Notes under the pieces: generated by a model | Told to the model about the DNA's origin: nothing | Databases searched by the model: none | What the model saw: the letters and a program-made list of their open reading frames with translations, nothing else | Shown here: in pieces, positions 1 to 64,000 of the stretch | How positions within the stretch are numbered: position 1 is the stretch's first letter | How the letters are laid out: the number at the start of each line of letters is the position of its first letter | NCBI GenBank assembly: GCA_964417685.1 | Contig: CAYQIT010000001.1 | Span: 145,157 to 209,156 of the forward strand | Source of the DNA: an uncultured Gammaproteobacteria bacterium | GTDB lineage: Bacteria; Pseudomonadota; Gammaproteobacteria; Magnimaribacterales; D2472 | DNA: 64,000 nt | Reading direction: 5' to 3' | Program-made: the position numbers and the translations under genes

Positions 1-2
1 AA

Positions 3-185
3 TTTGATTCAATAGTTGCTTTCGGTGATGGTATGAATGACTATCTTAATGGAGACCAATATATATATTCTGACGATAACCCTCACCTAGGTTATATGAT
101 TAGTAATTCTAAAAAAGAGTTTCACATACACAAGCATAGTGGTGGCATGGTTGTATATAAGTGTTCTTTTTCAGAAATATTATGA
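3..185 (+). CDS. 3' end of an upstream gene (5'-truncated by window edge), hypothetical protein
   Basis: Frame 3 is open from the window edge to TGA at 183-185 (..FGDGMNDYLNGDQYIYSDDNPHLGYM..KCSFSEIL*). It is absent from the ORF track because it has no start in the window. No family recognised. Confidence 0.35.
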   Translation, partial: FDSIVAFGDGMNDYLNGDQYIYSDDNPHLGYMISNSKKEFHIHKHSGGMVVYKCSFSEIL

Positions 186-358
186 TAATTGATAAAAATG
201 ATGAGCTTATCTCAGAAATTTTTAAATCCATAAATTCAAAAAATATTTCTACAGAAGAATTATTAGCTCATCTAAAGAAAAGAAAAGAATTAAAAAATAT
301 TGAAGATAAAAAAATAAAAGAGTCTATTAAGATAATAAAAGCTCTTAAAGAAACTTAA
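182..358 (+). CDS. small Lys/Glu-rich hypothetical protein (58 aa from ATG 182; track ORF starts at GTG 161)
   Basis: ATG at 182-184 overlaps the upstream TGA (183-185) in an ATGA junction typical of translational coupling. The ORF is followed by a hairpin terminator. No family recognised. Confidence 0.35.
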   Translation: MIIDKNDELISEIFKSINSKNISTEELLAHLKKRKELKNIEDKKIKESIKIIKALKET

Positions 359-380
359 TTGTCTTTAAGAGCTTTTAATT
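341..380. terminator. bidirectional intrinsic terminator between convergent genes
   Basis: GCTCTTAAAGA (341-351) pairs with TCTTTAAGAGC (362-372), followed by TTTTAATTT. It sits between the + ORF ending at 358 and the - ORF ending at 385. Confidence 0.6.
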
Positions 381-384
381 TATA

Positions 385-3300
385 TTAATTCTCTACTTTG
401 AAGCTATTAGCGGGAACGCTAAAGCTCTTACCATCACTGTAACTAACTGTTATAGGGTTGTTTTCATAATTGTATGCTACATATGTAGTAACCCCATTTT
501 TCTTAAATGCTACAGCTGCAGGATGATTTGAAGTTAAATCACCAGTACCAGTTTGGATATGGCCTAACTTATTAAAGGTATGAATCCAGTGATAAGTATG
601 AGCTTTTGACTCACCAGCTTCGTTGTCATAGTTAGATGACATAGTATTATAGTCAGCAATGGCAGTTTCCGGATCCACCATAGCTATTAAATTCCACCAT
701 AAATCACGCCACTGATCTTCAGGAAGACCAGATGGTTTGCCATTAGAAGATTCTCTTAAGCCAAGCTCAATATAATCCATCATATAATCTTTATACTGAC
801 TTACATGAAAGATTAATGGATTTGAAGGGAGTCCTTGAATACCGAGTATGTGAGCATAAGCTGGACTAAACCATGTTGAAAAATCTGCTCCACTGCTCCA
901 AATAATTGAAGTCGTTACATTAGGATAACCTTGTATGAAATTTTTATAATCATCGCCCACACCATTATATCCATCAATATCATTCCAATATTGCCAGTAA
1001 GCATTTGATGTAGATGTATGCAAATAAATACCCTTATTAACAAGATCATCATTGCCTGTAATCAATCCATATAAAATAATTGCACCATATGAATTTGCAG
1101 CCTCGGAGGTAGATTCATTATTATTACCTTGAAGAGCGTCAGCCTTACCATCAGCCCATGAGAAACCATTAGCAGGATCAAAATTTCTATAGGTAGGGAA
1201 CATATCATCATTGTCTCCACCTGCATAATCCCTAATTAATAATTCAATCATTGGACCATATTGATCGCTTCCACACCAGGATTTATCAGTTCTACAGATT
1301 TCAGCTGCTGCACGAACAAAATATCCATAATGAAAGTGATGATCAGCTAATCTTTGATGAGATCCATACGCCTCTTCAATTCCAAGAATAGTATCCCAGT
1401 CATCATCGTATACAAAATAACGCAGTTCATCTATTTCACCATCAGTTTCTGCTGTAAACCAATCTTCTAATTCAGACTTTAACCAAGACGTTAACACTTC
1501 AGCTTCTTCATTAAGACCAATGGTTTTTGCAATAGCAATTACTTCTGCAGCTTTACCATATGCTTTACCAGACCAATAGGTATCGTTAGTTATCTCTCTA
1601 TTTATCCAGCTTGTCTCTCCTGCATTCACAAAATCTTTGACTAATTGCTCTAATATATTTTGATCATATGTATTTTCAGTTGCTGGAAGGGTTGGTAATA
1701 CTCCAACATAAGGCATGGTGTAATTAAAAGAGCCTGTTTCAGCAAACTTTATAATACCTCTAGCACTTCTAATCTTGTAATTTGAAGTTTGTTGATTTGA
1801 AAATTTCCAATGCATAGGATGCATACCGACAATTGTATCGGCAGCATTACCATTTTTATCAAAATAATTATGCGTCACTGTAACAGAGTTATTTTCCCTA
1901 TTAACTGAATAATCAATATCTACAGAGGCGACTATGTTCCTTGCCTTACTAACAAAGTAGTCAGACATAGAAACTCCAGGCTCACCAGATATTGTGGGTA
2001 TATATGAGACAGTAAATTCTCCAGTTGAATTTGAAATACCAATTTGATCACTTGAGGTATTTGTATAAGTCGTAACTCCTTCACCGGTAATAACAAAATT
2101 GTTTCTATTGCCGGCTACATTAGTCCAAACACCAAGACTATCACCACTTTCATAAAAAATTCCTTTTTCACCACCATTAGATCTAAGGGTCTTAATAATA
2201 GGGCTGCCATCATAAACTTTGAAATATACATATGGAGATCCATGAATAAACGTTGCCTCCATTACATCGGTATTGCCAGCTTTCCACATAACAGTTGCTG
2301 AGCCATCACTATAGTCCTTAAGATAAGCATCCATACTTCCATAAGCTGAATTAGCTATAGCTATACCATCAAATACTTCTGCAAATGGGTCGCCACCAAC
2401 ATATTGAGGGTAGCAATTTGCACATAATCCTCCAGCAAGTTTAAAACCGCCTGGTAGCCCCATAATTCTTGCGCCAGCATTACTCACTCTAGTCCTTATT
2501 GGATCGGCAGTAACATGAGCTCCACCGTTTGTGTCGCCAAGTTGCATTTCACCTATAAATGGAATTGATCCCCACCATCTATGTGTTGCAATAATTTTAC
2601 TTGCAGCAGGCTCTACAACTTGTGGAATTACTTTTGTAGGACTACCAACTGGGGTACCATTATTTTGTCCACTTGGAATATCGCATCCTGGAACACCTGG
2701 TTCAACTACACCAGCGTTATAGACCCAAAAACCATAATCATTTACACATCTATAACTATTAAGATTTATTGATGTTGAAACACTGCCAGCACCATAAGTA
2801 AGAATGTCATAGTCACCAGTGTTTCCGCCTCCACCGCCACCGCCATCATTTGGACCTGAAGGAGGAGTTGCGCCCTCTTTTATGCCTGTATAACGAATAT
2901 TATCGATTTGATAAACTAGGTTTTCACCAGTTTGAAAAGATGGAAAAAATACTAATGGAACTGTAATGGCTGATAAGTTTAGAGCTCCACTTTGAGACAA
3001 TTTTGTAACAGGAAAATTAACCGTTTCCCATGATCCGTCAGCAATAATTCCTTCAACAGCTAATTCTCCTGAATTTTCAGAACCACTTTCAACTTTTAAT
3101 AAAAACCCGTTAGGAAGATTGTCATCTCCTTTGTTCGTTACTTTAATATCGAAAGATAAAGTTCCTTCAGAGTAATCACTAAGATTAACAGAAGAAGTTG
3201 GCCCAACAACCAAACCTGCATGCCCTGCATTTGCCTTATAAACAACCTCAAGAACATTGCCCCTACTTGAACCTGAATCTACATATGACCAATCAACACT

Positions 3301-4035
3301 CTGACAAGAATCTGATTTACATGATTGATATCCATTAAGTTCATCAAAGAAAAATAAATTATCATCACCACCCCATATTTCTGCAACAGCACCATCTCCA
3401 ATAATATGAACATCAAGGTCTTCAGTTTGCTCACCCTCAACAACAACAGATACTGATTCTGTTACAAGTATTTCTTTAGCGCCTGTGCAAGATAAATCAA
3501 ATGTATAAGTTTTGACTTGTGTTAGTTGAATGGTTTCAGTTCCATTTAGTTCTTTTGTACCATTCCAGTCTCCATCAGCTGTACATTCGGTTGTGTTTAA
3601 TGTTGACCAACTTAAGGTAATTGATTCATTAGCACTAATTGATTGCGCAGATGCAGTAAATGAATCAATAGTTGGATTAGGTAATGCACTTACTTGTACA
3701 TTAATAGAAGAAACTGCATTTGTTGTACCTGACGCTCCTGAACAAGTTAGTGTGAAAGTATATGTTTTAACTTCGCTCAATTGAATTGATTCGCTGCCTG
3801 AGGTCGATTTAGTTCCATTCCAGTCTCCACTAGCTGAACATGAATTAGCATTTGTTGAAGACCAATTTAAAGATATTGATTCTCCCTCAAGTATGGATGA
3901 GGATGAAGATAAAAATGATGTTATTGATGGGTTTGTTGGCGAGGGAGGATTTGGAGTTTCAGTTGAACCTCCACCGCCACCACCACCACAAGAAACCAAT
4001 AATATTGAAAGTAAAAGAGGGGAAATTTTATGCAT
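385..4035 (-). CDS. multidomain lipoprotein with C-terminal GH81 endo-beta-1,3-glucanase (laminarinase) region
   Basis: 1216 aa with a signal peptide and lipobox LLVSC followed by a Gly7 linker. Two tandem ~80-aa Ig-like repeats precede a beta-sandwich CBM-like region (..TLSFDIKV..LVYQIDNIRY) and a second Gly7 linker. The C-terminal ~700 aa carry GH81 signatures DHHFHYGY (nt 1321-1344) and NESTSEA (nt 1099-1116). Confidence 0.8.
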   Translation of the reverse strand: MHKISPLLLSILLVSCGGGGGGGSTETPNPPSPTNPSITSFLSSSSSILEGESISLNWSSTNANSCSASGDWNGTKSTSGSESIQLSEVKTYTFTLTCSGASGTTNAVSSINVQVSALPNPTIDSFTASAQSISANESITLSWSTLNTTECTADGDWNGTKELNGTETIQLTQVKTYTFDLSCTGAKEILVTESVSVVVEGEQTEDLDVHIIGDGAVAEIWGGDDNLFFFDELNGYQSCKSDSCQSVDWSYVDSGSSRGNVLEVVYKANAGHAGLVVGPTSSVNLSDYSEGTLSFDIKVTNKGDDNLPNGFLLKVESGSENSGELAVEGIIADGSWETVNFPVTKLSQSGALNLSAITVPLVFFPSFQTGENLVYQIDNIRYTGIKEGATPPSGPNDGGGGGGGNTGDYDILTYGAGSVSTSINLNSYRCVNDYGFWVYNAGVVEPGVPGCDIPSGQNNGTPVGSPTKVIPQVVEPAASKIIATHRWWGSIPFIGEMQLGDTNGGAHVTADPIRTRVSNAGARIMGLPGGFKLAGGLCANCYPQYVGGDPFAEVFDGIAIANSAYGSMDAYLKDYSDGSATVMWKAGNTDVMEATFIHGSPYVYFKVYDGSPIIKTLRSNGGEKGIFYESGDSLGVWTNVAGNRNNFVITGEGVTTYTNTSSDQIGISNSTGEFTVSYIPTISGEPGVSMSDYFVSKARNIVASVDIDYSVNRENNSVTVTHNYFDKNGNAADTIVGMHPMHWKFSNQQTSNYKIRSARGIIKFAETGSFNYTMPYVGVLPTLPATENTYDQNILEQLVKDFVNAGETSWINREITNDTYWSGKAYGKAAEVIAIAKTIGLNEEAEVLTSWLKSELEDWFTAETDGEIDELRYFVYDDDWDTILGIEEAYGSHQRLADHHFHYGYFVRAAAEICRTDKSWCGSDQYGPMIELLIRDYAGGDNDDMFPTYRNFDPANGFSWADGKADALQGNNNESTSEAANSYGAIILYGLITGNDDLVNKGIYLHTSTSNAYWQYWNDIDGYNGVGDDYKNFIQGYPNVTTSIIWSSGADFSTWFSPAYAHILGIQGLPSNPLIFHVSQYKDYMMDYIELGLRESSNGKPSGLPEDQWRDLWWNLIAMVDPETAIADYNTMSSNYDNEAGESKAHTYHWIHTFNKLGHIQTGTGDLTSNHPAAVAFKKNGVTTYVAYNYENNPITVSYSDGKSFSVPANSFKVEN
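3439..3930 (-). repeat. intragenic tandem duplication encoding two Ig-like modules of the GH81 lipoprotein
   Basis: aa 36-116 read PSITSF..ESISLNWSS..C.ASGDWNGTK..IQL.EVKTYTFTLTCSG. aa 121-199 read PTIDSF..ESITLSWST..CTADGDWNGTK..IQLTQVKTYTFDLSCTG. Confidence 0.75.
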
Positions 4036-4141
4036 TTTTATATGTATATTTAAAGATAAAAAAATTATATATGTTATATATGTATTGTAAATAACTTATA
4101 AGCAAAGAAAGATAAAGTTATTTTTTGTAAAAAATTTACAA

Positions 4142-5815
4142 TTAGAATCCAACAGCATGGCCATCTTTTCTTGATTCAGAAGCGCCATAATAGACACCAT
4201 CTTTGTACATGATTGCCTGGTATCCACCAAAGATTCCTTTTTCATACTTAATAACATGACCCTTTTCTCTAAGTTCCTCTATGATAATATCTTTGAATGA
4301 AGATTCTAAAGATAAATATCCTCCATTAATCATAGATTCTCCAGTCGGCTGACTTGATCCAGAGTGAACTATTCTTGGCGCATCACCCGCCTCCTGAAGA
4401 TTTAAATCAAAATCAATAATATTTATAGCAATCTGTGCATGAGCTTGTGGTTGGGTGGCACCACCCATAACCCCAAAACTTACAAAGGGTTTATTATTTT
4501 TAGTTATAAATGCTGGAATAATAGTGTGAAAAGGTCTCTTGCCACCAACTAGCGCATTCGCATGATTCTTATCTAAATTGAATAGCTCTCCCCTATTTTG
4601 TAACATAAAGCCCAAGCCCGGCGGAACCATACCTGAGCCCATTCCACGATAGTTACTTTGTATAAGAGATACCATATTACCCTCTTTATCTGCAGTGGTG
4701 AGGTAGATTGTGTCTCCTTCAATTAGAATGCCAGGATCATCCGTAAGAGAGGCTTTTGTTGGATGAATTAATTTACGCCTTTTTTCAGCATATTCTTTTG
4801 AAATTAAATAATTAACATCGATATTATTAAAATTAGGATCAGCATAAAATTTGGCTCTATCTGCAAATGCAAGTTTCTTTGCTTCTGTAAATAAATGAAT
4901 ATACTCACTACTTTGAAGACCCATACTTTTAATATCATATTTTTCTAATAAGTTTAGAATTTGTAATGCAGCTATTCCCTGACCATTTGGTGGAAGTTCC
5001 CAAATATCATAGCCACGATAGTTAGTTGATAATGGCTCTACCCACTCTGAGTGAAACTCAGCTAAATCCTCTGTGGTCAGGAAACCTCCATTATCAATAA
5101 TAAAATCACTCATTATTTTTGCTATTTCACCCTCATAAAAACTTGATCTTTTATTTTTTGCAATATTTTTTAAAGTTTTTGCCAACGCTGGATTTTTAAA
5201 AACATCTCCTTTTCTTAGAGTTGAATTGGATGGCATCCAAACTTTTTTAAAATTTGGGTATTCTTTAAACCGCTCTGATGACAGCTCTAAATAATATGCA
5301 ACCGTTTCAGTTATTGGGAAGCCATTTTGGGCGTATTCAATCGTAGGTTCAAATAATGATTCGAATTTAGTCTTTCCAAATCTCTCATGCAATTTAATCC
5401 AACCGTCGACAACACCTGGTACAGAAACTGGAAGTGAACCATACGATGGAATTTTATCAATGCCTTTATCTGTAAAATATTTAATACTTATATTTTTTGG
5501 AGCTGGTCCACTAGCATTTAACCCATACAATTTTTTAGTTTTTGCATCCCAAATGATTACAAAAAGGTCTCCACCAATACCATTACCTGTTGGCTCCATT
5601 AAACCAAGTGCGATATTTGCTGCAATAGCAGCATCAATTGCATTTCCACCATTTTTTAAAATATCTAAACCAATTTGTGATGCTAGTGGATGACTTGTGG
5701 CAACCATTCCGTTTTGGGCAATAACTTCTGATCTACTTGCAAATTCTTCACCAGCGATTCTATCAAATGCATATAAATTAAAAGACATTAGTAAAAAAAG
5801 TAATTTATGTTTCAT
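4142..5815 (-). CDS. ggt: gamma-glutamyltranspeptidase
   Basis: GGT family pattern throughout, including the autoprocessing/nucleophile Thr region GDTIYLTTADKEGNMVSLIQSNY and GGATQPQ. The likely start is MKHKLLFLLMSF (ATG at 5815), which gives a signal peptide and has an AAGGAA SD. The track ORF extends to 5845. Confidence 0.9.
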   Translation of the reverse strand: MKHKLLFLLMSFNLYAFDRIAGEEFASRSEVIAQNGMVATSHPLASQIGLDILKNGGNAIDAAIAANIALGLMEPTGNGIGGDLFVIIWDAKTKKLYGLNASGPAPKNISIKYFTDKGIDKIPSYGSLPVSVPGVVDGWIKLHERFGKTKFESLFEPTIEYAQNGFPITETVAYYLELSSERFKEYPNFKKVWMPSNSTLRKGDVFKNPALAKTLKNIAKNKRSSFYEGEIAKIMSDFIIDNGGFLTTEDLAEFHSEWVEPLSTNYRGYDIWELPPNGQGIAALQILNLLEKYDIKSMGLQSSEYIHLFTEAKKLAFADRAKFYADPNFNNIDVNYLISKEYAEKRRKLIHPTKASLTDDPGILIEGDTIYLTTADKEGNMVSLIQSNYRGMGSGMVPPGLGFMLQNRGELFNLDKNHANALVGGKRPFHTIIPAFITKNNKPFVSFGVMGGATQPQAHAQIAINIIDFDLNLQEAGDAPRIVHSGSSQPTGESMINGGYLSLESSFKDIIIEELREKGHVIKYEKGIFGGYQAIMYKDGVYYGASESRKDGHAVGF

Positions 5816-5828
5816 ATAAAAATATTCC

Positions 5829-5990
5829 TTATAGACTAGGTTCATTCAGAAAAAAATAAACTAGAATCGCAACCACTGAAATTAATACAAATTTTAAATT
5901 GTTATTTATTTTTGTATTTAATATAAACAATATTGAGGTGCTTATAAGTAATAGTGCAAAAAAATAGTTTACTAATTCTAAATAATACAT
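5829..5990 (-). CDS. small two-TM membrane protein (53 aa), hypothetical
   Basis: MYYLELVNYFFALLLISTSILFILNTK..FVLISVVAILVYFFLNEPSL*. It is below the track length cutoff and ends 13 nt before the ggt start. An open frame of this length in AT-rich (stop-rich) intergenic DNA is unlikely by chance, but no clear SD is present. Confidence 0.3.
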   Translation of the reverse strand: MYYLELVNYFFALLLISTSILFILNTKINNNLKFVLISVVAILVYFFLNEPSL

Positions 5991-6034
5991 AAGGTTCTTA
6001 ATAATATTAATAACTTTAAGTTATTATTGTAAAT

Positions 6035-6178
6035 ATGGATATAATTTTGGTAGTAATGTTTATTGCATTTATTTCTGGCATCTGGGTAGCATCTGAGGAT
6101 TTAGATTTAAAATATAGATTGTTAATAATTCTATTAACATCAATAATAATCCTCTTGTTAATTTCAGATGGCTATTAA
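6035..6178 (+). CDS. small two-TM membrane protein (47 aa), first gene of a coupled trio
   Basis: MDIILVVMFIAFISGIWVASEDLDLKYRLLIILLTSIIILLLISDGY*. Its TAA (6176-6178) abuts the ATG of the next ORF (6179). Confidence 0.35.
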   Translation: MDIILVVMFIAFISGIWVASEDLDLKYRLLIILLTSIIILLLISDGY

Positions 6179-6559
6179 ATGAAGTTATACCTATGCTTTA
6201 TAATACTAATTTTCCAATCTTATGTATCTGCAGAATTAAATACTTTTCACAATTGTGCTTTATCTGCTAAAGATTCTTTTTTCTTAACTGACAATTTTAA
6301 AAATAGGCCTATCAGCTTCTCAAATAATCCTATTGATGTTGAGGTTAAAAATTTACTCGCTAATAAACTAAATAAAAATGACCTTTTTTTGTTAAAAGAC
6401 CTAGACAAACTTTTTGACTGGGATAGAAGAAATGGAATGAAATATATATATAAAATTTTAGAGGTAATGGATAACAACTATAAAATCAATGAGAATGATG
6501 ATATTGAATTTAAGCATTACAAGAAAAAACATACCAATATTTGCATTACAATAGATTAA
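6179..6559 (+). CDS. secreted hypothetical protein (126 aa)
   Basis: N-terminal signal peptide MKLYLCFIILIFQSYVSA|E. Start and stop are coupled to both neighbours. No family recognised. Confidence 0.55.
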   Translation: MKLYLCFIILIFQSYVSAELNTFHNCALSAKDSFFLTDNFKNRPISFSNNPIDVEVKNLLANKLNKNDLFLLKDLDKLFDWDRRNGMKYIYKILEVMDNNYKINENDDIEFKHYKKKHTNICITID

Positions 6560-6560
6560 T

Positions 6561-7064
6561 ATGAAATATCTAATTCTAAAAACTGTACTTATCCTTCCAT
6601 TTATTTCTTATGCTCAAGATAGTTCAGACCTAAAAATTAAAGAAAATATAACCCATAAATGCGCTGTTGTAATCACTTCCAGAATAAATGACAACCAAGA
6701 CCCATATCAGTATGCATTAGATAGAATTAGGATGTGTAAAAAAGCAGATATCCTCTCTGTTAATAGCTTTTTAGATTCACTCACTACAAAAGTTTATTTC
6801 AATGACTTAATGAGAGGTTTTTGTGATTTTGAAAAACAAATCATTACAGACGTTAACAAAGACTCATCTAGTCTAAGTTGTGTTCATGTGGGTAAAGAAA
6901 GGCCTAGAAGAAATTTAAAACTTCCTTTAAGCCTTAATAAAAATAATAAAACTACCTATTACAAACCTGACTATAGAGGCGGCGCTCATGATCAATTTGC
7001 CCCCGGTTGGAATAATGATCCAACACCATTAAAAGAACCCGGCCCATCTGGAACAAGGCCTTAA
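6561..7064 (+). CDS. secreted Cys-containing hypothetical protein (167 aa)
   Basis: Signal peptide ..LPFISYA|QD, five Cys residues and a Pro/Gly-rich C-terminal tail (PGWNNDPTPLKEPGPSGTRP). It starts 1 nt after the previous stop. No family recognised. Confidence 0.6.
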   Translation: MKYLILKTVLILPFISYAQDSSDLKIKENITHKCAVVITSRINDNQDPYQYALDRIRMCKKADILSVNSFLDSLTTKVYFNDLMRGFCDFEKQIITDVNKDSSSLSCVHVGKERPRRNLKLPLSLNKNNKTTYYKPDYRGGAHDQFAPGWNNDPTPLKEPGPSGTRP

Positions 7065-7072
7065 AGTTTAGT

Positions 7073-7450
7073 TCAGACTAAATTACAAGCCATCCAGGCA
7101 ATTGCACCAATAGATGGAAGCCACACAAGTGGTCTGATCAAAGGGATTGTATATACATTAAATACAGATCCTAGAAGATAAATTATTCTAGAAAATAACC
7201 ATACATGCATTGGCAGTGAATTATCAACACCCAACTGTATAGATAGAATTGATAATGCCAGAAATAAAGGTAGCGTTTCTTTAAGATTATCAGCAGATAA
7301 GGCTAATCTTTTTGAAAGCTCTGTTTTGCCTGATACATCACCCCCAATATATGTGAAGTCCTTAAAAGGCACTTTATGCAATGAAAAAATCATTGGCAAA
7401 AAAAGATTTAACAAGGAAAAGAAAACAACAATAATTAATATATCAATCAT
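7073..7450 (-). CDS. MAPEG-family membrane protein (glutathione-transferase-like)
   Basis: 125 aa with 3-4 TM helices. The motif SADNLKETLPLFLALSIL resembles the MAPEG N..E..P.F signature. Confidence 0.5.
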   Translation of the reverse strand: MIDILIIVVFFSLLNLFLPMIFSLHKVPFKDFTYIGGDVSGKTELSKRLALSADNLKETLPLFLALSILSIQLGVDNSLPMHVWLFSRIIYLLGSVFNVYTIPLIRPLVWLPSIGAIAWMACNLV

Positions 7451-7511
7451 AATTTTAAGAAAATTTAACTAGTACCTAATATCTTAATGAATATCTTAAT
7501 TTTATAAAAGC

Positions 7512-7664
7512 TTAATCATTAAGCTCATCATCTAGAGATTTTAACTCCTCCTCATCCATATCTTCTTCATAAACAATCTCAGAATTATTTTTAGATATTA
7601 AATAAGAGGCTATTAAATAAACCACTAAAACGGTTACAAAAATTCCTATTAGTTGAAGCAACAT
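7512..7664 (-). CDS. small single-TM protein with acidic tail (50 aa), hypothetical
   Basis: MLLQLIGIFVTVLVVYLIASYLISKNNSEIVYEEDMDEEELKSLDDELND*. An AAGGTGA SD lies ~6 nt upstream of the ATG. It is below the track cutoff. Confidence 0.4.
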   Translation of the reverse strand: MLLQLIGIFVTVLVVYLIASYLISKNNSEIVYEEDMDEEELKSLDDELND

Positions 7665-7719
7665 ATAATCACCTTTAATTATTGTGTCATATAATAATAT
7701 ATGAAATATAGGATAAAAA

Positions 7720-8280
7720 ATGAATAAATTATTACAAATACTTCAAAATAGAACATCTCATAGAAGCCTTATAGAACCACATCCAACTTCTGATGAGATG
7801 GCAGAAGTATATAAAACTGCATTAAGATCTCCAGATCATGCTTGGTTAAAACCTTCAAGGTTTATAGAAGTTACTGGTGAGGGATTAACTAAGCTATCTG
7901 ATATATTTTATACTTTTGCTAAAGATCATCTTAATATTTCTGATCCAGATATATTGAATAAATACAAAAATGCTCCTTATAGAGCTCCGATGATTATTAT
8001 ATTAGTGACCAATCTTAAAGAACATCCAAAAGTTCCCTATATCGAACAAAAATTATCTACAGCAGCATCAGGTCAAAATATATTAAATGCATTAGAAATT
8101 CTGGGTTATTCAGGTATATGGAGGACAGGTAAATTAGCTTTTTCCTCTAAATTAGTAGATATGCTTGGATTAGATAGCAGTATGGAAATAGTAGGATTTT
8201 TATACATTGGAAGCAAAGAAGGTGAATCAAGAAAAATACCAGAAAGAAAAATTGAAGAATTTGTAACTAAATGGGATTAG
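7720..8280 (+). CDS. NAD(P)H nitroreductase, YdjA-like
   Basis: The N-terminus RTSHRSL.EP.PT..E......AL.SPDH..LKP.RFIEV matches the YdjA-type nitroreductase pattern. Size is 186 aa. Confidence 0.8.
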   Translation: MNKLLQILQNRTSHRSLIEPHPTSDEMAEVYKTALRSPDHAWLKPSRFIEVTGEGLTKLSDIFYTFAKDHLNISDPDILNKYKNAPYRAPMIIILVTNLKEHPKVPYIEQKLSTAASGQNILNALEILGYSGIWRTGKLAFSSKLVDMLGLDSSMEIVGFLYIGSKEGESRKIPERKIEEFVTKWD

Positions 8281-8975
8281 ATTTTAATTTTCTTTACTCC
8301 AGATAATTGATCCTCAAGAACCTCACCACTATTTAATTTCACATCATACGTGTCATTGCTATCTTTAAATGCTACCGAATATGTTGGCTTACCATCAATC
8401 ATATGCAATGCATTGAATCCTTCAATAGATATACAAGAGTCTATTGAATTTGATTTTAGAACTTTTGCAACATAAGGCCTTCGATTTGGCTCTTCATCAT
8501 AATGTGGGCAGCAAACCCCCTCAACAAATCCCAAGCAATCTAGAATAGCAAGATCATGAGCCCATGAATCTGTAATACCTTTTTCAAACCAACAAATTGC
8601 TCCAGCGCTTACTCCGGACATAATAATTCCTTTGTCATATGCCTCTTTTAAAATAATATCTAAGCCCCAGTCTTTCCATACAGCTAACATGCTCTTGGTA
8701 TTACCACCGCCTACAAAAATTATATCTTGAGCAAGAATATGCTCTCTGAGATTAATGGTTCTTTTAAAAAGGGATATGTCAGATGGTATGCAATCAATTG
8801 AATTAAATGCCCTATAAAAATTATTTATATAACCATTATCATCACCAGTAGCAGTTGGAATAAAGCATACTTTAGGATTTTTTGCAGAAGATTGGCTAGC
8901 AATGTATTTTTCTATTTTTAGTTCACCTAGAGATCTACCAAATCCCCCGCCACCTATCGATATGATTTGCTTCAT
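8277..8975 (-). CDS. peptidase S51 family (dipeptidase E / cyanophycinase-like)
   Basis: VGGGNTKSML..  and the nucleophile motif MSGVSAGAICW are typical of S51 peptidases. Confidence 0.75.
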   Translation of the reverse strand: MKQIISIGGGGFGRSLGELKIEKYIASQSSAKNPKVCFIPTATGDDNGYINNFYRAFNSIDCIPSDISLFKRTINLREHILAQDIIFVGGGNTKSMLAVWKDWGLDIILKEAYDKGIIMSGVSAGAICWFEKGITDSWAHDLAILDCLGFVEGVCCPHYDEEPNRRPYVAKVLKSNSIDSCISIEGFNALHMIDGKPTYSVAFKDSNDTYDVKLNSGEVLEDQLSGVKKIKI

Positions 8976-8984
8976 AATTTTTCC

Positions 8985-9662
8985 CTATTTTTTATTATTA
9001 AATTTTAATAATTTATTTTTCCATTTTCGAGTTAATACATTAAATTCAGCTGTTTTAACAAAAAAATCTTTAAAGATTAGATCTCTGTCAACCATAAGAA
9101 TCACAATCTGGCTTATATCAGTACCAAACATTACATTATGAGCATTGGCATATGCGCATCCTTGAAGAAAATAATCCTCAATCCACTCTCGTTTCTTAAT
9201 TTTTTTAGCAGTTTTGAAATCAATGATAGATGGAACCCCATTAACAAGGCCCACACAATCAGCTGTTCCGGCATACAAACCATCGAGTATAAGACCAACT
9301 TCTAACCCCCAAATTTCATTGATTGAATTCAAGCCATCAGATATAAATTTTTTGGTAATTAGGCGTGAGGTGTTTTGATCTGGAAGAGATATATCAAATT
9401 CATCCCATTGTTCTTTCTTAAGGTAATTTTCAAGAGCCTCATGAACAGCTGTACCTATATCAGTGCTTTGCTTGATGATTCTGTCAGCTTCAAGATCACC
9501 AACTCTTTGTCTCCATCTATCAATACCCTCTGAAGCATTTGATGTATTGCTTAAAACCGTTGTAACACTTGGAACTGGTTTTCCGTTTGAGTCAAGATAA
9601 TGTCTCCCTGAATCAAGCTCAACCCTCTCCAACTCAGGATAGTCATATAGATTTTTTAACAT
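8985..9662 (-). CDS. PD-(D/E)XK (RecB/Cas4-like) nuclease family protein
   Basis: Ordered motifs GTAVHEALE, GTADCVG, IIDFKTAKK (D-x-K) and LQGCAYANA (QxxxY). There is no Cys cluster and no helicase partner. Confidence 0.6.
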   Translation of the reverse strand: MLKNLYDYPELERVELDSGRHYLDSNGKPVPSVTTVLSNTSNASEGIDRWRQRVGDLEADRIIKQSTDIGTAVHEALENYLKKEQWDEFDISLPDQNTSRLITKKFISDGLNSINEIWGLEVGLILDGLYAGTADCVGLVNGVPSIIDFKTAKKIKKREWIEDYFLQGCAYANAHNVMFGTDISQIVILMVDRDLIFKDFFVKTAEFNVLTRKWKNKLLKFNNKK

Positions 9663-9666
9663 AAAA

Positions 9667-10572
9667 TTATTCTATATTAGAATCTATAAATTTAATCAAA
9701 TCCTTAAAAGATTTTTGCTTATTAATTTCATTAAATACCTCGTGTCGCGAACCACTTACTAAATTAATTTCAGTTTTATGAAACCTTTGAAGTAAAAATT
9801 CATGAAGAGACATAACTCCTTTACCATTTATACCTACAGGATCTTGATCACCAGAGATTAGATAGATAGGTAGATCAAGATTTGAATTTATATACTTATT
9901 AATATCAAAAACCTTTAACATTTGATTGCTTAATTGATACCACAAAGAATTAGTTACCAGAAATCCACACTTAGGATCATCTGTATATTCATCTACACTT
10001 GCTTCATCTCTTGAAATCCAATCATTTGGAGTCCTGTTTGGGGAAAATATATTGTTATATTTTCTCATTGTGATCTTATCAATAAATTTACTATAGGATT
10101 TTTTTCCAAACAAAAATGATAAAAAGGTTACGAGCCTTCGTTGAGCTAAGATCGTTTGATTTGGAATTAAGGATGAACCAGTTAATATTAATGCATCTAT
10201 ATTTTGATATTTTTGAATAACTCCCATAGCTATCCATGAACCCATGCTATGTCCAATTAATATTTTATTTAAGTTAGGAAATTTTTGACTTACATAATCT
10301 AAGATATAAATTAAATTATTTTCAACATCTTCAAAATCATCAGCATTTGAAAAATAACCTGGAGTAGCTCCATCATCTATGTACTTACCATGGCCAAGGT
10401 GATCTGTACATATAACATGGTATCCGGCAACATTAAGTTGTTTTATTAACCACTTGTATCTATTAATATGCTCAGCCATTCCGTGGCTAATAACTACAAC
10501 TCCTTTTATGGATTCAGTAACTGAAAAGCACTCATAAATAAATTTGTTATCAATAGGCAATTTTATAGACAT
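9667..10572 (-). CDS. alpha/beta hydrolase, lysophospholipase / monoacylglycerol-lipase-like
   Basis: Oxyanion HG (VISHGMAEH), nucleophile elbow GHSMGS, late Asp (GDQDPV) and His (SRHEVFNE). Confidence 0.75.
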   Translation of the reverse strand: MSIKLPIDNKFIYECFSVTESIKGVVVISHGMAEHINRYKWLIKQLNVAGYHVICTDHLGHGKYIDDGATPGYFSNADDFEDVENNLIYILDYVSQKFPNLNKILIGHSMGSWIAMGVIQKYQNIDALILTGSSLIPNQTILAQRRLVTFLSFLFGKKSYSKFIDKITMRKYNNIFSPNRTPNDWISRDEASVDEYTDDPKCGFLVTNSLWYQLSNQMLKVFDINKYINSNLDLPIYLISGDQDPVGINGKGVMSLHEFLLQRFHKTEINLVSGSRHEVFNEINKQKSFKDLIKFIDSNIE

Positions 10573-10610
10573 AATTTATAATAAACCCAATCAATTATTA
10601 AATAAATGAT

Positions 10611-11720
10611 ATGAATGATATAAGCATTATTGGAACAGGTTTATGGTATCCAGATGAAATAACTACCAATGAGGAAATAGTTAATTCATATAACACTTAT
10701 GTAGACAACTATAATGAGGTAAATAAGCTTAATATTGCAGAAGGAAGTGTTTCAGCCTTATCTCATTCATCAGAAGAGTTCATTGCAAAAGCTTCTGGTA
10801 TTAAAACTAGAAGAATTATAGATAAGAAAAATTCACTTGATCCAGAGCTTATGAGGCCCGTGACAAAAAATGAAGATGAATCTGAACTCTCTTTGCTAGC
10901 TCAGGTAGGAATAAGTGCTGCAAAGAAAGCAATGGAAAATGCAAATGTATCTGCTGATCAGATTGATGGAGTAATATTAGGGACATCTCATTCAGGAAGA
11001 AACTATCCAGCTGTAGCAATTGAAATACAAGAGGAGCTTGGTATAAATGGCTATGCTTATGACATGCTAGTTGGGTGTTCTTCTACAACTTTTGCTATTA
11101 GCAATGCCTATACTGACATAGCATCAGGTATGTCTGATACTGTTCTAGTTATAAACCCGGAAATTACTACTCCTGGTTTAAGTTTCACAAATAGAGATGT
11201 TCACTTTATTTTTGGTGATGGATGTGTAGCAACTATATTGCAAAGAAATAATACAAAAGGATTTAAGATTCTTGATAGAAAACTTGTAACTAAATTTTCT
11301 AATAATATTAGAAGTGATCTAAGTTATTTTAATAGAACAGCATCAAATAAAAAAACTTCAGAAGAACTCCTTTTTTATCAAAATGGCAGGAGTGTGTTTA
11401 AAGAGGTTTGCCCATTGGTTGCTAAAACAATTAACGAACAGTTAGATAAAAACAATATTTCACCTGACGATATCTCAAAGTTTTGGCTGCATCAAGCTAA
11501 TAGCAAAATGATAAGATTGATTGTATCAAAAGTTATAGGTTCTGATGATTTTGATGAAAATCTAGCGCCGCTTCCTATGCAAGACTATGGTAATTTAGCA
11601 TCTGCTGGATCTATGTTTGCTTTCAATTTACATAATGATCTTAAGTCTGGTGAAAAAGGAATAGTTTGTTCTTTTGGAGCTGGGTATTCAATTGGATCAC
11701 TCCTAGTCGAAAAAATTTAA
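10611..11720 (+). CDS. beta-ketoacyl-ACP synthase III (FabH-like) family condensing enzyme
   Basis: Cys-His-Asn triad pattern: VGCSSTTFA, WLHQANSKM, YGNLASAGS. At 369 aa it is longer than canonical FabH. Confidence 0.75.
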   Translation: MNDISIIGTGLWYPDEITTNEEIVNSYNTYVDNYNEVNKLNIAEGSVSALSHSSEEFIAKASGIKTRRIIDKKNSLDPELMRPVTKNEDESELSLLAQVGISAAKKAMENANVSADQIDGVILGTSHSGRNYPAVAIEIQEELGINGYAYDMLVGCSSTTFAISNAYTDIASGMSDTVLVINPEITTPGLSFTNRDVHFIFGDGCVATILQRNNTKGFKILDRKLVTKFSNNIRSDLSYFNRTASNKKTSEELLFYQNGRSVFKEVCPLVAKTINEQLDKNNISPDDISKFWLHQANSKMIRLIVSKVIGSDDFDENLAPLPMQDYGNLASAGSMFAFNLHNDLKSGEKGIVCSFGAGYSIGSLLVEKI

Positions 11721-11761
11721 ATTTAGCTAACAATTAAGAAGAATATATTTATAATACGACC

Positions 11762-11905
11762 ATGGCACAATACGACGCAGTAATAGTTTTTATAATAGCA
11801 ACTATATTTGTTTCCTTTTATATATTTATAGAAGCTAGACCTCATGGCTCATCTTTTATTGCGGATGTAAAAGACACTCTTAAAAGGTTTTTTAGAGTTA
11901 AATAA
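11762..11905 (+). CDS. small membrane protein (47 aa), hypothetical, coupled to tspO
   Basis: MAQYDAVIVFIIATIFVSFYIFIEARPHGSSFIADVKDTLKRFFRVK*. Its TAA (11903-11905) lies 1 nt before the TTG start of the TspO ORF. It is below the track cutoff. Confidence 0.3.
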   Translation: MAQYDAVIVFIIATIFVSFYIFIEARPHGSSFIADVKDTLKRFFRVK

Positions 11906-11906
11906 A

Positions 11907-12350
11907 TTGCTCTCTAAAAATAAGAACTTAATATTTATATTTGTAATATTAGCCTTGATTCTTGGTGGTCTATCATCCAGCAATACAGCATCAGATCCTT
12001 GGTATCTGAGTCTTAATAAATCTGAACTTAACCCTCCTGGGTACGTTTTTGGTATTGTCTGGCCAATTCTATACATTTTAATGGCTATTTCAGCCTACAT
12101 AACATATCAAAAAGTTTATCAACTTTTCTATAGTCAGCTTTTATTTAATACAGCTTGGTCTTGGATATTCTTCTATTTCCACCAACCAATAATCGCCCTT
12201 GTGGATATATATGTGCTGATAATAATTAATATTTATATTTTATTTAAAATGTTCAATATCAGTAATTTAGCTGGATATCTATATATACCTTATATAGTAT
12301 GGCTATGCTTTGCTTCCTACTTAAATCTATTTATAGTTTTATTTAATTAG
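11907..12350 (+). CDS. tspO: TspO/MBR tryptophan-rich sensory protein
   Basis: WYLSLNKSELNPPGYVFGIVWPILYILMAIS plus Trp-rich TM helices. It has a TTG start and no in-frame ATG near the N-terminus. Confidence 0.8.
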   Translation: MLSKNKNLIFIFVILALILGGLSSSNTASDPWYLSLNKSELNPPGYVFGIVWPILYILMAISAYITYQKVYQLFYSQLLFNTAWSWIFFYFHQPIIALVDIYVLIIINIYILFKMFNISNLAGYLYIPYIVWLCFASYLNLFIVLFN

Positions 12351-13573
12351 ATAAATATAGATAAGACTAGGCCAGTCATACAAGATGCAAGAGTAGCTCC
12401 TACAAGAGCCTTTAAGGACACTTCAATTAATTCAGGTTTCTTTTCAGGCGCCATTGCACTTATACCTGCAACTAAAATCCCTATTGAAGAAAAATTAGCA
12501 AAACCACAAAGTCCATACAATGTAATAAGCCTTGATCTATCTGAAAGTGCTCCTTCAGATAATGCTGCTAAATCAAGGTATGCAACAAATTCATTTAAGG
12601 CTGTTTTAGTTCCAAGCAACTTACCAGATATTAAAGCCTCATCCCATGGAATACCCATCATCCAAGCGATTGGTGCAAACATATAACCAAGAATAAGTTT
12701 TAAAGAAAGGTCCTCTCCACCTAAAGATATTGGTATTAAGCCAAGTATTGAATCAGCAATAAAAACAAGCGCTATGAATGCCAAAACAATTGAACCAACA
12801 CTTAATGCAATATTCATTCCGTCGCTTGTACCACGTGTAATTGCATCCATAGTACTTTCATATACCCTAGGAGTTTCCGAAGATTCAAAATCAGTAACAT
12901 GATTGGATGGAATCATAATATTTGCATAAACAATTGCTGCAGGAACAGACAAGATAGATGCAATTAAAAAATGTTGTATTAGATTGATATCTTCGAACTT
13001 CATATCCAGTATGCTAACTAAAGCAATCATCACCGAACCAGCAACAGTAGCCATTCCAGTGGTCATTAATATTAACAATTCTTTTTTGGATAGATCTTTT
13101 AGGTATGGCCTTATTAATAGAGGAGCTTCAACCTGACCTACAAACACATTTGCTGCTCCACCTAAACCTATAGGGCCACCTATGTTAAAAAGCTTCTGAC
13201 ATACAATTGAAAACCCTTTAACTAAAATTGGTAAAACGCCCCAATACCACAGAATTGCTGTTAAACAAGACATCACGATAATAAATGGCAATATGTGAAA
13301 AGCAAAAATCATGCCGTCAGCAGGATCTCCTAAATAACCAAACATAAAAATAGTACCCTCTTTTGTGGCTACCTTTAATACTTCTACACCATCTGCTAGA
13401 TAGGTAAAGAAAGATGTTATAAGCGGTGCCTTTAAAAGCAGTAACGCAAGAAATATCTGAAAAGCTATACCAGCAACAAGATGCTTATAGTTTATTAGCT
13501 TAATATTATTTGAGAATGGAATAGCCAATGCTATCAAACCAATGAAACCAATCAGTATTTGTATATATTGCAT
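12347..13573 (-). CDS. nupC: concentrative nucleoside transporter (NupC/CNT family)
   Basis: 408-aa polytopic protein with the C-terminal CNT signature YGLCGFANFSSIGI. Confidence 0.85.
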   Translation of the reverse strand: MQYIQILIGFIGLIALAIPFSNNIKLINYKHLVAGIAFQIFLALLLLKAPLITSFFTYLADGVEVLKVATKEGTIFMFGYLGDPADGMIFAFHILPFIIVMSCLTAILWYWGVLPILVKGFSIVCQKLFNIGGPIGLGGAANVFVGQVEAPLLIRPYLKDLSKKELLILMTTGMATVAGSVMIALVSILDMKFEDINLIQHFLIASILSVPAAIVYANIMIPSNHVTDFESSETPRVYESTMDAITRGTSDGMNIALSVGSIVLAFIALVFIADSILGLIPISLGGEDLSLKLILGYMFAPIAWMMGIPWDEALISGKLLGTKTALNEFVAYLDLAALSEGALSDRSRLITLYGLCGFANFSSIGILVAGISAMAPEKKPELIEVSLKALVGATLASCMTGLVLSIFI

Positions 13574-13576
13574 AAT

Positions 13577-14491
13577 TTAGTATAGCTTAATAGCCTTTAA
13601 TCTTTCATTTAAAAAATCATCTGCTATCACACCTTTTGATTCAGGGTCAAAGATATCAGACAAATTAGTTTCTGGAGATGGGTGCATAAAAAATGGGATA
13701 CTGTACCTAGATGAGGGTTCGTTATCTACATATTGAACTACTCTATGGGTGGTGCTCTTAAGTTTTTTATTTGTTACAAGCTGCATCATGTCACCAATAT
13801 TACAAACAATTGAATTTATGCTTGGTTTTACTTTTATCCATTCACCATTTTTATTTAAGACCTCTAATCCCCCTTCTTCTGCTCCAACTAATAAGGTGAT
13901 TAAATTAATGTCTTCGTGAGCTCTAGCCCTATGAATATTTTCATTATTAAAGACAGGTGGATAATGAATGGGTCTTAGAAGTGAATTTCCTTTAGATGTC
14001 CAAGAATCAAAAAAATGTTTATCTATCTTTAATGATTGAGCAATGGTTCGAAGTACCCTAGTTCCTATATTGTGAAGCTCGTTAAATAGTAGATCAAAAT
14101 TATCGTTAAAATCTTTTAGTTCATCTATGTTGATATTTGCAGGTATTTTATCTGAATATGTATTGTCTATAACCGGACCGTGATGCCAAAACTCTTTAAG
14201 ATCAGCGACACTTTCACCAACTGCAGTTTCAACACCAAAAGGTGTGTAGCCTCTAGCACCTTTAAGAGAAGGATTATGATATTTTTTTTTAGTCTCTTCT
14301 GACAGATTAAAAAAATCTTTAGATGATTTATAGCATTGACTAAGAACAGATTGTGATAAACCATGATCAGTAATAGAAAAAAAGCCATGGTTATTCAGAG
14401 CACTATCTAAAAGTTCTATTGATTTAGAATCTCCCTCTTCAATACTTTTAAAAGATAGTTCAGGTATTTGTATATCTGTATTCATAGGCAT
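13577..14491 (-). CDS. 2-oxoglutarate/Fe(II)-dependent oxygenase (isopenicillin-N-synthase family)
   Basis: HxD...H facial triad (AHEDINLITLL ... STTHRV) and RYSIPFF (2OG-binding Arg). Confidence 0.8.
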   Translation of the reverse strand: MPMNTDIQIPELSFKSIEEGDSKSIELLDSALNNHGFFSITDHGLSQSVLSQCYKSSKDFFNLSEETKKKYHNPSLKGARGYTPFGVETAVGESVADLKEFWHHGPVIDNTYSDKIPANINIDELKDFNDNFDLLFNELHNIGTRVLRTIAQSLKIDKHFFDSWTSKGNSLLRPIHYPPVFNNENIHRARAHEDINLITLLVGAEEGGLEVLNKNGEWIKVKPSINSIVCNIGDMMQLVTNKKLKSTTHRVVQYVDNEPSSRYSIPFFMHPSPETNLSDIFDPESKGVIADDFLNERLKAIKLY

Positions 14492-14492
14492 T

Positions 14493-14519
14493 AAAAAAGG
14501 CGGTATAAAACCGCCTTTT
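14493..14519 (-). terminator. intrinsic terminator after the TonB receptor gene
   Basis: GGCGGT (14499-14504) pairs with ACCGCC (14510-14515). On the minus strand the stem is followed by a T-run. Confidence 0.7.
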
Positions 14520-14535
14520 AATTATATATCAATTA

Positions 14536-17500
14536 TTAGAATTTATATTTAATTCCTAATTGAGCTCTCCAGATACTCTGAGTAGCTGATATTCTGTCTT
14601 CCCAAGGATTATCAGGATCGTATCTATATGCATAACCACTATAGTCATACTTATTGTCAACAATTCTTAAATCCATAACATCGAGTCTACCTGAGTAGTA
14701 ACCAAATTTAACAACACCTTTCTTGTCATCAATTAAGTTAAGGAGGTTTTCAATACCAAGTGTAATCACAACTTCATCATCAGCTCTAAATCCAGGTAAA
14801 ACCTGAGTTAGCTTAACATCAAGAGATGATTGCCATGGGTAATTAAATGATCCTCTAGGTTGGATTTGACCAGCATACTTCTCTAAACCATAAACGTTAT
14901 GTAGAAGGTTGATAACTTCTGCAGCTCTTGCAGATGCTTCAAATGAACCCTCATCACGACATTTATATGACCAGCAGATCAATGGATCGCTGGTGCCAGT
15001 TGGTATATAAAGTAAAGCTGAACTATCGTCATTTAAGTTAAAGTCATAACCGAACGCTTTAGCTTGATAGTCACCAGTTGAACCAGTATATGTATCAAAT
15101 GATAAGTATCCAGGTAGACCAGACTTTCTCTCAAAGATAACAGAGAAAGTTGTTGGTTTGTCTTCACCAAAGAAATAGTGCTTAGATGTAAGAGTAGCTA
15201 GGAATCTATGTTCTGTTTCATATATAGATCTCATTGGCTTTCTATTGTTGTAGTCAATCGCACCAACCTTACCGAAGTTAGAGTTTGATGTAGATGATGT
15301 CATACCACTAAGCTCATCAATATTTTGACCTGTATAACTTAGAACAAGTCTTCCATCACCATCATTAAAGCTTCTAGCAAAAGTAGCTGAGATAACCTCT
15401 CTTTCACCGCAACAGTCATTATATAAACCAGCTTTATATGTTCTTCTTCCTGTCATGTTGTATATAGGTCTTCCATCAGGAGCTGTAGCTGTTGGAACAG
15501 TAGGCTCTACTCCATCTAATGGATATCCTGTATCAATAACTTTATAGATAGCCTCTTCTTGATCTGAGAATAGATAAGTAAGATTCATATCCCAGTTTTC
15601 AGATAGCTGCCTCTCATAAGTAATGTTTAATATTTTTGATTCTGGCCATTCGAAGTTTGGAGATACAAAATCAATTTTTGCACTTGTTAAAGGTGCATTA
15701 GCAATAGCTTCCTGCACACAACCTGGAAGACCAACTCCAGCACCTGCTAGCGGGTTACAACCAGCAGCAGCATAGTCAGAGTTATAAGCAGAAACTCTAA
15801 CTCCATCATTTGTATAAGCATTAGATATCCAAACAGCTGGAAGCTTAGCTGAATATGTTCCATAAGTTACGTTTAATGAGCTTATATCATCAATCAACCA
15901 ATCTGCACCAAATCTGTAATTGAGCAGATTAGTTCCATCAATACCAGCATTTGCAAAACCATATTCGGCTTCGAAATCTGGGTTAGATGCAGGAGCATCA
16001 TCCGATGAATATTCGTCGTATCTTAAACCCGCTGTTAGAGTTAAGTTATCTGACACAGTAATCTCATCTTGAATATAAATAGATGATAGGCTGTATTCAA
16101 AATTAGCAGCAGCATCAGCTGGATTTCCAGTTTTAGCATTATTTGCAAAGAATGAACTAGCATTTCTGTTATTGAAATCATCCAATGAATCAAATTCCCA
16201 CTGACCATCTTGAGCAACAATAAATAGGTTATAAATATCCCAAGTGGTGTTTTCATAACCGGCTGTTATCTTATGGTTATCTTGATAATAAACAGCTTTT
16301 AACTTAAGAAAATCTGTTACTGTTGATAGCTCATTTGCACTTCTATAGATGTCAGCTCCAATATATACCTCATTTCCATATGCATTATCTATGTATAGGT
16401 TTGGTACATTTTGCCCAGCTGGAGAGTTTTGACCAGTATTAGTCTCTTTACTTGAGTAGTTAATTTCAGTAGATAGATCATCAGACCAGTTTGAAATTAA
16501 AAGAACACTATTAGTTTCTGTCTCTTCTGTTTTTAAGTATGAAGCAGAAGTAAAGTAGAAAGAATCAAAACCGCTATCAGCTCTAAGTCTGTCACCATCA
16601 ACTAATTTATAGTCATATTGCACTCTGTGATTTTCATCAATAATATAATCCAGTCTTAAAGAAACATTTTCTTGTGTAGATTCTGTTGTATCAGCATAAG
16701 AAAGTGGATCAAATCCATAAAGATCTATTGTTGTTTGTCTAATTTGAGCAACTTGATCAACTGTAATTGATTGTTCTATTTGAGCATTAGATCCGGCAGG
16801 TCCAAATAGGACTGGGTTCGTAACTACACTTTCTTCATAAGATGTGAAGAAGAAAGCTTTGTCTTTTAATATTGGTCCACCAAATGTAAAACTTGTAGCT
16901 GTATCTTCTTTATCAAAGGTATAGTCTCTTCCGTCAATTTTATCACCATAAAATTGATCTCCTCTATCATAAAAAGCAACACTTCCTGAGAAGTCATTTG
17001 AACCACCTTTAGTAATAAATTCAATCACACCACCTCTGAAGTTTGAATATTCAACAGATGCAGGAGCAACTTTAATGCTCATTTGCTCAATAGCATCTAA
17101 GTTAAGTGGACTTCTTTGTGATGGGTAACCATTTCCATTTAGACCAAAGTCATCATTGAAAGAGACACCATCTACTTTAATATCATTAGATCTTGGATGA
17201 GCACCACCAATACTTATAGCAGAATTATCATCTTCAGCATCATCAAGAGACACTAGAGGGTTTAATCTCATTAAATCTTTAATGTCACGCGTTATTGAAG
17301 GAGTGTTTTGAATTGTTTCTGCATCAATAGTAGTTGTATAACCTGATGCAGCAATCTGTTCAATTTTTTGACCAACAACTACAACATCATCAACATCACC
17401 AACGGCAGTAAGCGTAAATGAAACTCTTCCAGTCTCACCAACTTGTAGATAAGTTTCAGCAGTATCAGACAGTAACCCAGTAGCAGAAACCTTAACTTTG

Positions 17501-17724
17501 TATGGACCACCAGGTCTTAAACCAGCTGCTCTATATCTACCATTATCTGCTGTAACTCTCGTTACAGATGAGTTTGTAGGTACGTGTGTAATCTCAACAG
17601 TTGCACCACCAACAGCATCACCACCGGAAGAAACAACACCCGAAATATCTGATGTTAATTCTTGCGAAAATGCTAAAGGAGAAATGAAAAGCGAGAGTAG
17701 AAAAATTCTAATCGATTTGCTCAT
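14536..17724 (-). CDS. TonB-dependent receptor, Oar-type (N-terminal carboxypeptidase-regulatory-like domain)
   Basis: 1062 aa with a signal peptide and a CarboxypepD_reg-like Ig domain (GVVSS.GDAVGGATVEITH..TADNGRYRAAGLRPGGPYKV). A plug domain, a long beta-barrel and the terminal ..LGIKYKF follow. Confidence 0.85.
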   Translation of the reverse strand: MSKSIRIFLLSLFISPLAFSQELTSDISGVVSSGGDAVGGATVEITHVPTNSSVTRVTADNGRYRAAGLRPGGPYKVKVSATGLLSDTAETYLQVGETGRVSFTLTAVGDVDDVVVVGQKIEQIAASGYTTTIDAETIQNTPSITRDIKDLMRLNPLVSLDDAEDDNSAISIGGAHPRSNDIKVDGVSFNDDFGLNGNGYPSQRSPLNLDAIEQMSIKVAPASVEYSNFRGGVIEFITKGGSNDFSGSVAFYDRGDQFYGDKIDGRDYTFDKEDTATSFTFGGPILKDKAFFFTSYEESVVTNPVLFGPAGSNAQIEQSITVDQVAQIRQTTIDLYGFDPLSYADTTESTQENVSLRLDYIIDENHRVQYDYKLVDGDRLRADSGFDSFYFTSASYLKTEETETNSVLLISNWSDDLSTEINYSSKETNTGQNSPAGQNVPNLYIDNAYGNEVYIGADIYRSANELSTVTDFLKLKAVYYQDNHKITAGYENTTWDIYNLFIVAQDGQWEFDSLDDFNNRNASSFFANNAKTGNPADAAANFEYSLSSIYIQDEITVSDNLTLTAGLRYDEYSSDDAPASNPDFEAEYGFANAGIDGTNLLNYRFGADWLIDDISSLNVTYGTYSAKLPAVWISNAYTNDGVRVSAYNSDYAAAGCNPLAGAGVGLPGCVQEAIANAPLTSAKIDFVSPNFEWPESKILNITYERQLSENWDMNLTYLFSDQEEAIYKVIDTGYPLDGVEPTVPTATAPDGRPIYNMTGRRTYKAGLYNDCCGEREVISATFARSFNDGDGRLVLSYTGQNIDELSGMTSSTSNSNFGKVGAIDYNNRKPMRSIYETEHRFLATLTSKHYFFGEDKPTTFSVIFERKSGLPGYLSFDTYTGSTGDYQAKAFGYDFNLNDDSSALLYIPTGTSDPLICWSYKCRDEGSFEASARAAEVINLLHNVYGLEKYAGQIQPRGSFNYPWQSSLDVKLTQVLPGFRADDEVVITLGIENLLNLIDDKKGVVKFGYYSGRLDVMDLRIVDNKYDYSGYAYRYDPDNPWEDRISATQSIWRAQLGIKYKF

Positions 17725-17815
17725 AATAGTAATATCCTCTATAAATATTAGTAAAAATTTTAATACCTAAATAATAACAGAAAAAATACGAAAACTTGTT
17801 ACAAAAAGGTAACTT

Positions 17816-19063
17816 TTATATAGAAATTACTTTCTTACCCATAAATTTCTGTAAGACCTCTGGAATATGGATTGAGTTAGTGTCTTGACTGTAATTGTTT
17901 TCGATAATTGCTATCAAGGTTCTACCAACTGCTAGAGCAGATCCATTGATTGTATTAGCTAGAACTTTACCCTGTTCTTTCTTGATTTTTATGTTTGATC
18001 TTCTTGCTTGAAAATCACTAAAATTAGAACAAGATGATATTTCTCTATACTTGTTTTGACTCGGCATCCATACCTCAATATCAAAAGTTTTAGATGCGCT
18101 AAATCCTAGATCTCCGGTACATAATTCAATAACTTGATATGGTAAATTTAATTTTTGAAGAATTTCTTCAGCATGTCCTAATAAAACATTAAGGTCATCA
18201 AGCGAGGTATTGGGATCACAAACTTGAACTAATTCAATCTTTTCAAATTGATGTTGTCTGATCAAACCCTTAGTATCCTTGCCATAACTTCCTGCTTCAG
18301 ACCTAAAGCACGGAGTATGTGAAGTTACTTTGATAGGTACATCTTCTTTATTGAGAATTTTGTTTCTAAATAAATTTGTAAGTGGTACTTCTGCAGTTGG
18401 TATCAGATACAGAGAGTCTGTGGTTTTAAATAAATCATCTTCAAACTTAGGCAATTGTCCTGTCCCTTTTAAAGATTCTGTATTTGCCATATATGGAAGG
18501 TAATACTCTTCATAGCCATTTGCTGTGGCATTATCCATCATAAAGTTTATCAATGCTCTTTGAAGCTTAGATATGTCGCCACGAAGAACGGAGAATCTTG
18601 AACCTGATAAGCTTGCTGCTAAGTCTGTGTCTATATCAGTTGTAATTTCTAAATGGTCTTTAGTATTGGTGGATATAATATCTCCAATTTTTTTTATGAC
18701 AACATTGTCATCTTCATTATTCCCAACAGGAACATCTGATCTTGGGATATTAGGTATATCAAGTAAAAAATTATTTATATCTGTTAATAGGTTTTGTAAT
18801 TTATCATCTTTAACTTTAAGGTCAGAATTAACTTTATCAACTTGTGATTTAAGATCATTAACATTTTGACCACTGGCCTTGGCCTTACCAAATTCAGCTG
18901 ATAGATTTTTTCTTTGAGATTGAAGCTGCTCTACTTCAACCTGCAGAACCTTCCTAATTTCATCAAGTTCTTCAAAATACGCAATATTAAGATCGTAGCC
19001 TCTTGATTTAAGTCTGTCTCTTACCTCATTAGGAGTATCTCTTAAAAGCTTTACATCAATCAT
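17816..19063 (-). CDS. serS: seryl-tRNA synthetase
   Basis: N-terminal coiled-coil arm and class II motifs (..PCFRSEAGSYGKDTKGLIRQHQFEKIE.., GSALAVGRTLIAIIEN). Confidence 0.95.
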   Translation of the reverse strand: MIDVKLLRDTPNEVRDRLKSRGYDLNIAYFEELDEIRKVLQVEVEQLQSQRKNLSAEFGKAKASGQNVNDLKSQVDKVNSDLKVKDDKLQNLLTDINNFLLDIPNIPRSDVPVGNNEDDNVVIKKIGDIISTNTKDHLEITTDIDTDLAASLSGSRFSVLRGDISKLQRALINFMMDNATANGYEEYYLPYMANTESLKGTGQLPKFEDDLFKTTDSLYLIPTAEVPLTNLFRNKILNKEDVPIKVTSHTPCFRSEAGSYGKDTKGLIRQHQFEKIELVQVCDPNTSLDDLNVLLGHAEEILQKLNLPYQVIELCTGDLGFSASKTFDIEVWMPSQNKYREISSCSNFSDFQARRSNIKIKKEQGKVLANTINGSALAVGRTLIAIIENNYSQDTNSIHIPEVLQKFMGKKVISI

Positions 19064-19420
19064 TTATCTACCAAGTATTAAACCTACATATGTTGCAGCC
19101 AGTGTGAATGCAATAGTCGATATTATATATAAGAAACCTATAAATGGCTGATTAGATGAAAACAATTCCAAAGTCTGATTAGAAAATGCAGACATGGTTG
19201 TGAAAGAGCCTAAAAAACCTATTACAAAAAAATTATTAATGAAGTCCTTTGAATTTAACCCAGATGCAATGATATAACCAACTATAAAACACCCTATTAG
19301 GTTTACTGTAAAGGTAGCAAAAGGAAAAGCAGAGTCATCAAACTCAGATACTACAATTGAAAAAAAATAACGAGTGATAGCCCCCAAACCACCACCAACT
19401 CCAATTAGAAGAATGTTCAT
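19064..19420 (-). CDS. crcB: fluoride ion channel CrcB/FluC
   Basis: 118 aa with four TM helices, GGGLGAITRY and GFLGSFTTMSAF motifs. Its stop abuts the serS ATG. Confidence 0.85.
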   Translation of the reverse strand: MNILLIGVGGGLGAITRYFFSIVVSEFDDSAFPFATFTVNLIGCFIVGYIIASGLNSKDFINNFFVIGFLGSFTTMSAFSNQTLELFSSNQPFIGFLYIISTIAFTLAATYVGLILGR

Positions 19421-19908
19421 CTCTTAACCTTATTAAAAGTTATTGTGTTTAACACATTTAAGTTATCTAAATACATAATTGAAAAAGATTTTTCTGTTAT
19501 ATCCTTCAATATAATAGATTGGGAAGAGTTTTTAACCTTAAAAACTTTATCATTTAATTCTTTTAAATCTCCATCTTTAAAACCATTTTTTAAAATAGAT
19601 ATGAGATCATTATTTGGAAGAGATGCTATCTCATAAGATGATTCTTGATCAAAATCTTTATCGATAATTTTGATATTAATATTATCGATAATATATTGTT
19701 CTCTAAAAGGCTCATCTACGTTAACTGTTATAAGCTCAGATTGTCTTATGATGTTTCCGTTTGAGATAACCGATTTCGTTAAAGAATCATTAGTTGATGT
19801 ATGAATAAAATTAACATCTTCACTAAATAACAAATTATTTACATCTGTTAAAAAAGAAGCTTGAAGATTTCCAAAAAGAAGGAAAATTAAAAAAATCTTC
19901 TTATGCAT
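19417..19908 (-). CDS. LolA-like periplasmic protein (putative outer-membrane lipoprotein carrier)
   Basis: Signal peptide, 163 aa. It occupies the lolA slot immediately downstream of ftsK, as in enterobacterial ftsK-lolA-rarA-serS. Only weak sequence resemblance is visible by eye. Confidence 0.4.
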   Translation of the reverse strand: MHKKIFLIFLLFGNLQASFLTDVNNLLFSEDVNFIHTSTNDSLTKSVISNGNIIRQSELITVNVDEPFREQYIIDNINIKIIDKDFDQESSYEIASLPNNDLISILKNGFKDGDLKELNDKVFKVKNSSQSIILKDITEKSFSIMYLDNLNVLNTITFNKVKR

Positions 19909-19915
19909 TTAGTAT

Positions 19916-22207
19916 CTACCTTTTAGGAACTAGTACTTCTCTTGACCCATTTGAACTCATTTCAGATACAAGACCAGCCTCTTCCATAGCCTCAATCAGT
20001 CTTGCTGCTCTGTTATAACCAATTCTCAATTTTCTTTGAACTGCAGATATTGATGCCCTTCTTGATTCAATCACAAAGTTTACTGCCTCGTCATACAATT
20101 CATCAGAATCCTCAGTAGAGCCACCAGAACTATCTGAACCACTCCAGCCTGGAATTGGTCCAGTGTCTTGAGCATCATTAACAATACTATCAATATAATC
20201 TGGCTCAGCTCTAGATTTCCAATCATCAACAACTCTATGAACTTCATCATCACCTACAAATGCTCCATGCACTCTTATTGGAACACCAACACCTGGAGGT
20301 AAATACAACATATCACCATATCCAAGAAGTTGTTCAGCTCCACCTTGATCAATAATTGTTCTAGAATCAATTTTTGAGGAAACCTGAAAACCTATTCTAG
20401 TTGGAATGTTTGCCTTTATGAGACCTGTTATAACATCAACAGAAGGTCTTTGAGTTGCAAGTATAAGATGGATACCAGCAGCTCTTGCCTTTTGTGCAAT
20501 TCTTGCAATTAAGTGCTCAACTTTCTTTCCAACCAACATCATCATGTCTGCAAATTCATCCACAACAACAACTATAGATGGAAGTTCTTCCAAGTATTCT
20601 TCTTGTCCTTCTAGCAATGGATTCAGTATTTGTTTTCCATTATCGGCAGCCTCTTTAATTTTTTTATTAAAACCTGCAAGGTTTCTGACTCCCATTAAAG
20701 ACATTAATTTGTATCTTCTATCCATTTCAACTACACACCAACGCAAACCATTTGAAGCATTAGTCATATCAGTAATTACAGGTGTTAGTAGGTGAGGAAT
20801 GCCGTCATAAACTGAAAGTTCAAGCATTTTTGGATCAATTAAAATCAACCTTACATCCTTTGGGTCAGATTTGAATAGCAAGCTTAATAACATGGCGTTT
20901 ACACCAACAGATTTACCAGAACCAGTTGTACCAGCAACAAGTAAATGTGGCATTTTTGCAAGATCAACAACTACAGGTTTACCTGCGATATCGTGTCCAA
21001 GTGCTAAGGTTAGGTTAGATGTGGAGGTCTTAAAAGCATTCGATGAAAGAATTTCTGTAAGCCTAACCATTTTTCTATTGGTATTAGGTATTTCAATACC
21101 AACAACTGACTTACCCTCAATTACCTCAACAACTCTTACAGAACTTACTGATAATGATCTTGCTATATCTTGAGCGATGTTTGTAATTTTACTTGCTTTA
21201 GTTCCAGGTGCAGGTTGTATTTCAAATCGTGTAACAACTGGTCCAGGAAGAACAGTCTCTACCGAAGCCTCTATTCCAAACTCTTCAAGTTTTGTTTCTA
21301 ATAAAAGGGCTAATTCATTTAATTCTGCTTCTGATAAAGAAGACCCATCATCAAGGGCTCTATCTAATAATTGAGTACTTGGCATCTTTGTTTTCTTTTC
21401 AGCAGTATTGAATTGATCCTGAGCTGGGGCATCGACTTCTTTTAACTTTGTTTCAGTTTTAATCTCTTGCTGTTTTGAAGGAATTTGTTCTTGTTTATTA
21501 TTTTCAAATAGAATTTTTTTAGATTTTGTTTCTTTTTTAGACTTAACCTTTTTAGCCTCTCTTGCATCATTAAGTGAAATCACTAAATTTTTAAGATAAT
21601 CAATTAGTTTAAGTACGTTTAATTTTAAATAATTAACTATGGATTTGCTTATAGATAACAATGATGAAGAGATCATTAATATTAATTCTCCAAGCTTTTG
21701 CAATGCAATTAACCAAGAAAAACTAAATGCATTTGCAGATGATGGAATTATGAATAAAACAAAAAATATTAATGCGCCAACAGCTCCAATACTTGAAGAT
21801 AAAAATTGAAACAGGATCTTCCCTGTGACACCACCTGCTATACCTGAATTATAAAATTCTAAAATAGAAGAGATGCTTAACAAAAGAATTATTGAGCTTG
21901 TTAACCTAACAATAACTTTTGCTAATGAATTGTACTTGTTCTTAAATAAAATAATTTGTCCCGACCAGATACAACCTATTATTAATAGGCCATAAGAAGA
22001 ATAACCAAAAAGAGTAAATAGAAAATCTGATATTTTTGCTCCTAGAGGACCTCCTAAATTAATAACTGCATCTGAAGAATTGGTATTAAAAAATCCTGAG
22101 TCAGATGGATTATAAGAAACAAGAACAATAAGAATGTATAAAGATAAGCCTATTAAGAAATAACTAAAAAAATTTAAAAGCGTGTTTTTAATATATGGTG
22201 TAAGCAT
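19916..22207 (-). CDS. ftsK: DNA translocase FtsK
   Basis: N-terminal TM helices and a Lys/Glu-rich linker. Motor domain with Walker A GTTGSGKS and [11 protein letters not shown]-terminal gamma winged helix ([20 protein letters not shown]). Confidence 0.95.
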
Positions 22208-22264
22208 TTTTTGTAGATAATTTCCAAGTATTTTAAATTATAACCATTTATCAATCACATTTAA

Positions 22265-23224
<960 letters not shown>

Positions 23225-23227
23225 CTA

Positions 23228-24211
23228 ATGAATTATTCTGCATATCAAGTAGTTGAAACTGAAAATGGTTTTGAAGGATCAATTACTCAATTAGAAAAAC
23301 CGAAACTAGAAGATGGTAAAGTTCTTATTAAGGTTCATTTTTCATCATTAAATTATAAAGATGCTCTTGCAGCTACTGGTGTAAAAGGTATTGTTAAAGA
23401 ATATCCATTTACACCTGGTATTGACTCTGCCGGTGAAGTGATTGAAAGCAAATCAGATTTTTTCCATGAAGGTGACATGGTAGTTGTTACTGGCTACAAA
23501 ATGGGTATGTCTGTTAATGGTGGTTTTGGTAAAATTATTAATGTTCCTGAAAACTGGATAGTCAAAATTCCATCTGACTTATCATTACTCCAAGTTATGG
23601 AGATCGGAACAGCTGGGCTTACAGCCGCAGCTTGTGTGAAAAAGCTTCTTGAGGCGAACGTAAAAAATGATCTTCCTATTTTAGTATCTGGAGCAACAGG
23701 TGGCGTTGGTTCTGTAGCGACAAACATACTAAATAAGTTAAACTTTGAGGTCCATGCTCTTACAGGCAAAGCTTCTGAAAATAATGTGCTAACAGAAATG
23801 GGAGCAAAAGAAATTATTGATAGAAATGCTTTTATGGAATCAGGTATCAGGCCACTAGACAAAGCCATTTATGCAGGTGGGATTGATACAGTTGGAGGTG
23901 ATGTTTTATCCAAAATGTTATCCATGATAAATAATGGAGGAGCTGTATCTTGTTGTGGTAATGTTGCAGGTGCAAAATTTACATCATCGGTTTTTCCTTT
24001 TATTTTACGTGGCGTATCATTGTTTGGTATTGATTCAGCTGAGTCAGATATTGAATTAAAAAAAGAATTATGGGGATTATTATCCTCTGATTGGTTTGTT
24101 TCATTAAGCAAACAATCTAGGATTGTTGAATTAAAAGATATAGAGCCTGAAATCTCTAGAATCTTGGAAGGAAAGCAAATAGGTAGAGTTGTTATTAAAC
24201 ATGGAGAATGA
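23228..24211 (+). CDS. acuI: acrylyl-CoA reductase / YhdH-type MDR oxidoreductase
   Basis: HFSSLNYKDALAATG..PFTPGIDSAGEV and GATGGVGS match the YhdH/AcuI subfamily of medium-chain reductases. Confidence 0.75.
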   Translation: MNYSAYQVVETENGFEGSITQLEKPKLEDGKVLIKVHFSSLNYKDALAATGVKGIVKEYPFTPGIDSAGEVIESKSDFFHEGDMVVVTGYKMGMSVNGGFGKIINVPENWIVKIPSDLSLLQVMEIGTAGLTAAACVKKLLEANVKNDLPILVSGATGGVGSVATNILNKLNFEVHALTGKASENNVLTEMGAKEIIDRNAFMESGIRPLDKAIYAGGIDTVGGDVLSKMLSMINNGGAVSCCGNVAGAKFTSSVFPFILRGVSLFGIDSAESDIELKKELWGLLSSDWFVSLSKQSRIVELKDIEPEISRILEGKQIGRVVIKHGE

Positions 24212-24213
24212 AT

Positions 24214-24345
24214 ATGAGTGATGATTTTGAAAAATATTATGAGAACAAAGAAGCTAATGATGATAGCAAATCAGATGCAAAAGTAATTACTTTTTTAATT
24301 ATAGTACTGGTTATAGCTGCTACATTCTGGGTTGCAAATCAATAA
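24214..24345 (+). CDS. small tail-anchored membrane protein (43 aa), hypothetical
   Basis: MSDDFEKYYENKEANDDSKSDAKVITFLIIVLVIAATFWVANQ*. It starts 2 nt after the acuI stop and is below the track cutoff. Confidence 0.3.
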   Translation: MSDDFEKYYENKEANDDSKSDAKVITFLIIVLVIAATFWVANQ

Positions 24346-24346
24346 A

Positions 24347-25117
24347 TTATTGCGCACCCATTCTCATTGCAGAATCTAATCTGATTGTTTCTCCATTGAG
24401 ATAACTATTCTCTACTATATGGCCAGCTAACTGACCAAACTCTTTTGTTTTACCAAACCTATGAGGGAATTGCGTAGTTTCCAATAAGGCTTTTTTATTT
24501 TCTTCTTTTGCTAAACTCATTAATGGTGTATCAAAAATTCCTGGAGCAATTGTACATACTCTAATACCATGTCTTGCTAAGTCTCTAGCTGCAGTCAAGG
24601 TTAAACCAATAACCCCTGCTTTAGATGCACTATATGCACTTTGACCAATTTGACCTTCATACCCTGCTATTGAAGCAGTATTTATAATCACTCCTTTCTC
24701 TCCCTCTTGATCAGGATCATTCTCATCAATTAGTTCTGCACATAATCTCATTACATTAAAGGTACCTACAAGATTAAGGTCAATAATAAATTTAAATATA
24801 TCCAGGGGATGTGGGCCTTTTTTTCCAAGAATTCTTGCTCCATATCCAGTACCAGCACAATTAACAACAAAATTTAATTTACCGAATGTATCTTTTATTG
24901 TTTTTACTGTTTCTATTACTGATTCCTCTTCCATAACATTGGTTTTAATATAAGAAACATTATCAGCACCAAGTAAATCAATAACTTCTGCAGCTTTTTC
25001 ATCATTAATATCCAAAATTGCTACCTTTGCTCCATTGGATACGAAGTGCTCTACAGCTGCCCTTCCTAATCCAGATGCGCCACCCGTTACTGCCGCTACA
25101 TTATTATTTATTTCCAT
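24347..25117 (-). CDS. short-chain dehydrogenase, 3-hydroxyacyl-CoA dehydrogenase type-2-like
   Basis: AAVTGGASGLGRA cofactor motif, catalytic YSASK, and overall HSD10/FadB2-like pattern. Confidence 0.8.
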   Translation of the reverse strand: MEINNNVAAVTGGASGLGRAAVEHFVSNGAKVAILDINDEKAAEVIDLLGADNVSYIKTNVMEEESVIETVKTIKDTFGKLNFVVNCAGTGYGARILGKKGPHPLDIFKFIIDLNLVGTFNVMRLCAELIDENDPDQEGEKGVIINTASIAGYEGQIGQSAYSASKAGVIGLTLTAARDLARHGIRVCTIAPGIFDTPLMSLAKEENKKALLETTQFPHRFGKTKEFGQLAGHIVENSYLNGETIRLDSAMRMGAQ

Positions 25118-25183
25118 ATCAAACCTCAGTTTTATTATTTAAATCATTATATATAAATATCATATTGATGAAATCATTAGTTT

Positions 25184-25200
25184 TGGCATAAAAGTTGCAT
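25184..25200 (+). promoter_or_regulatory. sigma-54 (-24/-12) promoter for the porin-glnK-amtB operon
   Basis: TGGCATAAAAGTTGCAT has GG at 25185-86 and GC at 25197-98, which is the canonical spacing. It lies ~46 nt upstream of the ATG at 25246 and is followed by an AAGGAG SD. Confidence 0.7.
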
Positions 25201-25245
25201 TATGTGTAAGTGAACATTAATTATTTTCATATTAAGGAGTAAAAA

Positions 25246-25836
25246 ATGAAAAAATTATTATTACTTGTAGGTCTAATTTCATTACCTACTTTCGCTAGTG
25301 TTAGTGCAAATGTTAGTTTTGCATCTGACTATATTTGGAGAGGAATGACTCAATCTGATGGTCCAGCTATTCAAGGTGGTTTTGACTATGAGGCTGAAAG
25401 TGGTTTCTATGCTGGTATTTGGGGTTCAAATGTGAACTTTAATGACGGTGCAGGTAGTGAGCTTGATTACTACTTTGGATATGGCTTTGAGTTAGGTAGT
25501 GTTGGTGTTGATTTAGGATATGTTGCATTTGATTATCCTGATAACACAGAAGGATTAGACTTTGAAGAAATTGTAGTTGGTTTAAGCTATGGTGACTTAG
25601 GTCTTACTTTTGCACTAGGTCAAGATGGAGCTCCTGACTATACAGAAGTTGCATATTCAGTAGCTGGTATTGATTTTGCTTATGGTGAATATGACGAATA
25701 TGGAAATAATTTCATTATTTCAAAAGGTTTTACATGTGGCTCATATGATTGTGCAGTTGCATACACAGATTTTTCCGATGATGGATACGGCGCCGATGAA
25801 GACGCATTAGTATTCTCAGTATCTGCTAGTCTCTAA
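25246..25836 (+). CDS. TorF-like / TIGR02001-type putative outer-membrane porin
   Basis: Signal peptide, then ANVSFASDYIWRGMTQSDG.PAIQGGFDY and Gly/aromatic-rich beta-strand repeats. It occupies the typical position upstream of glnK-amtB. Confidence 0.7.
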   Translation: MKKLLLLVGLISLPTFASVSANVSFASDYIWRGMTQSDGPAIQGGFDYEAESGFYAGIWGSNVNFNDGAGSELDYYFGYGFELGSVGVDLGYVAFDYPDNTEGLDFEEIVVGLSYGDLGLTFALGQDGAPDYTEVAYSVAGIDFAYGEYDEYGNNFIISKGFTCGSYDCAVAYTDFSDDGYGADEDALVFSVSASL

Positions 25837-25845
25837 TATTCATAA

Positions 25846-26196
<351 letters not shown>

Positions 26197-26206
26197 GGAG
26201 TAAATA

Positions 26207-27439
26207 ATGGAAATTGCATTCGCATTAGATACATTTTATGCCGTAATGGCTGGAGCTCTTGTCATGTTTATGGCTGCTGGTTTTACCATGCTTGAAGCAG
26301 GACTTGTTCAAAAGAAAGATGTATCTGAAATCGTAACGAAAAATATAGGTCTATATTCTATAGCTTGTATTATGTACTTAGTATGTGGGTTTGTTTTAAT
26401 GTACCCAAGTGATGCTTTACTTGATGGAATAATTCCTTCAATAGGAACATCTTTAGGACTATCAACATCATTACCCAATGAAGAAATTGGTATTCCTTAT
26501 GGAATGGATTACTCTCAACAAGCAGATTTCTTCTTTCAGGTGGTCTTTGTAGCAACTGCTATGTCAATTGTTTCAGGAGCTGTCGCTGGTAGAATGAAGT
26601 TAGTACCTTTCTTCTTATTTGCTGTTGTCCTAACAGGTTTCATCTATCCTATCCAAGGATATTGGAACTGGGGTGGTGGTTTCTTAAGTGAACTAGGTTA
26701 CTCAGATTACGCAGGTTCAGGTACAGTGCATTTATGTGGTGCTGCTGCAGCTTTAGCGGTAGCTTTAGTTTTGGGACCTAGAAAAGGCAAATATGCTGAT
26801 GATGGATCATCTCTACCAATGCCAGGATCAAATATACCAATGGCTGCATTAGGTGTATGGATATTATGGTTAGGTTGGTTTGGATTTAATGGTGGTTCAG
26901 AGCTTATAGTAAGTACAGAAGCTTCAGCAATTGCTGTTAGTCAAGTTTTCCTTAATACAAACATGGCTGCATCAGGTGGTGTTGTTGCCGCAATTCTTAT
27001 TAGTTTAATCAGAACAGGTAAGATGGACGTAACAATGGCTATGAATGGCGCTATTGCAGGATTAGTTGCAATCACAGCAGGCCCTAGCGCACCTTCAGCT
27101 GGAGCAGCTGTTTTAATCGGTGCTGCTGGTGGAGCTCTTGTGTACTTCTCTATTCTATTCTTTGATAATAAATTAAAGATAGATGATCCAGTAGGAGCTA
27201 TATCAGCCCACGGTATTGTAGGTATTTTAGGTGTAATGGTTGTGCCATTAACATCTGATGCATCTTTCTTCTCTCAGTTTATTGGTGTTATTTCAATTGC
27301 AGGATTTACATTTGTTGCTAGTTTAATAGCCATATCTGTTATCAATGCAGTACTACCAATACGAGCAAGTGATGAAGATCAATACGTTGGATTGGATGTT
27401 TCTGAGATAGGTGTGGAAGCTTATCCAGAATTTAAATAA
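26207..27439 (+). CDS. amtB: ammonium transporter (Amt family, no cleavable signal peptide)
   Basis: 410 aa with 11-12 TM helices. Amt signatures DYAGSGTVHL.GAAAAL, WLGWFGFNGGS and AHGIVGILG. It lies immediately after glnK. Confidence 0.9.
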   Translation: MEIAFALDTFYAVMAGALVMFMAAGFTMLEAGLVQKKDVSEIVTKNIGLYSIACIMYLVCGFVLMYPSDALLDGIIPSIGTSLGLSTSLPNEEIGIPYGMDYSQQADFFFQVVFVATAMSIVSGAVAGRMKLVPFFLFAVVLTGFIYPIQGYWNWGGGFLSELGYSDYAGSGTVHLCGAAAALAVALVLGPRKGKYADDGSSLPMPGSNIPMAALGVWILWLGWFGFNGGSELIVSTEASAIAVSQVFLNTNMAASGGVVAAILISLIRTGKMDVTMAMNGAIAGLVAITAGPSAPSAGAAVLIGAAGGALVYFSILFFDNKLKIDDPVGAISAHGIVGILGVMVVPLTSDASFFSQFIGVISIAGFTFVASLIAISVINAVLPIRASDEDQYVGLDVSEIGVEAYPEFK

Positions 27440-27491
27440 TTTTTTATAAGGCTTACGTTTCCCCCCTATATGTAACTAAGCCTTTCCACAG

Positions 27492-27526
27492 AAAAGAGCT
27501 ATCTCCCTGATAGCTCTTTTCACTTT
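27492..27526 (+). terminator. intrinsic terminator after amtB
   Basis: AAAAGAGCTATC (27492-27503) pairs with GATAGCTCTTTT (27509-27520) around the loop TCCCT, followed by T-rich sequence. A weaker inverted repeat, AAGGCTTA/TAAGCCTT (27448-27484), precedes it. Confidence 0.65.
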
Positions 27527-27561
27527 CTGCACTACTTCTGATCAAATTAATGTAAATATTA

Positions 27562-27578
27562 CGGCATAAAAATTGCAT
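27562..27578 (+). promoter_or_regulatory. sigma-54 (-24/-12) promoter for the second ammonium transporter
   Basis: CGGCATAAAAATTGCAT has GG at 27563-64 and GC at 27575-76. It is nearly identical to the promoter at 25184. An AGGAG SD precedes the ATG at 27608. Confidence 0.7.
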
Positions 27579-27607
27579 GTAATTAGACATTACATATAGG
27601 AGTAATA

Positions 27608-28885
27608 ATGTTTAATCGAAATATAGTTTTTTTACTATTGGCATTCTTTGTGCCAAACACTTTTGCTGGAGCCGATACAGGTGATACAGCATGGATTTTA
27701 ACTTCAACTGCATTGGTGTTATTTATGACACTTCCTGGCTTAGCTTTATTTTATGGTGGCCTTGTAAGAACAAAAAATGTTTTATCAGTTTTAATGCAGT
27801 GCTTTGCAATTGCATGTTTGATATCTGTATGTTGGGTTGTTTACGGTTACAGCCTAGCATTTAAAGGTGATGGTATTTTTATTGGAGATCTTAGTTCATT
27901 ATTTTTAAATAACATAGGTCGAGATTCGCTTTCAGGAACTCTGCCTGAAACAGTTTTTATTACATTCCAAATGACATTTGCAATCATAACTCCTGCACTT
28001 GTAGTTGGTGCTTTTGCTGAAAGAATGAAATTTGGAGCTATGTGCTTATTTTCAATAGCTTGGTTTACTTTAGTTTACCTCCCTGCTTGCCATATGGTCT
28101 GGGGTGGTGGATATTTGGCTAGCAAAGGAGTTATTGACTTTGCGGGAGGCCTTGTGGTTCACGCCACTTGCGGTATTGGAGCATTAGTTATAGCAATATA
28201 TCTAGGTAAAAGAGACGGTTTTCTTGAAAAACCTATGCCGCCACATAATAGAACTATGGTTATGATTGGCGCATCAATGCTTTGGGTGGGATGGTTTGGA
28301 TTCAATGCCGGTAGTGCTGTAGCAGCTGATGGTAATGCCGGAATGGCTATGCTAGTTACACATATTAGTGCAGCTCTTGGCGCGCTAACATGGATGGCAA
28401 TTGAGTGGTTTAAATCAGGAAAAGCCACAATCGTAGGTATTGCTACAGGTATGGTTGCTGGACTAGCAACTATTACACCTGCCTCAGGAACTGTTGGACC
28501 TGCAGGAGCAATGTTAATTGGTGTTTTAGCTGGATCTATTTGTTTCTATGCTACTCAGCTTGTGAAGTCATACTTTAGAGTAGATGACTCGCTAGATGTT
28601 TTCCCAGTTCATGGTGTTGGCGGAATATTAGGAATAATAATGTTAAGCCTTGTTGGAACTCCTGGAGGCTTTTTGGGTAATGGCTCAACAGGATTTGACA
28701 ATACCCCTTTCGATCAACTTTTAATCCAATTAGAAGGAATATTTGTTATTTGTGCATGGACTGGAATAGCAACATACGTAATCTTAAAAACCTTAAATAT
28801 CTTTATTGATATAAGAGTTACAAAAGAGGAAGAAGAGGAAGGGCTAGACGTAAGCCTTCACAACGAACAAGGATATAATTTATAA
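27608..28885 (+). CDS. amtB: ammonium transporter (AmtB-type with signal peptide)
   Basis: 425 aa with the signal peptide ..VPNTFA|GAD. Motifs DTAWILTSTALVLFMT.PGLALFYGG, DFAGGLVVH and WVGWFGFNAGS. Confidence 0.9.
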   Translation: MFNRNIVFLLLAFFVPNTFAGADTGDTAWILTSTALVLFMTLPGLALFYGGLVRTKNVLSVLMQCFAIACLISVCWVVYGYSLAFKGDGIFIGDLSSLFLNNIGRDSLSGTLPETVFITFQMTFAIITPALVVGAFAERMKFGAMCLFSIAWFTLVYLPACHMVWGGGYLASKGVIDFAGGLVVHATCGIGALVIAIYLGKRDGFLEKPMPPHNRTMVMIGASMLWVGWFGFNAGSAVAADGNAGMAMLVTHISAALGALTWMAIEWFKSGKATIVGIATGMVAGLATITPASGTVGPAGAMLIGVLAGSICFYATQLVKSYFRVDDSLDVFPVHGVGGILGIIMLSLVGTPGGFLGNGSTGFDNTPFDQLLIQLEGIFVICAWTGIATYVILKTLNIFIDIRVTKEEEEEGLDVSLHNEQGYNL

Positions 28886-29977
28886 AGAATTAGAATACTG
28901 TTTTAAATAAGTGTCGTGCATTTCATCTGGGATGTGCGACATCTGTTTATTGAGATATTCAACAGCCTTCTGGTGTTTTTGAGAAATATAATTTCTATTA
29001 GTTAGCAAGTTTATTGCAGCATGGTTGGTTAGATGGTTTTTATAAAGCTCATTTATTTTTTTTGTAATAATATCAGCACACTCTTCATAGCTCTCAGAAT
29101 CAAATCTAATTTCTTTGCCTATGTTAAGACATACATTACCTTTATTTTTACTGATACCATCTGCAATACTTTTTAAATCCTCGCCATCTGCTTTCTTATA
29201 TGCAGTATTGTTAGTTGATGCAAAAACTTCCCTAGCCTTTATAAGATCATTGGGATCATATTCATAAGATATAGCAACTGGTATGACTTTTAATTTATTT
29301 AAACAGTTACCAATATTCATGTCTTTTCGTGAAAATAAATGAATCATCTTTAAGACAGATGGATCTGTTATATCTATACCGTCTTTTGCTCTACCTTGTT
29401 TTTGTGCAATCCATACAGATTCAGAGCATTCAGTCACTTGATTAAAAATAAATTCCGAAACAAGATTTAAACTTTTATAAATTTCTCTCTTTGACTTTCC
29501 GCCCCTATCAATAATAAAACTTTTATTTAGCCTCATTAGATCCGAGGCCCACCTCTCTTCCATTAAATTATTGCCAACTGCATTATTAGTAGTTTTAAAG
29601 TTATTTCTATGTAGTGAATAATTTAATAAAGCCGAATCAAGAGTTATATCTCTATGATTAGATACAAAAATATATGCATCATTTTTATTAAGATTTTCTA
29701 TTCCAAAAACCTTAAATTCATCAATTGATTCCTTAATTACATTTTCTAGTAGGGTCTCGAAAATCTTTTGATAATCTGCAATATTATTAATTTTCTTTAT
29801 CTTTGTATTTAATAATTTTTCTAACCAGAATCTTTTAAAAGGTATAAATGGGAACTTGGAGAAAGTGGGTGATGAATTAAAAAATATATCTTGTAATTCT
29901 TGATTCTTAACAAGCTCTTTGAGTACTGGTCGTACTTCAGAATCATTGTATGGCCTTATAGAATCAAATTTATTCAT
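28880..29977 (-). CDS. putative glycerolipid acyltransferase (PlsB/PlsC-like)
   Basis: FVSNHRDITLDSALL resembles acyltransferase motif I, and AQKQGRAKDG resembles motif III (EGGRS..G). There are no TM helices and the spacing is non-canonical, so the call is tentative. Confidence 0.45.
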   Translation of the reverse strand: MNKFDSIRPYNDSEVRPVLKELVKNQELQDIFFNSSPTFSKFPFIPFKRFWLEKLLNTKIKKINNIADYQKIFETLLENVIKESIDEFKVFGIENLNKNDAYIFVSNHRDITLDSALLNYSLHRNNFKTTNNAVGNNLMEERWASDLMRLNKSFIIDRGGKSKREIYKSLNLVSEFIFNQVTECSESVWIAQKQGRAKDGIDITDPSVLKMIHLFSRKDMNIGNCLNKLKVIPVAISYEYDPNDLIKAREVFASTNNTAYKKADGEDLKSIADGISKNKGNVCLNIGKEIRFDSESYEECADIITKKINELYKNHLTNHAAINLLTNRNYISQKHQKAVEYLNKQMSHIPDEMHDTYLKQYSNSL

Positions 29978-30035
29978 ACTAAGATAAATTTACTAAAAAT
30001 GTATTTTACATTAAATATGTTTACAATATTGCTCA

Positions 30036-30779
30036 ATGAAATCATATCTTAATTATTCTGGATTAGAGGTATTAGCTCATAGAGGTGGATCTATAGAGTC
30101 ATTAGAGAATACGATTGAATCTTTCGAATACTCAATATCCCTTGGTTGTAACTATATAGAAACAGATGTTCAGCTATCTTCAGATGGCAAGCCATATATC
30201 TTTCATGATGAAGATTTGAATCGATTGGCGGGTATCAATAAAATCTTTAATGACCTTAACAGCTCAGAGATAGATGAAATAAAACTGTTCAATAATCATA
30301 AAATTCCTTTGCTTGAAGAGGTTTTAATTAAATTTCCAGAGACGCATTTTCAAATCGATGTAAAAACAGATGAGGTTGCTTTACCTGCTCTAAAAGTTAT
30401 TTATGATCTTGGAGCACAGGATAGAGTTTGTATTGCAAGCTTTAGCAGTGAGCGGCTCGAAACAGTAAGAAACAAATATCCTGATATTTGTATCTCAATG
30501 GGCCCAATAGAGATTTTAAAATTATTACTTAGCAGTTTTGGTCTGTACAAAGGAAAGGTTCCTGGTGACTGTCTGCAAATACCTATTTATCAATATGGCA
30601 TAAAGTTGGTTACCAAAAGATTTGTAAATTTTGTACAGTCAAAAGGTCTTAAAATTATTGTTTGGACTATTAACGAGCCAGAAGAAATGAAAAAGCTTAT
30701 AGAATTAGAAGTTGATGGAATAATTACTGATAAGCCAAAAGCTTTATTTAATATTCTTAAGCAGAATCCTTCAGAATAA
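30036..30779 (+). CDS. glycerophosphodiester phosphodiesterase
   Basis: GDPD motifs AHRGG, ENT..SF, IETDVQLS.DG.PYIFHD, and the C-terminal VDGIITDKP. Confidence 0.85.
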   Translation: MKSYLNYSGLEVLAHRGGSIESLENTIESFEYSISLGCNYIETDVQLSSDGKPYIFHDEDLNRLAGINKIFNDLNSSEIDEIKLFNNHKIPLLEEVLIKFPETHFQIDVKTDEVALPALKVIYDLGAQDRVCIASFSSERLETVRNKYPDICISMGPIEILKLLLSSFGLYKGKVPGDCLQIPIYQYGIKLVTKRFVNFVQSKGLKIIVWTINEPEEMKKLIELEVDGIITDKPKALFNILKQNPSE

Positions 30780-30957
30780 ACTTTACTAATACTCGCTTAG
30801 CAATTATATAAATTGGAATAATTATCGATGTAGTTATTAGGATCTCAAGCCTCCAATCTAAATCCATTAAGCTTCTAATAAAAGGAGCAATTACAAATGC
30901 TGTAATAGCACCAAGAATACTATAAAAAATAATTGATTCTTTGCTCAAAAGTTTCAT
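30757..30957 (-). CDS. small two-TM membrane protein, hypothetical
   Basis: 66 aa. Its ATG directly abuts the stop of the upstream MFS gene (30958), suggesting co-translation. Confidence 0.4.
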   Translation of the reverse strand: MKLLSKESIIFYSILGAITAFVIAPFIRSLMDLDWRLEILITTSIIIPIYIIAKRVLVKFILKDSA

Positions 30958-32211
30958 TTATCTAGCCTTAATTAAAAGCAATCCACCAAAAATGAATAGC
31001 ATTATGATTGGAAGAAGTGCCATTGTTATGTCTTGAAAATATAATAAGAAAAACCCAACCAAAAGCGGGCCTACAAAGGCCCCAGCTTTGCCAAAAGTAT
31101 TGAAAAGACCAAAAAATTCTCCTGCTTTATCTTGAGGAATTATTTTAGCAAAGTAACCTCTAGAGCTTGCTTGAATTCCGCCTTGTACAGATCCAACTGA
31201 TGCAGCCATTAGATAGAATTCAATAGCTGATGAGAGTTGAGTAGTGAATAATATAATAGCTATATAAAGTATTATTGAAAAAGAAATTACAAAAAAGTCT
31301 CCACTCCTCTCTCCAATATGAGACCACATGATAGTTGCAGGAAATGCCACAAACTGAACAATTATTAAACCAATAATTATTGAACTATTATCAAGCCCAA
31401 GATTTTTTGCAAAAGTGGATGCAAGATACATTACAGTATGAACACCATCGATATATAAAAAGAATGCAAGAAGAAATATAAAAGCTTTTTTGTACTTAGA
31501 AATTTCTTTAAAGGTATTTATTAATCTATTGAAAGATTGAAGTATTTTTTGATATTTTGAAATTTCCTGATTATTAATCGGGCTATCTTTATAGGTTATT
31601 AACAAAGGTATTGTAAATACTAGCCACCAAACAGATACAGATAGGAAGGACCATCGAATTGCATCGCTTTGAGATTCTAATCCAAATGTACTTGGATAGA
31701 GAGTCATTAAAGCATTTATTAGAAATAGAATTCCTCCACCCAAATACCCCCAGGCATATCCATATCCTGAAATTTTAGAAAATAGATCTGGTGATGCTAT
31801 TAATATCAATATTTTGTCATATAGAACAAGGGATGCAGAGAAAAAATAATTTGCCAATGCATAAAAAACTAGCGCATACATCCATGAGCCAGATTGAATA
31901 AAAAATAACATTGCTACACAGATCACTCCTAATAACATAAATGATCTAAATAATGATTTGGTGCTATTTGAGATATCTGAATATGAACCAATTAAAGGTG
32001 CAGTAAAAAGCAAAACAATATTTGATGCTGCAAGCGCGAAAGATTGATATGAGGTAGCATCAATTCTCTCTACATTAGCAGCCCAAAAATCTAAATAAAA
32101 GATAGGAAAGAATGCTGCTAATACAGTTGTTACAAAAGCAGACATTCCAAAGTCATAAGCAATCCATGCTTTGACTTGACGAGAAAATTTAGTTTTGGAT
32201 TTAGATATCAC
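30958..32211 (-). CDS. MFS transporter (UMF1/Atg22-like)
   Basis: 417 aa with ~12 TM helices. The overall pattern resembles the UMF1 family; substrate unknown. Confidence 0.7.
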   Translation of the reverse strand: MISKSKTKFSRQVKAWIAYDFGMSAFVTTVLAAFFPIFYLDFWAANVERIDATSYQSFALAASNIVLLFTAPLIGSYSDISNSTKSLFRSFMLLGVICVAMLFFIQSGSWMYALVFYALANYFFSASLVLYDKILILIASPDLFSKISGYGYAWGYLGGGILFLINALMTLYPSTFGLESQSDAIRWSFLSVSVWWLVFTIPLLITYKDSPINNQEISKYQKILQSFNRLINTFKEISKYKKAFIFLLAFFLYIDGVHTVMYLASTFAKNLGLDNSSIIIGLIIVQFVAFPATIMWSHIGERSGDFFVISFSIILYIAIILFTTQLSSAIEFYLMAASVGSVQGGIQASSRGYFAKIIPQDKAGEFFGLFNTFGKAGAFVGPLLVGFFLLYFQDITMALLPIIMLFIFGGLLLIKAR

Positions 32212-32316
32212 TTTTCATATATGTGTTATTGGATATGCTCATTCTATATCAAAAATATATCTTGTAATAAATTAAAAGATTTAATATATTTTAATTTATT
32301 AATTAGGGGGTTAATT

Positions 32317-32418
32317 ATGCAAGATAGTGAAACAATCAAATACGGGGCATTATTTATTTTCGGTATCGGGTTTGTAGTATTTGTGCTTGGTGTGGCTGCG
32401 GCTGTTTTCTTTAATTAG
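32317..32418 (+). CDS. small single-TM protein (33 aa), hypothetical
   Basis: MQDSETIKYGALFIFGIGFVVFVLGVAAAVFFN*. It is preceded by a strong SD, AGGGGG, ~7 nt upstream, which is unusual in this AT-rich DNA. The track ORF 32176-32418 is a longer, implausible extension that overlaps the MFS gene. Confidence 0.4.
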   Translation: MQDSETIKYGALFIFGIGFVVFVLGVAAAVFFN

Positions 32419-32756
32419 CCGGGAGGCCAATTCATTGGTCTGCCTGCAAGCAAGTGAACATGGAGATGAAAAACACTTTGACCTGCCTTGGCTCCATTAT
32501 TAATAACTAGTCTAAAAGCCTCCTCTAGATCAAGATCTTTAGCTACTTTTTTTGCAACTAATAGCAAATGACCAAGAATTTGACCATCGTCATCTGAGGC
32601 AACAGAGATCATTTTTATAGGTTTTTTAGGAATAATCAAAAGATGAGTTGGGGCCTGCGGGGCTATATCTTTGATAACAATACTTTGCTCGTCTTCAAAT
32701 ATAATTTCTGCAGGAATATCTCTATTTATAATTTTTTCAAATAATGTGGACTCCAT
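32415..32756 (-). CDS. hinT: HIT-family nucleotide hydrolase (HinT-like)
   Basis: 113 aa with the histidine triad HLHVHLL. Confidence 0.9.
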   Translation of the reverse strand: MESTLFEKIINRDIPAEIIFEDEQSIVIKDIAPQAPTHLLIIPKKPIKMISVASDDDGQILGHLLLVAKKVAKDLDLEEAFRLVINNGAKAGQSVFHLHVHLLAGRPMNWPPG

Positions 32757-32761
32757 GGGTA

Positions 32762-32950
32762 TTAGATAAACCCTCTCAAGGCTCTATAGCCAATGTAAAA
32801 AATAACTGCGGTCATAACTAATGCTAAAAATATTATTAATAAATCTCTTAGGGTTTGGAGAAGCTTGCCCTCTTGTTTCATCTTGATAAGACGTGAGAGT
32901 AAAAAAATTATTGCTATTGAGCTAACTACTAAAATAAAAATACTAACCAT
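32762..32950 (-). CDS. small two-TM membrane protein, hypothetical
   Basis: 62 aa, located between dedA and hinT with 5-9 nt gaps (operonic). Confidence 0.45.
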   Translation of the reverse strand: MVSIFILVVSSIAIIFLLSRLIKMKQEGKLLQTLRDLLIIFLALVMTAVIFYIGYRALRGFI

Positions 32951-32959
32951 AATAATCTC

Positions 32960-33466
32960 CTAACTAAATATTGAACCAACACCAGTTACTAAAACACCTA
33001 ACGCTAAACCCCATAACAAGCATGCAATTAAGTCTGATAGATAAAATTTTAACGCCTTTAGGCCAGACACACCTAATAGAAATGGAACTATAGGCCTTAC
33101 TGCAGGAATAAATCTTCCAATTACCACTGCATATGGGCCACGCTTTTCAAGAAAATCTTGTGATCTAGATATAATTTTTTTCCTTTTTTGAAAAAACTTA
33201 GTTGATAAAAGATTTGGTCCTAGTGTTTTTCCAAAAAAGAAGCCGCTCAAATCTCCTAAATGGGCGCCAATGATTGCCATTGGAACCATGAGATACAATG
33301 ACAATACATCAGCGTTATACAAAAATATACAAATTGAGAATAGTATTGCGCTTGACACGATAGCCCCAGAAATAATAAATGACTCTAAAAACGCAAAGAA
33401 TAATACAACCAACCAGGCATATTCAGCATTTGTTGATAAGAATAATTCTAATTTACTTACATCCAT
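32960..33466 (-). CDS. DedA-family membrane protein
   Basis: 168 aa with GDLSGFFFGK and GRFIPAVRPIVPFLLG motifs. Confidence 0.8.
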   Translation of the reverse strand: MDVSKLELFLSTNAEYAWLVVLFFAFLESFIISGAIVSSAILFSICIFLYNADVLSLYLMVPMAIIGAHLGDLSGFFFGKTLGPNLLSTKFFQKRKKIISRSQDFLEKRGPYAVVIGRFIPAVRPIVPFLLGVSGLKALKFYLSDLIACLLWGLALGVLVTGVGSIFS

Positions 33467-33535
33467 ACTTAAATTTTACGTTGTTTTAAAAATTAATTAA
33501 AACTATTATCTTATTAGTTTAATTATTCACTCAAT

Positions 33536-34651
33536 ATGATAGAAGAATATATTATTAATGTTCCACAAATTGAAATTGATAATCTCAATAAAAAATTAGA
33601 GCTTACAAGATGGGCTGATGAAATTGACGATAACGATAATTGGAGTGACGGCACTAATTTAAATTTTTTAAAAGAGCTGTGCAGGTATTGGCAGAATGAT
33701 TTTGATTGGAGAGAACAAGAAAAAATCTTAAATGAGATAGGAAGCTTTAAGTTTCAATATGATGGGGGGTATATTCATTTTCTTCATAGTAGATCCAATA
33801 ATCCTAATGCAAAAAATTTAATACTTACTCACGGCTGGCCAGGAAGTATTCAAGAATTTATTAAAGTTATTAAATATCTAAGAGATGAATCCAATGAAGA
33901 CTTTAATATTGTTTGCCCTTCTCTACCTGGATTTGGATTTTCTTCAAAACCCAAAAGTAGAGGTACTGACTCCGAAGCAATTGCACGAATTCAAAACAGT
34001 TTAATGATGGAGCTTGGATATGAAAAATATATTGCTCAAGGTGGAGATTGGGGAGCAACTGTAAGCAAATGGATGGCTGATCTGTATCCAGATAATTGTA
34101 TTGGTTTGCATTTAAATTTAGTGATCGCTTTCCCTCCAGATAAAGAACCAATGAAAGGTGTAACAGAGCAAGAGATTAAATTATTAGATAACTTTGAAAA
34201 GTATAAAAGTCAGGGTTATGGATATTATGAAATTCAAAGAACAAAACCGCAAACTATAGGTTATTTACTGAATGATTCACCTGCAGGTCTTGCTGCATGG
34301 ATAAGCGAAAAATTTTATGGATGGTTTGAGGATGGGAACAAGGATATTGTCATTAGTATTGATGAATTACTCTCTATTATATCCTTATATTGGTTTACTG
34401 AATCTGGAGCCTCATCCGCTAGACTATACAAAGAGAATAATGGACTTGGTTTCTCTTTCAATAAAGTGAAGCAGCCTACTGCAGGTGCAATATTTAAAAA
34501 TGATATTATGATTCCACCAAGAATATGGGCAGAAAATATCTACAATATTGTTCAGTGGAATGTCTATGAAGGTGGGCATTTTGCAGCAATGGAAAGACCA
34601 ATAGATCTTGCTGAAGATTTAATTAAATTTATTAATAAATTAAAGATCTAA
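33536..34651 (+). CDS. epoxide hydrolase (EHN N-terminal domain + alpha/beta hydrolase)
   Basis: HGWPGS oxyanion motif, nucleophile GGDWG, and the N-terminal EHN-type region (..L..TRW.DE...). Confidence 0.8.
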   Translation: MIEEYIINVPQIEIDNLNKKLELTRWADEIDDNDNWSDGTNLNFLKELCRYWQNDFDWREQEKILNEIGSFKFQYDGGYIHFLHSRSNNPNAKNLILTHGWPGSIQEFIKVIKYLRDESNEDFNIVCPSLPGFGFSSKPKSRGTDSEAIARIQNSLMMELGYEKYIAQGGDWGATVSKWMADLYPDNCIGLHLNLVIAFPPDKEPMKGVTEQEIKLLDNFEKYKSQGYGYYEIQRTKPQTIGYLLNDSPAGLAAWISEKFYGWFEDGNKDIVISIDELLSIISLYWFTESGASSARLYKENNGLGFSFNKVKQPTAGAIFKNDIMIPPRIWAENIYNIVQWNVYEGGHFAAMERPIDLAEDLIKFINKLKI

Positions 34652-35731
34652 TGATTTTAAGATTTCTTCAAATGATACAAGTTTAAAGTTTTGTCTTTTA
34701 ACTTTTGATTTACCGTCATTAGTTCCATCCTGAGCTACAAATAACCCACTGCTAAAATCTTTATTTAAGTTAAAGTTAATTGCAGATATCCCATCTGTGT
34801 CTGTAACACCATCAATGTCTTTTGAATGACCAATTTTGAAGCTGCCAATATACTCATGAGGTGATAACCTATTATACAAATTAAATGTGTCATCTCCCTG
34901 GGAAGATACAATAACATATCCTTCTTTTTTAGAAGTTTTGTATAGTGTTACTCCTTCTGGATCTCCATTAATTAGCCCCGCTCTATTATCAATCACAGAC
35001 GGTGAATTAAAATCTAATTCATCATTGATAGTGTATGCTCTAAGAATTCCTCTGTCCTGTTCTTCTGAAATAAATAGCGTCCTATTCTCATCATCATATA
35101 CACACCCTTCAGATTGAATAGCGTTAGCATTTTTAAAAGTCGTAAGTAAGGTGAGTCCTAATGAATTATAACTCCACAACTCAACATCAGAGCTTCCATC
35201 AGCAGTGAGAAATGCTATTAAACCAAATGTACTATCATAACCTCCACAAACACCATAAACTTCAACATTTGATTTAGATCTTATGTAAGGTTCCTTTGGG
35301 AGTGTAAAATTATTATTTTTAAGTGCCAAGTTTATATTAGTATCAGAGAATACCCATACATCAAGTGTATTAAGCGATCTGTTTGATGCAAAAATAAAGG
35401 AATATGGTCCAAGTTCAAGTCCGTCATCATCTGTTACATTGATTGTTCTTGTATCAATATTATTGATATCACCAAGCTCAACATAATTAATTTTATCTCC
35501 ATTAAGGTTGTAGGTATATATACCACTCCTTTTATCAGTCCCAAAAATTAATGATTTTGATGGATTGGCTTGATTAAGCCATATTGCTGGATCATCAGCA
35601 GCATCACCCTTAGAAATAACCTGTGGCGTTTCATATATTGGCTTTACAACTTTTACTTTTTTATCAATATCGTTATATGAAAAGGCATTCAAAGAAATAA
35701 ATATTGCAGCAATAAAGGAGTATAGTTTCAT
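34640..35731 (-). CDS. beta-propeller phytase (3-phytase)
   Basis: Signal peptide, then the DAADDPAIW motif and repeated propeller-blade patterns ending DG..DTDGI. Confidence 0.8.
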   Translation of the reverse strand: MKLYSFIAAIFISLNAFSYNDIDKKVKVVKPIYETPQVISKGDAADDPAIWLNQANPSKSLIFGTDKRSGIYTYNLNGDKINYVELGDINNIDTRTINVTDDDGLELGPYSFIFASNRSLNTLDVWVFSDTNINLALKNNNFTLPKEPYIRSKSNVEVYGVCGGYDSTFGLIAFLTADGSSDVELWSYNSLGLTLLTTFKNANAIQSEGCVYDDENRTLFISEEQDRGILRAYTINDELDFNSPSVIDNRAGLINGDPEGVTLYKTSKKEGYVIVSSQGDDTFNLYNRLSPHEYIGSFKIGHSKDIDGVTDTDGISAINFNLNKDFSSGLFVAQDGTNDGKSKVKRQNFKLVSFEEILKSLDL

Positions 35732-35746
35732 AATATTGTTTAGTTT

Positions 35747-35772
35747 TTCAAAGGGCTAAATAGCCCTTTGAA
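35747..35772 (-). other. strong intercistronic stem-loop between the TonB receptor and the phytase
   Basis: Perfect 11-bp stem TTCAAAGGGCT (35747-35757) / AGCCCTTTGAA (35762-35772) with a 4-nt loop. On the transcribed (minus) strand it is followed by AAAAC rather than a U-tract. Confidence 0.6.
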
Positions 35773-35788
35773 ATGTTTATTAATAATA

Positions 35789-38314
35789 TTAAAGATTATA
35801 TCTTATGCCTACGCTATAAGTGGTCCCATATTCATCATATTGAGAAAGGCGGTCAGAAAATCCCCAGTAATAAAATTCTGGTTCATCAGTTATATTAGAT
35901 ATTTCAAATTTAATGCTTAAATTATCTGTATATTTATATTTAATATTAAAATCTAGCTGCGCATGATCATCTGTATACCTTATATTTGAAACTGATAGGT
36001 CTTCTTGAACAGATGCTGAGTCACCCTCGTCAGCAAGGTAGTCTAGATAAGGGCTTCTTGAAACATATGATAGCCTTGCATCAATTTTATTCTTGTTGTA
36101 TCCAACAGAGATATTTTTAGATGTTTCAGATAGCTTTCTAAATGGAAATGTGACATTTCCATTATCTGTTTCTAGAGTGCTCTCACCATCAGTTAATGTA
36201 AGATTTGCAGATATAAAAAGTCCATCAAATGGTTCGGGCAGTAGTGTGAATTCATTGAAAAAATTAATCTCAAAGCCTGAGACATCTGAATCACCGGTAT
36301 TAACAAAAGTTTCTAACTCACTAAAGTTTATATTATTAAAAACTCCCGAAGTTACTAATGGATAAATAGCATTTTCAATATCTTTTTTGAAGTAACCTAT
36401 TGAGGCTGATCTAGTCTCACCATAATACTCTAAAGATAGATCATAATTATTAGATTCATAAGGTTCTAGATCTGGGTTACCCATCGAACCTTTGAATAAA
36501 TTATCATCTTCTCTTTCAAATTCAGAAACTGTATTTGATTCACTAAAACCTGGTCTTGCTAGAGATCTTGTAATTGCTGCTCTTACAATTAAATCATCTG
36601 AAACATAGTATTTAAGATTAAAACTTGGAGCAAAGAAACTATAATCTTTATCAGCATTTACCTTAGCAAAATTATCTGCTTCGTTATAACCTACTGTTGA
36701 GAAAGAAGTATCTTCATACCTAACTCCTGCTGTAACAATTGCATTTTCATATTCTAGTGTCCCCATTACATAAAGCGCAAAAATATCTTCCTCAGTTGTA
36801 TAATCTTTTTTTAGCTGGCCTTTAATGTATGGACCAAAAGATCCTTGAAGTGGATACAATAAGCTAGCATCGGCCATTGGACCCATTGATTGGCCAGCAA
36901 ACGGCCACTTGAAAGGAATCCTTGCACCGAAGTATGCTTGATCTTGTGGAACAGTTTCATCATCCCATTCAAAATATTCATTATCTCTTTCTTTTTCTCT
37001 TGAGCTATATTTAAAACCAAATTTAACTTCTGTTGGCCTATCAAGAACAGTGAACCCATCTTTTGTAAAGTCTATTTTGAAGGCAACTTCTGTATCTTGT
37101 ATTAGATCATCTTCCTCTTCAAAAGCATCAATGCCAATACCTGTATCCCATAGAGACTGACCTGCTGGAGTGAATAATATGCCTACTTTTTGCGAATTAT
37201 TATAGAAAAAAGTTCCGCATGGGTCACAGCTTAATTTCTCGCTTCTAAACTTAACATCTACATTATCTGTATCATCCTGTTCTGCAAAAGAATGACTAAA
37301 TTGTGCCTCTGTAAACCAACCGCCAAGATCAGTTTCTAGTCCCAGTATATATGTTTCAATTTTTCTAACTTCAATTCTTTTTCTTGTTTCAGCATCTCTT
37401 CTAATTTGAGATATGTTTGCAGATGATTCATTTATTTCACTAAATTTTAACTTCCCGTACTCATCCTTATATCTGAGCTCATCATCGGTGTATTCATTTA
37501 TAAGGACATTTGCATAGAGAACGGTATCGTCTCCCACTACGGCATCAAAATCGTAGGTTAGACCAAACCTTTCTCTTGTTAAGTCGTAATATCTCATTTC
37601 CCAGTCATCGCCTAGTGTTTTATTGCCATCTTCAATTTCCCAACCTGGAAAACCTGTTTCATTGTTGTATGTAACAATTTGTTTACTGGCATAAGTAATT
37701 CCTAAAATATGACCCATTGTGTCATTTATCTTATTACCATAAGTTAATGAAAATTTAGGATTATCTGAATTTTTGGACTGTTCGTTATATGAAGTATCTA
37801 ATTTAAACTTTAATAGTTTTTCTTTTAATGTTGATGCTCTTTTAGTGTTAAATTCTATTCTTCCACCAATAGCATCAGCATCCATGTCAGGGGTAAGCGA
37901 CTTATAAACTTCAATTGAGTCTAGTAGTTCAGTTGGCAACCCGTCTAACATAACCTTTCTTCCGCCTTCTGGAGCAGGGATAAGAGCACCATTTACAGCT
38001 ATAGAGTTTAAGTCGCCAGACATACCTCTTATACTTACATATCTACCCTCACCTTGATCGTTTTCAACAGAAATACCTGAAAGCCTTCTAATAGCTTCTG
38101 CAGCAGTAGTATCTGGGAAGTCACCTAAAGCATCTGAATCAACAACAGAAACAATAGAGTTAGATTTCCTTTGTTTCTCAATGGCTGATATTAAACTAGC
38201 AAGCGTCCCTACAACAACAACTTCTTCAACTTCCTCATCATTTGTAGATGTTTGCGCAAAAACCGGGGCTACAGCAAAAGAGATTAAAAAGATCAGATTA
38301 AATAAATTTTTCAT
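35789..38314 (-). CDS. TonB-dependent receptor
   Basis: The likely start is MKNLFNLIFLISFAVAPVFA|QT (ATG at 38314), while the track ORF extends to 38359. It has a plug domain, a long barrel and the terminal ..YSVGIRYNL. Confidence 0.85.
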   Translation of the reverse strand: MKNLFNLIFLISFAVAPVFAQTSTNDEEVEEVVVVGTLASLISAIEKQRKSNSIVSVVDSDALGDFPDTTAAEAIRRLSGISVENDQGEGRYVSIRGMSGDLNSIAVNGALIPAPEGGRKVMLDGLPTELLDSIEVYKSLTPDMDADAIGGRIEFNTKRASTLKEKLLKFKLDTSYNEQSKNSDNPKFSLTYGNKINDTMGHILGITYASKQIVTYNNETGFPGWEIEDGNKTLGDDWEMRYYDLTRERFGLTYDFDAVVGDDTVLYANVLINEYTDDELRYKDEYGKLKFSEINESSANISQIRRDAETRKRIEVRKIETYILGLETDLGGWFTEAQFSHSFAEQDDTDNVDVKFRSEKLSCDPCGTFFYNNSQKVGILFTPAGQSLWDTGIGIDAFEEEDDLIQDTEVAFKIDFTKDGFTVLDRPTEVKFGFKYSSREKERDNEYFEWDDETVPQDQAYFGARIPFKWPFAGQSMGPMADASLLYPLQGSFGPYIKGQLKKDYTTEEDIFALYVMGTLEYENAIVTAGVRYEDTSFSTVGYNEADNFAKVNADKDYSFFAPSFNLKYYVSDDLIVRAAITRSLARPGFSESNTVSEFEREDDNLFKGSMGNPDLEPYESNNYDLSLEYYGETRSASIGYFKKDIENAIYPLVTSGVFNNINFSELETFVNTGDSDVSGFEINFFNEFTLLPEPFDGLFISANLTLTDGESTLETDNGNVTFPFRKLSETSKNISVGYNKNKIDARLSYVSRSPYLDYLADEGDSASVQEDLSVSNIRYTDDHAQLDFNIKYKYTDNLSIKFEISNITDEPEFYYWGFSDRLSQYDEYGTTYSVGIRYNL

Positions 38315-38391
38315 AATTTTTTCCATAATTTGTATGCATGAACTATAAATATTGCACAAGTCAAGCTTGTTAAATTCTTTAAAATTTGTGT

Positions 38392-38401
38392 GACAATTGT
38401 G
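38392..38401. promoter_or_regulatory. candidate TetR operator 1 (palindrome core ACAATTGT)
   Basis: ATTTGTGTGACAATTGTG lies in the divergent TBDR/tetR intergenic region. The core ACAATTGT is at 38393-38400. Confidence 0.5.
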
Positions 38402-38442
38402 TTACATGAATAGTTTATTAAAACAATGCATTTACATTTGTG

Positions 38443-38452
38443 GACAATTGTC
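38443..38452. promoter_or_regulatory. candidate TetR operator 2 (perfect 10-bp palindrome GACAATTGTC)
   Basis: ATTTGTGGACAATTGTC lies 12 nt upstream of the tetR ATG. It shares the flank ATTTGTG with operator 1, and the two cores are 51 bp apart. Confidence 0.5.
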
Positions 38453-38463
38453 GATAATAAATT

Positions 38464-39051
38464 ATGGTCATTAAAGCGAAACAAAAAAGAAGTCAACTAA
38501 GAATAAATTCTCTAATAAACTCCGGTTTTGAAATTTTAGAAAATGAAAATATTGATGAAATAACAATAGCAAATCTAGCAAAGTACTCAGGCTTGAAGAG
38601 AACATCAACATACAAATTTTTTCCTACAGCAGATTCTATCAAGGTTGCTATGATTGAAGTATGTATAGATGAATGTGTGATGGATTTAGATACGAAAATT
38701 ATTGATGAAGATATCAAAAATCTATCAAATCTTTTAAATATTTGTGTAAATATTATCTATGAATATTTTAATTCTAAAAAATATGCTCAAAAATTGATTT
38801 TGGAAACTACGGTATCGCCCCCTATTGACTCAAAATTAATAAATAAACTTGCTGAATCAATTGAATCGAAGATATCTTATAGAATTAATCTGGAAGAAGT
38901 TTTTAATAAGTCTGGAGTGTTTAGAGTGATTACGCAAATTATTATTTCGATATTTTCTTTAAACACAAAAGAAAGTGGCTCTTTAAACGAGGTTGGAAAA
39001 ATTGAAGCTCATAGAGCTTCTGTTGCATATATATCAAGCTTTATTAAGTAA
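38464..39051 (+). CDS. TetR-family transcriptional regulator
   Basis: N-terminal HTH (ITIANLAKYSGLKRTSTYKFFP), 195 aa, divergent from the TBDR-phytase operon. Confidence 0.8.
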   Translation: MVIKAKQKRSQLRINSLINSGFEILENENIDEITIANLAKYSGLKRTSTYKFFPTADSIKVAMIEVCIDECVMDLDTKIIDEDIKNLSNLLNICVNIIYEYFNSKKYAQKLILETTVSPPIDSKLINKLAESIESKISYRINLEEVFNKSGVFRVITQIIISIFSLNTKESGSLNEVGKIEAHRASVAYISSFIK

Positions 39052-39054
39052 AAA

Positions 39055-40305
39055 CTATACTGAAAAAATAAACCTTAGAAAAACATAATAAAGTATCGTA
39101 AATATAGCTCCAGCAGGAATTGTTACTATCCAAGATAAAAAAATCTTTTTAATTGAATTGATATCTAAAGCACCAACTCCATTTGCTAAACCAACGCCTA
39201 TAACGCCTCCAACTAACGTGTGAGTTGTAGAAATAGGAAACCCAAGGTATGTTGCAGCAACTACAGTCGTAGCAGTTGCCATATTCGCAGAAAATCCCAA
39301 ACTTGGAGTTAATTTTGTTATTTTTTCTCCAACAGTTTTAATAACGTTTTTACCAAGAATTGCTAGCCCGGTAACAATACCAACAGCTCCGAGCAGAAGC
39401 ACCCATGAGTTTAATGAAGATGAAGACTCGATAACTCCATCAGAAGAGACAACACTTACAATTGCTGCCAAAGGACCAATTGCATTTGCAACATCATTTG
39501 AACCATGTGCGAATGCCATAGCACAAGCAGTAACAACCATTAAAATAGCAAATGCTGATTCAACACCATTGCTTTTAATTTTAGAAGCATTTTTATTTAA
39601 AAATATTGCGGTAATAATAGAGACAAGTAGGCTTAAAATAATAGTGAATAGATAGATCTCATTATCAGTCCAGTTAATGCCAACATGTTTTAGTCCTTTT
39701 CTTGCAGTAACTAATGAAATAACAACAGTTACAAAAAAACTATATATTGGTATTATTGAAATTGAGGCTTGAATAGGATTAGTTCTTTCTAAAATTAATT
39801 TTCTAGCACTTAAGTACAATAAGAAAGCAAAAACTCCTGAAATTATAGGAGATGTTACCCAACTTGAAGCTATTTCAATAACAGTATCCCAAGACACATA
39901 AGATGCACCTTTTGATATTAAAACGAAGCCCACAATCGCCCCAACTATCGAATGAGTTGTTGATACAGGCCACCCATTTATTGAAGCTAAATATAACCAA
40001 GTACCGGCAGCTAGAAGCGATGAAAGCATACCAATAATAAAAATATTTACATTATCTGCATATATTTGCGGATCAACAATACCTTTTCTGATTGTTGAAG
40101 TAACTTCTCCGCCAGCCAAATAAGCACCTAAAAATTCAAATATAGCAGCAATGATAATTGCTTGCTTTAAAGTAATTGCTTTACTTCCAACAGAAGTGCC
40201 CATAGCATTGGCTACATCATTAGCACCGATACCATAAGCCATAAAAAAACCTATTACAGATGCAATGATAAGAATGGCTAGAGGCGAAATAAATAGAACG
40301 TCCAT
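39055..40305 (-). CDS. pitA: inorganic phosphate transporter, PiT family
   Basis: Duplicated PiT signature GANDVANAMGTSVGS / GSNDVANAIGP. 416-aa polytopic protein. Confidence 0.9.
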   Translation of the reverse strand: MDVLFISPLAILIIASVIGFFMAYGIGANDVANAMGTSVGSKAITLKQAIIIAAIFEFLGAYLAGGEVTSTIRKGIVDPQIYADNVNIFIIGMLSSLLAAGTWLYLASINGWPVSTTHSIVGAIVGFVLISKGASYVSWDTVIEIASSWVTSPIISGVFAFLLYLSARKLILERTNPIQASISIIPIYSFFVTVVISLVTARKGLKHVGINWTDNEIYLFTIILSLLVSIITAIFLNKNASKIKSNGVESAFAILMVVTACAMAFAHGSNDVANAIGPLAAIVSVVSSDGVIESSSSLNSWVLLLGAVGIVTGLAILGKNVIKTVGEKITKLTPSLGFSANMATATTVVAATYLGFPISTTHTLVGGVIGVGLANGVGALDINSIKKIFLSWIVTIPAGAIFTILYYVFLRFIFSV

Positions 40306-40343
40306 TTAAGTTATAGGTCTAATTACTATTAGTTAATAAGCTC

Positions 40344-40368
40344 GATAATGTTATCATTTGTAATGATT
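40344..40368. promoter_or_regulatory. dyad/direct-repeat operator-like element in the pitA-ppk2 divergent region
   Basis: GATAATGTTATCATTTGTAATGATT contains the inverted repeat GATAA-TG-TTATC, the inverted repeat ATCATT-TGT-AATGAT, and 10-bp direct repeats TGTTATCATT/TGTAATGATT. It is Fur-box-like or Pho-box-like; the assignment is ambiguous. Confidence 0.3.
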
Positions 40369-40407
40369 TATTTATATAAATTTATAACTTAAATTCCTAA
40401 AATAAAA

Positions 40408-41247
40408 ATGTCTTTAATAAGTCTTGATCAAACACAATATAAACAACTGAGCTCAAAGGCATACTCTCTTGAAAAAAGACGACTGCAAATTGAATTGCTT
40501 AAACTGCAAGAGGATGTAATTAAAAATAATAGAAAGCTATGTATTATTTTTGAAGGTAGAGATACTGCTGGAAAAAGTTCAGCAATAAAATTTTTTCATG
40601 AATATTTAATTCCAAAAAATTTTAAATATGTTCAATTAGGAATTCCATCAAAATGGGAATCATCTCATTGGTTTCAAAGATGGCAAAAAGTTATTCCGGA
40701 GAATGGTGAGATAGCTTTTTTAGATCGCTCATGGTACACAAGGGCGATCACTGAACCTGTTATGGGATATTGCTCTGAAAAACAATATAGACACTTTATG
40801 AAAAAAGTTAATGGGTGGGAGAATGATCTCATGAGCTCCGGAATTGAACTTACTAAATTTTATTTTTCTTTATCGCGTGATCAGCAAAAAAAAAGGATGA
40901 ATGCAAGAGAGCACTCCGAATTAAAATATTGGAAACTATCTGAGAATGATAAAAAAATTGTTACTAAATGGGATGTTTTTACAGCTTATAAAGAACAGAT
41001 GTTTTCTAAAACATCAACCAAAAAATCTCCCTGGGTAGCTATAAATTCTAATAATAAGATGATTGCCCGTCTTACAGCACTGAGGTTCCTCCTTGATAAG
41101 ACAAACTATGAAAATAAAAAGCTTTTAAAACCACTAAAATGGTCAGAGAAAATTTCTAGATACTCAGCCACAATAGAGGGTGTTTTATTTGAAAATTTAT
41201 CATATGAGCAATATATGATTATCACAAAATATAGCGACGATACTTAA
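40408..41247 (+). CDS. ppk2: polyphosphate kinase 2
   Basis: FEGRDTAGKSS (Walker A-like), WFQRW, and FLDRSWYTRA lid motifs. Single-domain, 279 aa. Confidence 0.85.
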   Translation: MSLISLDQTQYKQLSSKAYSLEKRRLQIELLKLQEDVIKNNRKLCIIFEGRDTAGKSSAIKFFHEYLIPKNFKYVQLGIPSKWESSHWFQRWQKVIPENGEIAFLDRSWYTRAITEPVMGYCSEKQYRHFMKKVNGWENDLMSSGIELTKFYFSLSRDQQKKRMNAREHSELKYWKLSENDKKIVTKWDVFTAYKEQMFSKTSTKKSPWVAINSNNKMIARLTALRFLLDKTNYENKKLLKPLKWSEKISRYSATIEGVLFENLSYEQYMIITKYSDDT

Positions 41248-41248
41248 A

Positions 41249-42106
41249 ATGAAGATAGCATCCATTGATATAGGAACAAATTCAATAAAGTCTAAGATAT
41301 TTGATACAACACCAACTTCAATAACTTTTTTAGAAGGAATAAGGACGCCTATTAGGCTTGGAACAAAAGTATTTAATACAGGAGAGCTTTCTGAAAAAAA
41401 AATTATTGAGCTAATTAAAGTGCTAAAAAAATATCAACATTATTTTCTAAAAAATAACATTGAAATGTATGAAATTATTGCTACAAGTGCTTTTAGAGAC
41501 TCAGTTAATTCTGAGCAAGCTAGAAGAACAGTTGAGAATGCAATAGAACATCCTATAAATATTATTTCAGGTCTTCAAGAAGCTCAATTAATTCGATTGC
41601 ATCCAAAAGCTCAAGATAAAAAAAACAAAGTCTTTGTTGATATTGGTGGTGGAAGCACAGAAATTTATATATATAAAAATGGAAAAACTAGTATTCAATC
41701 TTTTCAACTAGGTGGAGTCAGAAATTTACTAAAAATGGATTCTCAAAGTGAATGGAAAAGAATGGAGAATTGGTTAAAAAAGCAGGAAAATTGCGGCACC
41801 CTTGTTGGTTTGGGCGGTAATATCAAATCATTTATGCAAATTTCGAAAAAGAAAAAAATTAGTAAAAAGGAATTTAAAAATCAAAAGATTGCATTAAAGA
41901 AGCAAACAACTTCAGACAAGATTAAATTATATAATTTAGGCTTAGATAGAGCCGATGTCATTGATTATGCTTTAGATATTTTTGAAAAAATAATTGATTG
42001 TTTGGATGTTACATTAATTAAATCAACTAAATGGGGGGTCTCAGACTCAACTTCTGTAAAATTATTTCATGAGCTTTATTCAAAAAAAATATCTATAGAA
42101 AGGTAA
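41249..42106 (+). CDS. ppx: Ppx/GppA-family phosphatase (short, N-terminal actin-like domains only)
   Basis: ASIDIGTNSIK and DIGGGSTE motifs. At 285 aa it lacks the C-terminal domains of long PPX. It starts 1 nt after the ppk2 stop. Confidence 0.75.
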   Translation: MKIASIDIGTNSIKSKIFDTTPTSITFLEGIRTPIRLGTKVFNTGELSEKKIIELIKVLKKYQHYFLKNNIEMYEIIATSAFRDSVNSEQARRTVENAIEHPINIISGLQEAQLIRLHPKAQDKKNKVFVDIGGGSTEIYIYKNGKTSIQSFQLGGVRNLLKMDSQSEWKRMENWLKKQENCGTLVGLGGNIKSFMQISKKKKISKKEFKNQKIALKKQTTSDKIKLYNLGLDRADVIDYALDIFEKIIDCLDVTLIKSTKWGVSDSTSVKLFHELYSKKISIER

Positions 42107-42107
42107 C

Positions 42108-42551
42108 TTAGAAACTTGTTGTAAAGCTGTATCCTTTATCATTCTCTTGAATTGATAAATTTGAAACATTTTTTTCTAAAAGATTGGAGATTTCAGAAAC
42201 TTGATCAACTCCATCCTCTAATTTAACTACATTGAATGCAACTATAACCGAGCCATCAATAAATGATGTTTTGAGGTTGTAATAATTATTACTGGGTAGG
42301 TTTGATGACAAGAATTTATTTATCTCAGCCTCATCGTTAAGTTCTGTTATTTTCTTTTTAGAGACAGATTCAACTTTTTGTTTGACATATTCATAATCAG
42401 ATTTTGCTTTAATAAAATTAAATTTAGTTTGATTATATTCTGTTATAAATGAATTAATTGAAATCACTAATAACGTAAGAGCTATCAGGCCTATGGCAAC
42501 AAAGACTAGTTTTTTTTCCCTTTTATTTAAATTTAAAGAAAGCTTATTCAT
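42108..42551 (-). CDS. gspM: type II secretion system protein M
   Basis: 147 aa with a short basic N-terminus, one TM helix and a periplasmic domain. It is the last gene of the gsp operon and overlaps gspL by 8 nt. The call rests mainly on position and topology. Confidence 0.65.
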   Translation of the reverse strand: MNKLSLNLNKREKKLVFVAIGLIALTLLVISINSFITEYNQTKFNFIKAKSDYEYVKQKVESVSKKKITELNDEAEINKFLSSNLPSNNYYNLKTSFIDGSVIVAFNVVKLEDGVDQVSEISNLLEKNVSNLSIQENDKGYSFTTSF

Positions 42552-43680
42552 TTTTAAAGTTAATAGTTATAGTTCCCGTGGCACCGTCACCAGATTCAAT
42601 GATATTTTGATCAATAATTTTTACACCAAAGCTTTCTCCCATTGATAGAACTAACGACATCTGCATTGAAGGCATTTTTTCTATGTCAATAAGAGCGGTT
42701 GAAGATTCAAAATCTATATTAATTTTTTTTACAAACTTTCCACCAAGTCGATATATAAAATCAATATTGGGAAGTTCTTGTTTGTTATTAGTTGAAACAG
42801 TATCACCAATTAGGGCGTCAATTTGTGATCGTGGGTTTATTACTCTTGTTATTTTTGTTGATAAAGATGAAAAAATTCCAGAAGTGGCATCTTTATAAAT
42901 CTGAGTATTTCTATTTATATTATCAATAATCAAGTTTGGTAAAATCAATATTGCTATTAGGGATACTGAAAGAAATCCTAATTGGAGCTTTGTAAAATCC
43001 AATTTATTTAAAATACTTGATAGTGAATACTTAAAACTAAAGAGATTGGTATGTTGTTGATGTGAATTAAGAAAACTTAGATGGTATGAACCAATATCTT
43101 TGTAGGTAACTTTACCAAATATATCATCATCCTCAGACTCAAAAGAAATTATAGAAGGTTTGTAATCTTTATTGTTCTTTTTAACAATCTCAAGATATTC
43201 TTTTGCATATGATTTTTCTATAGATGTACCTGTTCTATCATGATGGGAAAAAATAACAGAGTCACCATGAATAACTATTGAGTCTTCTTTATTAATAAAC
43301 AATGAGTAGTCTGGATAAATATAAATCCTTGATTTAACTAAGCTTAAGGTTGCGTTTAGATAATTTATTAAATCTTTTTTAATTACAAAACCATTATTTT
43401 TTGAGGTTTTAACAAAAATTTCAGAAATATCTTCAACGATATTATCTTCAATGCTAGATATAAATACTGCATCAGAGTTCTTGTCTTCATTGCTTTGATT
43501 TGGATACGACGAAATAGCTGAGGATGGAATTAAAAATAATAATTTTGACTCTTCTTTTATTTCATCATGTATTTCTGATAATTGAATATTTTTTTTGTAG
43601 ATTAAATTGTTATCAGCATACTTGTATAAAACAATATCTGTATTCGAGTTAGTTGAGCTTTGTGCAATAAAATTTATCAT
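42544..43680 (-). CDS. gspL: type II secretion system protein L
   Basis: 378 aa with a cytoplasmic domain, one TM helix (LGFLSVSLIAILILPNLII) and a periplasmic domain. It sits between gspK and gspM. Confidence 0.7.
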   Translation of the reverse strand: MINFIAQSSTNSNTDIVLYKYADNNLIYKKNIQLSEIHDEIKEESKLLFLIPSSAISSYPNQSNEDKNSDAVFISSIEDNIVEDISEIFVKTSKNNGFVIKKDLINYLNATLSLVKSRIYIYPDYSLFINKEDSIVIHGDSVIFSHHDRTGTSIEKSYAKEYLEIVKKNNKDYKPSIISFESEDDDIFGKVTYKDIGSYHLSFLNSHQQHTNLFSFKYSLSSILNKLDFTKLQLGFLSVSLIAILILPNLIIDNINRNTQIYKDATSGIFSSLSTKITRVINPRSQIDALIGDTVSTNNKQELPNIDFIYRLGGKFVKKINIDFESSTALIDIEKMPSMQMSLVLSMGESFGVKIIDQNIIESGDGATGTITINFKNE

Positions 43681-44660
43681 TAAATGCCATTATAGTTTCT
43701 TGATAAAATATAGCCATTATTATTATTTTTAAAATAAATAATGCTTGATGAAGAGGCCTCAAATGACTCAACCTTTGAAGTTGTTTCTAAAATATAGATA
43801 TTAGATTTGAAGTCAATGCCAACCAAAGCTTCGCCAAAAGAAACGTCTTGATAATTAATATAAATTTCATTTATGTTTTTAAAACCAGAGTCCGGCATTG
43901 TTGCCAAAACATAGTTTGCATCATCAAGTGAGAGATCTTTAAATAATCCACTTAATAAAATTCCATCTTCTTTGGACAACATATTTAAATTAATTTTAAA
44001 ATTGTTTATAGGGTATGCACATAAATATTCTGAGAGGTTTGCCCAAGTCTCTCCCCTGAAGGATGGAATATTTTTTAGCTCATCCTTTGAATGAAACATT
44101 CTATTGTCTGTAAACTGTTGATTTGTATTTGATGGTCCTGTGTAGAAATAATCCTCTAGACCAGAACTCCTTGGCCTATTATCAGCATCAATCCAGTCTA
44201 TTATTTGGTCAATCATTTGAACTACATCTCTTTGATCAATCTCCAAATGAGCCATAATTTTTTTAAATACTTCTATGTGTTTAAGATCTGGGATGTAGGT
44301 ATCCTCATTTTTTTTTACTAAATTATTTACATTGAAACATGTTGAGGCATCAAATATTTCAGAAAAAATGTATCCCCTCTCATCTTCTAAGAAAATATTA
44401 TTTACAAACATTGAATTATTTTTTGAAATTATTTCAGAAAATGATATTTCTTGGCTAATCTTTTTCTTACCTAAAAACTCCATTCCTTTAAAAAGGTTTA
44501 ATGAATTTGATTGAAACTCAAGATAAGATGCTCTTTTAAGAGAAATGAAATAATTATTTCCAATTATTACCGCAATCGAAGAAAGCAAAAGGACTATCAG
44601 AAGAACTGACATAAGGACTACACCCCTATCCTTGGTATGCATAATCAATATTAGGGTCAA
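43680..44660 (-). CDS. gspK: type II secretion minor pseudopilin K
   Basis: RGVVLMSVLLIVLLLS N-terminus and the IDWIDADN..R..G.ED.FY motif typical of GspK. The start may be M7 (44642). Confidence 0.8.
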   Translation of the reverse strand: MTLILIMHTKDRGVVLMSVLLIVLLLSSIAVIIGNNYFISLKRASYLEFQSNSLNLFKGMEFLGKKKISQEISFSEIISKNNSMFVNNIFLEDERGYIFSEIFDASTCFNVNNLVKKNEDTYIPDLKHIEVFKKIMAHLEIDQRDVVQMIDQIIDWIDADNRPRSSGLEDYFYTGPSNTNQQFTDNRMFHSKDELKNIPSFRGETWANLSEYLCAYPINNFKINLNMLSKEDGILLSGLFKDLSLDDANYVLATMPDSGFKNINEIYINYQDVSFGEALVGIDFKSNIYILETTSKVESFEASSSSIIYFKNNNNGYILSRNYNGI

Positions 44661-45219
44661 TCAACCAAAAAAAATCTTTTTCGCCAATAGAAAAATCTAT
44701 TCTTATAAGCGTAGGTATTTTTTTTGAAGTAATTTCATCTAATGGCCATTTGTCATGCCATCTACGCTCATACATAAAAGAGAAATCAAGATTATCTAAG
44801 CCTTTAATTAGCTCAGATCTAGAATGGTCATCTTGGTTATAAGGACTTGATGAAAAGTATTGTTTGCGAACTAATGAATTATCATCAAGCAAATATTCAA
44901 CCCTATTAATATTCGATGATGATAAGGAAAGGTTTTTAATAGAAGTATTAAAAATTATAGAGTTCGATATTTGATCATAGTAAAAAGTTCCAGGAAGCAT
45001 ATCGCCATAAAAATCTCTAGAAGGTACATTTACTGTTTGCCTTATATCTCTTCTGATAATGCTCGAGGTAAGGCTGAGTTCTTTTATTTCATTAAGTTTA
45101 TTTGTAGATATTTCTTCTGATTCAAGTGCGGATGTTAGAATTTGTGAGCAAATTAAGCCTATTAAACTAAGTATAACTAGAGATACAAGAACCTCTATCA
45201 ATGTAAAACCTTTATTCAT
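44626..45219 (-). CDS. gspJ: type II secretion minor pseudopilin J
   Basis: Prepilin N-terminus MNKGFTLIEVLVSLVILSL (ATG at 45219). The track ORF extends to 45276, which would lengthen its overlap with the 3' end of gspI from 8 nt to 65 nt. Confidence 0.8.
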   Translation of the reverse strand: MNKGFTLIEVLVSLVILSLIGLICSQILTSALESEEISTNKLNEIKELSLTSSIIRRDIRQTVNVPSRDFYGDMLPGTFYYDQISNSIIFNTSIKNLSLSSSNINRVEYLLDDNSLVRKQYFSSSPYNQDDHSRSELIKGLDNLDFSFMYERRWHDKWPLDEITSKKIPTLIRIDFSIGEKDFFWLIDPNIDYAYQG

Positions 45220-45595
45220 TGATAATATAACCCTTTGTTTTATATATAGCATTTTTAGCGCCATCTCTCTTAACAATTATCTCGTATTCAAAAAACTCAT
45301 TTGATGAATTTTTTTCAATGACCTCCTCCCATCGCCAAACTTTATTACCCATCTTCATTATTCCGGTTCTTCTGGTTGCGTTATTTGGTTTTTGCATTGT
45401 ATTTATTAAAGCAACCCTATTGTTGGTAACCTCTTTAGCTAAATACCTATCTTCTAAGTACATAATAGAAGTAGTGTTAGAGATAATTACTTGATATATA
45501 GCAAGAATAGAAATACTTAAGACAACAAGAGATACTACAACCTCTATGAGACTAAAGCCTTTAGTATTGAATTTTTTTAACTTCCGTTTTTCCAT
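45212..45595 (-). CDS. gspI: type II secretion minor pseudopilin I
   Basis: Prepilin N-terminus ..KGFSLIEVVVSLVVLS, 127 aa. Confidence 0.8.
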   Translation of the reverse strand: MEKRKLKKFNTKGFSLIEVVVSLVVLSISILAIYQVIISNTTSIMYLEDRYLAKEVTNNRVALINTMQKPNNATRRTGIMKMGNKVWRWEEVIEKNSSNEFFEYEIIVKRDGAKNAIYKTKGYIINE

Positions 45596-46091
45596 TTTTA
45601 TTTATTTCTATTCTTTGAATAAAATCTTGTCTTTTTATATCTAAAGATCCCCCAGAATTTTCTCCAGATGGATAGAAAATAAGAAATGGAAATTTTAAAG
45701 AGCTATCATTATTAATCTCATAAACATTTCCATCAAAAGATCTGAAAACTTTTTCAAAGTTAATAAAATCTTTATAGCCTGATGAGGGCATATCAATAGA
45801 TGCATCAGATATCTTTAATCCATTTGAAGAGATGAAGTAGGCTTTATCAATATCTGGATTGGCATACCATCCAATGATATTTCCAGTTGTTATACTTTCT
45901 TCTGATAAAAATTCAAAAGTCTTTTCAAATGACTTTGCCTTAGCTTCAATTGAATTTAAAGTTGAAAAATTTAAAAATACTAGTGATGACATTAGTCCAA
46001 TAATGACTAGAGTCACCAGTAACTCAATAAGAGTAAAACCTTTAGATTTATTGTAACCAGTTGCCAATATCAGTATCCTCACCAGTTCCAC
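45561..46091 (-). CDS. gspH: type II secretion minor pseudopilin H
   Basis: Prepilin N-terminus ..KGFTLIELLVTLVIIGL. The track start is a GTG that overlaps gspG by 44 nt. An in-frame TTG at 46067 would give a more typical short leader, so the start is uncertain. Confidence 0.75.
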   Translation of the reverse strand: MELVRILILATGYNKSKGFTLIELLVTLVIIGLMSSLVFLNFSTLNSIEAKAKSFEKTFEFLSEESITTGNIIGWYANPDIDKAYFISSNGLKISDASIDMPSSGYKDFINFEKVFRSFDGNVYEINNDSSLKFPFLIFYPSGENSGGSLDIKRQDFIQRIEINKNGKTEVKKIQY

Positions 46092-46476
46092 CTTCTATAC
46101 CATCTGCGCCAAGAGTATAAAGATCAAAATTTCTAGATTTTTGTGGAGGATAAACATAAAGATAATCCCTTCCCCATGGGTCTTTTGGAATAGATGAAAT
46201 ATATCCACCATCTGGAAATAAAAATGGGTTTTTTAGATCAGAGTGAGGTGTTGTAAGTGCTTCAAGACCTTGAGATGTGTTTGGGTAAACAAGTTCATTA
46301 AATTTATATAACTCAAGAGCCTTAGAGGTCTGAGCAAAGTCAGCTTTAATTTTTTCAAGATTGGCCCTTTGAAATACAGGTGATACATTAACAACAACAA
46401 TGGTTGCAAGAATACCCAAAATTACCAAAACTGCCATTAATTCTATTAGAGTAAATCCTTTATTATATTTCTTCAT
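46048..46476 (-). CDS. gspG: type II secretion major pseudopilin G
   Basis: MKKYNKGFTLIELMAVLVILGILA plus the C-terminal DPWGRDYLY motif, 142 aa. Confidence 0.9.
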   Translation of the reverse strand: MKKYNKGFTLIELMAVLVILGILATIVVVNVSPVFQRANLEKIKADFAQTSKALELYKFNELVYPNTSQGLEALTTPHSDLKNPFLFPDGGYISSIPKDPWGRDYLYVYPPQKSRNFDLYTLGADGIEGGTGEDTDIGNWLQ

Positions 46477-46479
46477 ATT

Positions 46480-47676
46480 TTAACCCAATGAAAGTGTATT
46501 CATTTGCATGATAGGTAACAGTATAGCTAAGACTATCATCATTATAAAACCACCCATTACAATAATAACAATAGGCTCAAGCAAGGAAAGAAAAATTGAG
46601 CGCTTAGACTCAATTTCATTTTTCATAAATGATGATACCTTTAAGAACATTTTAGGTAAATTTCCTGATTTGTAGCCACTAGAAATTAATTGAACAAATA
46701 TATCTGGAAATATCTTACTTCTTATTAAAGAACCAACAAAATCCTTACCCTCTATAACCTCTTCTCTTGAAATTCTAATTTGATCTTTTAGATAATGGTT
46801 ATTAAAAACCTCAGAAGACTCATCTAAAGCCACATCAAGATTCATACCAGAGTTAAGCAATAAAGTCATCGTACTAGCAAATCTTTCAGTTTCAGTCAGT
46901 AATATAAAATTTCCAATTAGAGGGATTCCTAATATAAATTTATGAGCTTTTAAAAGGTTCAATTTAGAATTTGTATAATTTTTATATAGAAAAAACCCAA
47001 CTATTGAAAGAATAATAAAAATCAAACATATAAATAAAATATTATTAGAAATAAAAAGCAGTCCCTTTGTTAATAATGGTAACTCGGTACCAGATTTAAT
47101 GAATTGCCCAACAACTTGAGGGAGAACAAATGCAAGTAATGCAATAATCACTGAAATAGAAAAACCTACCAATATAATCGGGTAGGTTAAGGCTGAAATC
47201 ACTTTTTGTTTAATTTCTGCAGATTGTTCAAGATAATCAGCAAGATTATCAAAAATCTCGTCAAGATTTCCAGATGAATCACCAGCAGAAACAAGCGATG
47301 TATAAGTTTTATTAAAAACCCTTGGATAAGCCTTCATTGAATTACCCAACCTCTTGCCTTGAATGATATCTTCTCTAATATTGTATAAAATATTAGATAA
47401 ATCTTTATTACTTGACTGATCTGCGGTAATTTTTAAAGAATCATCAATTGAGGTGCTGGCGTCTAATAGTGTAGATAATTGTCTTGTCATAATAACAATA
47501 TCTTTATTTTTAACTTTGGTTTTATTAATAATTTTTGTATTTGTTACTCTGACTTCAAGAGGCGTTAGATTAAGATCTTTGACTAACTTTCGAGCTTCTC
47601 GCTCAGATTGAGCGCTTACATGCCCCCTCTTCTTTGCTCCCTTTATGTCAAATGCAATATAACTATAGGCTGGCAT
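46480..47676 (-). CDS. gspF: type II secretion inner-membrane platform protein F
   Basis: 398 aa with a duplicated GspF/PilC-type cytoplasmic domain and 3 TM helices. It sits between gspE and gspG. Confidence 0.9.
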   Translation of the reverse strand: MPAYSYIAFDIKGAKKRGHVSAQSEREARKLVKDLNLTPLEVRVTNTKIINKTKVKNKDIVIMTRQLSTLLDASTSIDDSLKITADQSSNKDLSNILYNIREDIIQGKRLGNSMKAYPRVFNKTYTSLVSAGDSSGNLDEIFDNLADYLEQSAEIKQKVISALTYPIILVGFSISVIIALLAFVLPQVVGQFIKSGTELPLLTKGLLFISNNILFICLIFIILSIVGFFLYKNYTNSKLNLLKAHKFILGIPLIGNFILLTETERFASTMTLLLNSGMNLDVALDESSEVFNNHYLKDQIRISREEVIEGKDFVGSLIRSKIFPDIFVQLISSGYKSGNLPKMFLKVSSFMKNEIESKRSIFLSLLEPIVIIVMGGFIMMIVLAILLPIMQMNTLSLG

Positions 47677-49168
47677 TCTCTTTAAGGTTATTAATTCTTA
47701 AAATTTCATCACAAGATGTTACACCAGTTTTAATTAAACTTATTGATGCTTGTTCTATAGAGTCATTATCTTGATCTTGAAAAGCGTAATCTTCTATATC
47801 GGCCTCTGAGGCATTATTATGTATCATTTCTCTCAGCTTTTTGTCTATATGTAAGCACTCCGCAATAGCAATTCTTCCTTTGTAACCAGAACCAAGACAT
47901 TCATCGCAACCTGTTGATGTGTAACACATGGTTCCTGTTTGAATATTTAAAGCAGTTAAGGTTTCTTCATCTGGATTGTCTTCTACTTTACAACTATTGC
48001 ATAGTCTTCTTACAAGCCTTTGAGCGATAATGGTTTTTAAACTAGAAGCTAATAAATAAGACTCAATACCCATATCCCTAAGCCTTGCAACAGCTGCTAC
48101 TGCGCTATTAGTGTGGACTGTAGATAGAACAAGATGTCCTGTGAGACTTGATTGAATACCAATTTGAGCGGTCTCTGCATCTCTCATCTCTCCAACCATG
48201 ACCACATCTGGATCCTGTCTTAAAATAGCTCTTAGACCTTTTGCAAAACTATATCCTGTTTTAGTGTTTACCTGAGTTTGTCCAATACCTCTTAATGTAT
48301 ATTCAATGGGGTCTTCTACTGTGAGAATATTTTGAGAAGAATCACTTAAGTATCTTAATCCAGCATATAAAGTTGTTGTTTTACCCGAACCCGTTGGTCC
48401 AGTGAATAAGATTATCCCTTCCGGGTTCTTTAATGATTTTTTATAATTTTTAAGGATTTTTTCTGGGAGACCTAAATCATCAATATTTATCTGCGCTGAT
48501 TGTTTATCAAGTATTCGCAGAACTATTCTTTCTCCATGAGATGATGGTAAAGAAGATACTCTAACATCAATACTCTTATCACCAAGCGATAATGAAACCC
48601 TGCCATCTTGAGGCAATCTTCTTTCTGAAATATCCAAACCCGACATTATTTTTAAACGTGAAATAAGAACTGAGGAAATTTTACTATCCTGAGCAAGAAC
48701 CTCTTTTAAAATACCATCAACTCTATATCTAACGACTATTTGGTCTTCATATGGTTCAAAATGGATATCTGATGCTCTAAGTTTTATAGCTTTACTTATA
48801 ATTCCATTAATCAATTTGATTATTGGAGCATCATCATTTCCACTTAATAGATCCTCGGTAGCAGAAATACTTCCTGCAAAGGATTCAAGATCAAAGGAGT
48901 CAGTTAATTCTTCTGAAATATCATTAGATACAGCTTCAGACGAGAAAATATTTGTTATATATTCATTAAATTCAGCAGAACTGCACCGTTTGATTGTGAA
49001 TGAAGAGCCTAGATATCTTTGAATTTCATGATACATATCTTTAGTAATATCATTTGGTGAAAGTATTTCTATTGGATCATTACCAGTAACTATTAGCTGA
49101 TGCTCTTTTATATATTCGTATGGGATAACTGAAAAAAGGTTTTCTTTATCCTTAAGTGAATCAAGCAT
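47663..49168 (-). CDS. gspE: type II secretion ATPase E
   Basis: Walker A GPTGSGKTTT, Asp/His boxes, and the tetra-Cys motif (CNSCK ... CDEC). Confidence 0.95.
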   Translation of the reverse strand: MLDSLKDKENLFSVIPYEYIKEHQLIVTGNDPIEILSPNDITKDMYHEIQRYLGSSFTIKRCSSAEFNEYITNIFSSEAVSNDISEELTDSFDLESFAGSISATEDLLSGNDDAPIIKLINGIISKAIKLRASDIHFEPYEDQIVVRYRVDGILKEVLAQDSKISSVLISRLKIMSGLDISERRLPQDGRVSLSLGDKSIDVRVSSLPSSHGERIVLRILDKQSAQINIDDLGLPEKILKNYKKSLKNPEGIILFTGPTGSGKTTTLYAGLRYLSDSSQNILTVEDPIEYTLRGIGQTQVNTKTGYSFAKGLRAILRQDPDVVMVGEMRDAETAQIGIQSSLTGHLVLSTVHTNSAVAAVARLRDMGIESYLLASSLKTIIAQRLVRRLCNSCKVEDNPDEETLTALNIQTGTMCYTSTGCDECLGSGYKGRIAIAECLHIDKKLREMIHNNASEADIEDYAFQDQDNDSIEQASISLIKTGVTSCDEILRINNLKENASL

Positions 49169-49171
49169 AAT

Positions 49172-51025
49172 TTAATCTTGTTTCTTTGAAAGCTCATCTA
49201 GAATTTTTTGTTCCTTAGATAAAATCTGTTGAGCTTTAATATAATTATACTTTTCACTTGATATATCATATGCAGAGTTAGAGTCTGTCATTATTCTTGG
49301 CCTAATGAATATCATCAAATTCTTTTTAATATTATTTTTAGACTTAGTTTGAAAAAGTTTACCAAATAATGGTATTGAGCCTAAAACAGGAACTTTTGAT
49401 ATTGTCTCCTGCGTATCATCATCAATTAGGCCGCCTAGAACAATAGTCTGCCCATCATCAACCAGCGCAGTTGTTTCTATCGCTCTTTTATTAGTTATCA
49501 AATCCACTCCACTAGAAACCACCCCAGCAACACCAGATACTTCAATTTTTATAGCAAGTAGAACAGAGCTTCCCTCATTGATTTGAGGGGTAACATCAAG
49601 TTTTATACCCACCTCTTGTCTGGATGTTGTTCTGAATGGGTTTGCATTATTGGAACCAAGGCTTTCACCTGTCGTAATGGGAATTTCCTGACCGATAATA
49701 GAACTTGCAGTTTCGTTGTCCATGGCAAGGATTGATGGCGTTGATAATATGTTTGAGTTTGTATCTTTGGATACTGCATTTATTATCGCTGCAAAACTAT
49801 CGCCTGATGTAATATCACCGAAACCAGCAATAATGCCTTGAGTATTTAAAAGTGATGATATTGAACTTGATGCAAGAGCTGTATTTGTATCATCTGAAGC
49901 AGCTCCAACAATAGATAGTAAATCTGGTCCAGAGGCATTAAATCTAGTAATACCAATAGGTATCTCCCCATTTTCAGAGTCTCCAGAAAAAATTGTTTCA
50001 ACACCAAGGTCATTTGCAGCATTTTCTGAAATTTCCACAACGATAGCTTCAACCAATACTTGCGCCCTTCGAATGTCCAATTTTGCAATTAGATTTTTTA
50101 AAGTGATGATATTGGATTCATCAGAAGAAATAATAATTGAATTTGTTTTTTCGTGATTGGTTATTACAGTAGCCTTGCCATCCGAATTTGACATAAAACG
50201 ACTAGACATAGAGTTAAGGATTGAGGCAACTTCGCTTGATTTTGCATATTTTAAATAAACAACATCGATTGTTTCATCTTTATTAACTATATCTGCATCC
50301 AAAGTTGCTAATGTTTTTTTGATATTCTCAGTCACAAAATCATTTGCTGAGATAATAATAGAGTTTGATGGAGCAAAAGGAACAGCTATAAACTTATTAA
50401 TAGTTGGATTGTTTTGAGCCTTTAACTTTTCCAATATTCTTACAGCTTCAATTGAAGGTAAGTTTTCCATCTTAACTATTGAGATTTTTGCGCTATTATT
50501 TAGATCAAGATTATTTAAAAGCTCCTTTATTCTCTTAATATTGCTTGCCCTATCAACAATAAGTATTGAATTAATAGAAGCAATGCTGGATAAATGGGAT
50601 TGTCTTCCTGTTATTGGCTTTATCATAGGAAGAACTTCAGCTGATGATCGATTCGCCAATGGAATAACTTCAGTTAAAAAATCAGAGTTTCCACTAACAT
50701 TGAAACTTTCATCTCTGGTAGCTTCATTTTCAGGGACAATACGAACAAATCCATCATCTGCAATAGCTGAAAAACCATTCACTTGCATTGTTCTTAGGTA
50801 AACATTCCAAACCTGCTCTCTATTGAGCTCTGCATTAGAGTAGATTGTTATCTTTCCTTTTACTCTGGGGTCTAAAATAACTGTTTTTTTTGAAAACTGA
50901 GCAATATCTTGTGTAACTTTTTTTATATCAACTTCTTCATAATTAATAATAAATGTATCGGCCACCAAATGATTAATATTAAATACAAGAGAGAGTATTA
51001 AGAATTTATTAAATATATTTTTCAT
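49172..51025 (-). CDS. gspD: type II secretion secretin D
   Basis: Signal peptide, N-domains, and a secretin core ending VPVLGSIPLFGKLF. 617 aa. Confidence 0.9.
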   Translation of the reverse strand: MKNIFNKFLILSLVFNINHLVADTFIINYEEVDIKKVTQDIAQFSKKTVILDPRVKGKITIYSNAELNREQVWNVYLRTMQVNGFSAIADDGFVRIVPENEATRDESFNVSGNSDFLTEVIPLANRSSAEVLPMIKPITGRQSHLSSIASINSILIVDRASNIKRIKELLNNLDLNNSAKISIVKMENLPSIEAVRILEKLKAQNNPTINKFIAVPFAPSNSIIISANDFVTENIKKTLATLDADIVNKDETIDVVYLKYAKSSEVASILNSMSSRFMSNSDGKATVITNHEKTNSIIISSDESNIITLKNLIAKLDIRRAQVLVEAIVVEISENAANDLGVETIFSGDSENGEIPIGITRFNASGPDLLSIVGAASDDTNTALASSSISSLLNTQGIIAGFGDITSGDSFAAIINAVSKDTNSNILSTPSILAMDNETASSIIGQEIPITTGESLGSNNANPFRTTSRQEVGIKLDVTPQINEGSSVLLAIKIEVSGVAGVVSSGVDLITNKRAIETTALVDDGQTIVLGGLIDDDTQETISKVPVLGSIPLFGKLFQTKSKNNIKKNLMIFIRPRIMTDSNSAYDISSEKYNYIKAQQILSKEQKILDELSKKQD

Positions 51026-51027
51026 TT

Positions 51028-51435
51028 TTATCTACCAACTTCATTTTTAATTTTAAACACTTCAGTATCTGTTTGAAATATTATCTCATCTCTACTAACG
51101 CTCATCAAAGTATACTTTCCATCTAACTTTGCTCCCTTTACAACAACCTGTTCTTTGTTTCCTTTTTTTACAACCACTGATGAGTCTTCGTCTCCTGCAA
51201 TAAAACCAATAATTTTGTACTCAAATTCTGTTTCAACAGCTTTAGTTTTATTATCAGCTTCTATACTTTTACTATCAGTTAAGTTTAAAGTCATTTGAGG
51301 AATTTTAAGTTCATTAAAAGTCTCTATAACTGGTTTTGATACAACTGAGTTAATAAGAATAAAAATCAATATAGCAGCGATTATAGCTAAGATACTAAGA
51401 AGCAATAATTTAATTTTTTTTTCTAAATTTAACAT
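51028..51435 (-). CDS. gspC: type II secretion protein C (minimal: TM + HR domain, no PDZ)
   Basis: 135 aa with an N-terminal TM helix and a PilP-like HR domain (YKIIGFIAGDEDSSVVVKKGNKEQVVVKGAKLDGKYTLMSVSRDEIIF). It is the first gene of the operon. Confidence 0.7.
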   Translation of the reverse strand: MLNLEKKIKLLLLSILAIIAAILIFILINSVVSKPVIETFNELKIPQMTLNLTDSKSIEADNKTKAVETEFEYKIIGFIAGDEDSSVVVKKGNKEQVVVKGAKLDGKYTLMSVSRDEIIFQTDTEVFKIKNEVGR

Positions 51436-51467
51436 AAAAAAATGAGCTACTAGTGTAGCTCATTTTT
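51436..51467 (-). terminator. intrinsic terminator between the TonB receptor and gspC
   Basis: The minus strand reads AAAAATGAGCTAC-ACTA-GTAGCTCATTTTTTT followed directly by the gspC ATG. The core stem ATGAGCTAC/GTAGCTCAT is 9 bp and is extendable by A:T pairs. Confidence 0.7.
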
Positions 51468-51476
51468 GACATGAAT

Positions 51477-54119
51477 TTAAAAACTAAATTTAAATCCTAA
51501 AGAAATAGATGTGCCTAAGCTATATTGATCATAAACAACTGCAGATGCCATTGAGGCATAGTATTCTTCATCTAATAAATTTCTTAGCTCTATAGAGACC
51601 TTTAGATCAGACATGTTGTAATTTAATTCTCTTGAATAAACAAAGTCTACTAGAAGTGGAGGTTCTTCAATAACATCGGGAAGAACATCAATACCCCTGG
51701 CTCTAACACGATCACTAACATAGTTAATAATCAGAGTTCCCTGCGAACCATTTTGTAAATCATCCCATCCAAGTTGTAAATTAGCGATTGTATCTGATTG
51801 GCCTTGAAGTCTTGTATCTCTTCCATTTAAAAACAATGAAGAAGCTTTTATAGCATTACCTTGGCTGTTTATAAATGTATCATCTTCATCGTAAACAACC
51901 TCTGATTTAGTAGATGTTAAGTTTGCTTTAAGAATAAATTCTTTTGAGCTAGCCCATTCAGAATCAACAAATAGATTTTCAAACACTCTTTCATACTCTA
52001 CTTCAAAACCAGTTAGTTCTGCTGCTGGTACATTCTGATAAGAGGTAACAATTAAATCACCTGACTCATTAACAACTTCTTCAATTGGTTTAGCTATATC
52101 TTTAAAGAAAACTCCAGCTGTTAAAAACTGATTTAGCCCCCAATAATATTCAAACCTTAGATCGAGATTGTCAATTTCAGAATTTTCTAAGTATAAAGAT
52201 CCTGCAATAACTCTATCAGTATCTACATCAATAAAGAGTGTTGGAGACAGCTCTCTAAATGTTGGTTTTGCAATTGTTTTTGACAAGCCTAATCTTATTT
52301 GTAAATTTTCATCAAAGGATGGTAAATAAGTAAGTGTAAATGATGGCAAGTTATAATTTTCATCGATAATTTTTTCAATATCGGAATCAATTGGTTGAAA
52401 GACATCATATGTGTTTACAAATTGCTTACCATCTTCTGATCTAATTCCAGCAGAAAGTCTATAATTTTCATTAAGATATGCATCCATGCTTATATAAAAA
52501 GCTGATGTTTCAAGAAGACCAGTATATCCTGCTGGAGATGAGGCTGCAGTATTTTCAATCACAAGAAGCCTTGATGGATCAAAGTTCTTATCTTCAAAAA
52601 TATAATCAATTCTATTAGCTAGAAATTCAGTAGGAATTGGCCCACCTTCTGCAAGAAATCTAAAACTTCGTACTTGAGCATCTCTAGTATTTTCAGTTGA
52701 ATCAGCTCCAAGTTTTAAAATAACTTCATTATCTGCAAGTTGAATTGGTAAGGTTAAATCAAAACCAAAATTTTCATTTTCATCCTCAACATAACTAAAC
52801 TGAGTTTGGTTTCTTCCTGTGTTCACATCATATCTCCAGAAACCTCTGTCATCTGTATCTTCATAAAAGACCACCCTCTCATAAGGTGAATTTCTTGAAG
52901 CATCGCCTGAAGTATATCTAAAATCAATTTCAGCATAATTATCGAATACATATGTTGCATTAAGTTGATGGTTGTTCAGCTCTCTTTCAAAAAATTCAAT
53001 AAAGTCTTCCCTTACATTACCGGCATCACTTGAGTCATACCCTTGAAGGATACGCGACCTTTTTGATCCCTTATGTATATACATTCCAGTATATTTAAGA
53101 CTATATGAATCTGCTTCTATACCAGCAACAGACATTGCATAGGTAGTAACATCATTTGATGTGCTCCTAAAGGTCTTGTTATTAGATACGATTACCGATG
53201 ATGTTCCATCTCCTTGAGCTTGCAATGTTCCTGTTTGTCTTAAACCTTCTTGAGAGTCCCATGAGCTTCTTATGCCCGAGGTGAACATTAGCCCAAATAC
53301 AGCACTATTATCATTCAAGATTTTATCTATACCAATGTCTATTTCGTCTCCATATGTAAAATTTAAAGAACTATCTAGAGGTACTTCTCCCTCTTGTATA
53401 ACCCAAAGCTCTGAATTTACAAATTCTCTTCCAGCATTTGATAATTCAAATGTTTTAAAATTTGAGCGGTCAAGTTTTTTATTTTGATTTATAGCAGACT
53501 TTACAAAGTCAGGGAAATCTCTTAAACCATCATCATATCCAAACTTATCATCATCACTTCCGTCATATAACAAACCATCTTTTAAACTTGTTGCATCATT
53601 AAAGCCAGATGAAAATGAGAAATCTAAAACTCTATCAGCTGGAACAGCTTTTGTTTCTATTTCAATTATACCTCCACCAAATTCTCCGGGCATATCTGCC
53701 GAGTATGTTTTCTGAACAACAGAATTAGCAATGATTTGAGTAGGAAATAAATCTAACGGAACCACTCTTTTGAGGGGCTCTGGACTTGGAAGATTGGATC
53801 CATTCAATGTTGCAGCTGAATATCTCTCTCCTAAACCCCTTACATAAACATATTTACCTCTAACTAAACTTAAACCTGTAAGCCTAGTAAGTGCAACTGC
53901 AATATTATCATCACCAGTTCTTTCTATCTCTGATGAATCTAGGATTGAAGATATCTCTGATGTGTCTCTTTTTTCATCAGGTATAAAAGAGCCACTTACA
54001 ACTACTTCTTCAATTTCTTGAGAAGTGGCTGTAAGTGATAGACCGAGCATCAAAGATAACATAGTCATTAGTATTAAGTTTGATCTTTGGAACTTGAATT
54101 TATATTTTAAAATTGTCAT
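51477..54119 (-). CDS. TonB-dependent receptor
   Basis: The likely start is MTILKYKF..LSLTATS|QEIEEVVV (ATG at 54119, GGAG SD upstream). The track ORF extends to 54215 into the upstream gene. It has a plug, a barrel and the terminal ..SISLGFKFSF. Confidence 0.85.
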   Translation of the reverse strand: MTILKYKFKFQRSNLILMTMLSLMLGLSLTATSQEIEEVVVSGSFIPDEKRDTSEISSILDSSEIERTGDDNIAVALTRLTGLSLVRGKYVYVRGLGERYSAATLNGSNLPSPEPLKRVVPLDLFPTQIIANSVVQKTYSADMPGEFGGGIIEIETKAVPADRVLDFSFSSGFNDATSLKDGLLYDGSDDDKFGYDDGLRDFPDFVKSAINQNKKLDRSNFKTFELSNAGREFVNSELWVIQEGEVPLDSSLNFTYGDEIDIGIDKILNDNSAVFGLMFTSGIRSSWDSQEGLRQTGTLQAQGDGTSSVIVSNNKTFRSTSNDVTTYAMSVAGIEADSYSLKYTGMYIHKGSKRSRILQGYDSSDAGNVREDFIEFFERELNNHQLNATYVFDNYAEIDFRYTSGDASRNSPYERVVFYEDTDDRGFWRYDVNTGRNQTQFSYVEDENENFGFDLTLPIQLADNEVILKLGADSTENTRDAQVRSFRFLAEGGPIPTEFLANRIDYIFEDKNFDPSRLLVIENTAASSPAGYTGLLETSAFYISMDAYLNENYRLSAGIRSEDGKQFVNTYDVFQPIDSDIEKIIDENYNLPSFTLTYLPSFDENLQIRLGLSKTIAKPTFRELSPTLFIDVDTDRVIAGSLYLENSEIDNLDLRFEYYWGLNQFLTAGVFFKDIAKPIEEVVNESGDLIVTSYQNVPAAELTGFEVEYERVFENLFVDSEWASSKEFILKANLTSTKSEVVYDEDDTFINSQGNAIKASSLFLNGRDTRLQGQSDTIANLQLGWDDLQNGSQGTLIINYVSDRVRARGIDVLPDVIEEPPLLVDFVYSRELNYNMSDLKVSIELRNLLDEEYYASMASAVVYDQYSLGTSISLGFKFSF

Positions 54120-54153
54120 TTTGTCTCCAATTAAAAGGTAATATTGATAAAGC

Positions 54154-57099
54154 CTATTGGACTTCAATAGTTCCAGAGAGTGTCCAGTTTTTATACCAAT
54201 CATCGGTTGCTCCACTAACAGCTCCTATGTATGAGGTAGTTTCAAAGAAACCATCGGCGTTATAAATACTTGGAATAGAGGTAACAGTAGCCGAATTTTC
54301 TGCAGAGCCATTAACAACTCCAATTACAGTATTTACATAACTCCCGCCACCTGAATTTGATCCATACAAGTTATTAGAACCAGCCCTTACTATTGCTTCA
54401 ACTTCAGCAGTTGTTGCATTACCATCAGTTTTAATAAAGCCTGAGCAATCCAATGCTACAGAATTCATTGAGAAGACTGGCGTAACAGCACCATCCTTAA
54501 CAGTTTCGTTAAAAGTAGTTTCTATACAATTAGTTTCTTTTCCAGTCACCGAGCTATTTACAACTGCAATCCCGTTGAAGTACTGACCAGATACACCTTC
54601 CTTAAGCTTAAATATCTCATCATGTCCTTTAGAAATAAAAGTAAAATTAGAAACTATTGGGTTTGAACGAGGTTCAGATAAATAACCAACAGCGCTGTCA
54701 CTGTTTACATTATCAGATTCGACAATATGATCTCCTTTGTCATTAGACTGTTGGACAATGACATACTGGATTCTGCCAGTGTAACCCCAGTCAATATCTA
54801 AATTATCATCATCGGCACCGGTACAAATTAGATGTTTAACATCAACAGTGCCACCAAAAAACTCAACGCAGTCATCAGCATTGTTGTGAACTTGTACATA
54901 ATCAACGCTTGTTCCTGACCCAACACCTCCGAATGTAATTCCATTTAGCTCATTTCCTGGAAATACTTCGTATCCAGCATATTGAACCCTTAGATATTTT
55001 AAAGAACCGCTGCTATCAGTTGGACTCTCACCACCCATCATGTCACCGGCAGATCCTTCTACCTCTCTTTCACATGGGTCTACTCTTACACCAGCTGCAG
55101 TTGCAGTTCCGCCTTGTGTGTATGCGCATTTGTTTATAGGTGCTCTACCAAGTAGAACTAATCCACCCCAAAGACCTCTAGTACTAACAATATCTGCCTC
55201 TCCAAGAAGATCTTGTTTACCAGTCATTATGATTGGTGCTGATGCTGTTCCTACTGCATTAATTTTTGACCCTCTTTTAATAACTAAATAATCATTACCA
55301 GACTCTCCAAATAAAGTTACGCCTGGTTCAATTGTTAATACTGCAGCAATACCTCCAGAAGCATCACCGGATGAGCCTAAGTCCTTACCAACAGCAACCT
55401 TCCCGTCAATTTTATAGTAGTTTCCAGATACCAATGTTAAGTCTGAGGTTATCTCTCCCTGCAAGCTGCAAACCTTTTTTCCAAGCAGTACTTCAGATTC
55501 AAGAGTACCCTCAGGACACTCAGGATCAGTAAACAATCCTATAGTCCAACCTGATGCCCAGTTATTCTCTAAATCAGAACCAGGAGAAAATGCACCGATA
55601 TAATCAGTTGCAGAGAACCAAGTATTAATAGTGTAGTTACCATCATCAAACCCAGGACATAATTCTGTAGTTTCACCTGCAGAATGAATACCAACTGCAC
55701 ACATAGCATCAATTTTGTTTATATTGAATGCAGAAGTAACAGCTGATTCAGCTTCACCTAAAAAGAAATCTGATACAAGAGTAGAGGTACCTAAAACTAG
55801 ATCTGTTGATCTCTCAATTAAAGATGCCTGAAGCTCTTCTGCTGTAACACCACTAGATTCTGTATCAGCCTTAAATGGTGATGTATCTCCAGCTGAATCC
55901 ATAAAGATAGAGTGATGTTGAATTTTAGGGGTAATTAGACCATCTTGAATAGTTTCCAGGTTTGTTGATTCAACTAAATTTTGTGAATTAGCATTTTTAA
56001 CAATTCCGTTAATATATACACCTGAAACACCTTCTTTGTATTTTAAAGGCTCATCAGCGCCTTGTGCTAAGAAAGTAAAATTTGCAACCATTGGTCTTGA
56101 CCTTGGCTCAGTTAAATAACCAACAGATGCATCTGCATTAGTATTATCGGACTCTACAACATGATCACTTTGATCAGAACTTTGTTTTACAACAACATAT
56201 TGCATTTTACCTTGGTAACCCCAATCGATATCAAGATTGTCATCACCTGCATTTGTACAAACCAAGTGCTTAACATTTACAGTTCCGCCAAAAAACTCAA
56301 CGCAATCATCTTGGTTGTTATGTACCTGAATATAATCGACCACTGTCGCGGATCCAACAGCGCCAAATGTAATACCATTTAACTCATTACCAGGAAATAT
56401 TTCATAACCTGCGTATTCAACCCTTACAAAATTTAACTTACCTGAATTATCATCAGCTAGAGTTCCACCCATAAGCGCATTAGAACCTTCAACAACTTTT
56501 TCACAAGCAGCTGTTCCTCTAACATCATTTGAACATTTGTTTATTGGAGCTTTACCAAGTATGACTATACCGCCCCATAAACCTCTTTCAAGCTCTCCAA
56601 CACTTCCCTCAATAGCTGTGTTATGTGTAAATCTTATTGGTTTAGACCTTGTACCATTAGCTATAATTTGTGAGCCTCTATTTACAACAAGGTAGTCATT
56701 TGAAGTTTTACCCATTATCACTACGCCAGCAGGAATAGTTAACTTACCAGCAGCTCCACCTGCTTTTGTTCCATCTCCACCCATATCAGAACCGACCTCA
56801 ACCTTACCAAGCATTCTGTACATAACATCATCAGTTAATGTTAGATCTTCTGTAATAACACCAGAAATAGCACAAACGGTATTACCTGCAACAGGTGATC
56901 CATTTGTTATATAAGTTGAGTTAGGACATTCTCCAGTTAATATAGAACTTGATGAGCCTCCTGTACCGCCCCCACCAGTAGGGTCAGTTAATGGGCCTTG
57001 TTCACCTGGTGAAACAATAGAAGTGCTTGAGCCACCACAAGACACTAATATGATTGAAATAGTTAATAAATAAAGTTGATTAAGTTTGTTATGTAACAT
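54154..57099 (-). CDS. large outer-membrane lipoprotein made of two tandem ~460-aa units, function unknown (beta-helix-like)
   Basis: Signal peptide and lipobox IILVSC with Gly at +2, and a GGAGGA SD. Two homologous units carry LWGG.V.LG.APINKC, YAGYE.FPGNELNGITFG, DDCVEFFGGTV.VKH, DDNLDIDWGY and ESDN. No named family recognised. Confidence 0.8.
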   Translation of the reverse strand: MLHNKLNQLYLLTISIILVSCGGSSTSIVSPGEQGPLTDPTGGGGTGGSSSSILTGECPNSTYITNGSPVAGNTVCAISGVITEDLTLTDDVMYRMLGKVEVGSDMGGDGTKAGGAAGKLTIPAGVVIMGKTSNDYLVVNRGSQIIANGTRSKPIRFTHNTAIEGSVGELERGLWGGIVILGKAPINKCSNDVRGTAACEKVVEGSNALMGGTLADDNSGKLNFVRVEYAGYEIFPGNELNGITFGAVGSATVVDYIQVHNNQDDCVEFFGGTVNVKHLVCTNAGDDNLDIDWGYQGKMQYVVVKQSSDQSDHVVESDNTNADASVGYLTEPRSRPMVANFTFLAQGADEPLKYKEGVSGVYINGIVKNANSQNLVESTNLETIQDGLITPKIQHHSIFMDSAGDTSPFKADTESSGVTAEELQASLIERSTDLVLGTSTLVSDFFLGEAESAVTSAFNINKIDAMCAVGIHSAGETTELCPGFDDGNYTINTWFSATDYIGAFSPGSDLENNWASGWTIGLFTDPECPEGTLESEVLLGKKVCSLQGEITSDLTLVSGNYYKIDGKVAVGKDLGSSGDASGGIAAVLTIEPGVTLFGESGNDYLVIKRGSKINAVGTASAPIIMTGKQDLLGEADIVSTRGLWGGLVLLGRAPINKCAYTQGGTATAAGVRVDPCEREVEGSAGDMMGGESPTDSSGSLKYLRVQYAGYEVFPGNELNGITFGGVGSGTSVDYVQVHNNADDCVEFFGGTVDVKHLICTGADDDNLDIDWGYTGRIQYVIVQQSNDKGDHIVESDNVNSDSAVGYLSEPRSNPIVSNFTFISKGHDEIFKLKEGVSGQYFNGIAVVNSSVTGKETNCIETTFNETVKDGAVTPVFSMNSVALDCSGFIKTDGNATTAEVEAIVRAGSNNLYGSNSGGGSYVNTVIGVVNGSAENSATVTSIPSIYNADGFFETTSYIGAVSGATDDWYKNWTLSGTIEVQ
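54157..56931 (-). repeat. intragenic tandem duplication (unit A nt 55531-56931, unit B nt 54157-55521)
   Basis: Unit A covers aa ~57-523 and unit B aa ~527-981, and they align end to end. In the 115-aa core from YAGYE to NFTF I count 88 identical positions by eye. Confidence 0.85.
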
Positions 57100-57189
57100 T
57101 AAAAAAATCCTCCAATGGGTTGATGGACTTTATTTAAATATTTATCTATGAAGGTTTGATTAAGAAGATGTTAAAAGAAGAAACAAATA

Positions 57190-57236
57190 GGTAACAAATT
57201 ATTACGAATGTTACATATGTTACATATGTTACAAAT
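57190..57236. promoter_or_regulatory. tandem 9-bp repeat array (ATGTTACAT)n, candidate response-regulator binding site
   Basis: GGTAACAAATTATTACGAATGTTACATATGTTACATATGTTACAAATC. TGTTACA starts at 57209, 57218 and 57227. A degenerate copy TATTACG is at 57200 and an inverted copy GGTAACA at 57190. The array lies between the kinase stop and the lipoprotein start. Confidence 0.5.
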
Positions 57237-57244
57237 CTAATTTA

Positions 57245-59002
57245 CTAGTATTTTGGAAGGGTAAACCAAAAGTTACATCCATTTATACTTGAGTTCTTTA
57301 GGCCAACGTCACCACTTAAGCTATGCACCAAATTCTTTACTATAGCTAAACCCAAGCCACTTCCAGTTGCATCAGAAGCTCGTGCTTGAGCAGTTCTGAA
57401 AAACCTTCCAAAAATTAAATCCTTATCTGCAATATCTATACCCTGACCTTTATCAATAATATTAACCTCTATATTTTTTTCAGAATTTTTAAAAAGAATT
57501 TCTACTGAAGAGTTTGAAGGACTATACTTTATTGCGTTATCAATTAAGTTTATAAGTATTCTTTCCAAAGCTTTTGAATCTGCTCTAACAAATAGATCTA
57601 AGTTTTCATTAAAACTAAAAGATATGTTTTTTTTTGCTGCTAGCCCACTTAGAGAATCTAAAACCTTTAATATAGATTGATTCAAATTAATTTTCTCAAA
57701 ATTTAGTTTTAATTCACCATATTCTATTCTTGATAGATCAATGAGATCAGAAACCATTTCAGAAAGTCTTTGAGCATTATGCAAAATAGCAGTTGAAAAC
57801 ATTTTTGCATCTTCTCTATTATCCAAAGCACCATTCAACAAAGTTTCAGAATTTGCCCTAATAACACTTACAGGTGTCCTCAATTCATGAGAAACATTTG
57901 ATATAAAATCCCTCCGCATGGAATCTAGCTTTCTTAATTGAGTTATGTCATGAACTACCAATATAAATTCTTTTGTTGATTTGGATTGATTTATGGAACC
58001 AAGAACCCATCTGGTTTTTCCATTACCTATATCAATCTCAAATTCCTTATCAGCTTTTTTCTTTTTACTAGCTGTTTCATACAAGTTTAAAATTGGGGTT
58101 ATAGGGATATCTTCAAGACGAGATTTTTCAATATTTTCTAGATTTAAAATTAATAAAGCTTGATCGTTATTAAAAGTTACTTCGGCTGATTCGTTAAAAA
58201 CAATAATACCTTCACCTAAATCATCCAAAACTGATCCAAATTGATTTCTTTGTTTTGCAATTAGCCTTACTTGGGTTTTTAATTTATCTGAAATTTGAGA
58301 AATACTCCTTGCCACATTACCAAACTCATCAACTCTTTGAGTGGGAAGAGCTTTTAAAGCTTTTCTCTTCAATGGAGTATCTGCTAAAGAAGAGACTGCA
58401 TCATCAAGCTCAGATAAATTTCTATATGTATAGTTAGAAGATAGTGTGCTAGTTATCATAGCAACAAAAAATGCCACTACTGCTATTAATAGTATTGAAA
58501 TATCTAAGCTTGCAATTACCCTATCGAGATAGGTATAAGGTACTGCTATTCTAATAATATTAGGTTTTTCTTCATTGTTATCAAGAATAGCAAAATATAA
58601 AAGTTGCTCGTTGGTTGTGTTACTGTATCTTGAAGACCAGCCTGTTCCAAAAGAGAGAGCGTCTATTACCTCTTTTCTATTACTGTGATTATCTAAACTT
58701 GCAATAAGATCAATGGGAACTCCTGAGTCACCAATAACACTTCCATCATTAAGAATAAGAGTGACTCTTGAATCAGAAGCATTCCCAAGCCTGTCTGCAA
58801 GTGAGTCAGATGCCGTTACACCTTTCAATGAATCAATTTCATCAATATTTTCAACAAGAAGTTTTGCTTGTTTCTCAAGCTGATAGACAATTTGCTCTTC
58901 AAATGTGTTAGTAATATCTCTTTCTGCGATAGTGTAAGCAATGCTTATGCTCACTCCAAGTGAAAGAAATACTATTAAAAATACTCGGGATCTTATACCC
59001 AT
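57245..59002 (-). CDS. sensor histidine kinase with periplasmic domain (PhoR-like)
   Basis: TM1 at aa ~6-24, a ~140-aa periplasmic domain, TM2 at aa ~166-186. A linker/PAS-like region is followed by the H-box SHELRTP, the N-box DNAIKYS, and the G-boxes DKGQGI and GSGLGLAIV. Confidence 0.9.
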   Translation of the reverse strand: MGIRSRVFLIVFLSLGVSISIAYTIAERDITNTFEEQIVYQLEKQAKLLVENIDEIDSLKGVTASDSLADRLGNASDSRVTLILNDGSVIGDSGVPIDLIASLDNHSNRKEVIDALSFGTGWSSRYSNTTNEQLLYFAILDNNEEKPNIIRIAVPYTYLDRVIASLDISILLIAVVAFFVAMITSTLSSNYTYRNLSELDDAVSSLADTPLKRKALKALPTQRVDEFGNVARSISQISDKLKTQVRLIAKQRNQFGSVLDDLGEGIIVFNESAEVTFNNDQALLILNLENIEKSRLEDIPITPILNLYETASKKKKADKEFEIDIGNGKTRWVLGSINQSKSTKEFILVVHDITQLRKLDSMRRDFISNVSHELRTPVSVIRANSETLLNGALDNREDAKMFSTAILHNAQRLSEMVSDLIDLSRIEYGELKLNFEKINLNQSILKVLDSLSGLAAKKNISFSFNENLDLFVRADSKALERILINLIDNAIKYSPSNSSVEILFKNSEKNIEVNIIDKGQGIDIADKDLIFGRFFRTAQARASDATGSGLGLAIVKNLVHSLSGDVGLKNSSINGCNFWFTLPKY

Positions 59003-59006
59003 TTTA

Positions 59007-59699
59007 TCAATCAGATGTTCTTGTAAATTTATATCCTACACCGCGAATAGTCTGAACATATTTTCCGATTGGACCAAGCTTTTCTCTCAATCTCTTAATA
59101 TGTGTGTCAACTGTTCTGGTTGTTATATCAGCACTATAACCCCAAACATCTGAAAGAAGCTGATCTCTTGTTTGAACCCTTCCTCGACGATCTACAAGTT
59201 GCTGGAGAAGCCTAAATTCAAGTGCTGTTAATGTTACTTCTTTATTATCTACAAAAACTTCATGGGACTCTACATCTATTTTGAGCTCACCAAACTCCCT
59301 ATCAATTTCCATAACATCATGTTTGGTTACGTTTCTTTTTAAAATTGCTTTGATTCTAAGAATTAGTTCACGAACACTAAATGGTTTAGTTACATAATCA
59401 TCTGCTCCAAGCTCAAAACCAACAACTTTATCAACCTCATCATCTTTAGCTGTAAGAATTATGATTGGTATATCTTTAAGAGATTTATCTGATTTAATTT
59501 TTCTGCAAAAATCCAATCCCGATCCATCTGGAAGCATTAAATCAAGTAATATTAATGAAATGTTGTTAGCTGCTATTAAGTTTTCTGAATCTGATAAATT
59601 GCCAGCAGATAAAGTCTGAAAATTATCTTTATGAAGGTTGTACTCCAGAGTTTTTCTTATATCAGGTTCATCTTCAACAATTAAGATCGTATTAGTCAT
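59007..59699 (-). CDS. OmpR/PhoB-family response regulator
   Basis: Receiver domain (ILIVEDE, LLDLMLPD, TAKD, TKPF) plus a winged-helix DNA-binding domain (..TVDTHIKRLREKL.. TIRGVGYKF). It lies 4 nt upstream of the kinase gene. Confidence 0.9.
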   Translation of the reverse strand: MTNTILIVEDEPDIRKTLEYNLHKDNFQTLSAGNLSDSENLIAANNISLILLDLMLPDGSGLDFCRKIKSDKSLKDIPIIILTAKDDEVDKVVGFELGADDYVTKPFSVRELILRIKAILKRNVTKHDVMEIDREFGELKIDVESHEVFVDNKEVTLTALEFRLLQQLVDRRGRVQTRDQLLSDVWGYSADITTRTVDTHIKRLREKLGPIGKYVQTIRGVGYKFTRTSD

Positions 59700-59774
59700 C
59701 TTTTATTTATCAAAAGTTTATTGTCTTTTATACTCCTTTTATTAAAAAATTTCATTAATTTTTAATAGAATTTA

Positions 59775-61445
59775 TTACTTTGAGTAAATCTTTCTTAATG
59801 TCGGTTTGTCAAACTTTTCAGATGCCAACCTAGGAATTTTATTTTCAGTAAAATTAAACTCTGCAGGTATTTTGAAGGGCGCCAACTTATCACTTAAAAA
59901 GGATGAGAGTTCTTCTTGATTCAAATTAGTACCTGGTTTCAGGTATATACAACATGAAACTATTTCACCTAATCTTGTATCTGGTACTCCAAATACACAT
60001 ACCTCTAATACATTTTCATGCTCATATATAGCAGCTTCAACCTCAGGACATGCAATGTTTTCACCACCCCTTATAACCATATCTTTTACTCTATCTACAA
60101 TATATAAAAATGGACCTTCAAATTTTCCAAGATCTCCAGTTCTAAACCAACCATCTTCATTCATGCATTCTTTTGTAGCTTCGTCATTTTTCCAATAACC
60201 AACCATAGACGCAGGTGTTTTGATTGCTATTTCACCTAACTCACCCTCAGCGACTTCATTCCAATCATTATCTAAAATTTTAATTTCAGTAAGTGGAGGT
60301 ACAACCCTTCCTGTTGATGAGGGATGATTGACATACTCATCACCATTTCCAAGAGTTGCTAGTGCATTAGTTTCTGAGAGGCCGTAACCTATTCCCGGCC
60401 TACCCTCAAATTGCTCATCAAGTTGTTTTACATGTTCTGCAGGTCTAGGCCCTCCTCCTCCACCTAGCACTTTTAAAGATGATAAGTCATAATCATTTTT
60501 TTTCGGATGGCTCAAAAGCTCCCATGTCTGAGTTGGAACACCAGTAATATCTGAAACTTTTTCTTCTTCTATAATTTTTAAAGCTTCTCCAGCATCCCAT
60601 TTTTTCATCATCACGATTTTTCTACCGATTAAGATAGACATTAAAAAAGCTGAATGGCTGCCTGTTACATGAAATAATGGAACACAATGCAAGACAGCTA
60701 GATCAGGACTAACCAAAGGTGTTGCATCAGGGTTTGTTTTGGCTGCTATTTGCGACGCAACAACCGAATAACACGTCCAGCTGAACATAGTAGACAAGAT
60801 GCCTTTTTGTGATGAAAGAACCCCTTTCGGTCTTCCGGTTGATCCTGAGGTGTAATATATAGATGCATAATCATTTCTATTGATTTCTACCTTAGGCCAA
60901 GATGACGATTGTCCTTCCACAAAAGAATTAAAAGAGGTGAAATTTTCATCATCTGCATAAGTAGTGACGACTTTTATCACATCTGGCATTGATTCTAATC
61001 CTTGGAGTCTTTTTTTATCAGCTATTAAGAGCTTTGCATCTGAATGCTCTAATCCATATATGACTTCTGAAGGGACCCACCAAGAATTTAGAGGCACACA
61101 GACAGCCCCCATTCCCATAATACCCATAAAGCTAAATATGTACTCTGGATTATTCTGCATACATATAGCGACTCTGTCGCCTTTTTTAATTCCGGTCGCT
61201 ATTAAAGCATTAGCAACTTGAGCCGACCTTTCATAAACTTCTTTATAGGTATATCTTTCATTTTCATAAACTAGCCAATCTTTCTCTTCATGAGTTAGGC
61301 CTATATCAAAAAATTGTTTTAAATTTTCTGCAAAATTTGCATACTCTGTGTAAGTGACGCCGTTATCATTTAAAACCTCTTTGGTCTCAAACATCTGTCC
61401 TTTTGCAGTAACCTGTTGAACAACTTCATTGAATATATCTGTCAT
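59775..61445 (-). CDS. AMP-dependent acyl-CoA synthetase/ligase
   Basis: 556 aa with the AMP-binding motif YTSGSTGRPKG, GYGLSET and TGDLG..DRVKD. Confidence 0.85.
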   Translation of the reverse strand: MTDIFNEVVQQVTAKGQMFETKEVLNDNGVTYTEYANFAENLKQFFDIGLTHEEKDWLVYENERYTYKEVYERSAQVANALIATGIKKGDRVAICMQNNPEYIFSFMGIMGMGAVCVPLNSWWVPSEVIYGLEHSDAKLLIADKKRLQGLESMPDVIKVVTTYADDENFTSFNSFVEGQSSSWPKVEINRNDYASIYYTSGSTGRPKGVLSSQKGILSTMFSWTCYSVVASQIAAKTNPDATPLVSPDLAVLHCVPLFHVTGSHSAFLMSILIGRKIVMMKKWDAGEALKIIEEEKVSDITGVPTQTWELLSHPKKNDYDLSSLKVLGGGGGPRPAEHVKQLDEQFEGRPGIGYGLSETNALATLGNGDEYVNHPSSTGRVVPPLTEIKILDNDWNEVAEGELGEIAIKTPASMVGYWKNDEATKECMNEDGWFRTGDLGKFEGPFLYIVDRVKDMVIRGGENIACPEVEAAIYEHENVLEVCVFGVPDTRLGEIVSCCIYLKPGTNLNQEELSSFLSDKLAPFKIPAEFNFTENKIPRLASEKFDKPTLRKIYSK

Positions 61446-61522
61446 AATAAATTTTGTAATTTGTTTACATTATTCTACTATCATAGGAGTTATGATAACC
61501 AGTCAAAAGTTATAATATTTGT

Positions 61523-63178
61523 ATGGACATAGAAAATAAATTCGAATTTCATTTTGCTACTATATGGGAGAAAGTTTCTGACTATGTGCCTGATGATATC
61601 GCCTTGGTTTCAGGTGTAAATAAGAAAAACTGGAGAGAATACGAACAGGCTTCTGCAAAAATAGCTTCTTTTCTAAAAGATAGAGGTATTAAAAAAAACT
61701 CTAAGGTTGGGTTGTATCTCTTTAACTGTAATGAATATCTTGAGTCACAATTTGCGATATTTAAAGTTATGGGGGTCCCAATTAATGTTAACTACAGATA
61801 CAAATCAGAAGAGCTAATTTATTTATTAGATAACTCAGACTCAGAAGCTGTTTTTTTTCATGAGTCCTATCTTGATCAAATACTATTAATTTACAAAAAC
61901 CTTCCAAACATTAAAACTTGGATTCAAATAGGCGGTAAAGAATCACCTGACATAAATAAATTCTTTTTATATAAAAATATTGTTTTATATAATGAACCAA
62001 TGGAACGAATCAAACGAGATGAAGACAACATATATATGATATATACAGGCGGAACAACAGGCATGCCAAAAGGTGTTATGTATACCCATGGCAGTTTTGT
62101 TATTTCAATGTTTGGCGGTCTTAAGATGCAAGGTTATGACGTTCCAGATGTAAGAAAAAAAGAAAATATTTTGCAATTAAAAGAAGTTATTCAAAAAAGA
62201 TCACATGAAAATAATTCAACCAGATGTTTAATTGCTTGTCCGCTTATGCATGGAACAGGTATGTTTTTAGGTGGGTTTATGACCCATTGTTTAGGAGGAT
62301 CTATAATCACAATACCGGAAATAGGTTTAAATCCAGCGAAATTACTTAGAGAAATTGAAATAAATAAGGTTAATAATTTAGTAATTGTAGGTGATGCATT
62401 TGCAAAACCAATTCTTAATGAATTGGATTTGGGTCATAAGAATGGCAATCCTTATAATATAAGCTCATTACAAATTATTATCTCAAGTGGTGTCATTTGG
62501 AGTGCAGATGTAAAAGCTGGAATATTAAAACACCATGACGTAAAGCTTTTTGACTCTATGGGCTCAAGTGAAGGCGGTATGGGTTCGTCTGTTTCATCAA
62601 GAAAAAAATCAGTTAAAACAGCTAAATTTAGAATGAATCCAGATGTTATTGTGCTCGGAGATGATGGGAAAATCGTAGAACCGGGCTCAGGAGTAAGAGG
62701 CCTCGTTGGAACTAGCGGTTTAGTTCCTCTTGGGTACTATAAAGATCCTGTTAAATCAGCTGAAACTTTTAAAGAGGTCAATGGGAAAAGATATAGCTTT
62801 CCTGGTGATTATGCATTAGTTGAATCTGATGGTAGTGTAACTTTGCTTGGGAGAGGAAGTAACTGTATCAACTCTGCTGGTGAGAAAATTTATCCAGAAG
62901 AAGTTGAAGAAGCTTTAAAGCTTGAACCTTCCATTGATGATGTATTAGTTGTAGGCGTTGAAGATGAAAAATATGGCCAAAAAGTTGTTGCCATTGCCTC
63001 TTTTAATAAAGACATGAGTATTACTGAAGATGATCTAAAAGCAAATACTAAGGCGCATTTATCAAGTTACAAAGTTCCAAAAAATATAAAATTTGTAGAA
63101 AAAGTAAGTCGTGCGCCAAATGGTAAGGCAGATTATAAGTGGGCTAAAGAACTTGCTAAGGAATTTATAAATGCATAA
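61523..63178 (+). CDS. AMP-dependent acyl-CoA synthetase/ligase (second, divergent paralogue class)
   Basis: 551 aa with YTGGTTGMPKG, FPGDYA and GRGSNCINSAGEKIYPEEVE. Confidence 0.85.
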   Translation: MDIENKFEFHFATIWEKVSDYVPDDIALVSGVNKKNWREYEQASAKIASFLKDRGIKKNSKVGLYLFNCNEYLESQFAIFKVMGVPINVNYRYKSEELIYLLDNSDSEAVFFHESYLDQILLIYKNLPNIKTWIQIGGKESPDINKFFLYKNIVLYNEPMERIKRDEDNIYMIYTGGTTGMPKGVMYTHGSFVISMFGGLKMQGYDVPDVRKKENILQLKEVIQKRSHENNSTRCLIACPLMHGTGMFLGGFMTHCLGGSIITIPEIGLNPAKLLREIEINKVNNLVIVGDAFAKPILNELDLGHKNGNPYNISSLQIIISSGVIWSADVKAGILKHHDVKLFDSMGSSEGGMGSSVSSRKKSVKTAKFRMNPDVIVLGDDGKIVEPGSGVRGLVGTSGLVPLGYYKDPVKSAETFKEVNGKRYSFPGDYALVESDGSVTLLGRGSNCINSAGEKIYPEEVEEALKLEPSIDDVLVVGVEDEKYGQKVVAIASFNKDMSITEDDLKANTKAHLSSYKVPKNIKFVEKVSRAPNGKADYKWAKELAKEFINA

Positions 63179-64000
63179 CAAATCAAAACTACTTTTTATC
63201 GTAATTTTTATCGGATCTCAAGCATATGCCCAGACCTACACACCAATTGGGACAGTTAACCCTAATGATTATGAACCTAGGCAAAAACTAATTTCAGAAG
63301 GAAATCAATCAATGGTTTCTACTCAGCATTTTTTAGCCACTCAAGTTGGAGTTGATATTCTTGAAAAAGGCGGTAATGCATACGATGCATCCGTTGCAAT
63401 TGGGTTTGCATTAGCAGTAGTCCTGCCTAGAGCTGGAAATATTGGTGGCGGTGGTTTTATGGTTATGTATGACTCTAGTGATAACAATAATTACTCCATT
63501 GATTATCGAGAAAAAGCTCCTCTGCTATCAACTACAAACATGTATCTAGATGAAAACGGAACCGTTATAGATAACAAATCAACTCTTGGATACCTAGCAA
63601 GCGGTGTGCCAGGAACTGTTGCTGGGCTATGGTCAGTGCACCAAAGGTTTGGTTCAATGAAATGGAGCGAGTTAATTGAGCCTGCTATAAATCTAGCAGA
63701 GGATGGATTTGAAATAACTCCATACATGGCTGACATGCTAATTAAATATAATGAAAAATTATCAGCATTTGATGAAACAAATAAAGTCTTCCAAACCCAT
63801 TATCCAGATTTTGATAAGAAAATCTTAAAACAATCTGATTTAGCAAATACCCTAAAAATAATCGCTCAGGATGGCAGAGATGGTTTTTATAAAGGAGAGA
63901 TTTCAAAAAAAATAGCTCTCGATATGCAGAATAATGGCGGCATAATTTCAGAAAAGGATTTAGAGCAATACCAACCTGTTTGGCGCAATCCTTTAATCTC
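63171..64000 (+). CDS. ggt: gamma-glutamyltranspeptidase, 3'-truncated by window edge
   Basis: Translated by hand and open to the window end: MHNKSKLLFIVIFIGSQAYA|QT.. MVSTQHFLATQVGVDILEKGGNAYDASVAIGFALAVVLPRAGNIGGGGFMV.. GVPGTVAGLW... It is absent from the track because it has no stop. Its ATG overlaps the upstream stop (ATGCATAA). Confidence 0.85.
   Translation, partial: MHNKSKLLFIVIFIGSQAYAQTYTPIGTVNPNDYEPRQKLISEGNQSMVSTQHFLATQVGVDILEKGGNAYDASVAIGFALAVVLPRAGNIGGGGFMVMYDSSDNNNYSIDYREKAPLLSTTNMYLDENGTVIDNKSTLGYLASGVPGTVAGLWSVHQRFGSMKWSELIEPAINLAEDGFEITPYMADMLIKYNEKLSAFDETNKVFQTHYPDFDKKILKQSDLANTLKIIAQDGRDGFYKGEISKKIALDMQNNGGIISEKDLEQYQPVWRNPLI

Follow-up and report, generated by a model that had tools for sequence, protein, structure and literature searches.

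A probable phosphate-starvation acquisition module in SAR86 that joins a PhoB/PhoR-like two-component system, an ElpS-family lipoprotein with its TonB-dependent receptor, and a type II secretion system

In Caulobacter, phosphate starvation induces the lipoprotein ElpS, whose release depends on the type II secretion system (T2SS) (PMC2996285). Its cluster runs cc0170-cc0171-gspC, an order that matches lipoprotein, TonB-dependent receptor (TBDR), and gspC in the locus described here (Le Blastier et al. 2010, PMC2996285). A gspC-N deletion blocked only release, with ElpS staying on the cell surface; cc0171 was reported to be constitutively expressed, and the T2SS genes were expressed in rich and poor media alike (PMC2996285). 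The Caulobacter PhoB regulon includes the T2SS, TBDRs, and a phytase (PMC11208175). The cluster of the second Xanthomonas T2SS, Xcs, carries the ElpS homologue XAC0692, and this system is thought to serve adaptation to nutrient stress and is described as the closest relative of the Caulobacter T2SS; the same review mentions the Hxc T2SS of Pseudomonas aeruginosa (PMC7777525).

The phoBR cluster "PUSIV" of Flavobacterium johnsoniae includes the TonB-dependent transporter (TBDT) Fjoh_0545 and the lipoprotein FII, Fjoh_0546 (Lidbury et al., PMC8115612). Low phosphate raises expression of this ElpS-related pair by log2 fold changes of 8 to 10, and low-phosphate-inducible loci in this organism are reported to be tightly repressed under N and Fe limitation (PMC8115612). 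Proteins of the ElpS type have been proposed to form a TBDT lid, with TBDT proximity kept in 621 genera, and the same preprint describes their export outside the Bacteroidota as unclear (bioRxiv 10.1101/2023.03.17.533168). For BT4055/BT4056 of Bacteroides thetaiotaomicron, the lid role is a prediction for which AlphaFold-Multimer gave few confident contacts; because BT4056 is reported to be homologous to ElpS, it belongs to the same lipoprotein family as the SAR86 protein (bioRxiv 10.1101/2023.03.17.533168).

The window analyzed here, a stretch of 64,000 nucleotides from a SAR86 genome, contains 15 consecutive minus-strand open reading frames (ORFs), all co-oriented, at 42108-59699 (ORF list of the window). 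An earlier sequence-only reading had described a run of response regulator, kinase, 145-nt gap, lipoprotein, TBDR, hairpin, and gsp genes, with every other gap at or below 41 nt; the run is present where it was placed, and the other gaps are 4, 34, 41, 2, and 3 nt, with overlaps at the remaining junctions. That reading did not include the phosphate theme of the block, and its statement that no named system combines these parts conflicts with the literature, which already covers the ElpS-TBDR-T2SS cluster (PMC2996285, PMC7777525), its place in the PhoB regulon (PMC11208175), the phoBR-TBDT-lipoprotein cluster of Flavobacterium (PMC8115612), and the idea of a TBDT lid (bioRxiv 10.1101/2023.03.17.533168). 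We consider the block a likely phosphate-starvation (Pho) acquisition module, consisting of a PhoB/PhoR-like two-component system, an ElpS-family lipoprotein and TBDR, and a Caulobacter/Xcs-type T2SS. It would be the SAR86 version of a module known from Caulobacter and Flavobacterium, real and largely of a known kind, with some features specific to this SAR86 clade.

The regulator is a PhoB-like OmpR-family protein of 230 aa (59007-59699, minus strand; Response_reg and Trans_reg_C), and the kinase is a PhoR-like sensor of 585 aa (57245-59002, minus strand; HisKA and HATPase_c). The best NCBIfam model for the regulator is PhoB (TIGR02154), aligned over its full length at 246 bits versus a cutoff of 296, and the protein is 40 to 43% identical to regulators upstream of the lipoprotein-TBDR pair in gammaproteobacterial loci. 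Transmembrane segments 7-25 and 162-180 of the kinase bracket a periplasmic stretch of ~136 aa with a Cache-like domain, matched weakly by sCache_like at residues 37-140 (24.3 bits, below the threshold of 27), and its best NCBIfam models, PnpS, WalK, and PhoR, are every one below cutoff (for PhoR, 227 bits versus an equivalog cutoff of 334). Both the scores below the PhoB and PhoR equivalog cutoffs and the sizeable periplasmic domain, unlike proteobacterial PhoR, count against a Pho reading. Bona fide PhoBR status was checked by NCBIfam in two gammaproteobacterial loci, and the systems adjoining the pair in Rheinheimera and Alteromonas pass the PhoB and PhoR equivalog cutoffs.

Within the 145-nt gap (57100-57244) is a Pho-box-like heptamer array (57179-57233, minus strand) in which three copies of TGTAACA at 9-bp spacing are followed another 9 bp on by CGTAATA and then, spaced 10 and 11 bp, by TGTTACC and TGTTTCT. 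The 9-mer tandem array inside it (57208-57233; 2.9 copies, 100% match, TRF score 52) is made of Pho-box heptamers, which are predicted sites, and the window contains 24 copies of TGTAACA where 10.7 would be expected, a count reached by 0 of 100 shuffles. In all six of the SAR86 relatives' promoters examined, Pho-box heptamers precede the lipoprotein gene. TGTAACA stands at the canonical 11-bp phasing before the orthologous gene in relatives L002, L005/L004, and L088, so that canonical 11-bp Pho boxes precede this gene in four SAR86 relatives; a 92%-identical relative (L087) has the 9-bp phasing as well, and a 99%-identical one (L085) has two array copies. Perfect heptamers 9 bp apart in this sub-clade, rather than 11, do not fit a canonical head-to-tail PhoB dimer, and this spacing counts against the Pho-module explanation. 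TGTNACA is partly self-complementary, so a different dimeric regulator is possible. In view of the Pho-box heptamers in the gap, where the regulator is presumed to bind, it is plausible that the adjacent two-component system exerts control, as proposed earlier.

Phosphate genes also surround the block. A canonical Pho box, TGTAACAcaatTGTCACA (38389-38406, minus strand), lies upstream of a TBDR-phytase operon (34640-38359, minus strand; both genes by Pfam) and is the sole perfect TGTMACA-N4-TGTMACA match within the window, giving context evidence that the operon may share a regulon with the block. The sequence-only reading offered the lipoproteins, the GH81 enzyme, and the phytase of the window as possible T2SS exports, which the lipoprotein-receptor pair would then capture. 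For the phytase, encoded with its own TBDR, a periplasmic role fits better than secretion. The flanks encode PitA/PHO4 (39055-40305, minus strand), PPK2 (40408-41247, plus strand), and Ppx/GppA (41249-42106, plus strand), all by Pfam, as well as GDPD. Another SAR86 clade has the first three beside its lipoprotein-TBDR pair as well, and Ppx is near the pair in Hyphomonadaceae and in Rheinheimera, where ppk is nearby too.

The lipoprotein itself (54154-57099, minus strand) is a tandem two-module ElpS-family surface protein of 981 aa identified by Pfam PF28492 (Beta_helix_4), with a lipobox, LVSC, followed by a Gly/Ser/Thr/Pro-rich tether of ~35 aa. Surface lipoproteins typically carry a long flexible tether after the lipid-modified Cys. 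The modules span residues ~55-526 and ~527-981 and are 51% identical to each other; compared with the protein at the ElpS position in Caulobacter, one is 40% identical (E 5e-89) and the other 37% (E 2e-75), where ElpS identity was assigned from gene order in strains of Caulobacter sp. and C. vibrioides rather than from the CB15 CC_0170 sequence. For the C-terminal module, AF2 predicts a right-handed beta-helix (pLDDT 81, pTM 0.87). Sequence searches with this module matched no solved structure, and Foldseek returned no close solved relative (best E 2.8e-3, TM ≤0.3), which is a further point against the Pho-module explanation. The partner TBDR (51477-54119, minus strand) has 880 aa counted from the ATG that yields its signal peptide, a Plug domain, a full-length alignment to TIGR01782 (TonB-Xanth-Caul), and a C-terminal residue F.

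The nearest solved structures, all weak matches, belong to tailspikes that act on polysaccharides, to GH87 and GH28, and to alginate or pectate lyases, and the acidic motifs DDxVEFFGG and DDxLDxDxG are invariant. Together with the Cache-like domain of the kinase and the below-cutoff PhoB and PhoR scores, the right-handed beta-helix could point to a carbon-oriented, SusCD-like system for glycan use, in which the beta-helix would be a glycanase or lyase and the Cache domain would sense glycan, not phosphate. We regard this as very improbable, given structural matches at TM ≤0.3, Pho-box heptamers in 6/6 relatives' promoters, bona fide PhoBR beside the pair in both other gammaproteobacteria checked, and phosphate genes as neighbors. 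Homologues are induced by low phosphate in Caulobacter and Flavobacterium (PMC2996285, PMC8115612), and the inducible Flavobacterium loci are repressed under N and Fe limitation (PMC8115612). Should the ligand be a phosphorylated glycan, the glycan and Pho readings become one.

Linkage was surveyed in 80 related loci, including 21 alphaproteobacterial (20 for the regulator), 39 gammaproteobacterial, and 5 SAR86 loci. A TBDR homologue directly downstream of the lipoprotein gene was almost universal (71 of 80 to 83 loci), and only 3 of the 12 loci that lacked one had room downstream. A T2SS followed the pair in 16 of 21 alphaproteobacterial loci, and Caulobacter sp. and C. vibrioides show exactly the same order, lipoprotein-TBDR-gspCDEFG..., as the block. 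PhoB-like regulators were upstream of the pair in 13/39 gammaproteobacterial and 4/5 SAR86 loci and in 0/20 alphaproteobacterial loci; among the 80, only this SAR86 clade has both regulator and T2SS with the pair, and another SAR86 clade keeps the pair with no T2SS within 10 kb downstream. Since these linkages recur in related loci, chance does not account for the juxtaposition of the three parts, and to this extent the earlier reading is supported.

The T2SS might directly translocate the lipoprotein to the surface, like PulA or MtrC, and thereby be the dedicated lid exporter in Proteobacteria, a proposal near the idea in the sequence-only reading and compatible with the Pho-module explanation. 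Its genes are co-oriented with and adjacent to those of the lipoprotein and TBDR in two bacterial classes, the tether is of the kind typical of surface lipoproteins, and the window TBDR is more similar to T2SS-linked alphaproteobacterial versions (35% identity, mean 465 bits) than to unlinked ones (31%, mean 344 bits); the lid preprint also leaves export of ElpS-type lids in non-Bacteroidota open (bioRxiv 10.1101/2023.03.17.533168). However, the Caulobacter gspC-N deletion left ElpS on the surface (PMC2996285), and the pair stands without an adjacent T2SS in one SAR86 clade and in the majority of gammaproteobacterial loci, making this route unlikely.

All T2SS genes are on the minus strand. 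The gspC gene (51028-51435) encodes a short protein of 135 aa without a PDZ domain, with a weak T2SSC match (20.9 bits) and a transmembrane segment at 10-28; the equivalent Caulobacter genes encode 148 to 149 aa with a T2SSC match only. Pfam or NCBIfam identified gspD (49172-51025), gspE (47663-49168), gspF (46480-47676), gspG (46048-46476), gspH (45561-46091), gspI (45212-45595), gspJ (44626-45276), and gspK (43680-44660), with start codons uncertain by a few codons for gspH, gspJ, and gspK. A divergent gspL (42544-43680; 378 aa, single transmembrane segment 234-252) was recognized through aligned homologues, of which 14/26 match GspL_C and one matches T2SSL; the protein itself had no direct Pfam or PDB match. 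The final ORF (42108-42551; 147 aa) found no family match in searches that included Pfam and NCBIfam and is probably gspM, judging from position, size, and topology, with an N-terminal transmembrane segment at 15-33. The description "complete T2SS" is accurate only for gspC to gspM; the block lacks both a prepilin peptidase and gspN. In close relatives the peptidase gene is ~8 kb upstream of the lipoprotein gene, a position that here would fall just past the window end.

Abutting the gspC start codon is a hairpin with a U-tract (51438-51467, minus strand) that resembles an intrinsic terminator or attenuator and is the single such element in the window. It forms 13 pairs (dG −18.1 kcal/mol, z −5.8), and a stretch of seven U leads into the gspC ATG. 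Its stem sequence is kept in L005, L006, and L088 despite diverged flanks, and comparable stem-loops are present after the TBDR gene in Caulobacter sp. and a Hyphomonadaceae genome. A strong, conserved terminator-like element between the two units could mean that a general-purpose T2SS simply lies beside a Pho-regulated pair with no functional coupling; a motif scan of the window found no Pho box near gspC, and the Caulobacter T2SS is expressed in rich and poor media (PMC2996285). We consider this distinctly unlikely: the order recurs over large evolutionary distances in 16/21 alphaproteobacterial loci and SAR86, the PhoB regulon of Caulobacter includes the T2SS (PMC11208175), and the 41-nt gap is too short for a promoter between the hairpin and gspC, so T2SS transcripts must start upstream and cross it. 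Since all T2SS transcripts cross it, the hairpin would lower T2SS mRNA relative to the pair with coupling kept.

Under the Pho-module explanation, low phosphate would cause the kinase, which carries a periplasmic Cache-like domain, to phosphorylate the PhoB-like regulator. The regulator would bind the TGTAACA heptamers in the 145-nt gap to turn on the lipoprotein-TBDR bicistron, and probably also the canonical Pho box ahead of the TBDR and phytase genes. The fold, together with published work on ElpS and BT4056, leads us to infer that the lipoprotein is lipidated and displayed on the surface by its Gly/Ser-rich tether, with two beta-helix modules over the TBDR as a substrate-capturing lid. The lid may bind, and possibly cleave, a substrate that carries phosphorus and is probably polyanionic or glycan-like, which the TBDR would import. 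The hairpin would hold T2SS mRNA low relative to the pair, yet coupled to upstream transcription, and homology suggests that the T2SS secretes phosphorus-scavenging exoenzymes or a lipoprotein-releasing protease, as reported for Caulobacter. Against this explanation stand the constitutive cc0171 and the surface location of ElpS without the T2SS in Caulobacter (PMC2996285), the lack of a Pho box near gspC, and the SAR86 clade that has the pair but no nearby T2SS.

Compared with known systems, the block resembles the Caulobacter crescentus ElpS cluster in order and orientation, a homologous lipoprotein (37 to 40% identity per module), a short PDZ-less GspC, a stem-loop after the TBDR gene, and a phosphate-starvation context. 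It differs in having two tandem lipoprotein modules (981 aa, versus ~490 aa in the Caulobacter counterpart), an upstream PhoB/PhoR-like two-component system in the same orientation that is absent upstream in 20 alphaproteobacterial loci, no gspN, a nonadjacent gspO, and a hairpin that abuts the gspC ATG, whereas in Caulobacter sp. a spacer of ~85 nt follows the stem-loop. As in SAR86, F. johnsoniae has PhoR/PhoB beside a TBDT and an ElpS-related pectin-lyase-fold lipoprotein (Fjoh_0546, likened by description), among phytase-TBDT and PitA-type phosphate genes; however, its cluster has no T2SS, surface lipoproteins there are exported by other routes, and the Bacteroidota order, in which the TBDT gene comes before the lipoprotein gene (L061 and L062 show it too), is reversed in SAR86. 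BT4055/BT4056 shares the conserved proximity to a non-SusC TBDT and, in the proposed model, a lipoprotein seated on the barrel's outer face, but SAR86 would place a double module on one barrel. Xcs is likewise a T2SS cluster with an ElpS homologue (Gsp proteins likened by description), with no adjacent phoBR reported. The P. aeruginosa Hxc system secretes the alkaline phosphatase LapA, is induced by low phosphate, and to our knowledge involves no ElpS-TBDR pair; its likeness to the SAR86 block is one of analogy, not membership, as a T2SS controlled by phosphate limitation that serves phosphate acquisition.

Fifteen consecutive ORFs on the minus strand fill positions 42108 to 59699 of the window, which has a G+C content of about 33%. 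The block proposed by the sequence-only reading was confirmed along with its gap sizes, including the 145-nt gap with its 9-mer copies and the 41-nt gap before gspC. The genes encode an OmpR-family regulator, a kinase, a 981-aa lipoprotein (54154 to 57099), a TonB-dependent receptor (TBDR; 51477 to 54119), and the type II secretion system (T2SS) proteins assigned as GspC to GspM. The TBDR is indeed 880 aa when read from the ATG start that yields a signal peptide. Our preferred interpretation, which we consider probable, is that the block encodes a Pho-induced uptake unit of the outer membrane together with an associated T2SS.

The T2SS had been described as complete; genes assigned as gspC to gspM are all in the block (42108 to 59699), but gspN and a gene for the prepilin peptidase GspO are not. 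GspD combines Secretin, N0, and Secretin_N domains (Pfam), GspE and GspF matched T2SSE (469.6 bits) and T2SSF (188.3 bits), and family scans found all five pseudopilins, GspG, GspH, GspI, GspJ, and GspK (T2SSG, N_methyl, T2SSI, T2SSJ, and T2SSK_1st). The match of gspH to model TIGR01708 was under its cutoff, as was the weak T2SSC match of gspC, and where gspH, gspJ, and gspK start is certain only to within a few codons. Judged by homology, the 378-aa ORF is probably a divergent GspL. In an exhaustive HMMER search, 14 of 26 aligned homologues of this ORF matched GspL_C (Pfam), and the ORF has a single transmembrane segment at residues 234 to 252. The 147-aa ORF is assigned to GspM by position and topology only; neither it nor the GspL ORF had direct matches in Pfam, NCBIfam, or the PDB.

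GspO is probably encoded in the genome outside the block. Among relatives, loci L085 (1 to 2119), L088, and L089 (both of the latter at 1023 to 1877) have a Peptidase_A24 gene roughly 8 kb upstream of the lipoprotein gene, and in close relatives it comes after two AMP-binding genes and a gamma-glutamyltranspeptidase gene. The window has two gamma-glutamyltranspeptidase genes, one complete (4142 to 5845) and one cut by the window end (63171 to 64000). The same upstream region of L085 holds a weak match to a PhoD-like phosphatase, and the positions of the A24 peptidase and PhoD-like genes would fall just past the 3' end of the window. T2SS cargo might include the PhoD-like protein.

Homologues of the lipoprotein at 60 to 99% identity occur in SAR86 genomes and single-cell assemblies, which places the window in SAR86 (Magnimaribacterales). 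Its signal peptide contains a lipobox (N-terminus ...ISIILVSC-GGSS), and its halves are 51% identical to each other, with NELNGITFGGVGSGT, HNNxDDxVEFFGG, and DDxLDxDxGYxG among the motifs that do not vary in either half, even between distant taxa. PF28492 (Beta_helix_4), a recent Pfam family, is a precomputed annotation on all homologues, including the 99%-identical protein P0001. To relate the protein to ElpS, the surface lipoprotein of Caulobacter crescentus (cc0170), the reference sequences were P0226 (Caulobacter sp.) and P0416 (C. vibrioides), both at the ElpS position, rather than CB15 CC_0170 itself. At this position, Caulobacter sp. NIBR1757 and a C. vibrioides strain encode a protein of 487 to 489 aa with a single PF28492 module. 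In BLASTP alignments, residues 75 to 528 of the window lipoprotein were 37% identical to P0226 (E = 2e-75) and residues 527 to 973 were 40% identical (E = 5e-89). Because the single-module Caulobacter protein aligns to both halves, the alignments identify the window lipoprotein as a tandem two-module ElpS homologue, and two-module lipoproteins are also usual in Hyphomonadaceae and Alteromonadales.

AlphaFold2 predicted the C-terminal module to be a right-handed, pectin-lyase-like parallel beta-helix (pLDDT 81, pTM 0.87). The nearest PDB structures in Foldseek were phage tailspikes, GH87 and GH28 proteins, and alginate or pectate lyases; the top matches were all beta-helix and all weak (E of 2.8e-3 or worse, TM of 0.3 or less). 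A PDB profile search with the lipoprotein family alignment returned no match at E values up to 1, and the lipoprotein had no match among NCBIfam models or in a Pfam set without PF28492. The fold class is clear; since the beta-helix matches are weak and generic, no enzymatic activity can be assigned. Elsewhere in the window, another lipoprotein is a 1216-aa GH81-domain protein (385 to 4035), whose N-terminus, LLVSCGGGGGGGS and then a Pro/Ser/Thr linker, closely resembles that of the ElpS-like protein, making it a candidate second surface-tethered enzyme.

The TBDR has a signal peptide, a Plug domain (29 bits), and the C-terminus ...GFKFSF, and its residues 48 to 880 aligned to positions 18 to 868 of the 868-position model TIGR01782 with 180 bits, below the subfamily cutoff of 310. 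Its gene is co-oriented with the lipoprotein gene across a 34-nt gap. Conservation of this pair was assessed at 80 loci, one genome per species, with window proteins mapped by tblastn. Counting three further loci, a homologous TBDR gene was next after the lipoprotein gene in 71 of 83 cases; the 12 others were nine loci with little or no downstream sequence, two with the reversed order, and L081, where a TBDR homologue lies about 6 kb further downstream. In the Bacteroidota loci L061 and L062 (Melioribacter and Bacteroides caecigallinarum), the TBDR gene precedes the lipoprotein gene, as in BT4055/BT4056 and Fjoh_0545/0546.

Wider linkage differed among bacterial groups. Directly after the pair, gspD, gspE, gspF, and gspG were found in 16 of the 21 alphaproteobacterial loci with enough flanking sequence, including Hyphomonadaceae, Oceanicaulis, Maricaulis, Hirschia, and Kordiimonas, compared to 2 of 5 SAR86 loci and only 1 of the 39 remaining loci, most of which are gammaproteobacterial. 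A PhoB-like regulator (at least 38% identity, no more than 5 kb upstream) was found at 13 of 39 gammaproteobacterial, 4 of 5 SAR86, and 0 of 20 alphaproteobacterial loci. At the two loci checked, from Rheinheimera and Alteromonas, the adjacent system passes the NCBI curated PhoB and PhoR equivalog cutoffs, and the PhoBR-neighboring locus of Rheinheimera has ppk1 and ppx nearby. Both links occurred together only in the SAR86 clade of the window (the window, L005, L006, L085, L088, and L089). In the complete genome CP097974, from another SAR86 clade, genes for the regulator, kinase, Ppx, PPK2, and PitA cluster with the pair and a TBDR-phytase operon, and no T2SS lies within 10 kb downstream. The sequence-only reading had proposed this neighborhood comparison, and the linkage of the pair to both the T2SS and the regulator recurs in relatives rather than being absent. 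Recurrence across bacterial classes also speaks against the pair and the T2SS being adjacent without functional coupling, which we judge to be very unlikely.

Although SAR86 is gammaproteobacterial, the window TBDR is closer to TBDRs of T2SS-linked alphaproteobacterial loci (mean of 35% identity, 465 bits) than to those of unlinked, mostly gammaproteobacterial loci (31%, 344 bits). For the lipoprotein, the linked and unlinked groups differ little (38% versus 37%). These similarities hint that the pair and the T2SS may have been inherited or transferred together.

Almost all of the 41-nt gap before gspC consists of a hairpin and its U-tract. The stem has 13 pairs, only 4 of them G-C, the loop is 4 nt long, and seven U residues run into the gspC ATG (ΔG of −18.1 kcal/mol, z of −5.8). 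These are the features of an intrinsic (Rho-independent) terminator, and the hairpin is predicted to act as one; in L005 and L006, the U-tract has only 4 U residues. The stem, TGAGCTA...TAGCTCA, is kept in relatives whose flanking proteins are 76 to 82% identical, while the surrounding intergenic sequence has diverged. A repeated, REP-like element was considered and dropped, as the hairpin occurs once in the window. Because the hairpin abuts the gspC ATG, no promoter lies between them and every T2SS transcript must traverse it. This geometry fits an attenuator that would keep T2SS expression low relative to the pair. At the high-GC loci L084 and L003, a simple terminator scan of the TBDR-gspC interval found nothing, and folding of the same intergenic sequences revealed stem-loops. 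Downstream of the TBDR gene, strong stem-loops are likewise present in Caulobacter sp. and a Hyphomonadaceae genome, there with a spacer before gspC. The Caulobacter genes elpS, cc0171, and gsp were reported to differ from one another in regulation (PMC2996285).

The top NCBIfam model for the regulator was PhoB (TIGR02154), aligned over its full length with 246 bits against a cutoff of 296. For the kinase, the best models were PnpS, WalK, and PhoR, all below cutoff (PhoR TIGR02966, 227 bits against 334), and the Bacteroidota PhoR model aligned full length, again below cutoff. A periplasmic domain of about 136 aa, with a sub-threshold Cache-like match, lies between the two transmembrane segments of the kinase. 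Proteobacterial PhoR has no substantial periplasmic domain and signals through PstSCAB and PhoU; no pst or phoU genes were found in the 64-kb window. At the equivalent place in the other SAR86 clade (L002, 5889 to 7241), the kinase is 450 aa long and 34% identical to the 585-aa window kinase. A study of SAR86 isolates, which makes no mention of secretion systems or of the ElpS-pair cluster, describes Pit as a core gene and Pst as present only in a subset of genomes (PMC11582366), which makes Pst-independent phosphate sensing in SAR86 conceivable.

The 145-nt gap contains 2.9 perfect copies of a 9-mer, in an array of three TGTAACAta units that continues as CGTAATA, TGTTACC, and TGTTTCT at 9, 10, and 11 bp; only degenerate heptamers are spaced at 10 to 11 bp. 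The TGTAACATA repeat is present in three copies in the window (57208 to 57233) and two in the 99%-identical relative L085 (9876 to 9893), a difference between near-identical strains that is in line with slippage in part. Recent slippage as the whole explanation was set aside as only partly right, since the heptamers are also 9 bp apart in the 92%-identical relative L087 (1521 to 1545); more distant SAR86 relatives have the canonical 11 bp. Heptamers 9 bp apart are at odds with the canonical head-to-tail PhoB dimer, and the array may be a strain-variable tuning element. The TGTAACA heptamer also occurs in canonical Pho boxes, 7-bp repeats with 11-bp phasing, upstream of the orthologous lipoprotein gene in CP097974 (L002; TGTAACAtaaaTGTAACAtttaTGTAACAtttaCGTCAAA), L088 (TGTCACAaataTGTCACAtttaTGTTTCAtaaaTGTAATA), L004, and L005.

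A single perfect canonical Pho box is present in the 64-kb window, TGTAACAcaatTGTCACA at 38389 to 38406, and it precedes a minus-strand operon of a TBDR (35789 to 38359) and a beta-propeller phytase (34640 to 35731). This TBDR-phytase operon also adjoins the lipoprotein-TBDR pair in the other SAR86 clade (L001/L002). Divergent from the operon and sharing its Pho-box intergenic region is a 195-aa ORF (38464 to 39051) with a weak TetR_N-like match. TGTNACA is partly self-complementary, and a dimeric repressor could use the site at 38389 to 38406.

PitA, PPK2, and Ppx genes flank the block, and a GDPD phosphodiesterase gene is nearby. Because the PhoB model of the regulator, the Pho-box heptamers, and these flanking phosphate genes point the same way when taken together, Pho control of the lipoprotein-TBDR operon, presumably through binding of the regulator, is most likely. 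This evidence also bears on whether the pair is instead a carbon-oriented glycan system, as the beta-helix fold would favor; with Pho evidence arguing against it, that reading is highly improbable, but a phosphorylated glycan as ligand would unite the glycan and phosphate readings. Before the GDPD gene (30036 to 30779), no Pho box was found at a tolerance of 2 mismatches. This gene, a HIT-family gene nearby (32415 to 32756), and a Na+-dependent nucleoside transporter gene (12347 to 13573) strengthen the impression of a nutrient-scavenging region. A gene for a P-II nitrogen regulator followed by two tandem ammonium transporter genes (26207 to 27439 and 27608 to 28885) lies within 25858 to 28885. 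In another genome, the 637-aa ElpS homologue P0361 (L090, 4338 to 6251) adjoins PstB-like, PHO4, PhoU_div, and TBDR genes, again a phosphate-related context. An apparent PstS-like fusion in P0361 was dropped as evidence of phosphate binding, as it is only a partial N-terminal PBP_like_2 fragment and probably a gene-call artefact.

The earlier view that these parts are not combined in any named system was incorrect, as the ElpS-TBDR-gsp cluster of Caulobacter has been published (PMC2996285), with later work on Pho control. In C. crescentus, ElpS (cc0170, about 50 kDa) and the TBDR cc0171 are encoded immediately upstream of gspC-N (Le Blastier et al., PMC2996285). Phosphate starvation induces ElpS, which is anchored at the surface, released in a T2SS-dependent manner, and associated with extracellular alkaline phosphatase activity, and the same lipoprotein-TBDR-gsp arrangement was noted in Xanthomonas, Sphingopyxis, and Hyphomonas (PMC2996285). 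The Caulobacter PhoB regulon includes the T2SS, several TBDRs, and a phytase (PMC11208175), and the Xanthomonas xcs cluster has an ElpS homologue (PMC7777525). In the phoBR cluster of Flavobacterium johnsoniae, low phosphate induces the TBDR Fjoh_0545 and Fjoh_0546, a lipoprotein related to ElpS, by log2 fold changes of 8 to 10, and Fjoh_0546 is abundant in the exoproteome (PMC8115612). Proteins of the BT4056 family have been proposed as lids on non-SusC TBDRs, a proximity conserved in 621 genera (bioRxiv 10.1101/2023.03.17.533168).

In the Pho-induced uptake unit that we favor, the two-module ElpS-type lipoprotein would serve at the surface as a lid or to catch the substrate, the TBDR would import the substrate, and the T2SS would secrete phosphorus-scavenging factors or a releasing protease. 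Direct export of the lipoprotein by the T2SS is disfavored by mutant data from Caulobacter and appears unlikely. A further-reaching proposal, to which we give little credence, is that the proteobacterial T2SS is a dedicated partner of the lid and transporter for display, turnover, or release of the lid, and that the SAR86 apparatus is self-contained, with its Cache kinase, 9-bp array, and hairpin attenuator. If so, lid, transporter, and T2SS would be one secretion-coupled uptake apparatus; the PhoR-like kinase would sense phosphate directly via its periplasmic Cache domain in a lineage often without Pst; the variable-copy, non-canonical Pho-box array would tune expression between strains; and the attenuator would set how much lid and transporter is made relative to the T2SS.

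SAR86 bacteria are among the most abundant in the surface ocean and have streamlined genomes. At 17.6 kb, the block would take up more than 1% of a genome such as the 1.19 Mb of a complete SAR86 relative. Devoting this much of a streamlined genome to a Pho-linked module suggests that the ElpS-type substrate is an important marine phosphorus source.

No new kind of system is revealed by these comparisons, and the question of the substrate and molecular role of ElpS-type proteins is carried over from the known systems. From the gene neighborhoods, the block appears to be the first case found with a PhoBR-like system, the pair, and a T2SS in one co-oriented block. It shows that links to phoBR and to the T2SS, reported separately so far, can be combined at a single locus. 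It extends the Caulobacter and Flavobacterium module to an oligotrophic ocean lineage. Clade-specific features that may be worth attention are the 9-bp variable-copy Pho-box array, the hairpin fused to gspC, the Cache-type PhoR-like kinase, and a gspC to gspM T2SS in a streamlined SAR86 genome. The double-module lid, the 9-bp versus 11-bp Pho boxes, and the gspC-fused hairpin are natural variants for experiments. Compared to ElpS, the window lipoprotein has two modules, whereas its Caulobacter counterpart has one. A stem-loop after the TBDR gene is common to both, but it is separated from gspC by a spacer in Caulobacter sp. and abuts gspC in the window. Unlike proteobacterial PhoR, the window kinase has a periplasmic Cache-like domain, a feature it shares with PhoR of the Bacteroidota.

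Follow-up and report, generated by a model that had tools for sequence, protein, structure and literature searches.

A tandemly duplicated ElpS-family lipoprotein paired with a TonB-dependent receptor in the phosphorus island of a SAR86-type marine gammaproteobacterium

The lipoprotein analysed here is a new, tandemly duplicated member of the known but biochemically unsolved ElpS family. It is encoded next to a TonB-dependent receptor (TBDR) in a 64,000-nucleotide stretch of DNA, the whole of which is referred to as the window and which is a phosphorus island of a SAR86-type marine gammaproteobacterium. With a probability of about 60%, the two proteins form a Pho-regulated surface module in which the lipoprotein serves its receptor by capturing, and perhaps cleaving, a polymer that contains phosphorus. 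In the surface ocean, few heterotrophs are more abundant than SAR86 bacteria, and phosphorus is frequently in short supply there; the ElpS-type pair is the centre of this compact island (Table 1).

Table 1. Features of the lipoprotein-receptor locus, in window coordinates
Feature	Position	Strand	Basis
OmpR/PhoB-family response regulator, PhoB-like	59007..59699	-	Pfam Response_reg + Trans_reg_C
Sensor histidine kinase, PhoR/PnpS-like	57245..59002	-	Pfam HisKA, HATPase_c, sCache_like
Direct repeats TGTAACATA x3, then CGTAAT, TGTTAC	57191..57233	-	92-134 nt upstream of start codon
Lipoprotein ORF, ATG start, 981 aa	54154..57099	-	
Signal peptide and lipobox LVSC (Cys21; Gly at +2)	57037..57099	-	Translation
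Tether	56932..57036	-	C-x(3-8)-[IV]-x-S-P-G motif (SIVSPG, aa 27-32), then Gly/Ser-rich linker
Unit A (aa 57-523), ElpS-type beta-helix unit	55531..56931	-	BLASTP + AF2 model
Unit A DDCVE (aa 264-268), first rung of acidic ladder	56296..56310	-	Family alignment
Unit B (aa 527-981), ElpS-type beta-helix unit	54157..55521	-	BLASTP, AF2, Foldseek
Unit B DDCVE (aa 742-746), first rung of acidic ladder	54862..54876	-	Family alignment
Cognate TonB-dependent receptor (880 aa from ATG 54119)	51477..54119	-	Plug domain, TIGR01782
Intrinsic-terminator-like hairpin, 13-bp stem + T run	51438..51467	-	Between receptor stop and gspC start
Type II secretion operon gspC-D-E-F-G-H-I-J-K-L-M	42108..51435	-	Pfam/NCBIfam + position

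Architecture, family and fold of the lipoprotein

The coordinates and lengths of the open reading frame had been given correctly in the initial annotation, which did not record the strand. The N-terminus of the protein reads MLHNKLNQLYLLTISIILVSC, and the Gly/Ser linker runs to residue 56. Residues S30, P31 and G32 of the tether are invariant (n=24 homologues); of 79 N-termini examined across the family, 77 carry a lipobox-like motif, and a lipobox together with [IVLMA]xSPG occurs in 68/79 genome loci. The proposed head-to-tail duplication is confirmed, with 224/485 identities between unit A (residues 57-524) and unit B (46%, BLASTP E 9e-126), a similarity which by this alignment is far beyond chance. 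Each noted motif occurs twice, at the following unit A/unit B positions: ECP 57/527, LWGG 174/643, APINKC 184/653, VHNN 259/737, DDCVEFFGGTV 264/742, DDNLDIDWGY 286/764, ESDN 316/794, EPRS 331/809 and YIGA 500/957. Recounting the YAGYE..NFTF core gave exactly the 88 identical positions out of 115 reported before.

The protein had been considered unplaceable in any characterised family, with HMM and structure searches suggested as a check. It is instead placed in the ElpS family, Pfam PF28492 (Beta_helix_4), whose precomputed assignment is carried by 120/120 homologues listed, including the 99% identical P0001, and it is a clear homologue of Caulobacter ElpS. An ElpS orthologue was picked in Caulobacter sp. 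BE264 (locus L080) via the published elpS, CC0171 and gspE primers. Unit B is 33% identical to it over 462 columns (E 1e-59), and unit A, with the lipobox/SPG region included, 35% identical (E 1e-49), both by BLASTP; at this level of sequence similarity, membership of the ElpS family is secure. The family comprises 5,682 cluster representatives at 50% identity.

The right-handed beta-helix previously suggested is supported by the AF2 model of unit B (pLDDT 88.8, pTM 0.90), its best 50 Foldseek matches in the PDB, all of which are beta-helix enzymes or tailspikes, and weak matches of 16/109 units to Pfam Beta_helix (PF13229; best E 3e-4). Unit A is also mostly beta strands in the AF2 model. The Foldseek matches are remote (E at least 0.013, TM at most 0.37, identity at most 12%), and neither the lipoprotein itself nor the 109-unit family profile found any PDB sequence at E <= 10. 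As modelled, the lipoprotein units are right-handed beta-helices without a close solved relative. Membership of GH28, PL1 or PL6 was rejected, there being no match to their catalytic signatures, no PDB sequence match and only remote Foldseek similarity; a SusD-like lid was likewise discarded, since the model is almost wholly beta and SusD/RagB Pfam matches are absent.

The motif D-D-x-x-E-x-F-G-G is invariant in the family. It is followed in unit A by D..D (residues 286/290) and E316 and in unit B by D764, D768, E794, N818 and N842, and the acidic ladder (DDxxE, DDxxD, E) is retained in both units. In unit numbering, D216, D217, E220, D238, D242, E268, N292 and N316 are invariant in 109/109 aligned units. 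Because their spacing of 22-28 residues fits successive predicted strands, these residues are probably stacked on one face of the helix. The ladder resembles the catalytic or Ca-binding ladders of beta-helix carbohydrate enzymes.

Such a ladder would also suit a carbon-acquisition module, likened to the carbohydrate-utilisation loci of Xanthomonas and Caulobacter, in which the units bind or cleave glycans and feed oligosaccharides to a TonB-Xanth-Caul-type receptor, the phosphorus genes being coincidental or co-regulated. The Foldseek neighbours of unit B are pectate and alginate lyases, polygalacturonases, epimerases and tailspikes; being carbohydrate-active, they fit a phosphorus-free glycan substrate equally well, which counts against the phosphorus reading. 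Furthermore, TIGR01782 is the top NCBIfam match of the receptor, and Lidbury et al. modelled the related FI and FII lipoproteins on polygalacturonase (PMC8115612). However, these fold matches are remote, the family profile retrieves no PDB sequence, and genes for glycoside hydrolases, sugar transporters or sugar kinases were not found in the locus by Pfam/NCBIfam. Together with the phosphorus-related neighbourhood of the genes in several phyla and classes and their phosphate-specific induction in Caulobacter and Flavobacterium (PMC2996285, PMC8115612), this makes a carbon module unlikely.

Pairing with the receptor and the type II secretion operon

The lipoprotein gene had been described as lying first and ending 34 nt before a TonB receptor gene, and this arrangement stands: the lipoprotein ORF is upstream of the receptor ORF, both on the minus strand, and the gap is 34 nt because the lipoprotein stop codon occupies 54154-54156 and the next ATG, preceded by GGAGA, lies at 54119. 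The receptor contains a TonB Plug domain (Pfam), a signal peptide and a TonB-box-like EEVVVSG, and matches TIGR01782 (TonB-Xanth-Caul) best in NCBIfam. The co-occurrence check proposed earlier revealed conserved pairing, with TBDR homologues (28-47% identity) directly downstream on the same strand in 74/75 usable loci. The 80 loci of the underlying sample were selected for their similarity to an alphaproteobacterial query rather than drawn at random from the family, which limits the synteny counts. Seven contexts inspected by hand agree with this synteny. A dedicated TonB transporter accompanies the ElpS family almost without exception.

The parallel with tbpB-tbpA drawn in the initial annotation holds for gene order and topology as an analogy only, and not as kinship, because the fold is unrelated; TbpB-like structures are absent from the Foldseek matches. 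A bipartite receptor of the TbpB/HpuA type, serving a host or metal-carrier protein, would share the lipoprotein-first order, the flexible N-terminal tether and the TonB receptor partner, but it is effectively ruled out by the predicted beta-helix, which replaces the handle and barrel lobes of TbpB. Moreover, ElpS is not induced by iron depletion (PMC2996285), and the host is a free-living marine oligotroph, as the homologues named SAR86 indicate.

The units could also cap the receptor passively or stick to particles, without specific ligand chemistry. A 'lid' has been proposed for the ElpS homologue BT4056 (bioRxiv 10.1101/2023.03.17.533168), two homologues (P0036 and P0042) are named 'trimeric autotransporter adhesin' by JGI, and beta-helices are common in adhesins, with Ag43 and PfbA among the Foldseek matches. 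We regard such a role as very unlikely, since the protein is a lipoprotein in which the autotransporter barrel and trimeric architecture are absent, the eight polar ladder residues invariant across 109 units point to a specific site rather than to generic stickiness, and AF-Multimer gave no tight cap for BT4055/4056 (bioRxiv 10.1101/2023.03.17.533168).

The initial annotation missed the downstream type II secretion system (T2SS) operon, as well as the upstream PhoB/PhoR-like pair and the surrounding phosphorus genes. In the operon, GspC (weakly), D, E, F, G, I, J and K were matched by Pfam/NCBIfam, while GspH, GspL and GspM were assigned from position. Because a terminator-like hairpin intervenes, the lipoprotein and receptor genes probably form their own transcription unit, which suggests that they are transcribed separately from the T2SS operon. 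A T2SS lies downstream of the pair in 35/62 loci; at the SAR86 loci L090 and L091 the pair is kept and the T2SS is absent.

In Caulobacter, where the gene order is elpS-TBDR-gspC..N, ElpS (CC0170) is palmitoylated and located in the outer membrane; it is cleaved at residue 38, and its release depends on the T2SS and a protease (PMC2996285). Le Blastier et al. proposed that it activates or scaffolds phosphatases in the medium (PMC2996285). By extension, the window protein might act as an accessory exoprotein after T2SS-dependent proteolytic release, the receptor importing nothing that it binds. This would agree with the behaviour of ElpS, whose overexpression raises alkaline phosphatase activity in the supernatant (PMC2996285), and with the T2SS operon directly downstream in the window. 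It is nevertheless improbable, given a receptor pairing much tighter than the T2SS pairing, the retention of the pair in L090 and L091, the terminator-like hairpin between the pair and gspC, and the unchanged supernatant phosphatase activity of an elpS deletion (PMC2996285), the last of which also counts against the phosphorus-capture reading.

Phosphorus genes, regulation and proposed function

The PhoB-like regulator is the first gene of a run comprising response regulator, histidine kinase, lipoprotein and receptor, and in the SAR86 loci L083, L086, L090 and L091 the lipoprotein gene is likewise preceded by this conserved regulator. Its best NCBIfam match is PhoB (TIGR02154), at 246 bits against a cut-off of 296, and it shares 43% identity with the genuine PhoB proteins flanking homologous loci. 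The kinase carries a periplasmic sCache-like domain and also scores below the NCBIfam cut-offs (PnpS, 297 vs 400 bits; phoR_proteo, 227 vs 334); these low scores of both proteins count against a Pho reading. In Rheinheimera, Steroidobacter and genome OW818678, the pair is flanked by genuine PhoB/PhoR proteins that exceed the cut-offs, and SAR86 loci hold the regulator-kinase genes, ppk2 and ppx beside the pair even without a T2SS. The window also encodes PPK2, Ppx, a PHO4/PitA transporter and a TBDR-phytase operon, the latter preceded by the Pho-box-like site TGTAACACAATTGTCAC.

The direct repeats upstream of the lipoprotein gene are candidate Pho-box-like sites, to which the adjacent PhoB-like regulator may bind. 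The sequence TGTAACNNNTGTAAC occurs in the repeat region at exactly two overlapping sites, compared with 0.23 expected per window. (T/C)GTAAC repeats with an 11-bp period precede the homologous genes in L083, L086, L090 and L091, so that five SAR86-type loci in all have such repeats ahead of this gene. The three TGTAAC repeats of the window are 9 bp apart, as opposed to the 11 bp of the classical Pho box, which argues against Pho control.

In the preferred reading, the duplicated protein would be lipid-anchored, displayed at the cell surface on its flexible tether as partner of the downstream receptor, and the pair would belong to the phosphate-starvation (Pho) response of the SAR86-type host, probably being activated by the adjacent PhoB/PhoR-like system through the (T/C)GTAAC repeats in the promoter. 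The groove of each beta-helix unit, predicted to be lined by the invariant Asp/Glu ladder, would bind, and possibly cleave, a phosphorus-bearing polymer or complex too big for porins. The product may then be passed to the receptor for TonB-energised import, and phosphate could be freed by periplasmic and cytoplasmic enzymes. By analogy with ElpS, the neighbouring T2SS may release or process the lipoprotein or export accessory enzymes. We infer surface exposure, Pho regulation in the SAR86-type host, ligand, substrate and chemistry alike.

We know of no ElpS-family member with a known ligand, which weighs against this proposal. Further counter-evidence is that purified or immunoprecipitated ElpS lacks pNPP phosphatase activity, that the Caulobacter receptor CC0171 is reported to be constitutive, unlike elpS (PMC2996285), and that AlphaFold-Multimer predicts few high-confidence contacts between BT4055 and BT4056 (bioRxiv 10.1101/2023.03.17.533168). 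In favour, elpS induction is specific to phosphate starvation (PMC2996285), and in Caulobacter and Flavobacterium few exoproteins are more abundant, or respond more strongly to phosphate starvation, than those of the ElpS type (PMC2996285, PMC8115612).

A bolder and rather doubtful extension is that the ElpS-type unit is an enzyme, with the ladder acting as a metal-dependent active site, a phosphorus-rich polymer being depolymerised on the cell surface and its fragments passing to the TonB receptor. Polyphosphate, teichoic-acid-like polyol phosphates and phosphorylated glycans may be candidate polymers. If true, this would define a new class of phosphorus-scavenging exoenzymes in SAR86 and hundreds of other genera, and the duplication would provide two active grooves per receptor. 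Whatever the chemistry, naming the substrate would extend the bacterial phosphorus cycle by one route and explain the frequent attachment of a secondary T2SS of the Xanthomonas Xcs type. The main gain at present is the correct classification, together with testable leads, namely, the acidic ladder, the SPG tether motif and the GTAAC repeats.

Comparison with known systems

In the TbpB-TbpA and HpuA-HpuB systems of Neisseria and relatives, a tethered surface lipoprotein, encoded first, captures the ligand for a TonB receptor, and TbpB also has an internal duplication with two lobes. However, TbpB and HpuA are built of handle and eight-stranded barrel lobes, have iron-protein ligands and are exported by Slam, whereas the window protein is a predicted beta-helix and not a member. 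The SusD-SusC and BtuG-BtuB systems of Bacteroidota likewise have a lipoprotein adjoining a TonB transporter and helping in substrate capture, but SusD is alpha-helical and TPR-like and BtuG a beta-propeller, and the likeness is one of analogy only.

Beta-helix enzymes and proteins acting on polymers (PL1/PL6 lyases, GH28, AlgE epimerases and phage tailspikes) share the fold class and the Asp/Glu/Asn ladders on successive rungs, and PL6 AlyGC has two beta-helix domains, like the two units here; they differ in having no sequence relation, TM values of at most 0.37 and unmatched catalytic signatures. The lipoproteins PulA of Klebsiella, a pullulanase, and SslE/YghJ of E. coli, an M60 mucinase, are encoded immediately upstream of a T2SS operon on which their display or release depends; neither is known to have a partner TonB receptor. 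Unlike these, ElpS gets to the surface without the T2SS, which it needs for release.

The literature relates ElpS, and by way of it the window protein, to the FI/FII/FIII lipoproteins of Flavobacterium and to BT4056. The FII lipoprotein Fjoh_0546 of Flavobacterium johnsoniae and the TBDR Fjoh_0545 share the neighbourhood of regulator-kinase pair, lipoprotein and receptor, lying within the phoBR operon and responding to Pi depletion with an induction of about 2^8 to 2^10-fold; Fjoh_0546 is a major exoprotein with a pectin-lyase-like fold and 31-36% identity to ElpS (Lidbury et al. 2021, PMC8115612). It differs in phylum, in the order TBDR then lipoprotein, and in presumably using a Bacteroidota export route without a T2SS. 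BT4056 of Bacteroides thetaiotaomicron, an ElpS homologue, is the putative 'lid' of the TBDR BT4055, and the proximity of the two genes is conserved in 621 genera, 171 of them proteobacterial (Price & Arkin 2023, bioRxiv 10.1101/2023.03.17.533168), a proximity independently reproduced by the receptor pairing found here. BT4056 is a single-unit protein whose lid role is predicted, whereas the window protein has two units, and the likeness is one by description.

The closest counterpart is the ElpS/CC0171/gspC-N locus of Caulobacter crescentus (Le Blastier et al. 2010, PMC2996285). Its lipoprotein has a single unit (~512 aa) as opposed to two in tandem, and the window differs further in its PhoB/PhoR-like pair immediately upstream, in the putative terminator that splits the pair from the T2SS, and in a GspC of just 135 aa. 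Homology extends over whole units at 33-35% identity; the two lipoproteins have in common a lipobox, the [IV]xSPG tether motif and a low-complexity linker, and the two loci share the order lipoprotein, TBDR and T2SS in a phosphate-related context.

The duplicated lipoprotein and its family

The lipoprotein ORF reported in the initial annotation is real; it lies on the minus strand, begins with ATG and encodes 981 aa. The N-terminus, MLHNKLNQLYLLTISIILVSC, carries a canonical lipobox, LVSC, with Cys21 and Gly at +2, followed by a conserved SIVSPG and then by a Gly/Ser linker extending to aa 56. The head-to-tail duplication proposed earlier is borne out by BLASTP, in which unit A (aa 57-523) and unit B (aa 527-981) share 46% identity over 485 columns (E 9e-126); every one of the paired motifs reported for them is present twice at its given place, and the count of 88 identities in the 115 positions of the YAGYE..NFTF core is exact. 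Within this core the DNA identity is 72% and the same codon is used at 42 of the 88 conserved residues, which rules out recent gene conversion between the units and indicates that the duplication is not recent. Each unit contains four Cys pairs at matching positions, which would fit an extracytoplasmic, disulfide-bonded protein. The G+C content of the window is 33%. The gap between the lipoprotein stop codon and the receptor ATG (54119) measures 34 nt, as claimed, and the 880-aa TonB-dependent receptor has its own Shine-Dalgarno sequence (GGAGA), a signal peptide, a TonB-box-like EEVVVSG and a Plug domain.

Scans of the protein against Pfam-A and NCBIfam gave no match, in the case of Pfam-A because PF28492, named Beta_helix_4 according to a context look-up, is newer than the copy used. 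A large protein search found 1,421 homologues, and among the matches listed 120 of 120 carry a precomputed PF28492 match. The nearest named relatives belong to SAR86 cluster bacteria (65-79% identity). With unit B alone, an exhaustive HMMER search retrieved 5,682 cluster representatives at E <= 1e-3 and 1,744 at E <= 1e-30. Single-unit members of the family have ~450-505 aa and two-unit members ~920-1,000 aa; others contain more units and reach ~2,400 aa.

The order of lipoprotein, TonB receptor and gsp operon is identical to that of the Caulobacter elpS locus, where cc0170 (elpS, encoding a ~50 kDa lipoprotein) is followed by cc0171 (TonB receptor) and gspC-N (Le Blastier et al. 2010, PMC2996285). 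The ElpS orthologue was located by means of the primers published there on a locus of Caulobacter sp. BE264 from the genome-collection scan. The elpS upstream primer matches exactly, the start primer has one mismatch, and the pair of qPCR primers for elpS has two and one; the C-terminus of the product, ..CTSLPTN, corresponds to the reverse primer, and in the downstream genes the forward primer for CC0171 and the two gspE primers match exactly. The gene identified in this way is the Beta_helix_4 hit. Alignment of its product gives 33% identity with unit B over 462 columns (E 1e-59) and, lipobox and SPG region included, 35% with unit A over 359 columns (E 1e-49); judged by these alignments to both units, the window protein is a tandemly duplicated ElpS homologue.

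In 68 of 79 family members the lipidated cysteine is followed by a conserved motif, C-x(3-8)-[IV]-x-S-P-G; the others are mainly of Alteromonadales type or from Steroidobacter. The motif lies N-terminal to the low-complexity linker, some 9 residues ahead of the reported cleavage site of ElpS, and may serve in sorting, docking or processing. Single units, including those of about 25 two-unit proteins, were placed in a neighbour-joining tree. Across distant lineages the closest relative of a unit is usually the other unit of its own protein, while in close lineages unit 1 clusters with unit 1; within SAR86, second units share 80% identity, versus about 52% between unit 1 and unit 2. This pattern means that either duplication has occurred repeatedly in separate lineages or the units underwent concerted evolution long ago.

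Predicted fold and the acidic ladder

AlphaFold2 models the full protein as two beta-rich domains (pLDDT 77.6) and, supplied with an alignment of 27 rows, unit B alone with pLDDT 88.8 and pTM 0.90. The single-unit prediction and Foldseek search suggested in the initial annotation were thus run on unit B, and they support its beta-helix proposal: the best 50 PDB matches are exclusively right-handed beta-helix proteins, namely pectate and PL6 alginate lyases, GH28, GH110, AlgE epimerases, pectin methylesterases and phage tailspikes. These matches are distant throughout (E >= 0.013, TM <= 0.37, identity <= 12%). The Pfam family Beta_helix (PF13229) is matched weakly by 16 of 109 units. Neither phmmer with the window protein nor hmmsearch with a 109-unit profile matched any PDB sequence at E <= 10, and the receptor has no relative among PDB sequences at E <= 0.001. 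The unit fold is without a close solved structure and without membership in a known enzyme family. TbpB-like, SusD-like and autotransporter-adhesin identities are rejected because of fold and architecture.

When 109 units from about 85 loci were aligned, two cysteines were among the invariant residues, together with D216, D217, E220, F222, G223, G224, D238, D242, E268, N292 and N316 (numbered as in unit B; positions in the protein are higher by 526). Both units of the window protein retain all of these residues. In the model these are spaced 22-28 residues apart on successive predicted strands, and for this reason they are expected to stack along one face. Catalysis by this acidic ladder is a possibility, given that its carboxylates are universally conserved and the structural neighbours are rich in enzymes. 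A phosphorus-independent glycan system is a rival explanation; the polysaccharide lyases among the remote neighbours speak for it, the phosphorus genes adjoining the locus against it.

Genomic neighbourhood and candidate regulatory sites

A TonB receptor lies directly downstream in all seven contexts inspected by hand (35-47% identity or single-unit relatives). The genome scan provided 80 loci (55 one-unit, 25 two-unit) from Caulobacterales, Sphingomonadales, Hyphomonadaceae, Xanthomonadales, Steroidobacteraceae, Alteromonadales and SAR86, a sample that is not random because its ranking followed similarity to a query from Alphaproteobacteria. Among the 75 loci whose downstream sequence reaches 1.5 kb or more, 74 have a receptor homologous to that of the window (28-47% identity) as the next gene on the same strand, so the pairing suspected earlier is real; in the sole exception a homologous receptor is found 3 kb further on. 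This independently reproduces the proximity reported for BT4055/BT4056, homologous to CCNA_00170/ElpS and conserved in 621 genera (Price & Arkin, bioRxiv 10.1101/2023.03.17.533168). The same authors proposed that the lipoprotein BT4056 is a 'lid', and a passive lid or adhesin is another rival explanation, against which the invariance of the ladder speaks. The close homologues P0036 and P0042 bear the public name 'trimeric autotransporter adhesin'; the sequence, with its lipobox and without a C-terminal barrel, lends that name no support.

Genes gspD/E/F follow the receptor in 35 of the 62 loci with at least 8 kb downstream. An ElpS homologue has been reported inside the Xanthomonas xcs T2SS cluster (PMC7777525), and a Xanthomonas arboricola locus shows this arrangement. 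In the window, a terminator-like hairpin separates the receptor from gspC, and the lipoprotein-receptor pair is therefore probably its own transcription unit. The GspC-like protein differs from the GspC of other loci, which has 288-332 aa and PDZ hits. The window's T2SS operon yielded neither gspN nor a gene for a prepilin peptidase, and its last two ORFs have no family match. In a Hyphomonadaceae locus (L001, 7299-9726), a Ppx-GppA gene and a prepilin peptidase (Peptidase_A24) precede the homologous genes, a further case of polyphosphate-related genes beside the lipoprotein-receptor module.

Features of the lipoprotein locus and the adjoining phosphorus-acquisition island
Feature	Position	Strand	Remark
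C-x(3-8)-[IV]-x-S-P-G	57014-57036		aa 22-29..32
TGTAACATA x3, CGTAAT, TGTTAC	57191-57233		upstream of lipoprotein gene
Lipoprotein ORF	54154-57099	-	
Terminator-like hairpin, strong	51438-51467		between receptor stop and gspC start
GspC-like protein	51028-51435	-	135 aa; weak T2SSC matches, without PDZ domain
Ppx/GppA-family exopolyphosphatase-like gene	41249-42106	+	
PPK2	40408-41247	+	
PHO4/PitA-type phosphate transporter	39055-40305	-	
TGTAACACAATTGTCAC, candidate Pho box	38390-38406	-	two hexamers 11 bp apart; upstream of receptor-phytase operon
Second TonB receptor	35789-38359	-	phytase gene next
Beta-propeller phytase	34640-35731	-	

The T2SS operon is adjoined by a phosphorus-acquisition island (34640-42106). 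A response regulator and a kinase precede the lipoprotein gene on the same strand, their best NCBIfam matches being PhoB and PhoR/PnpS, below cut-off; in Rheinheimera, Steroidobacter and genome OW818678, the homologous pair is flanked by regulators that score above the cut-offs for PhoB and PhoR. Upstream of the regulator, two divergent AMP-forming acyl-CoA ligase genes (59775-61445, minus; 61523-63178, plus) have no apparent link to the lipoprotein locus. In more distant SAR86 lineages (65-66% identity; L090, GCA_902593805.1, and L091, GCA_902589075.1), the order is response regulator and kinase, ppx and ppk2, lipoprotein-receptor pair, MIP-family channel and thioredoxin-type arsenate reductase, and T2SS is absent from the locus. 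Their kinase has 450 aa, whereas that of the window has 585 aa and a sCache-like sensor domain.

In the E. coli consensus, a Pho box consists of hexamers at an 11-bp period. The hexamer is present upstream of the lipoprotein gene with a spacing of 9 bp rather than 11 bp, so that these repeats are not a classical Pho box and are called Pho-box-like only; this is a discrepancy with the corresponding stretches in four other loci of SAR86 type, where (T/C)GTAAC-like hexamers recur at an 11-bp period, as in a Pho box. The hexamer found upstream of the window's lipoprotein gene occurs again in the candidate Pho box TGTAACACAATTGTCAC, located 31-47 nt upstream of the TTG that starts the ORF of the second receptor; it is the sole match to YGTAAYNNNNNYGTMAY in the 64-kb window, with 0.25 expected.

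Proposed role and comparison with known systems

In Caulobacter, ElpS is made only under phosphate starvation, is palmitoylated and located in the outer membrane, and is released T2SS-dependently after cleavage at residue 38; ElpS itself is not a pNPP phosphatase (PMC2996285). The PhoB regulon takes in the Caulobacter T2SS (PMC11208175). In Flavobacterium johnsoniae, the phoBR operon includes the ElpS-related lipoprotein FII (Fjoh_0546) and the TBDT Fjoh_0545, which rank with the genes and exoproteins most strongly induced by low Pi (PMC8115612).

The best-supported reading is that the window protein is a Pho-regulated, surface-exposed capture module serving the adjacent receptor. A lipid anchor, the conserved tether motif and a flexible linker would carry two beta-helix grooves, and the invariant acidic ladder in each groove would act in binding, perhaps through a metal, or in cleavage; the target of the module would be a phosphorus-bearing substrate too large for porins. 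A released phosphatase-activating factor, a further rival, would accord with the T2SS-dependent release of ElpS. However, the tighter coupling of the lipoprotein gene to the receptor than to T2SS genes, and the retention of the pair by other SAR86 lineages without T2SS in the locus, argue for the receptor partnership as the core function, with T2SS-dependent release as an accessory.

Literature searches on PF28492, on T2SS with TBDR and beta-helix, on SAR86 T2SS and on recent ElpS work gave nothing beyond the papers cited. The window protein adds a duplicated SAR86 member to the ElpS family. This family, considered unrecognised in the initial annotation, is known already as ElpS (2010), FI-FIII (2021), the BT4056 lids (2023) and Pfam Beta_helix_4. 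Specific to the present finding are the two-unit architecture, common in the family but undiscussed in the cited papers, the SAR86 host, and the compact phosphorus island with its candidate regulator and operator.
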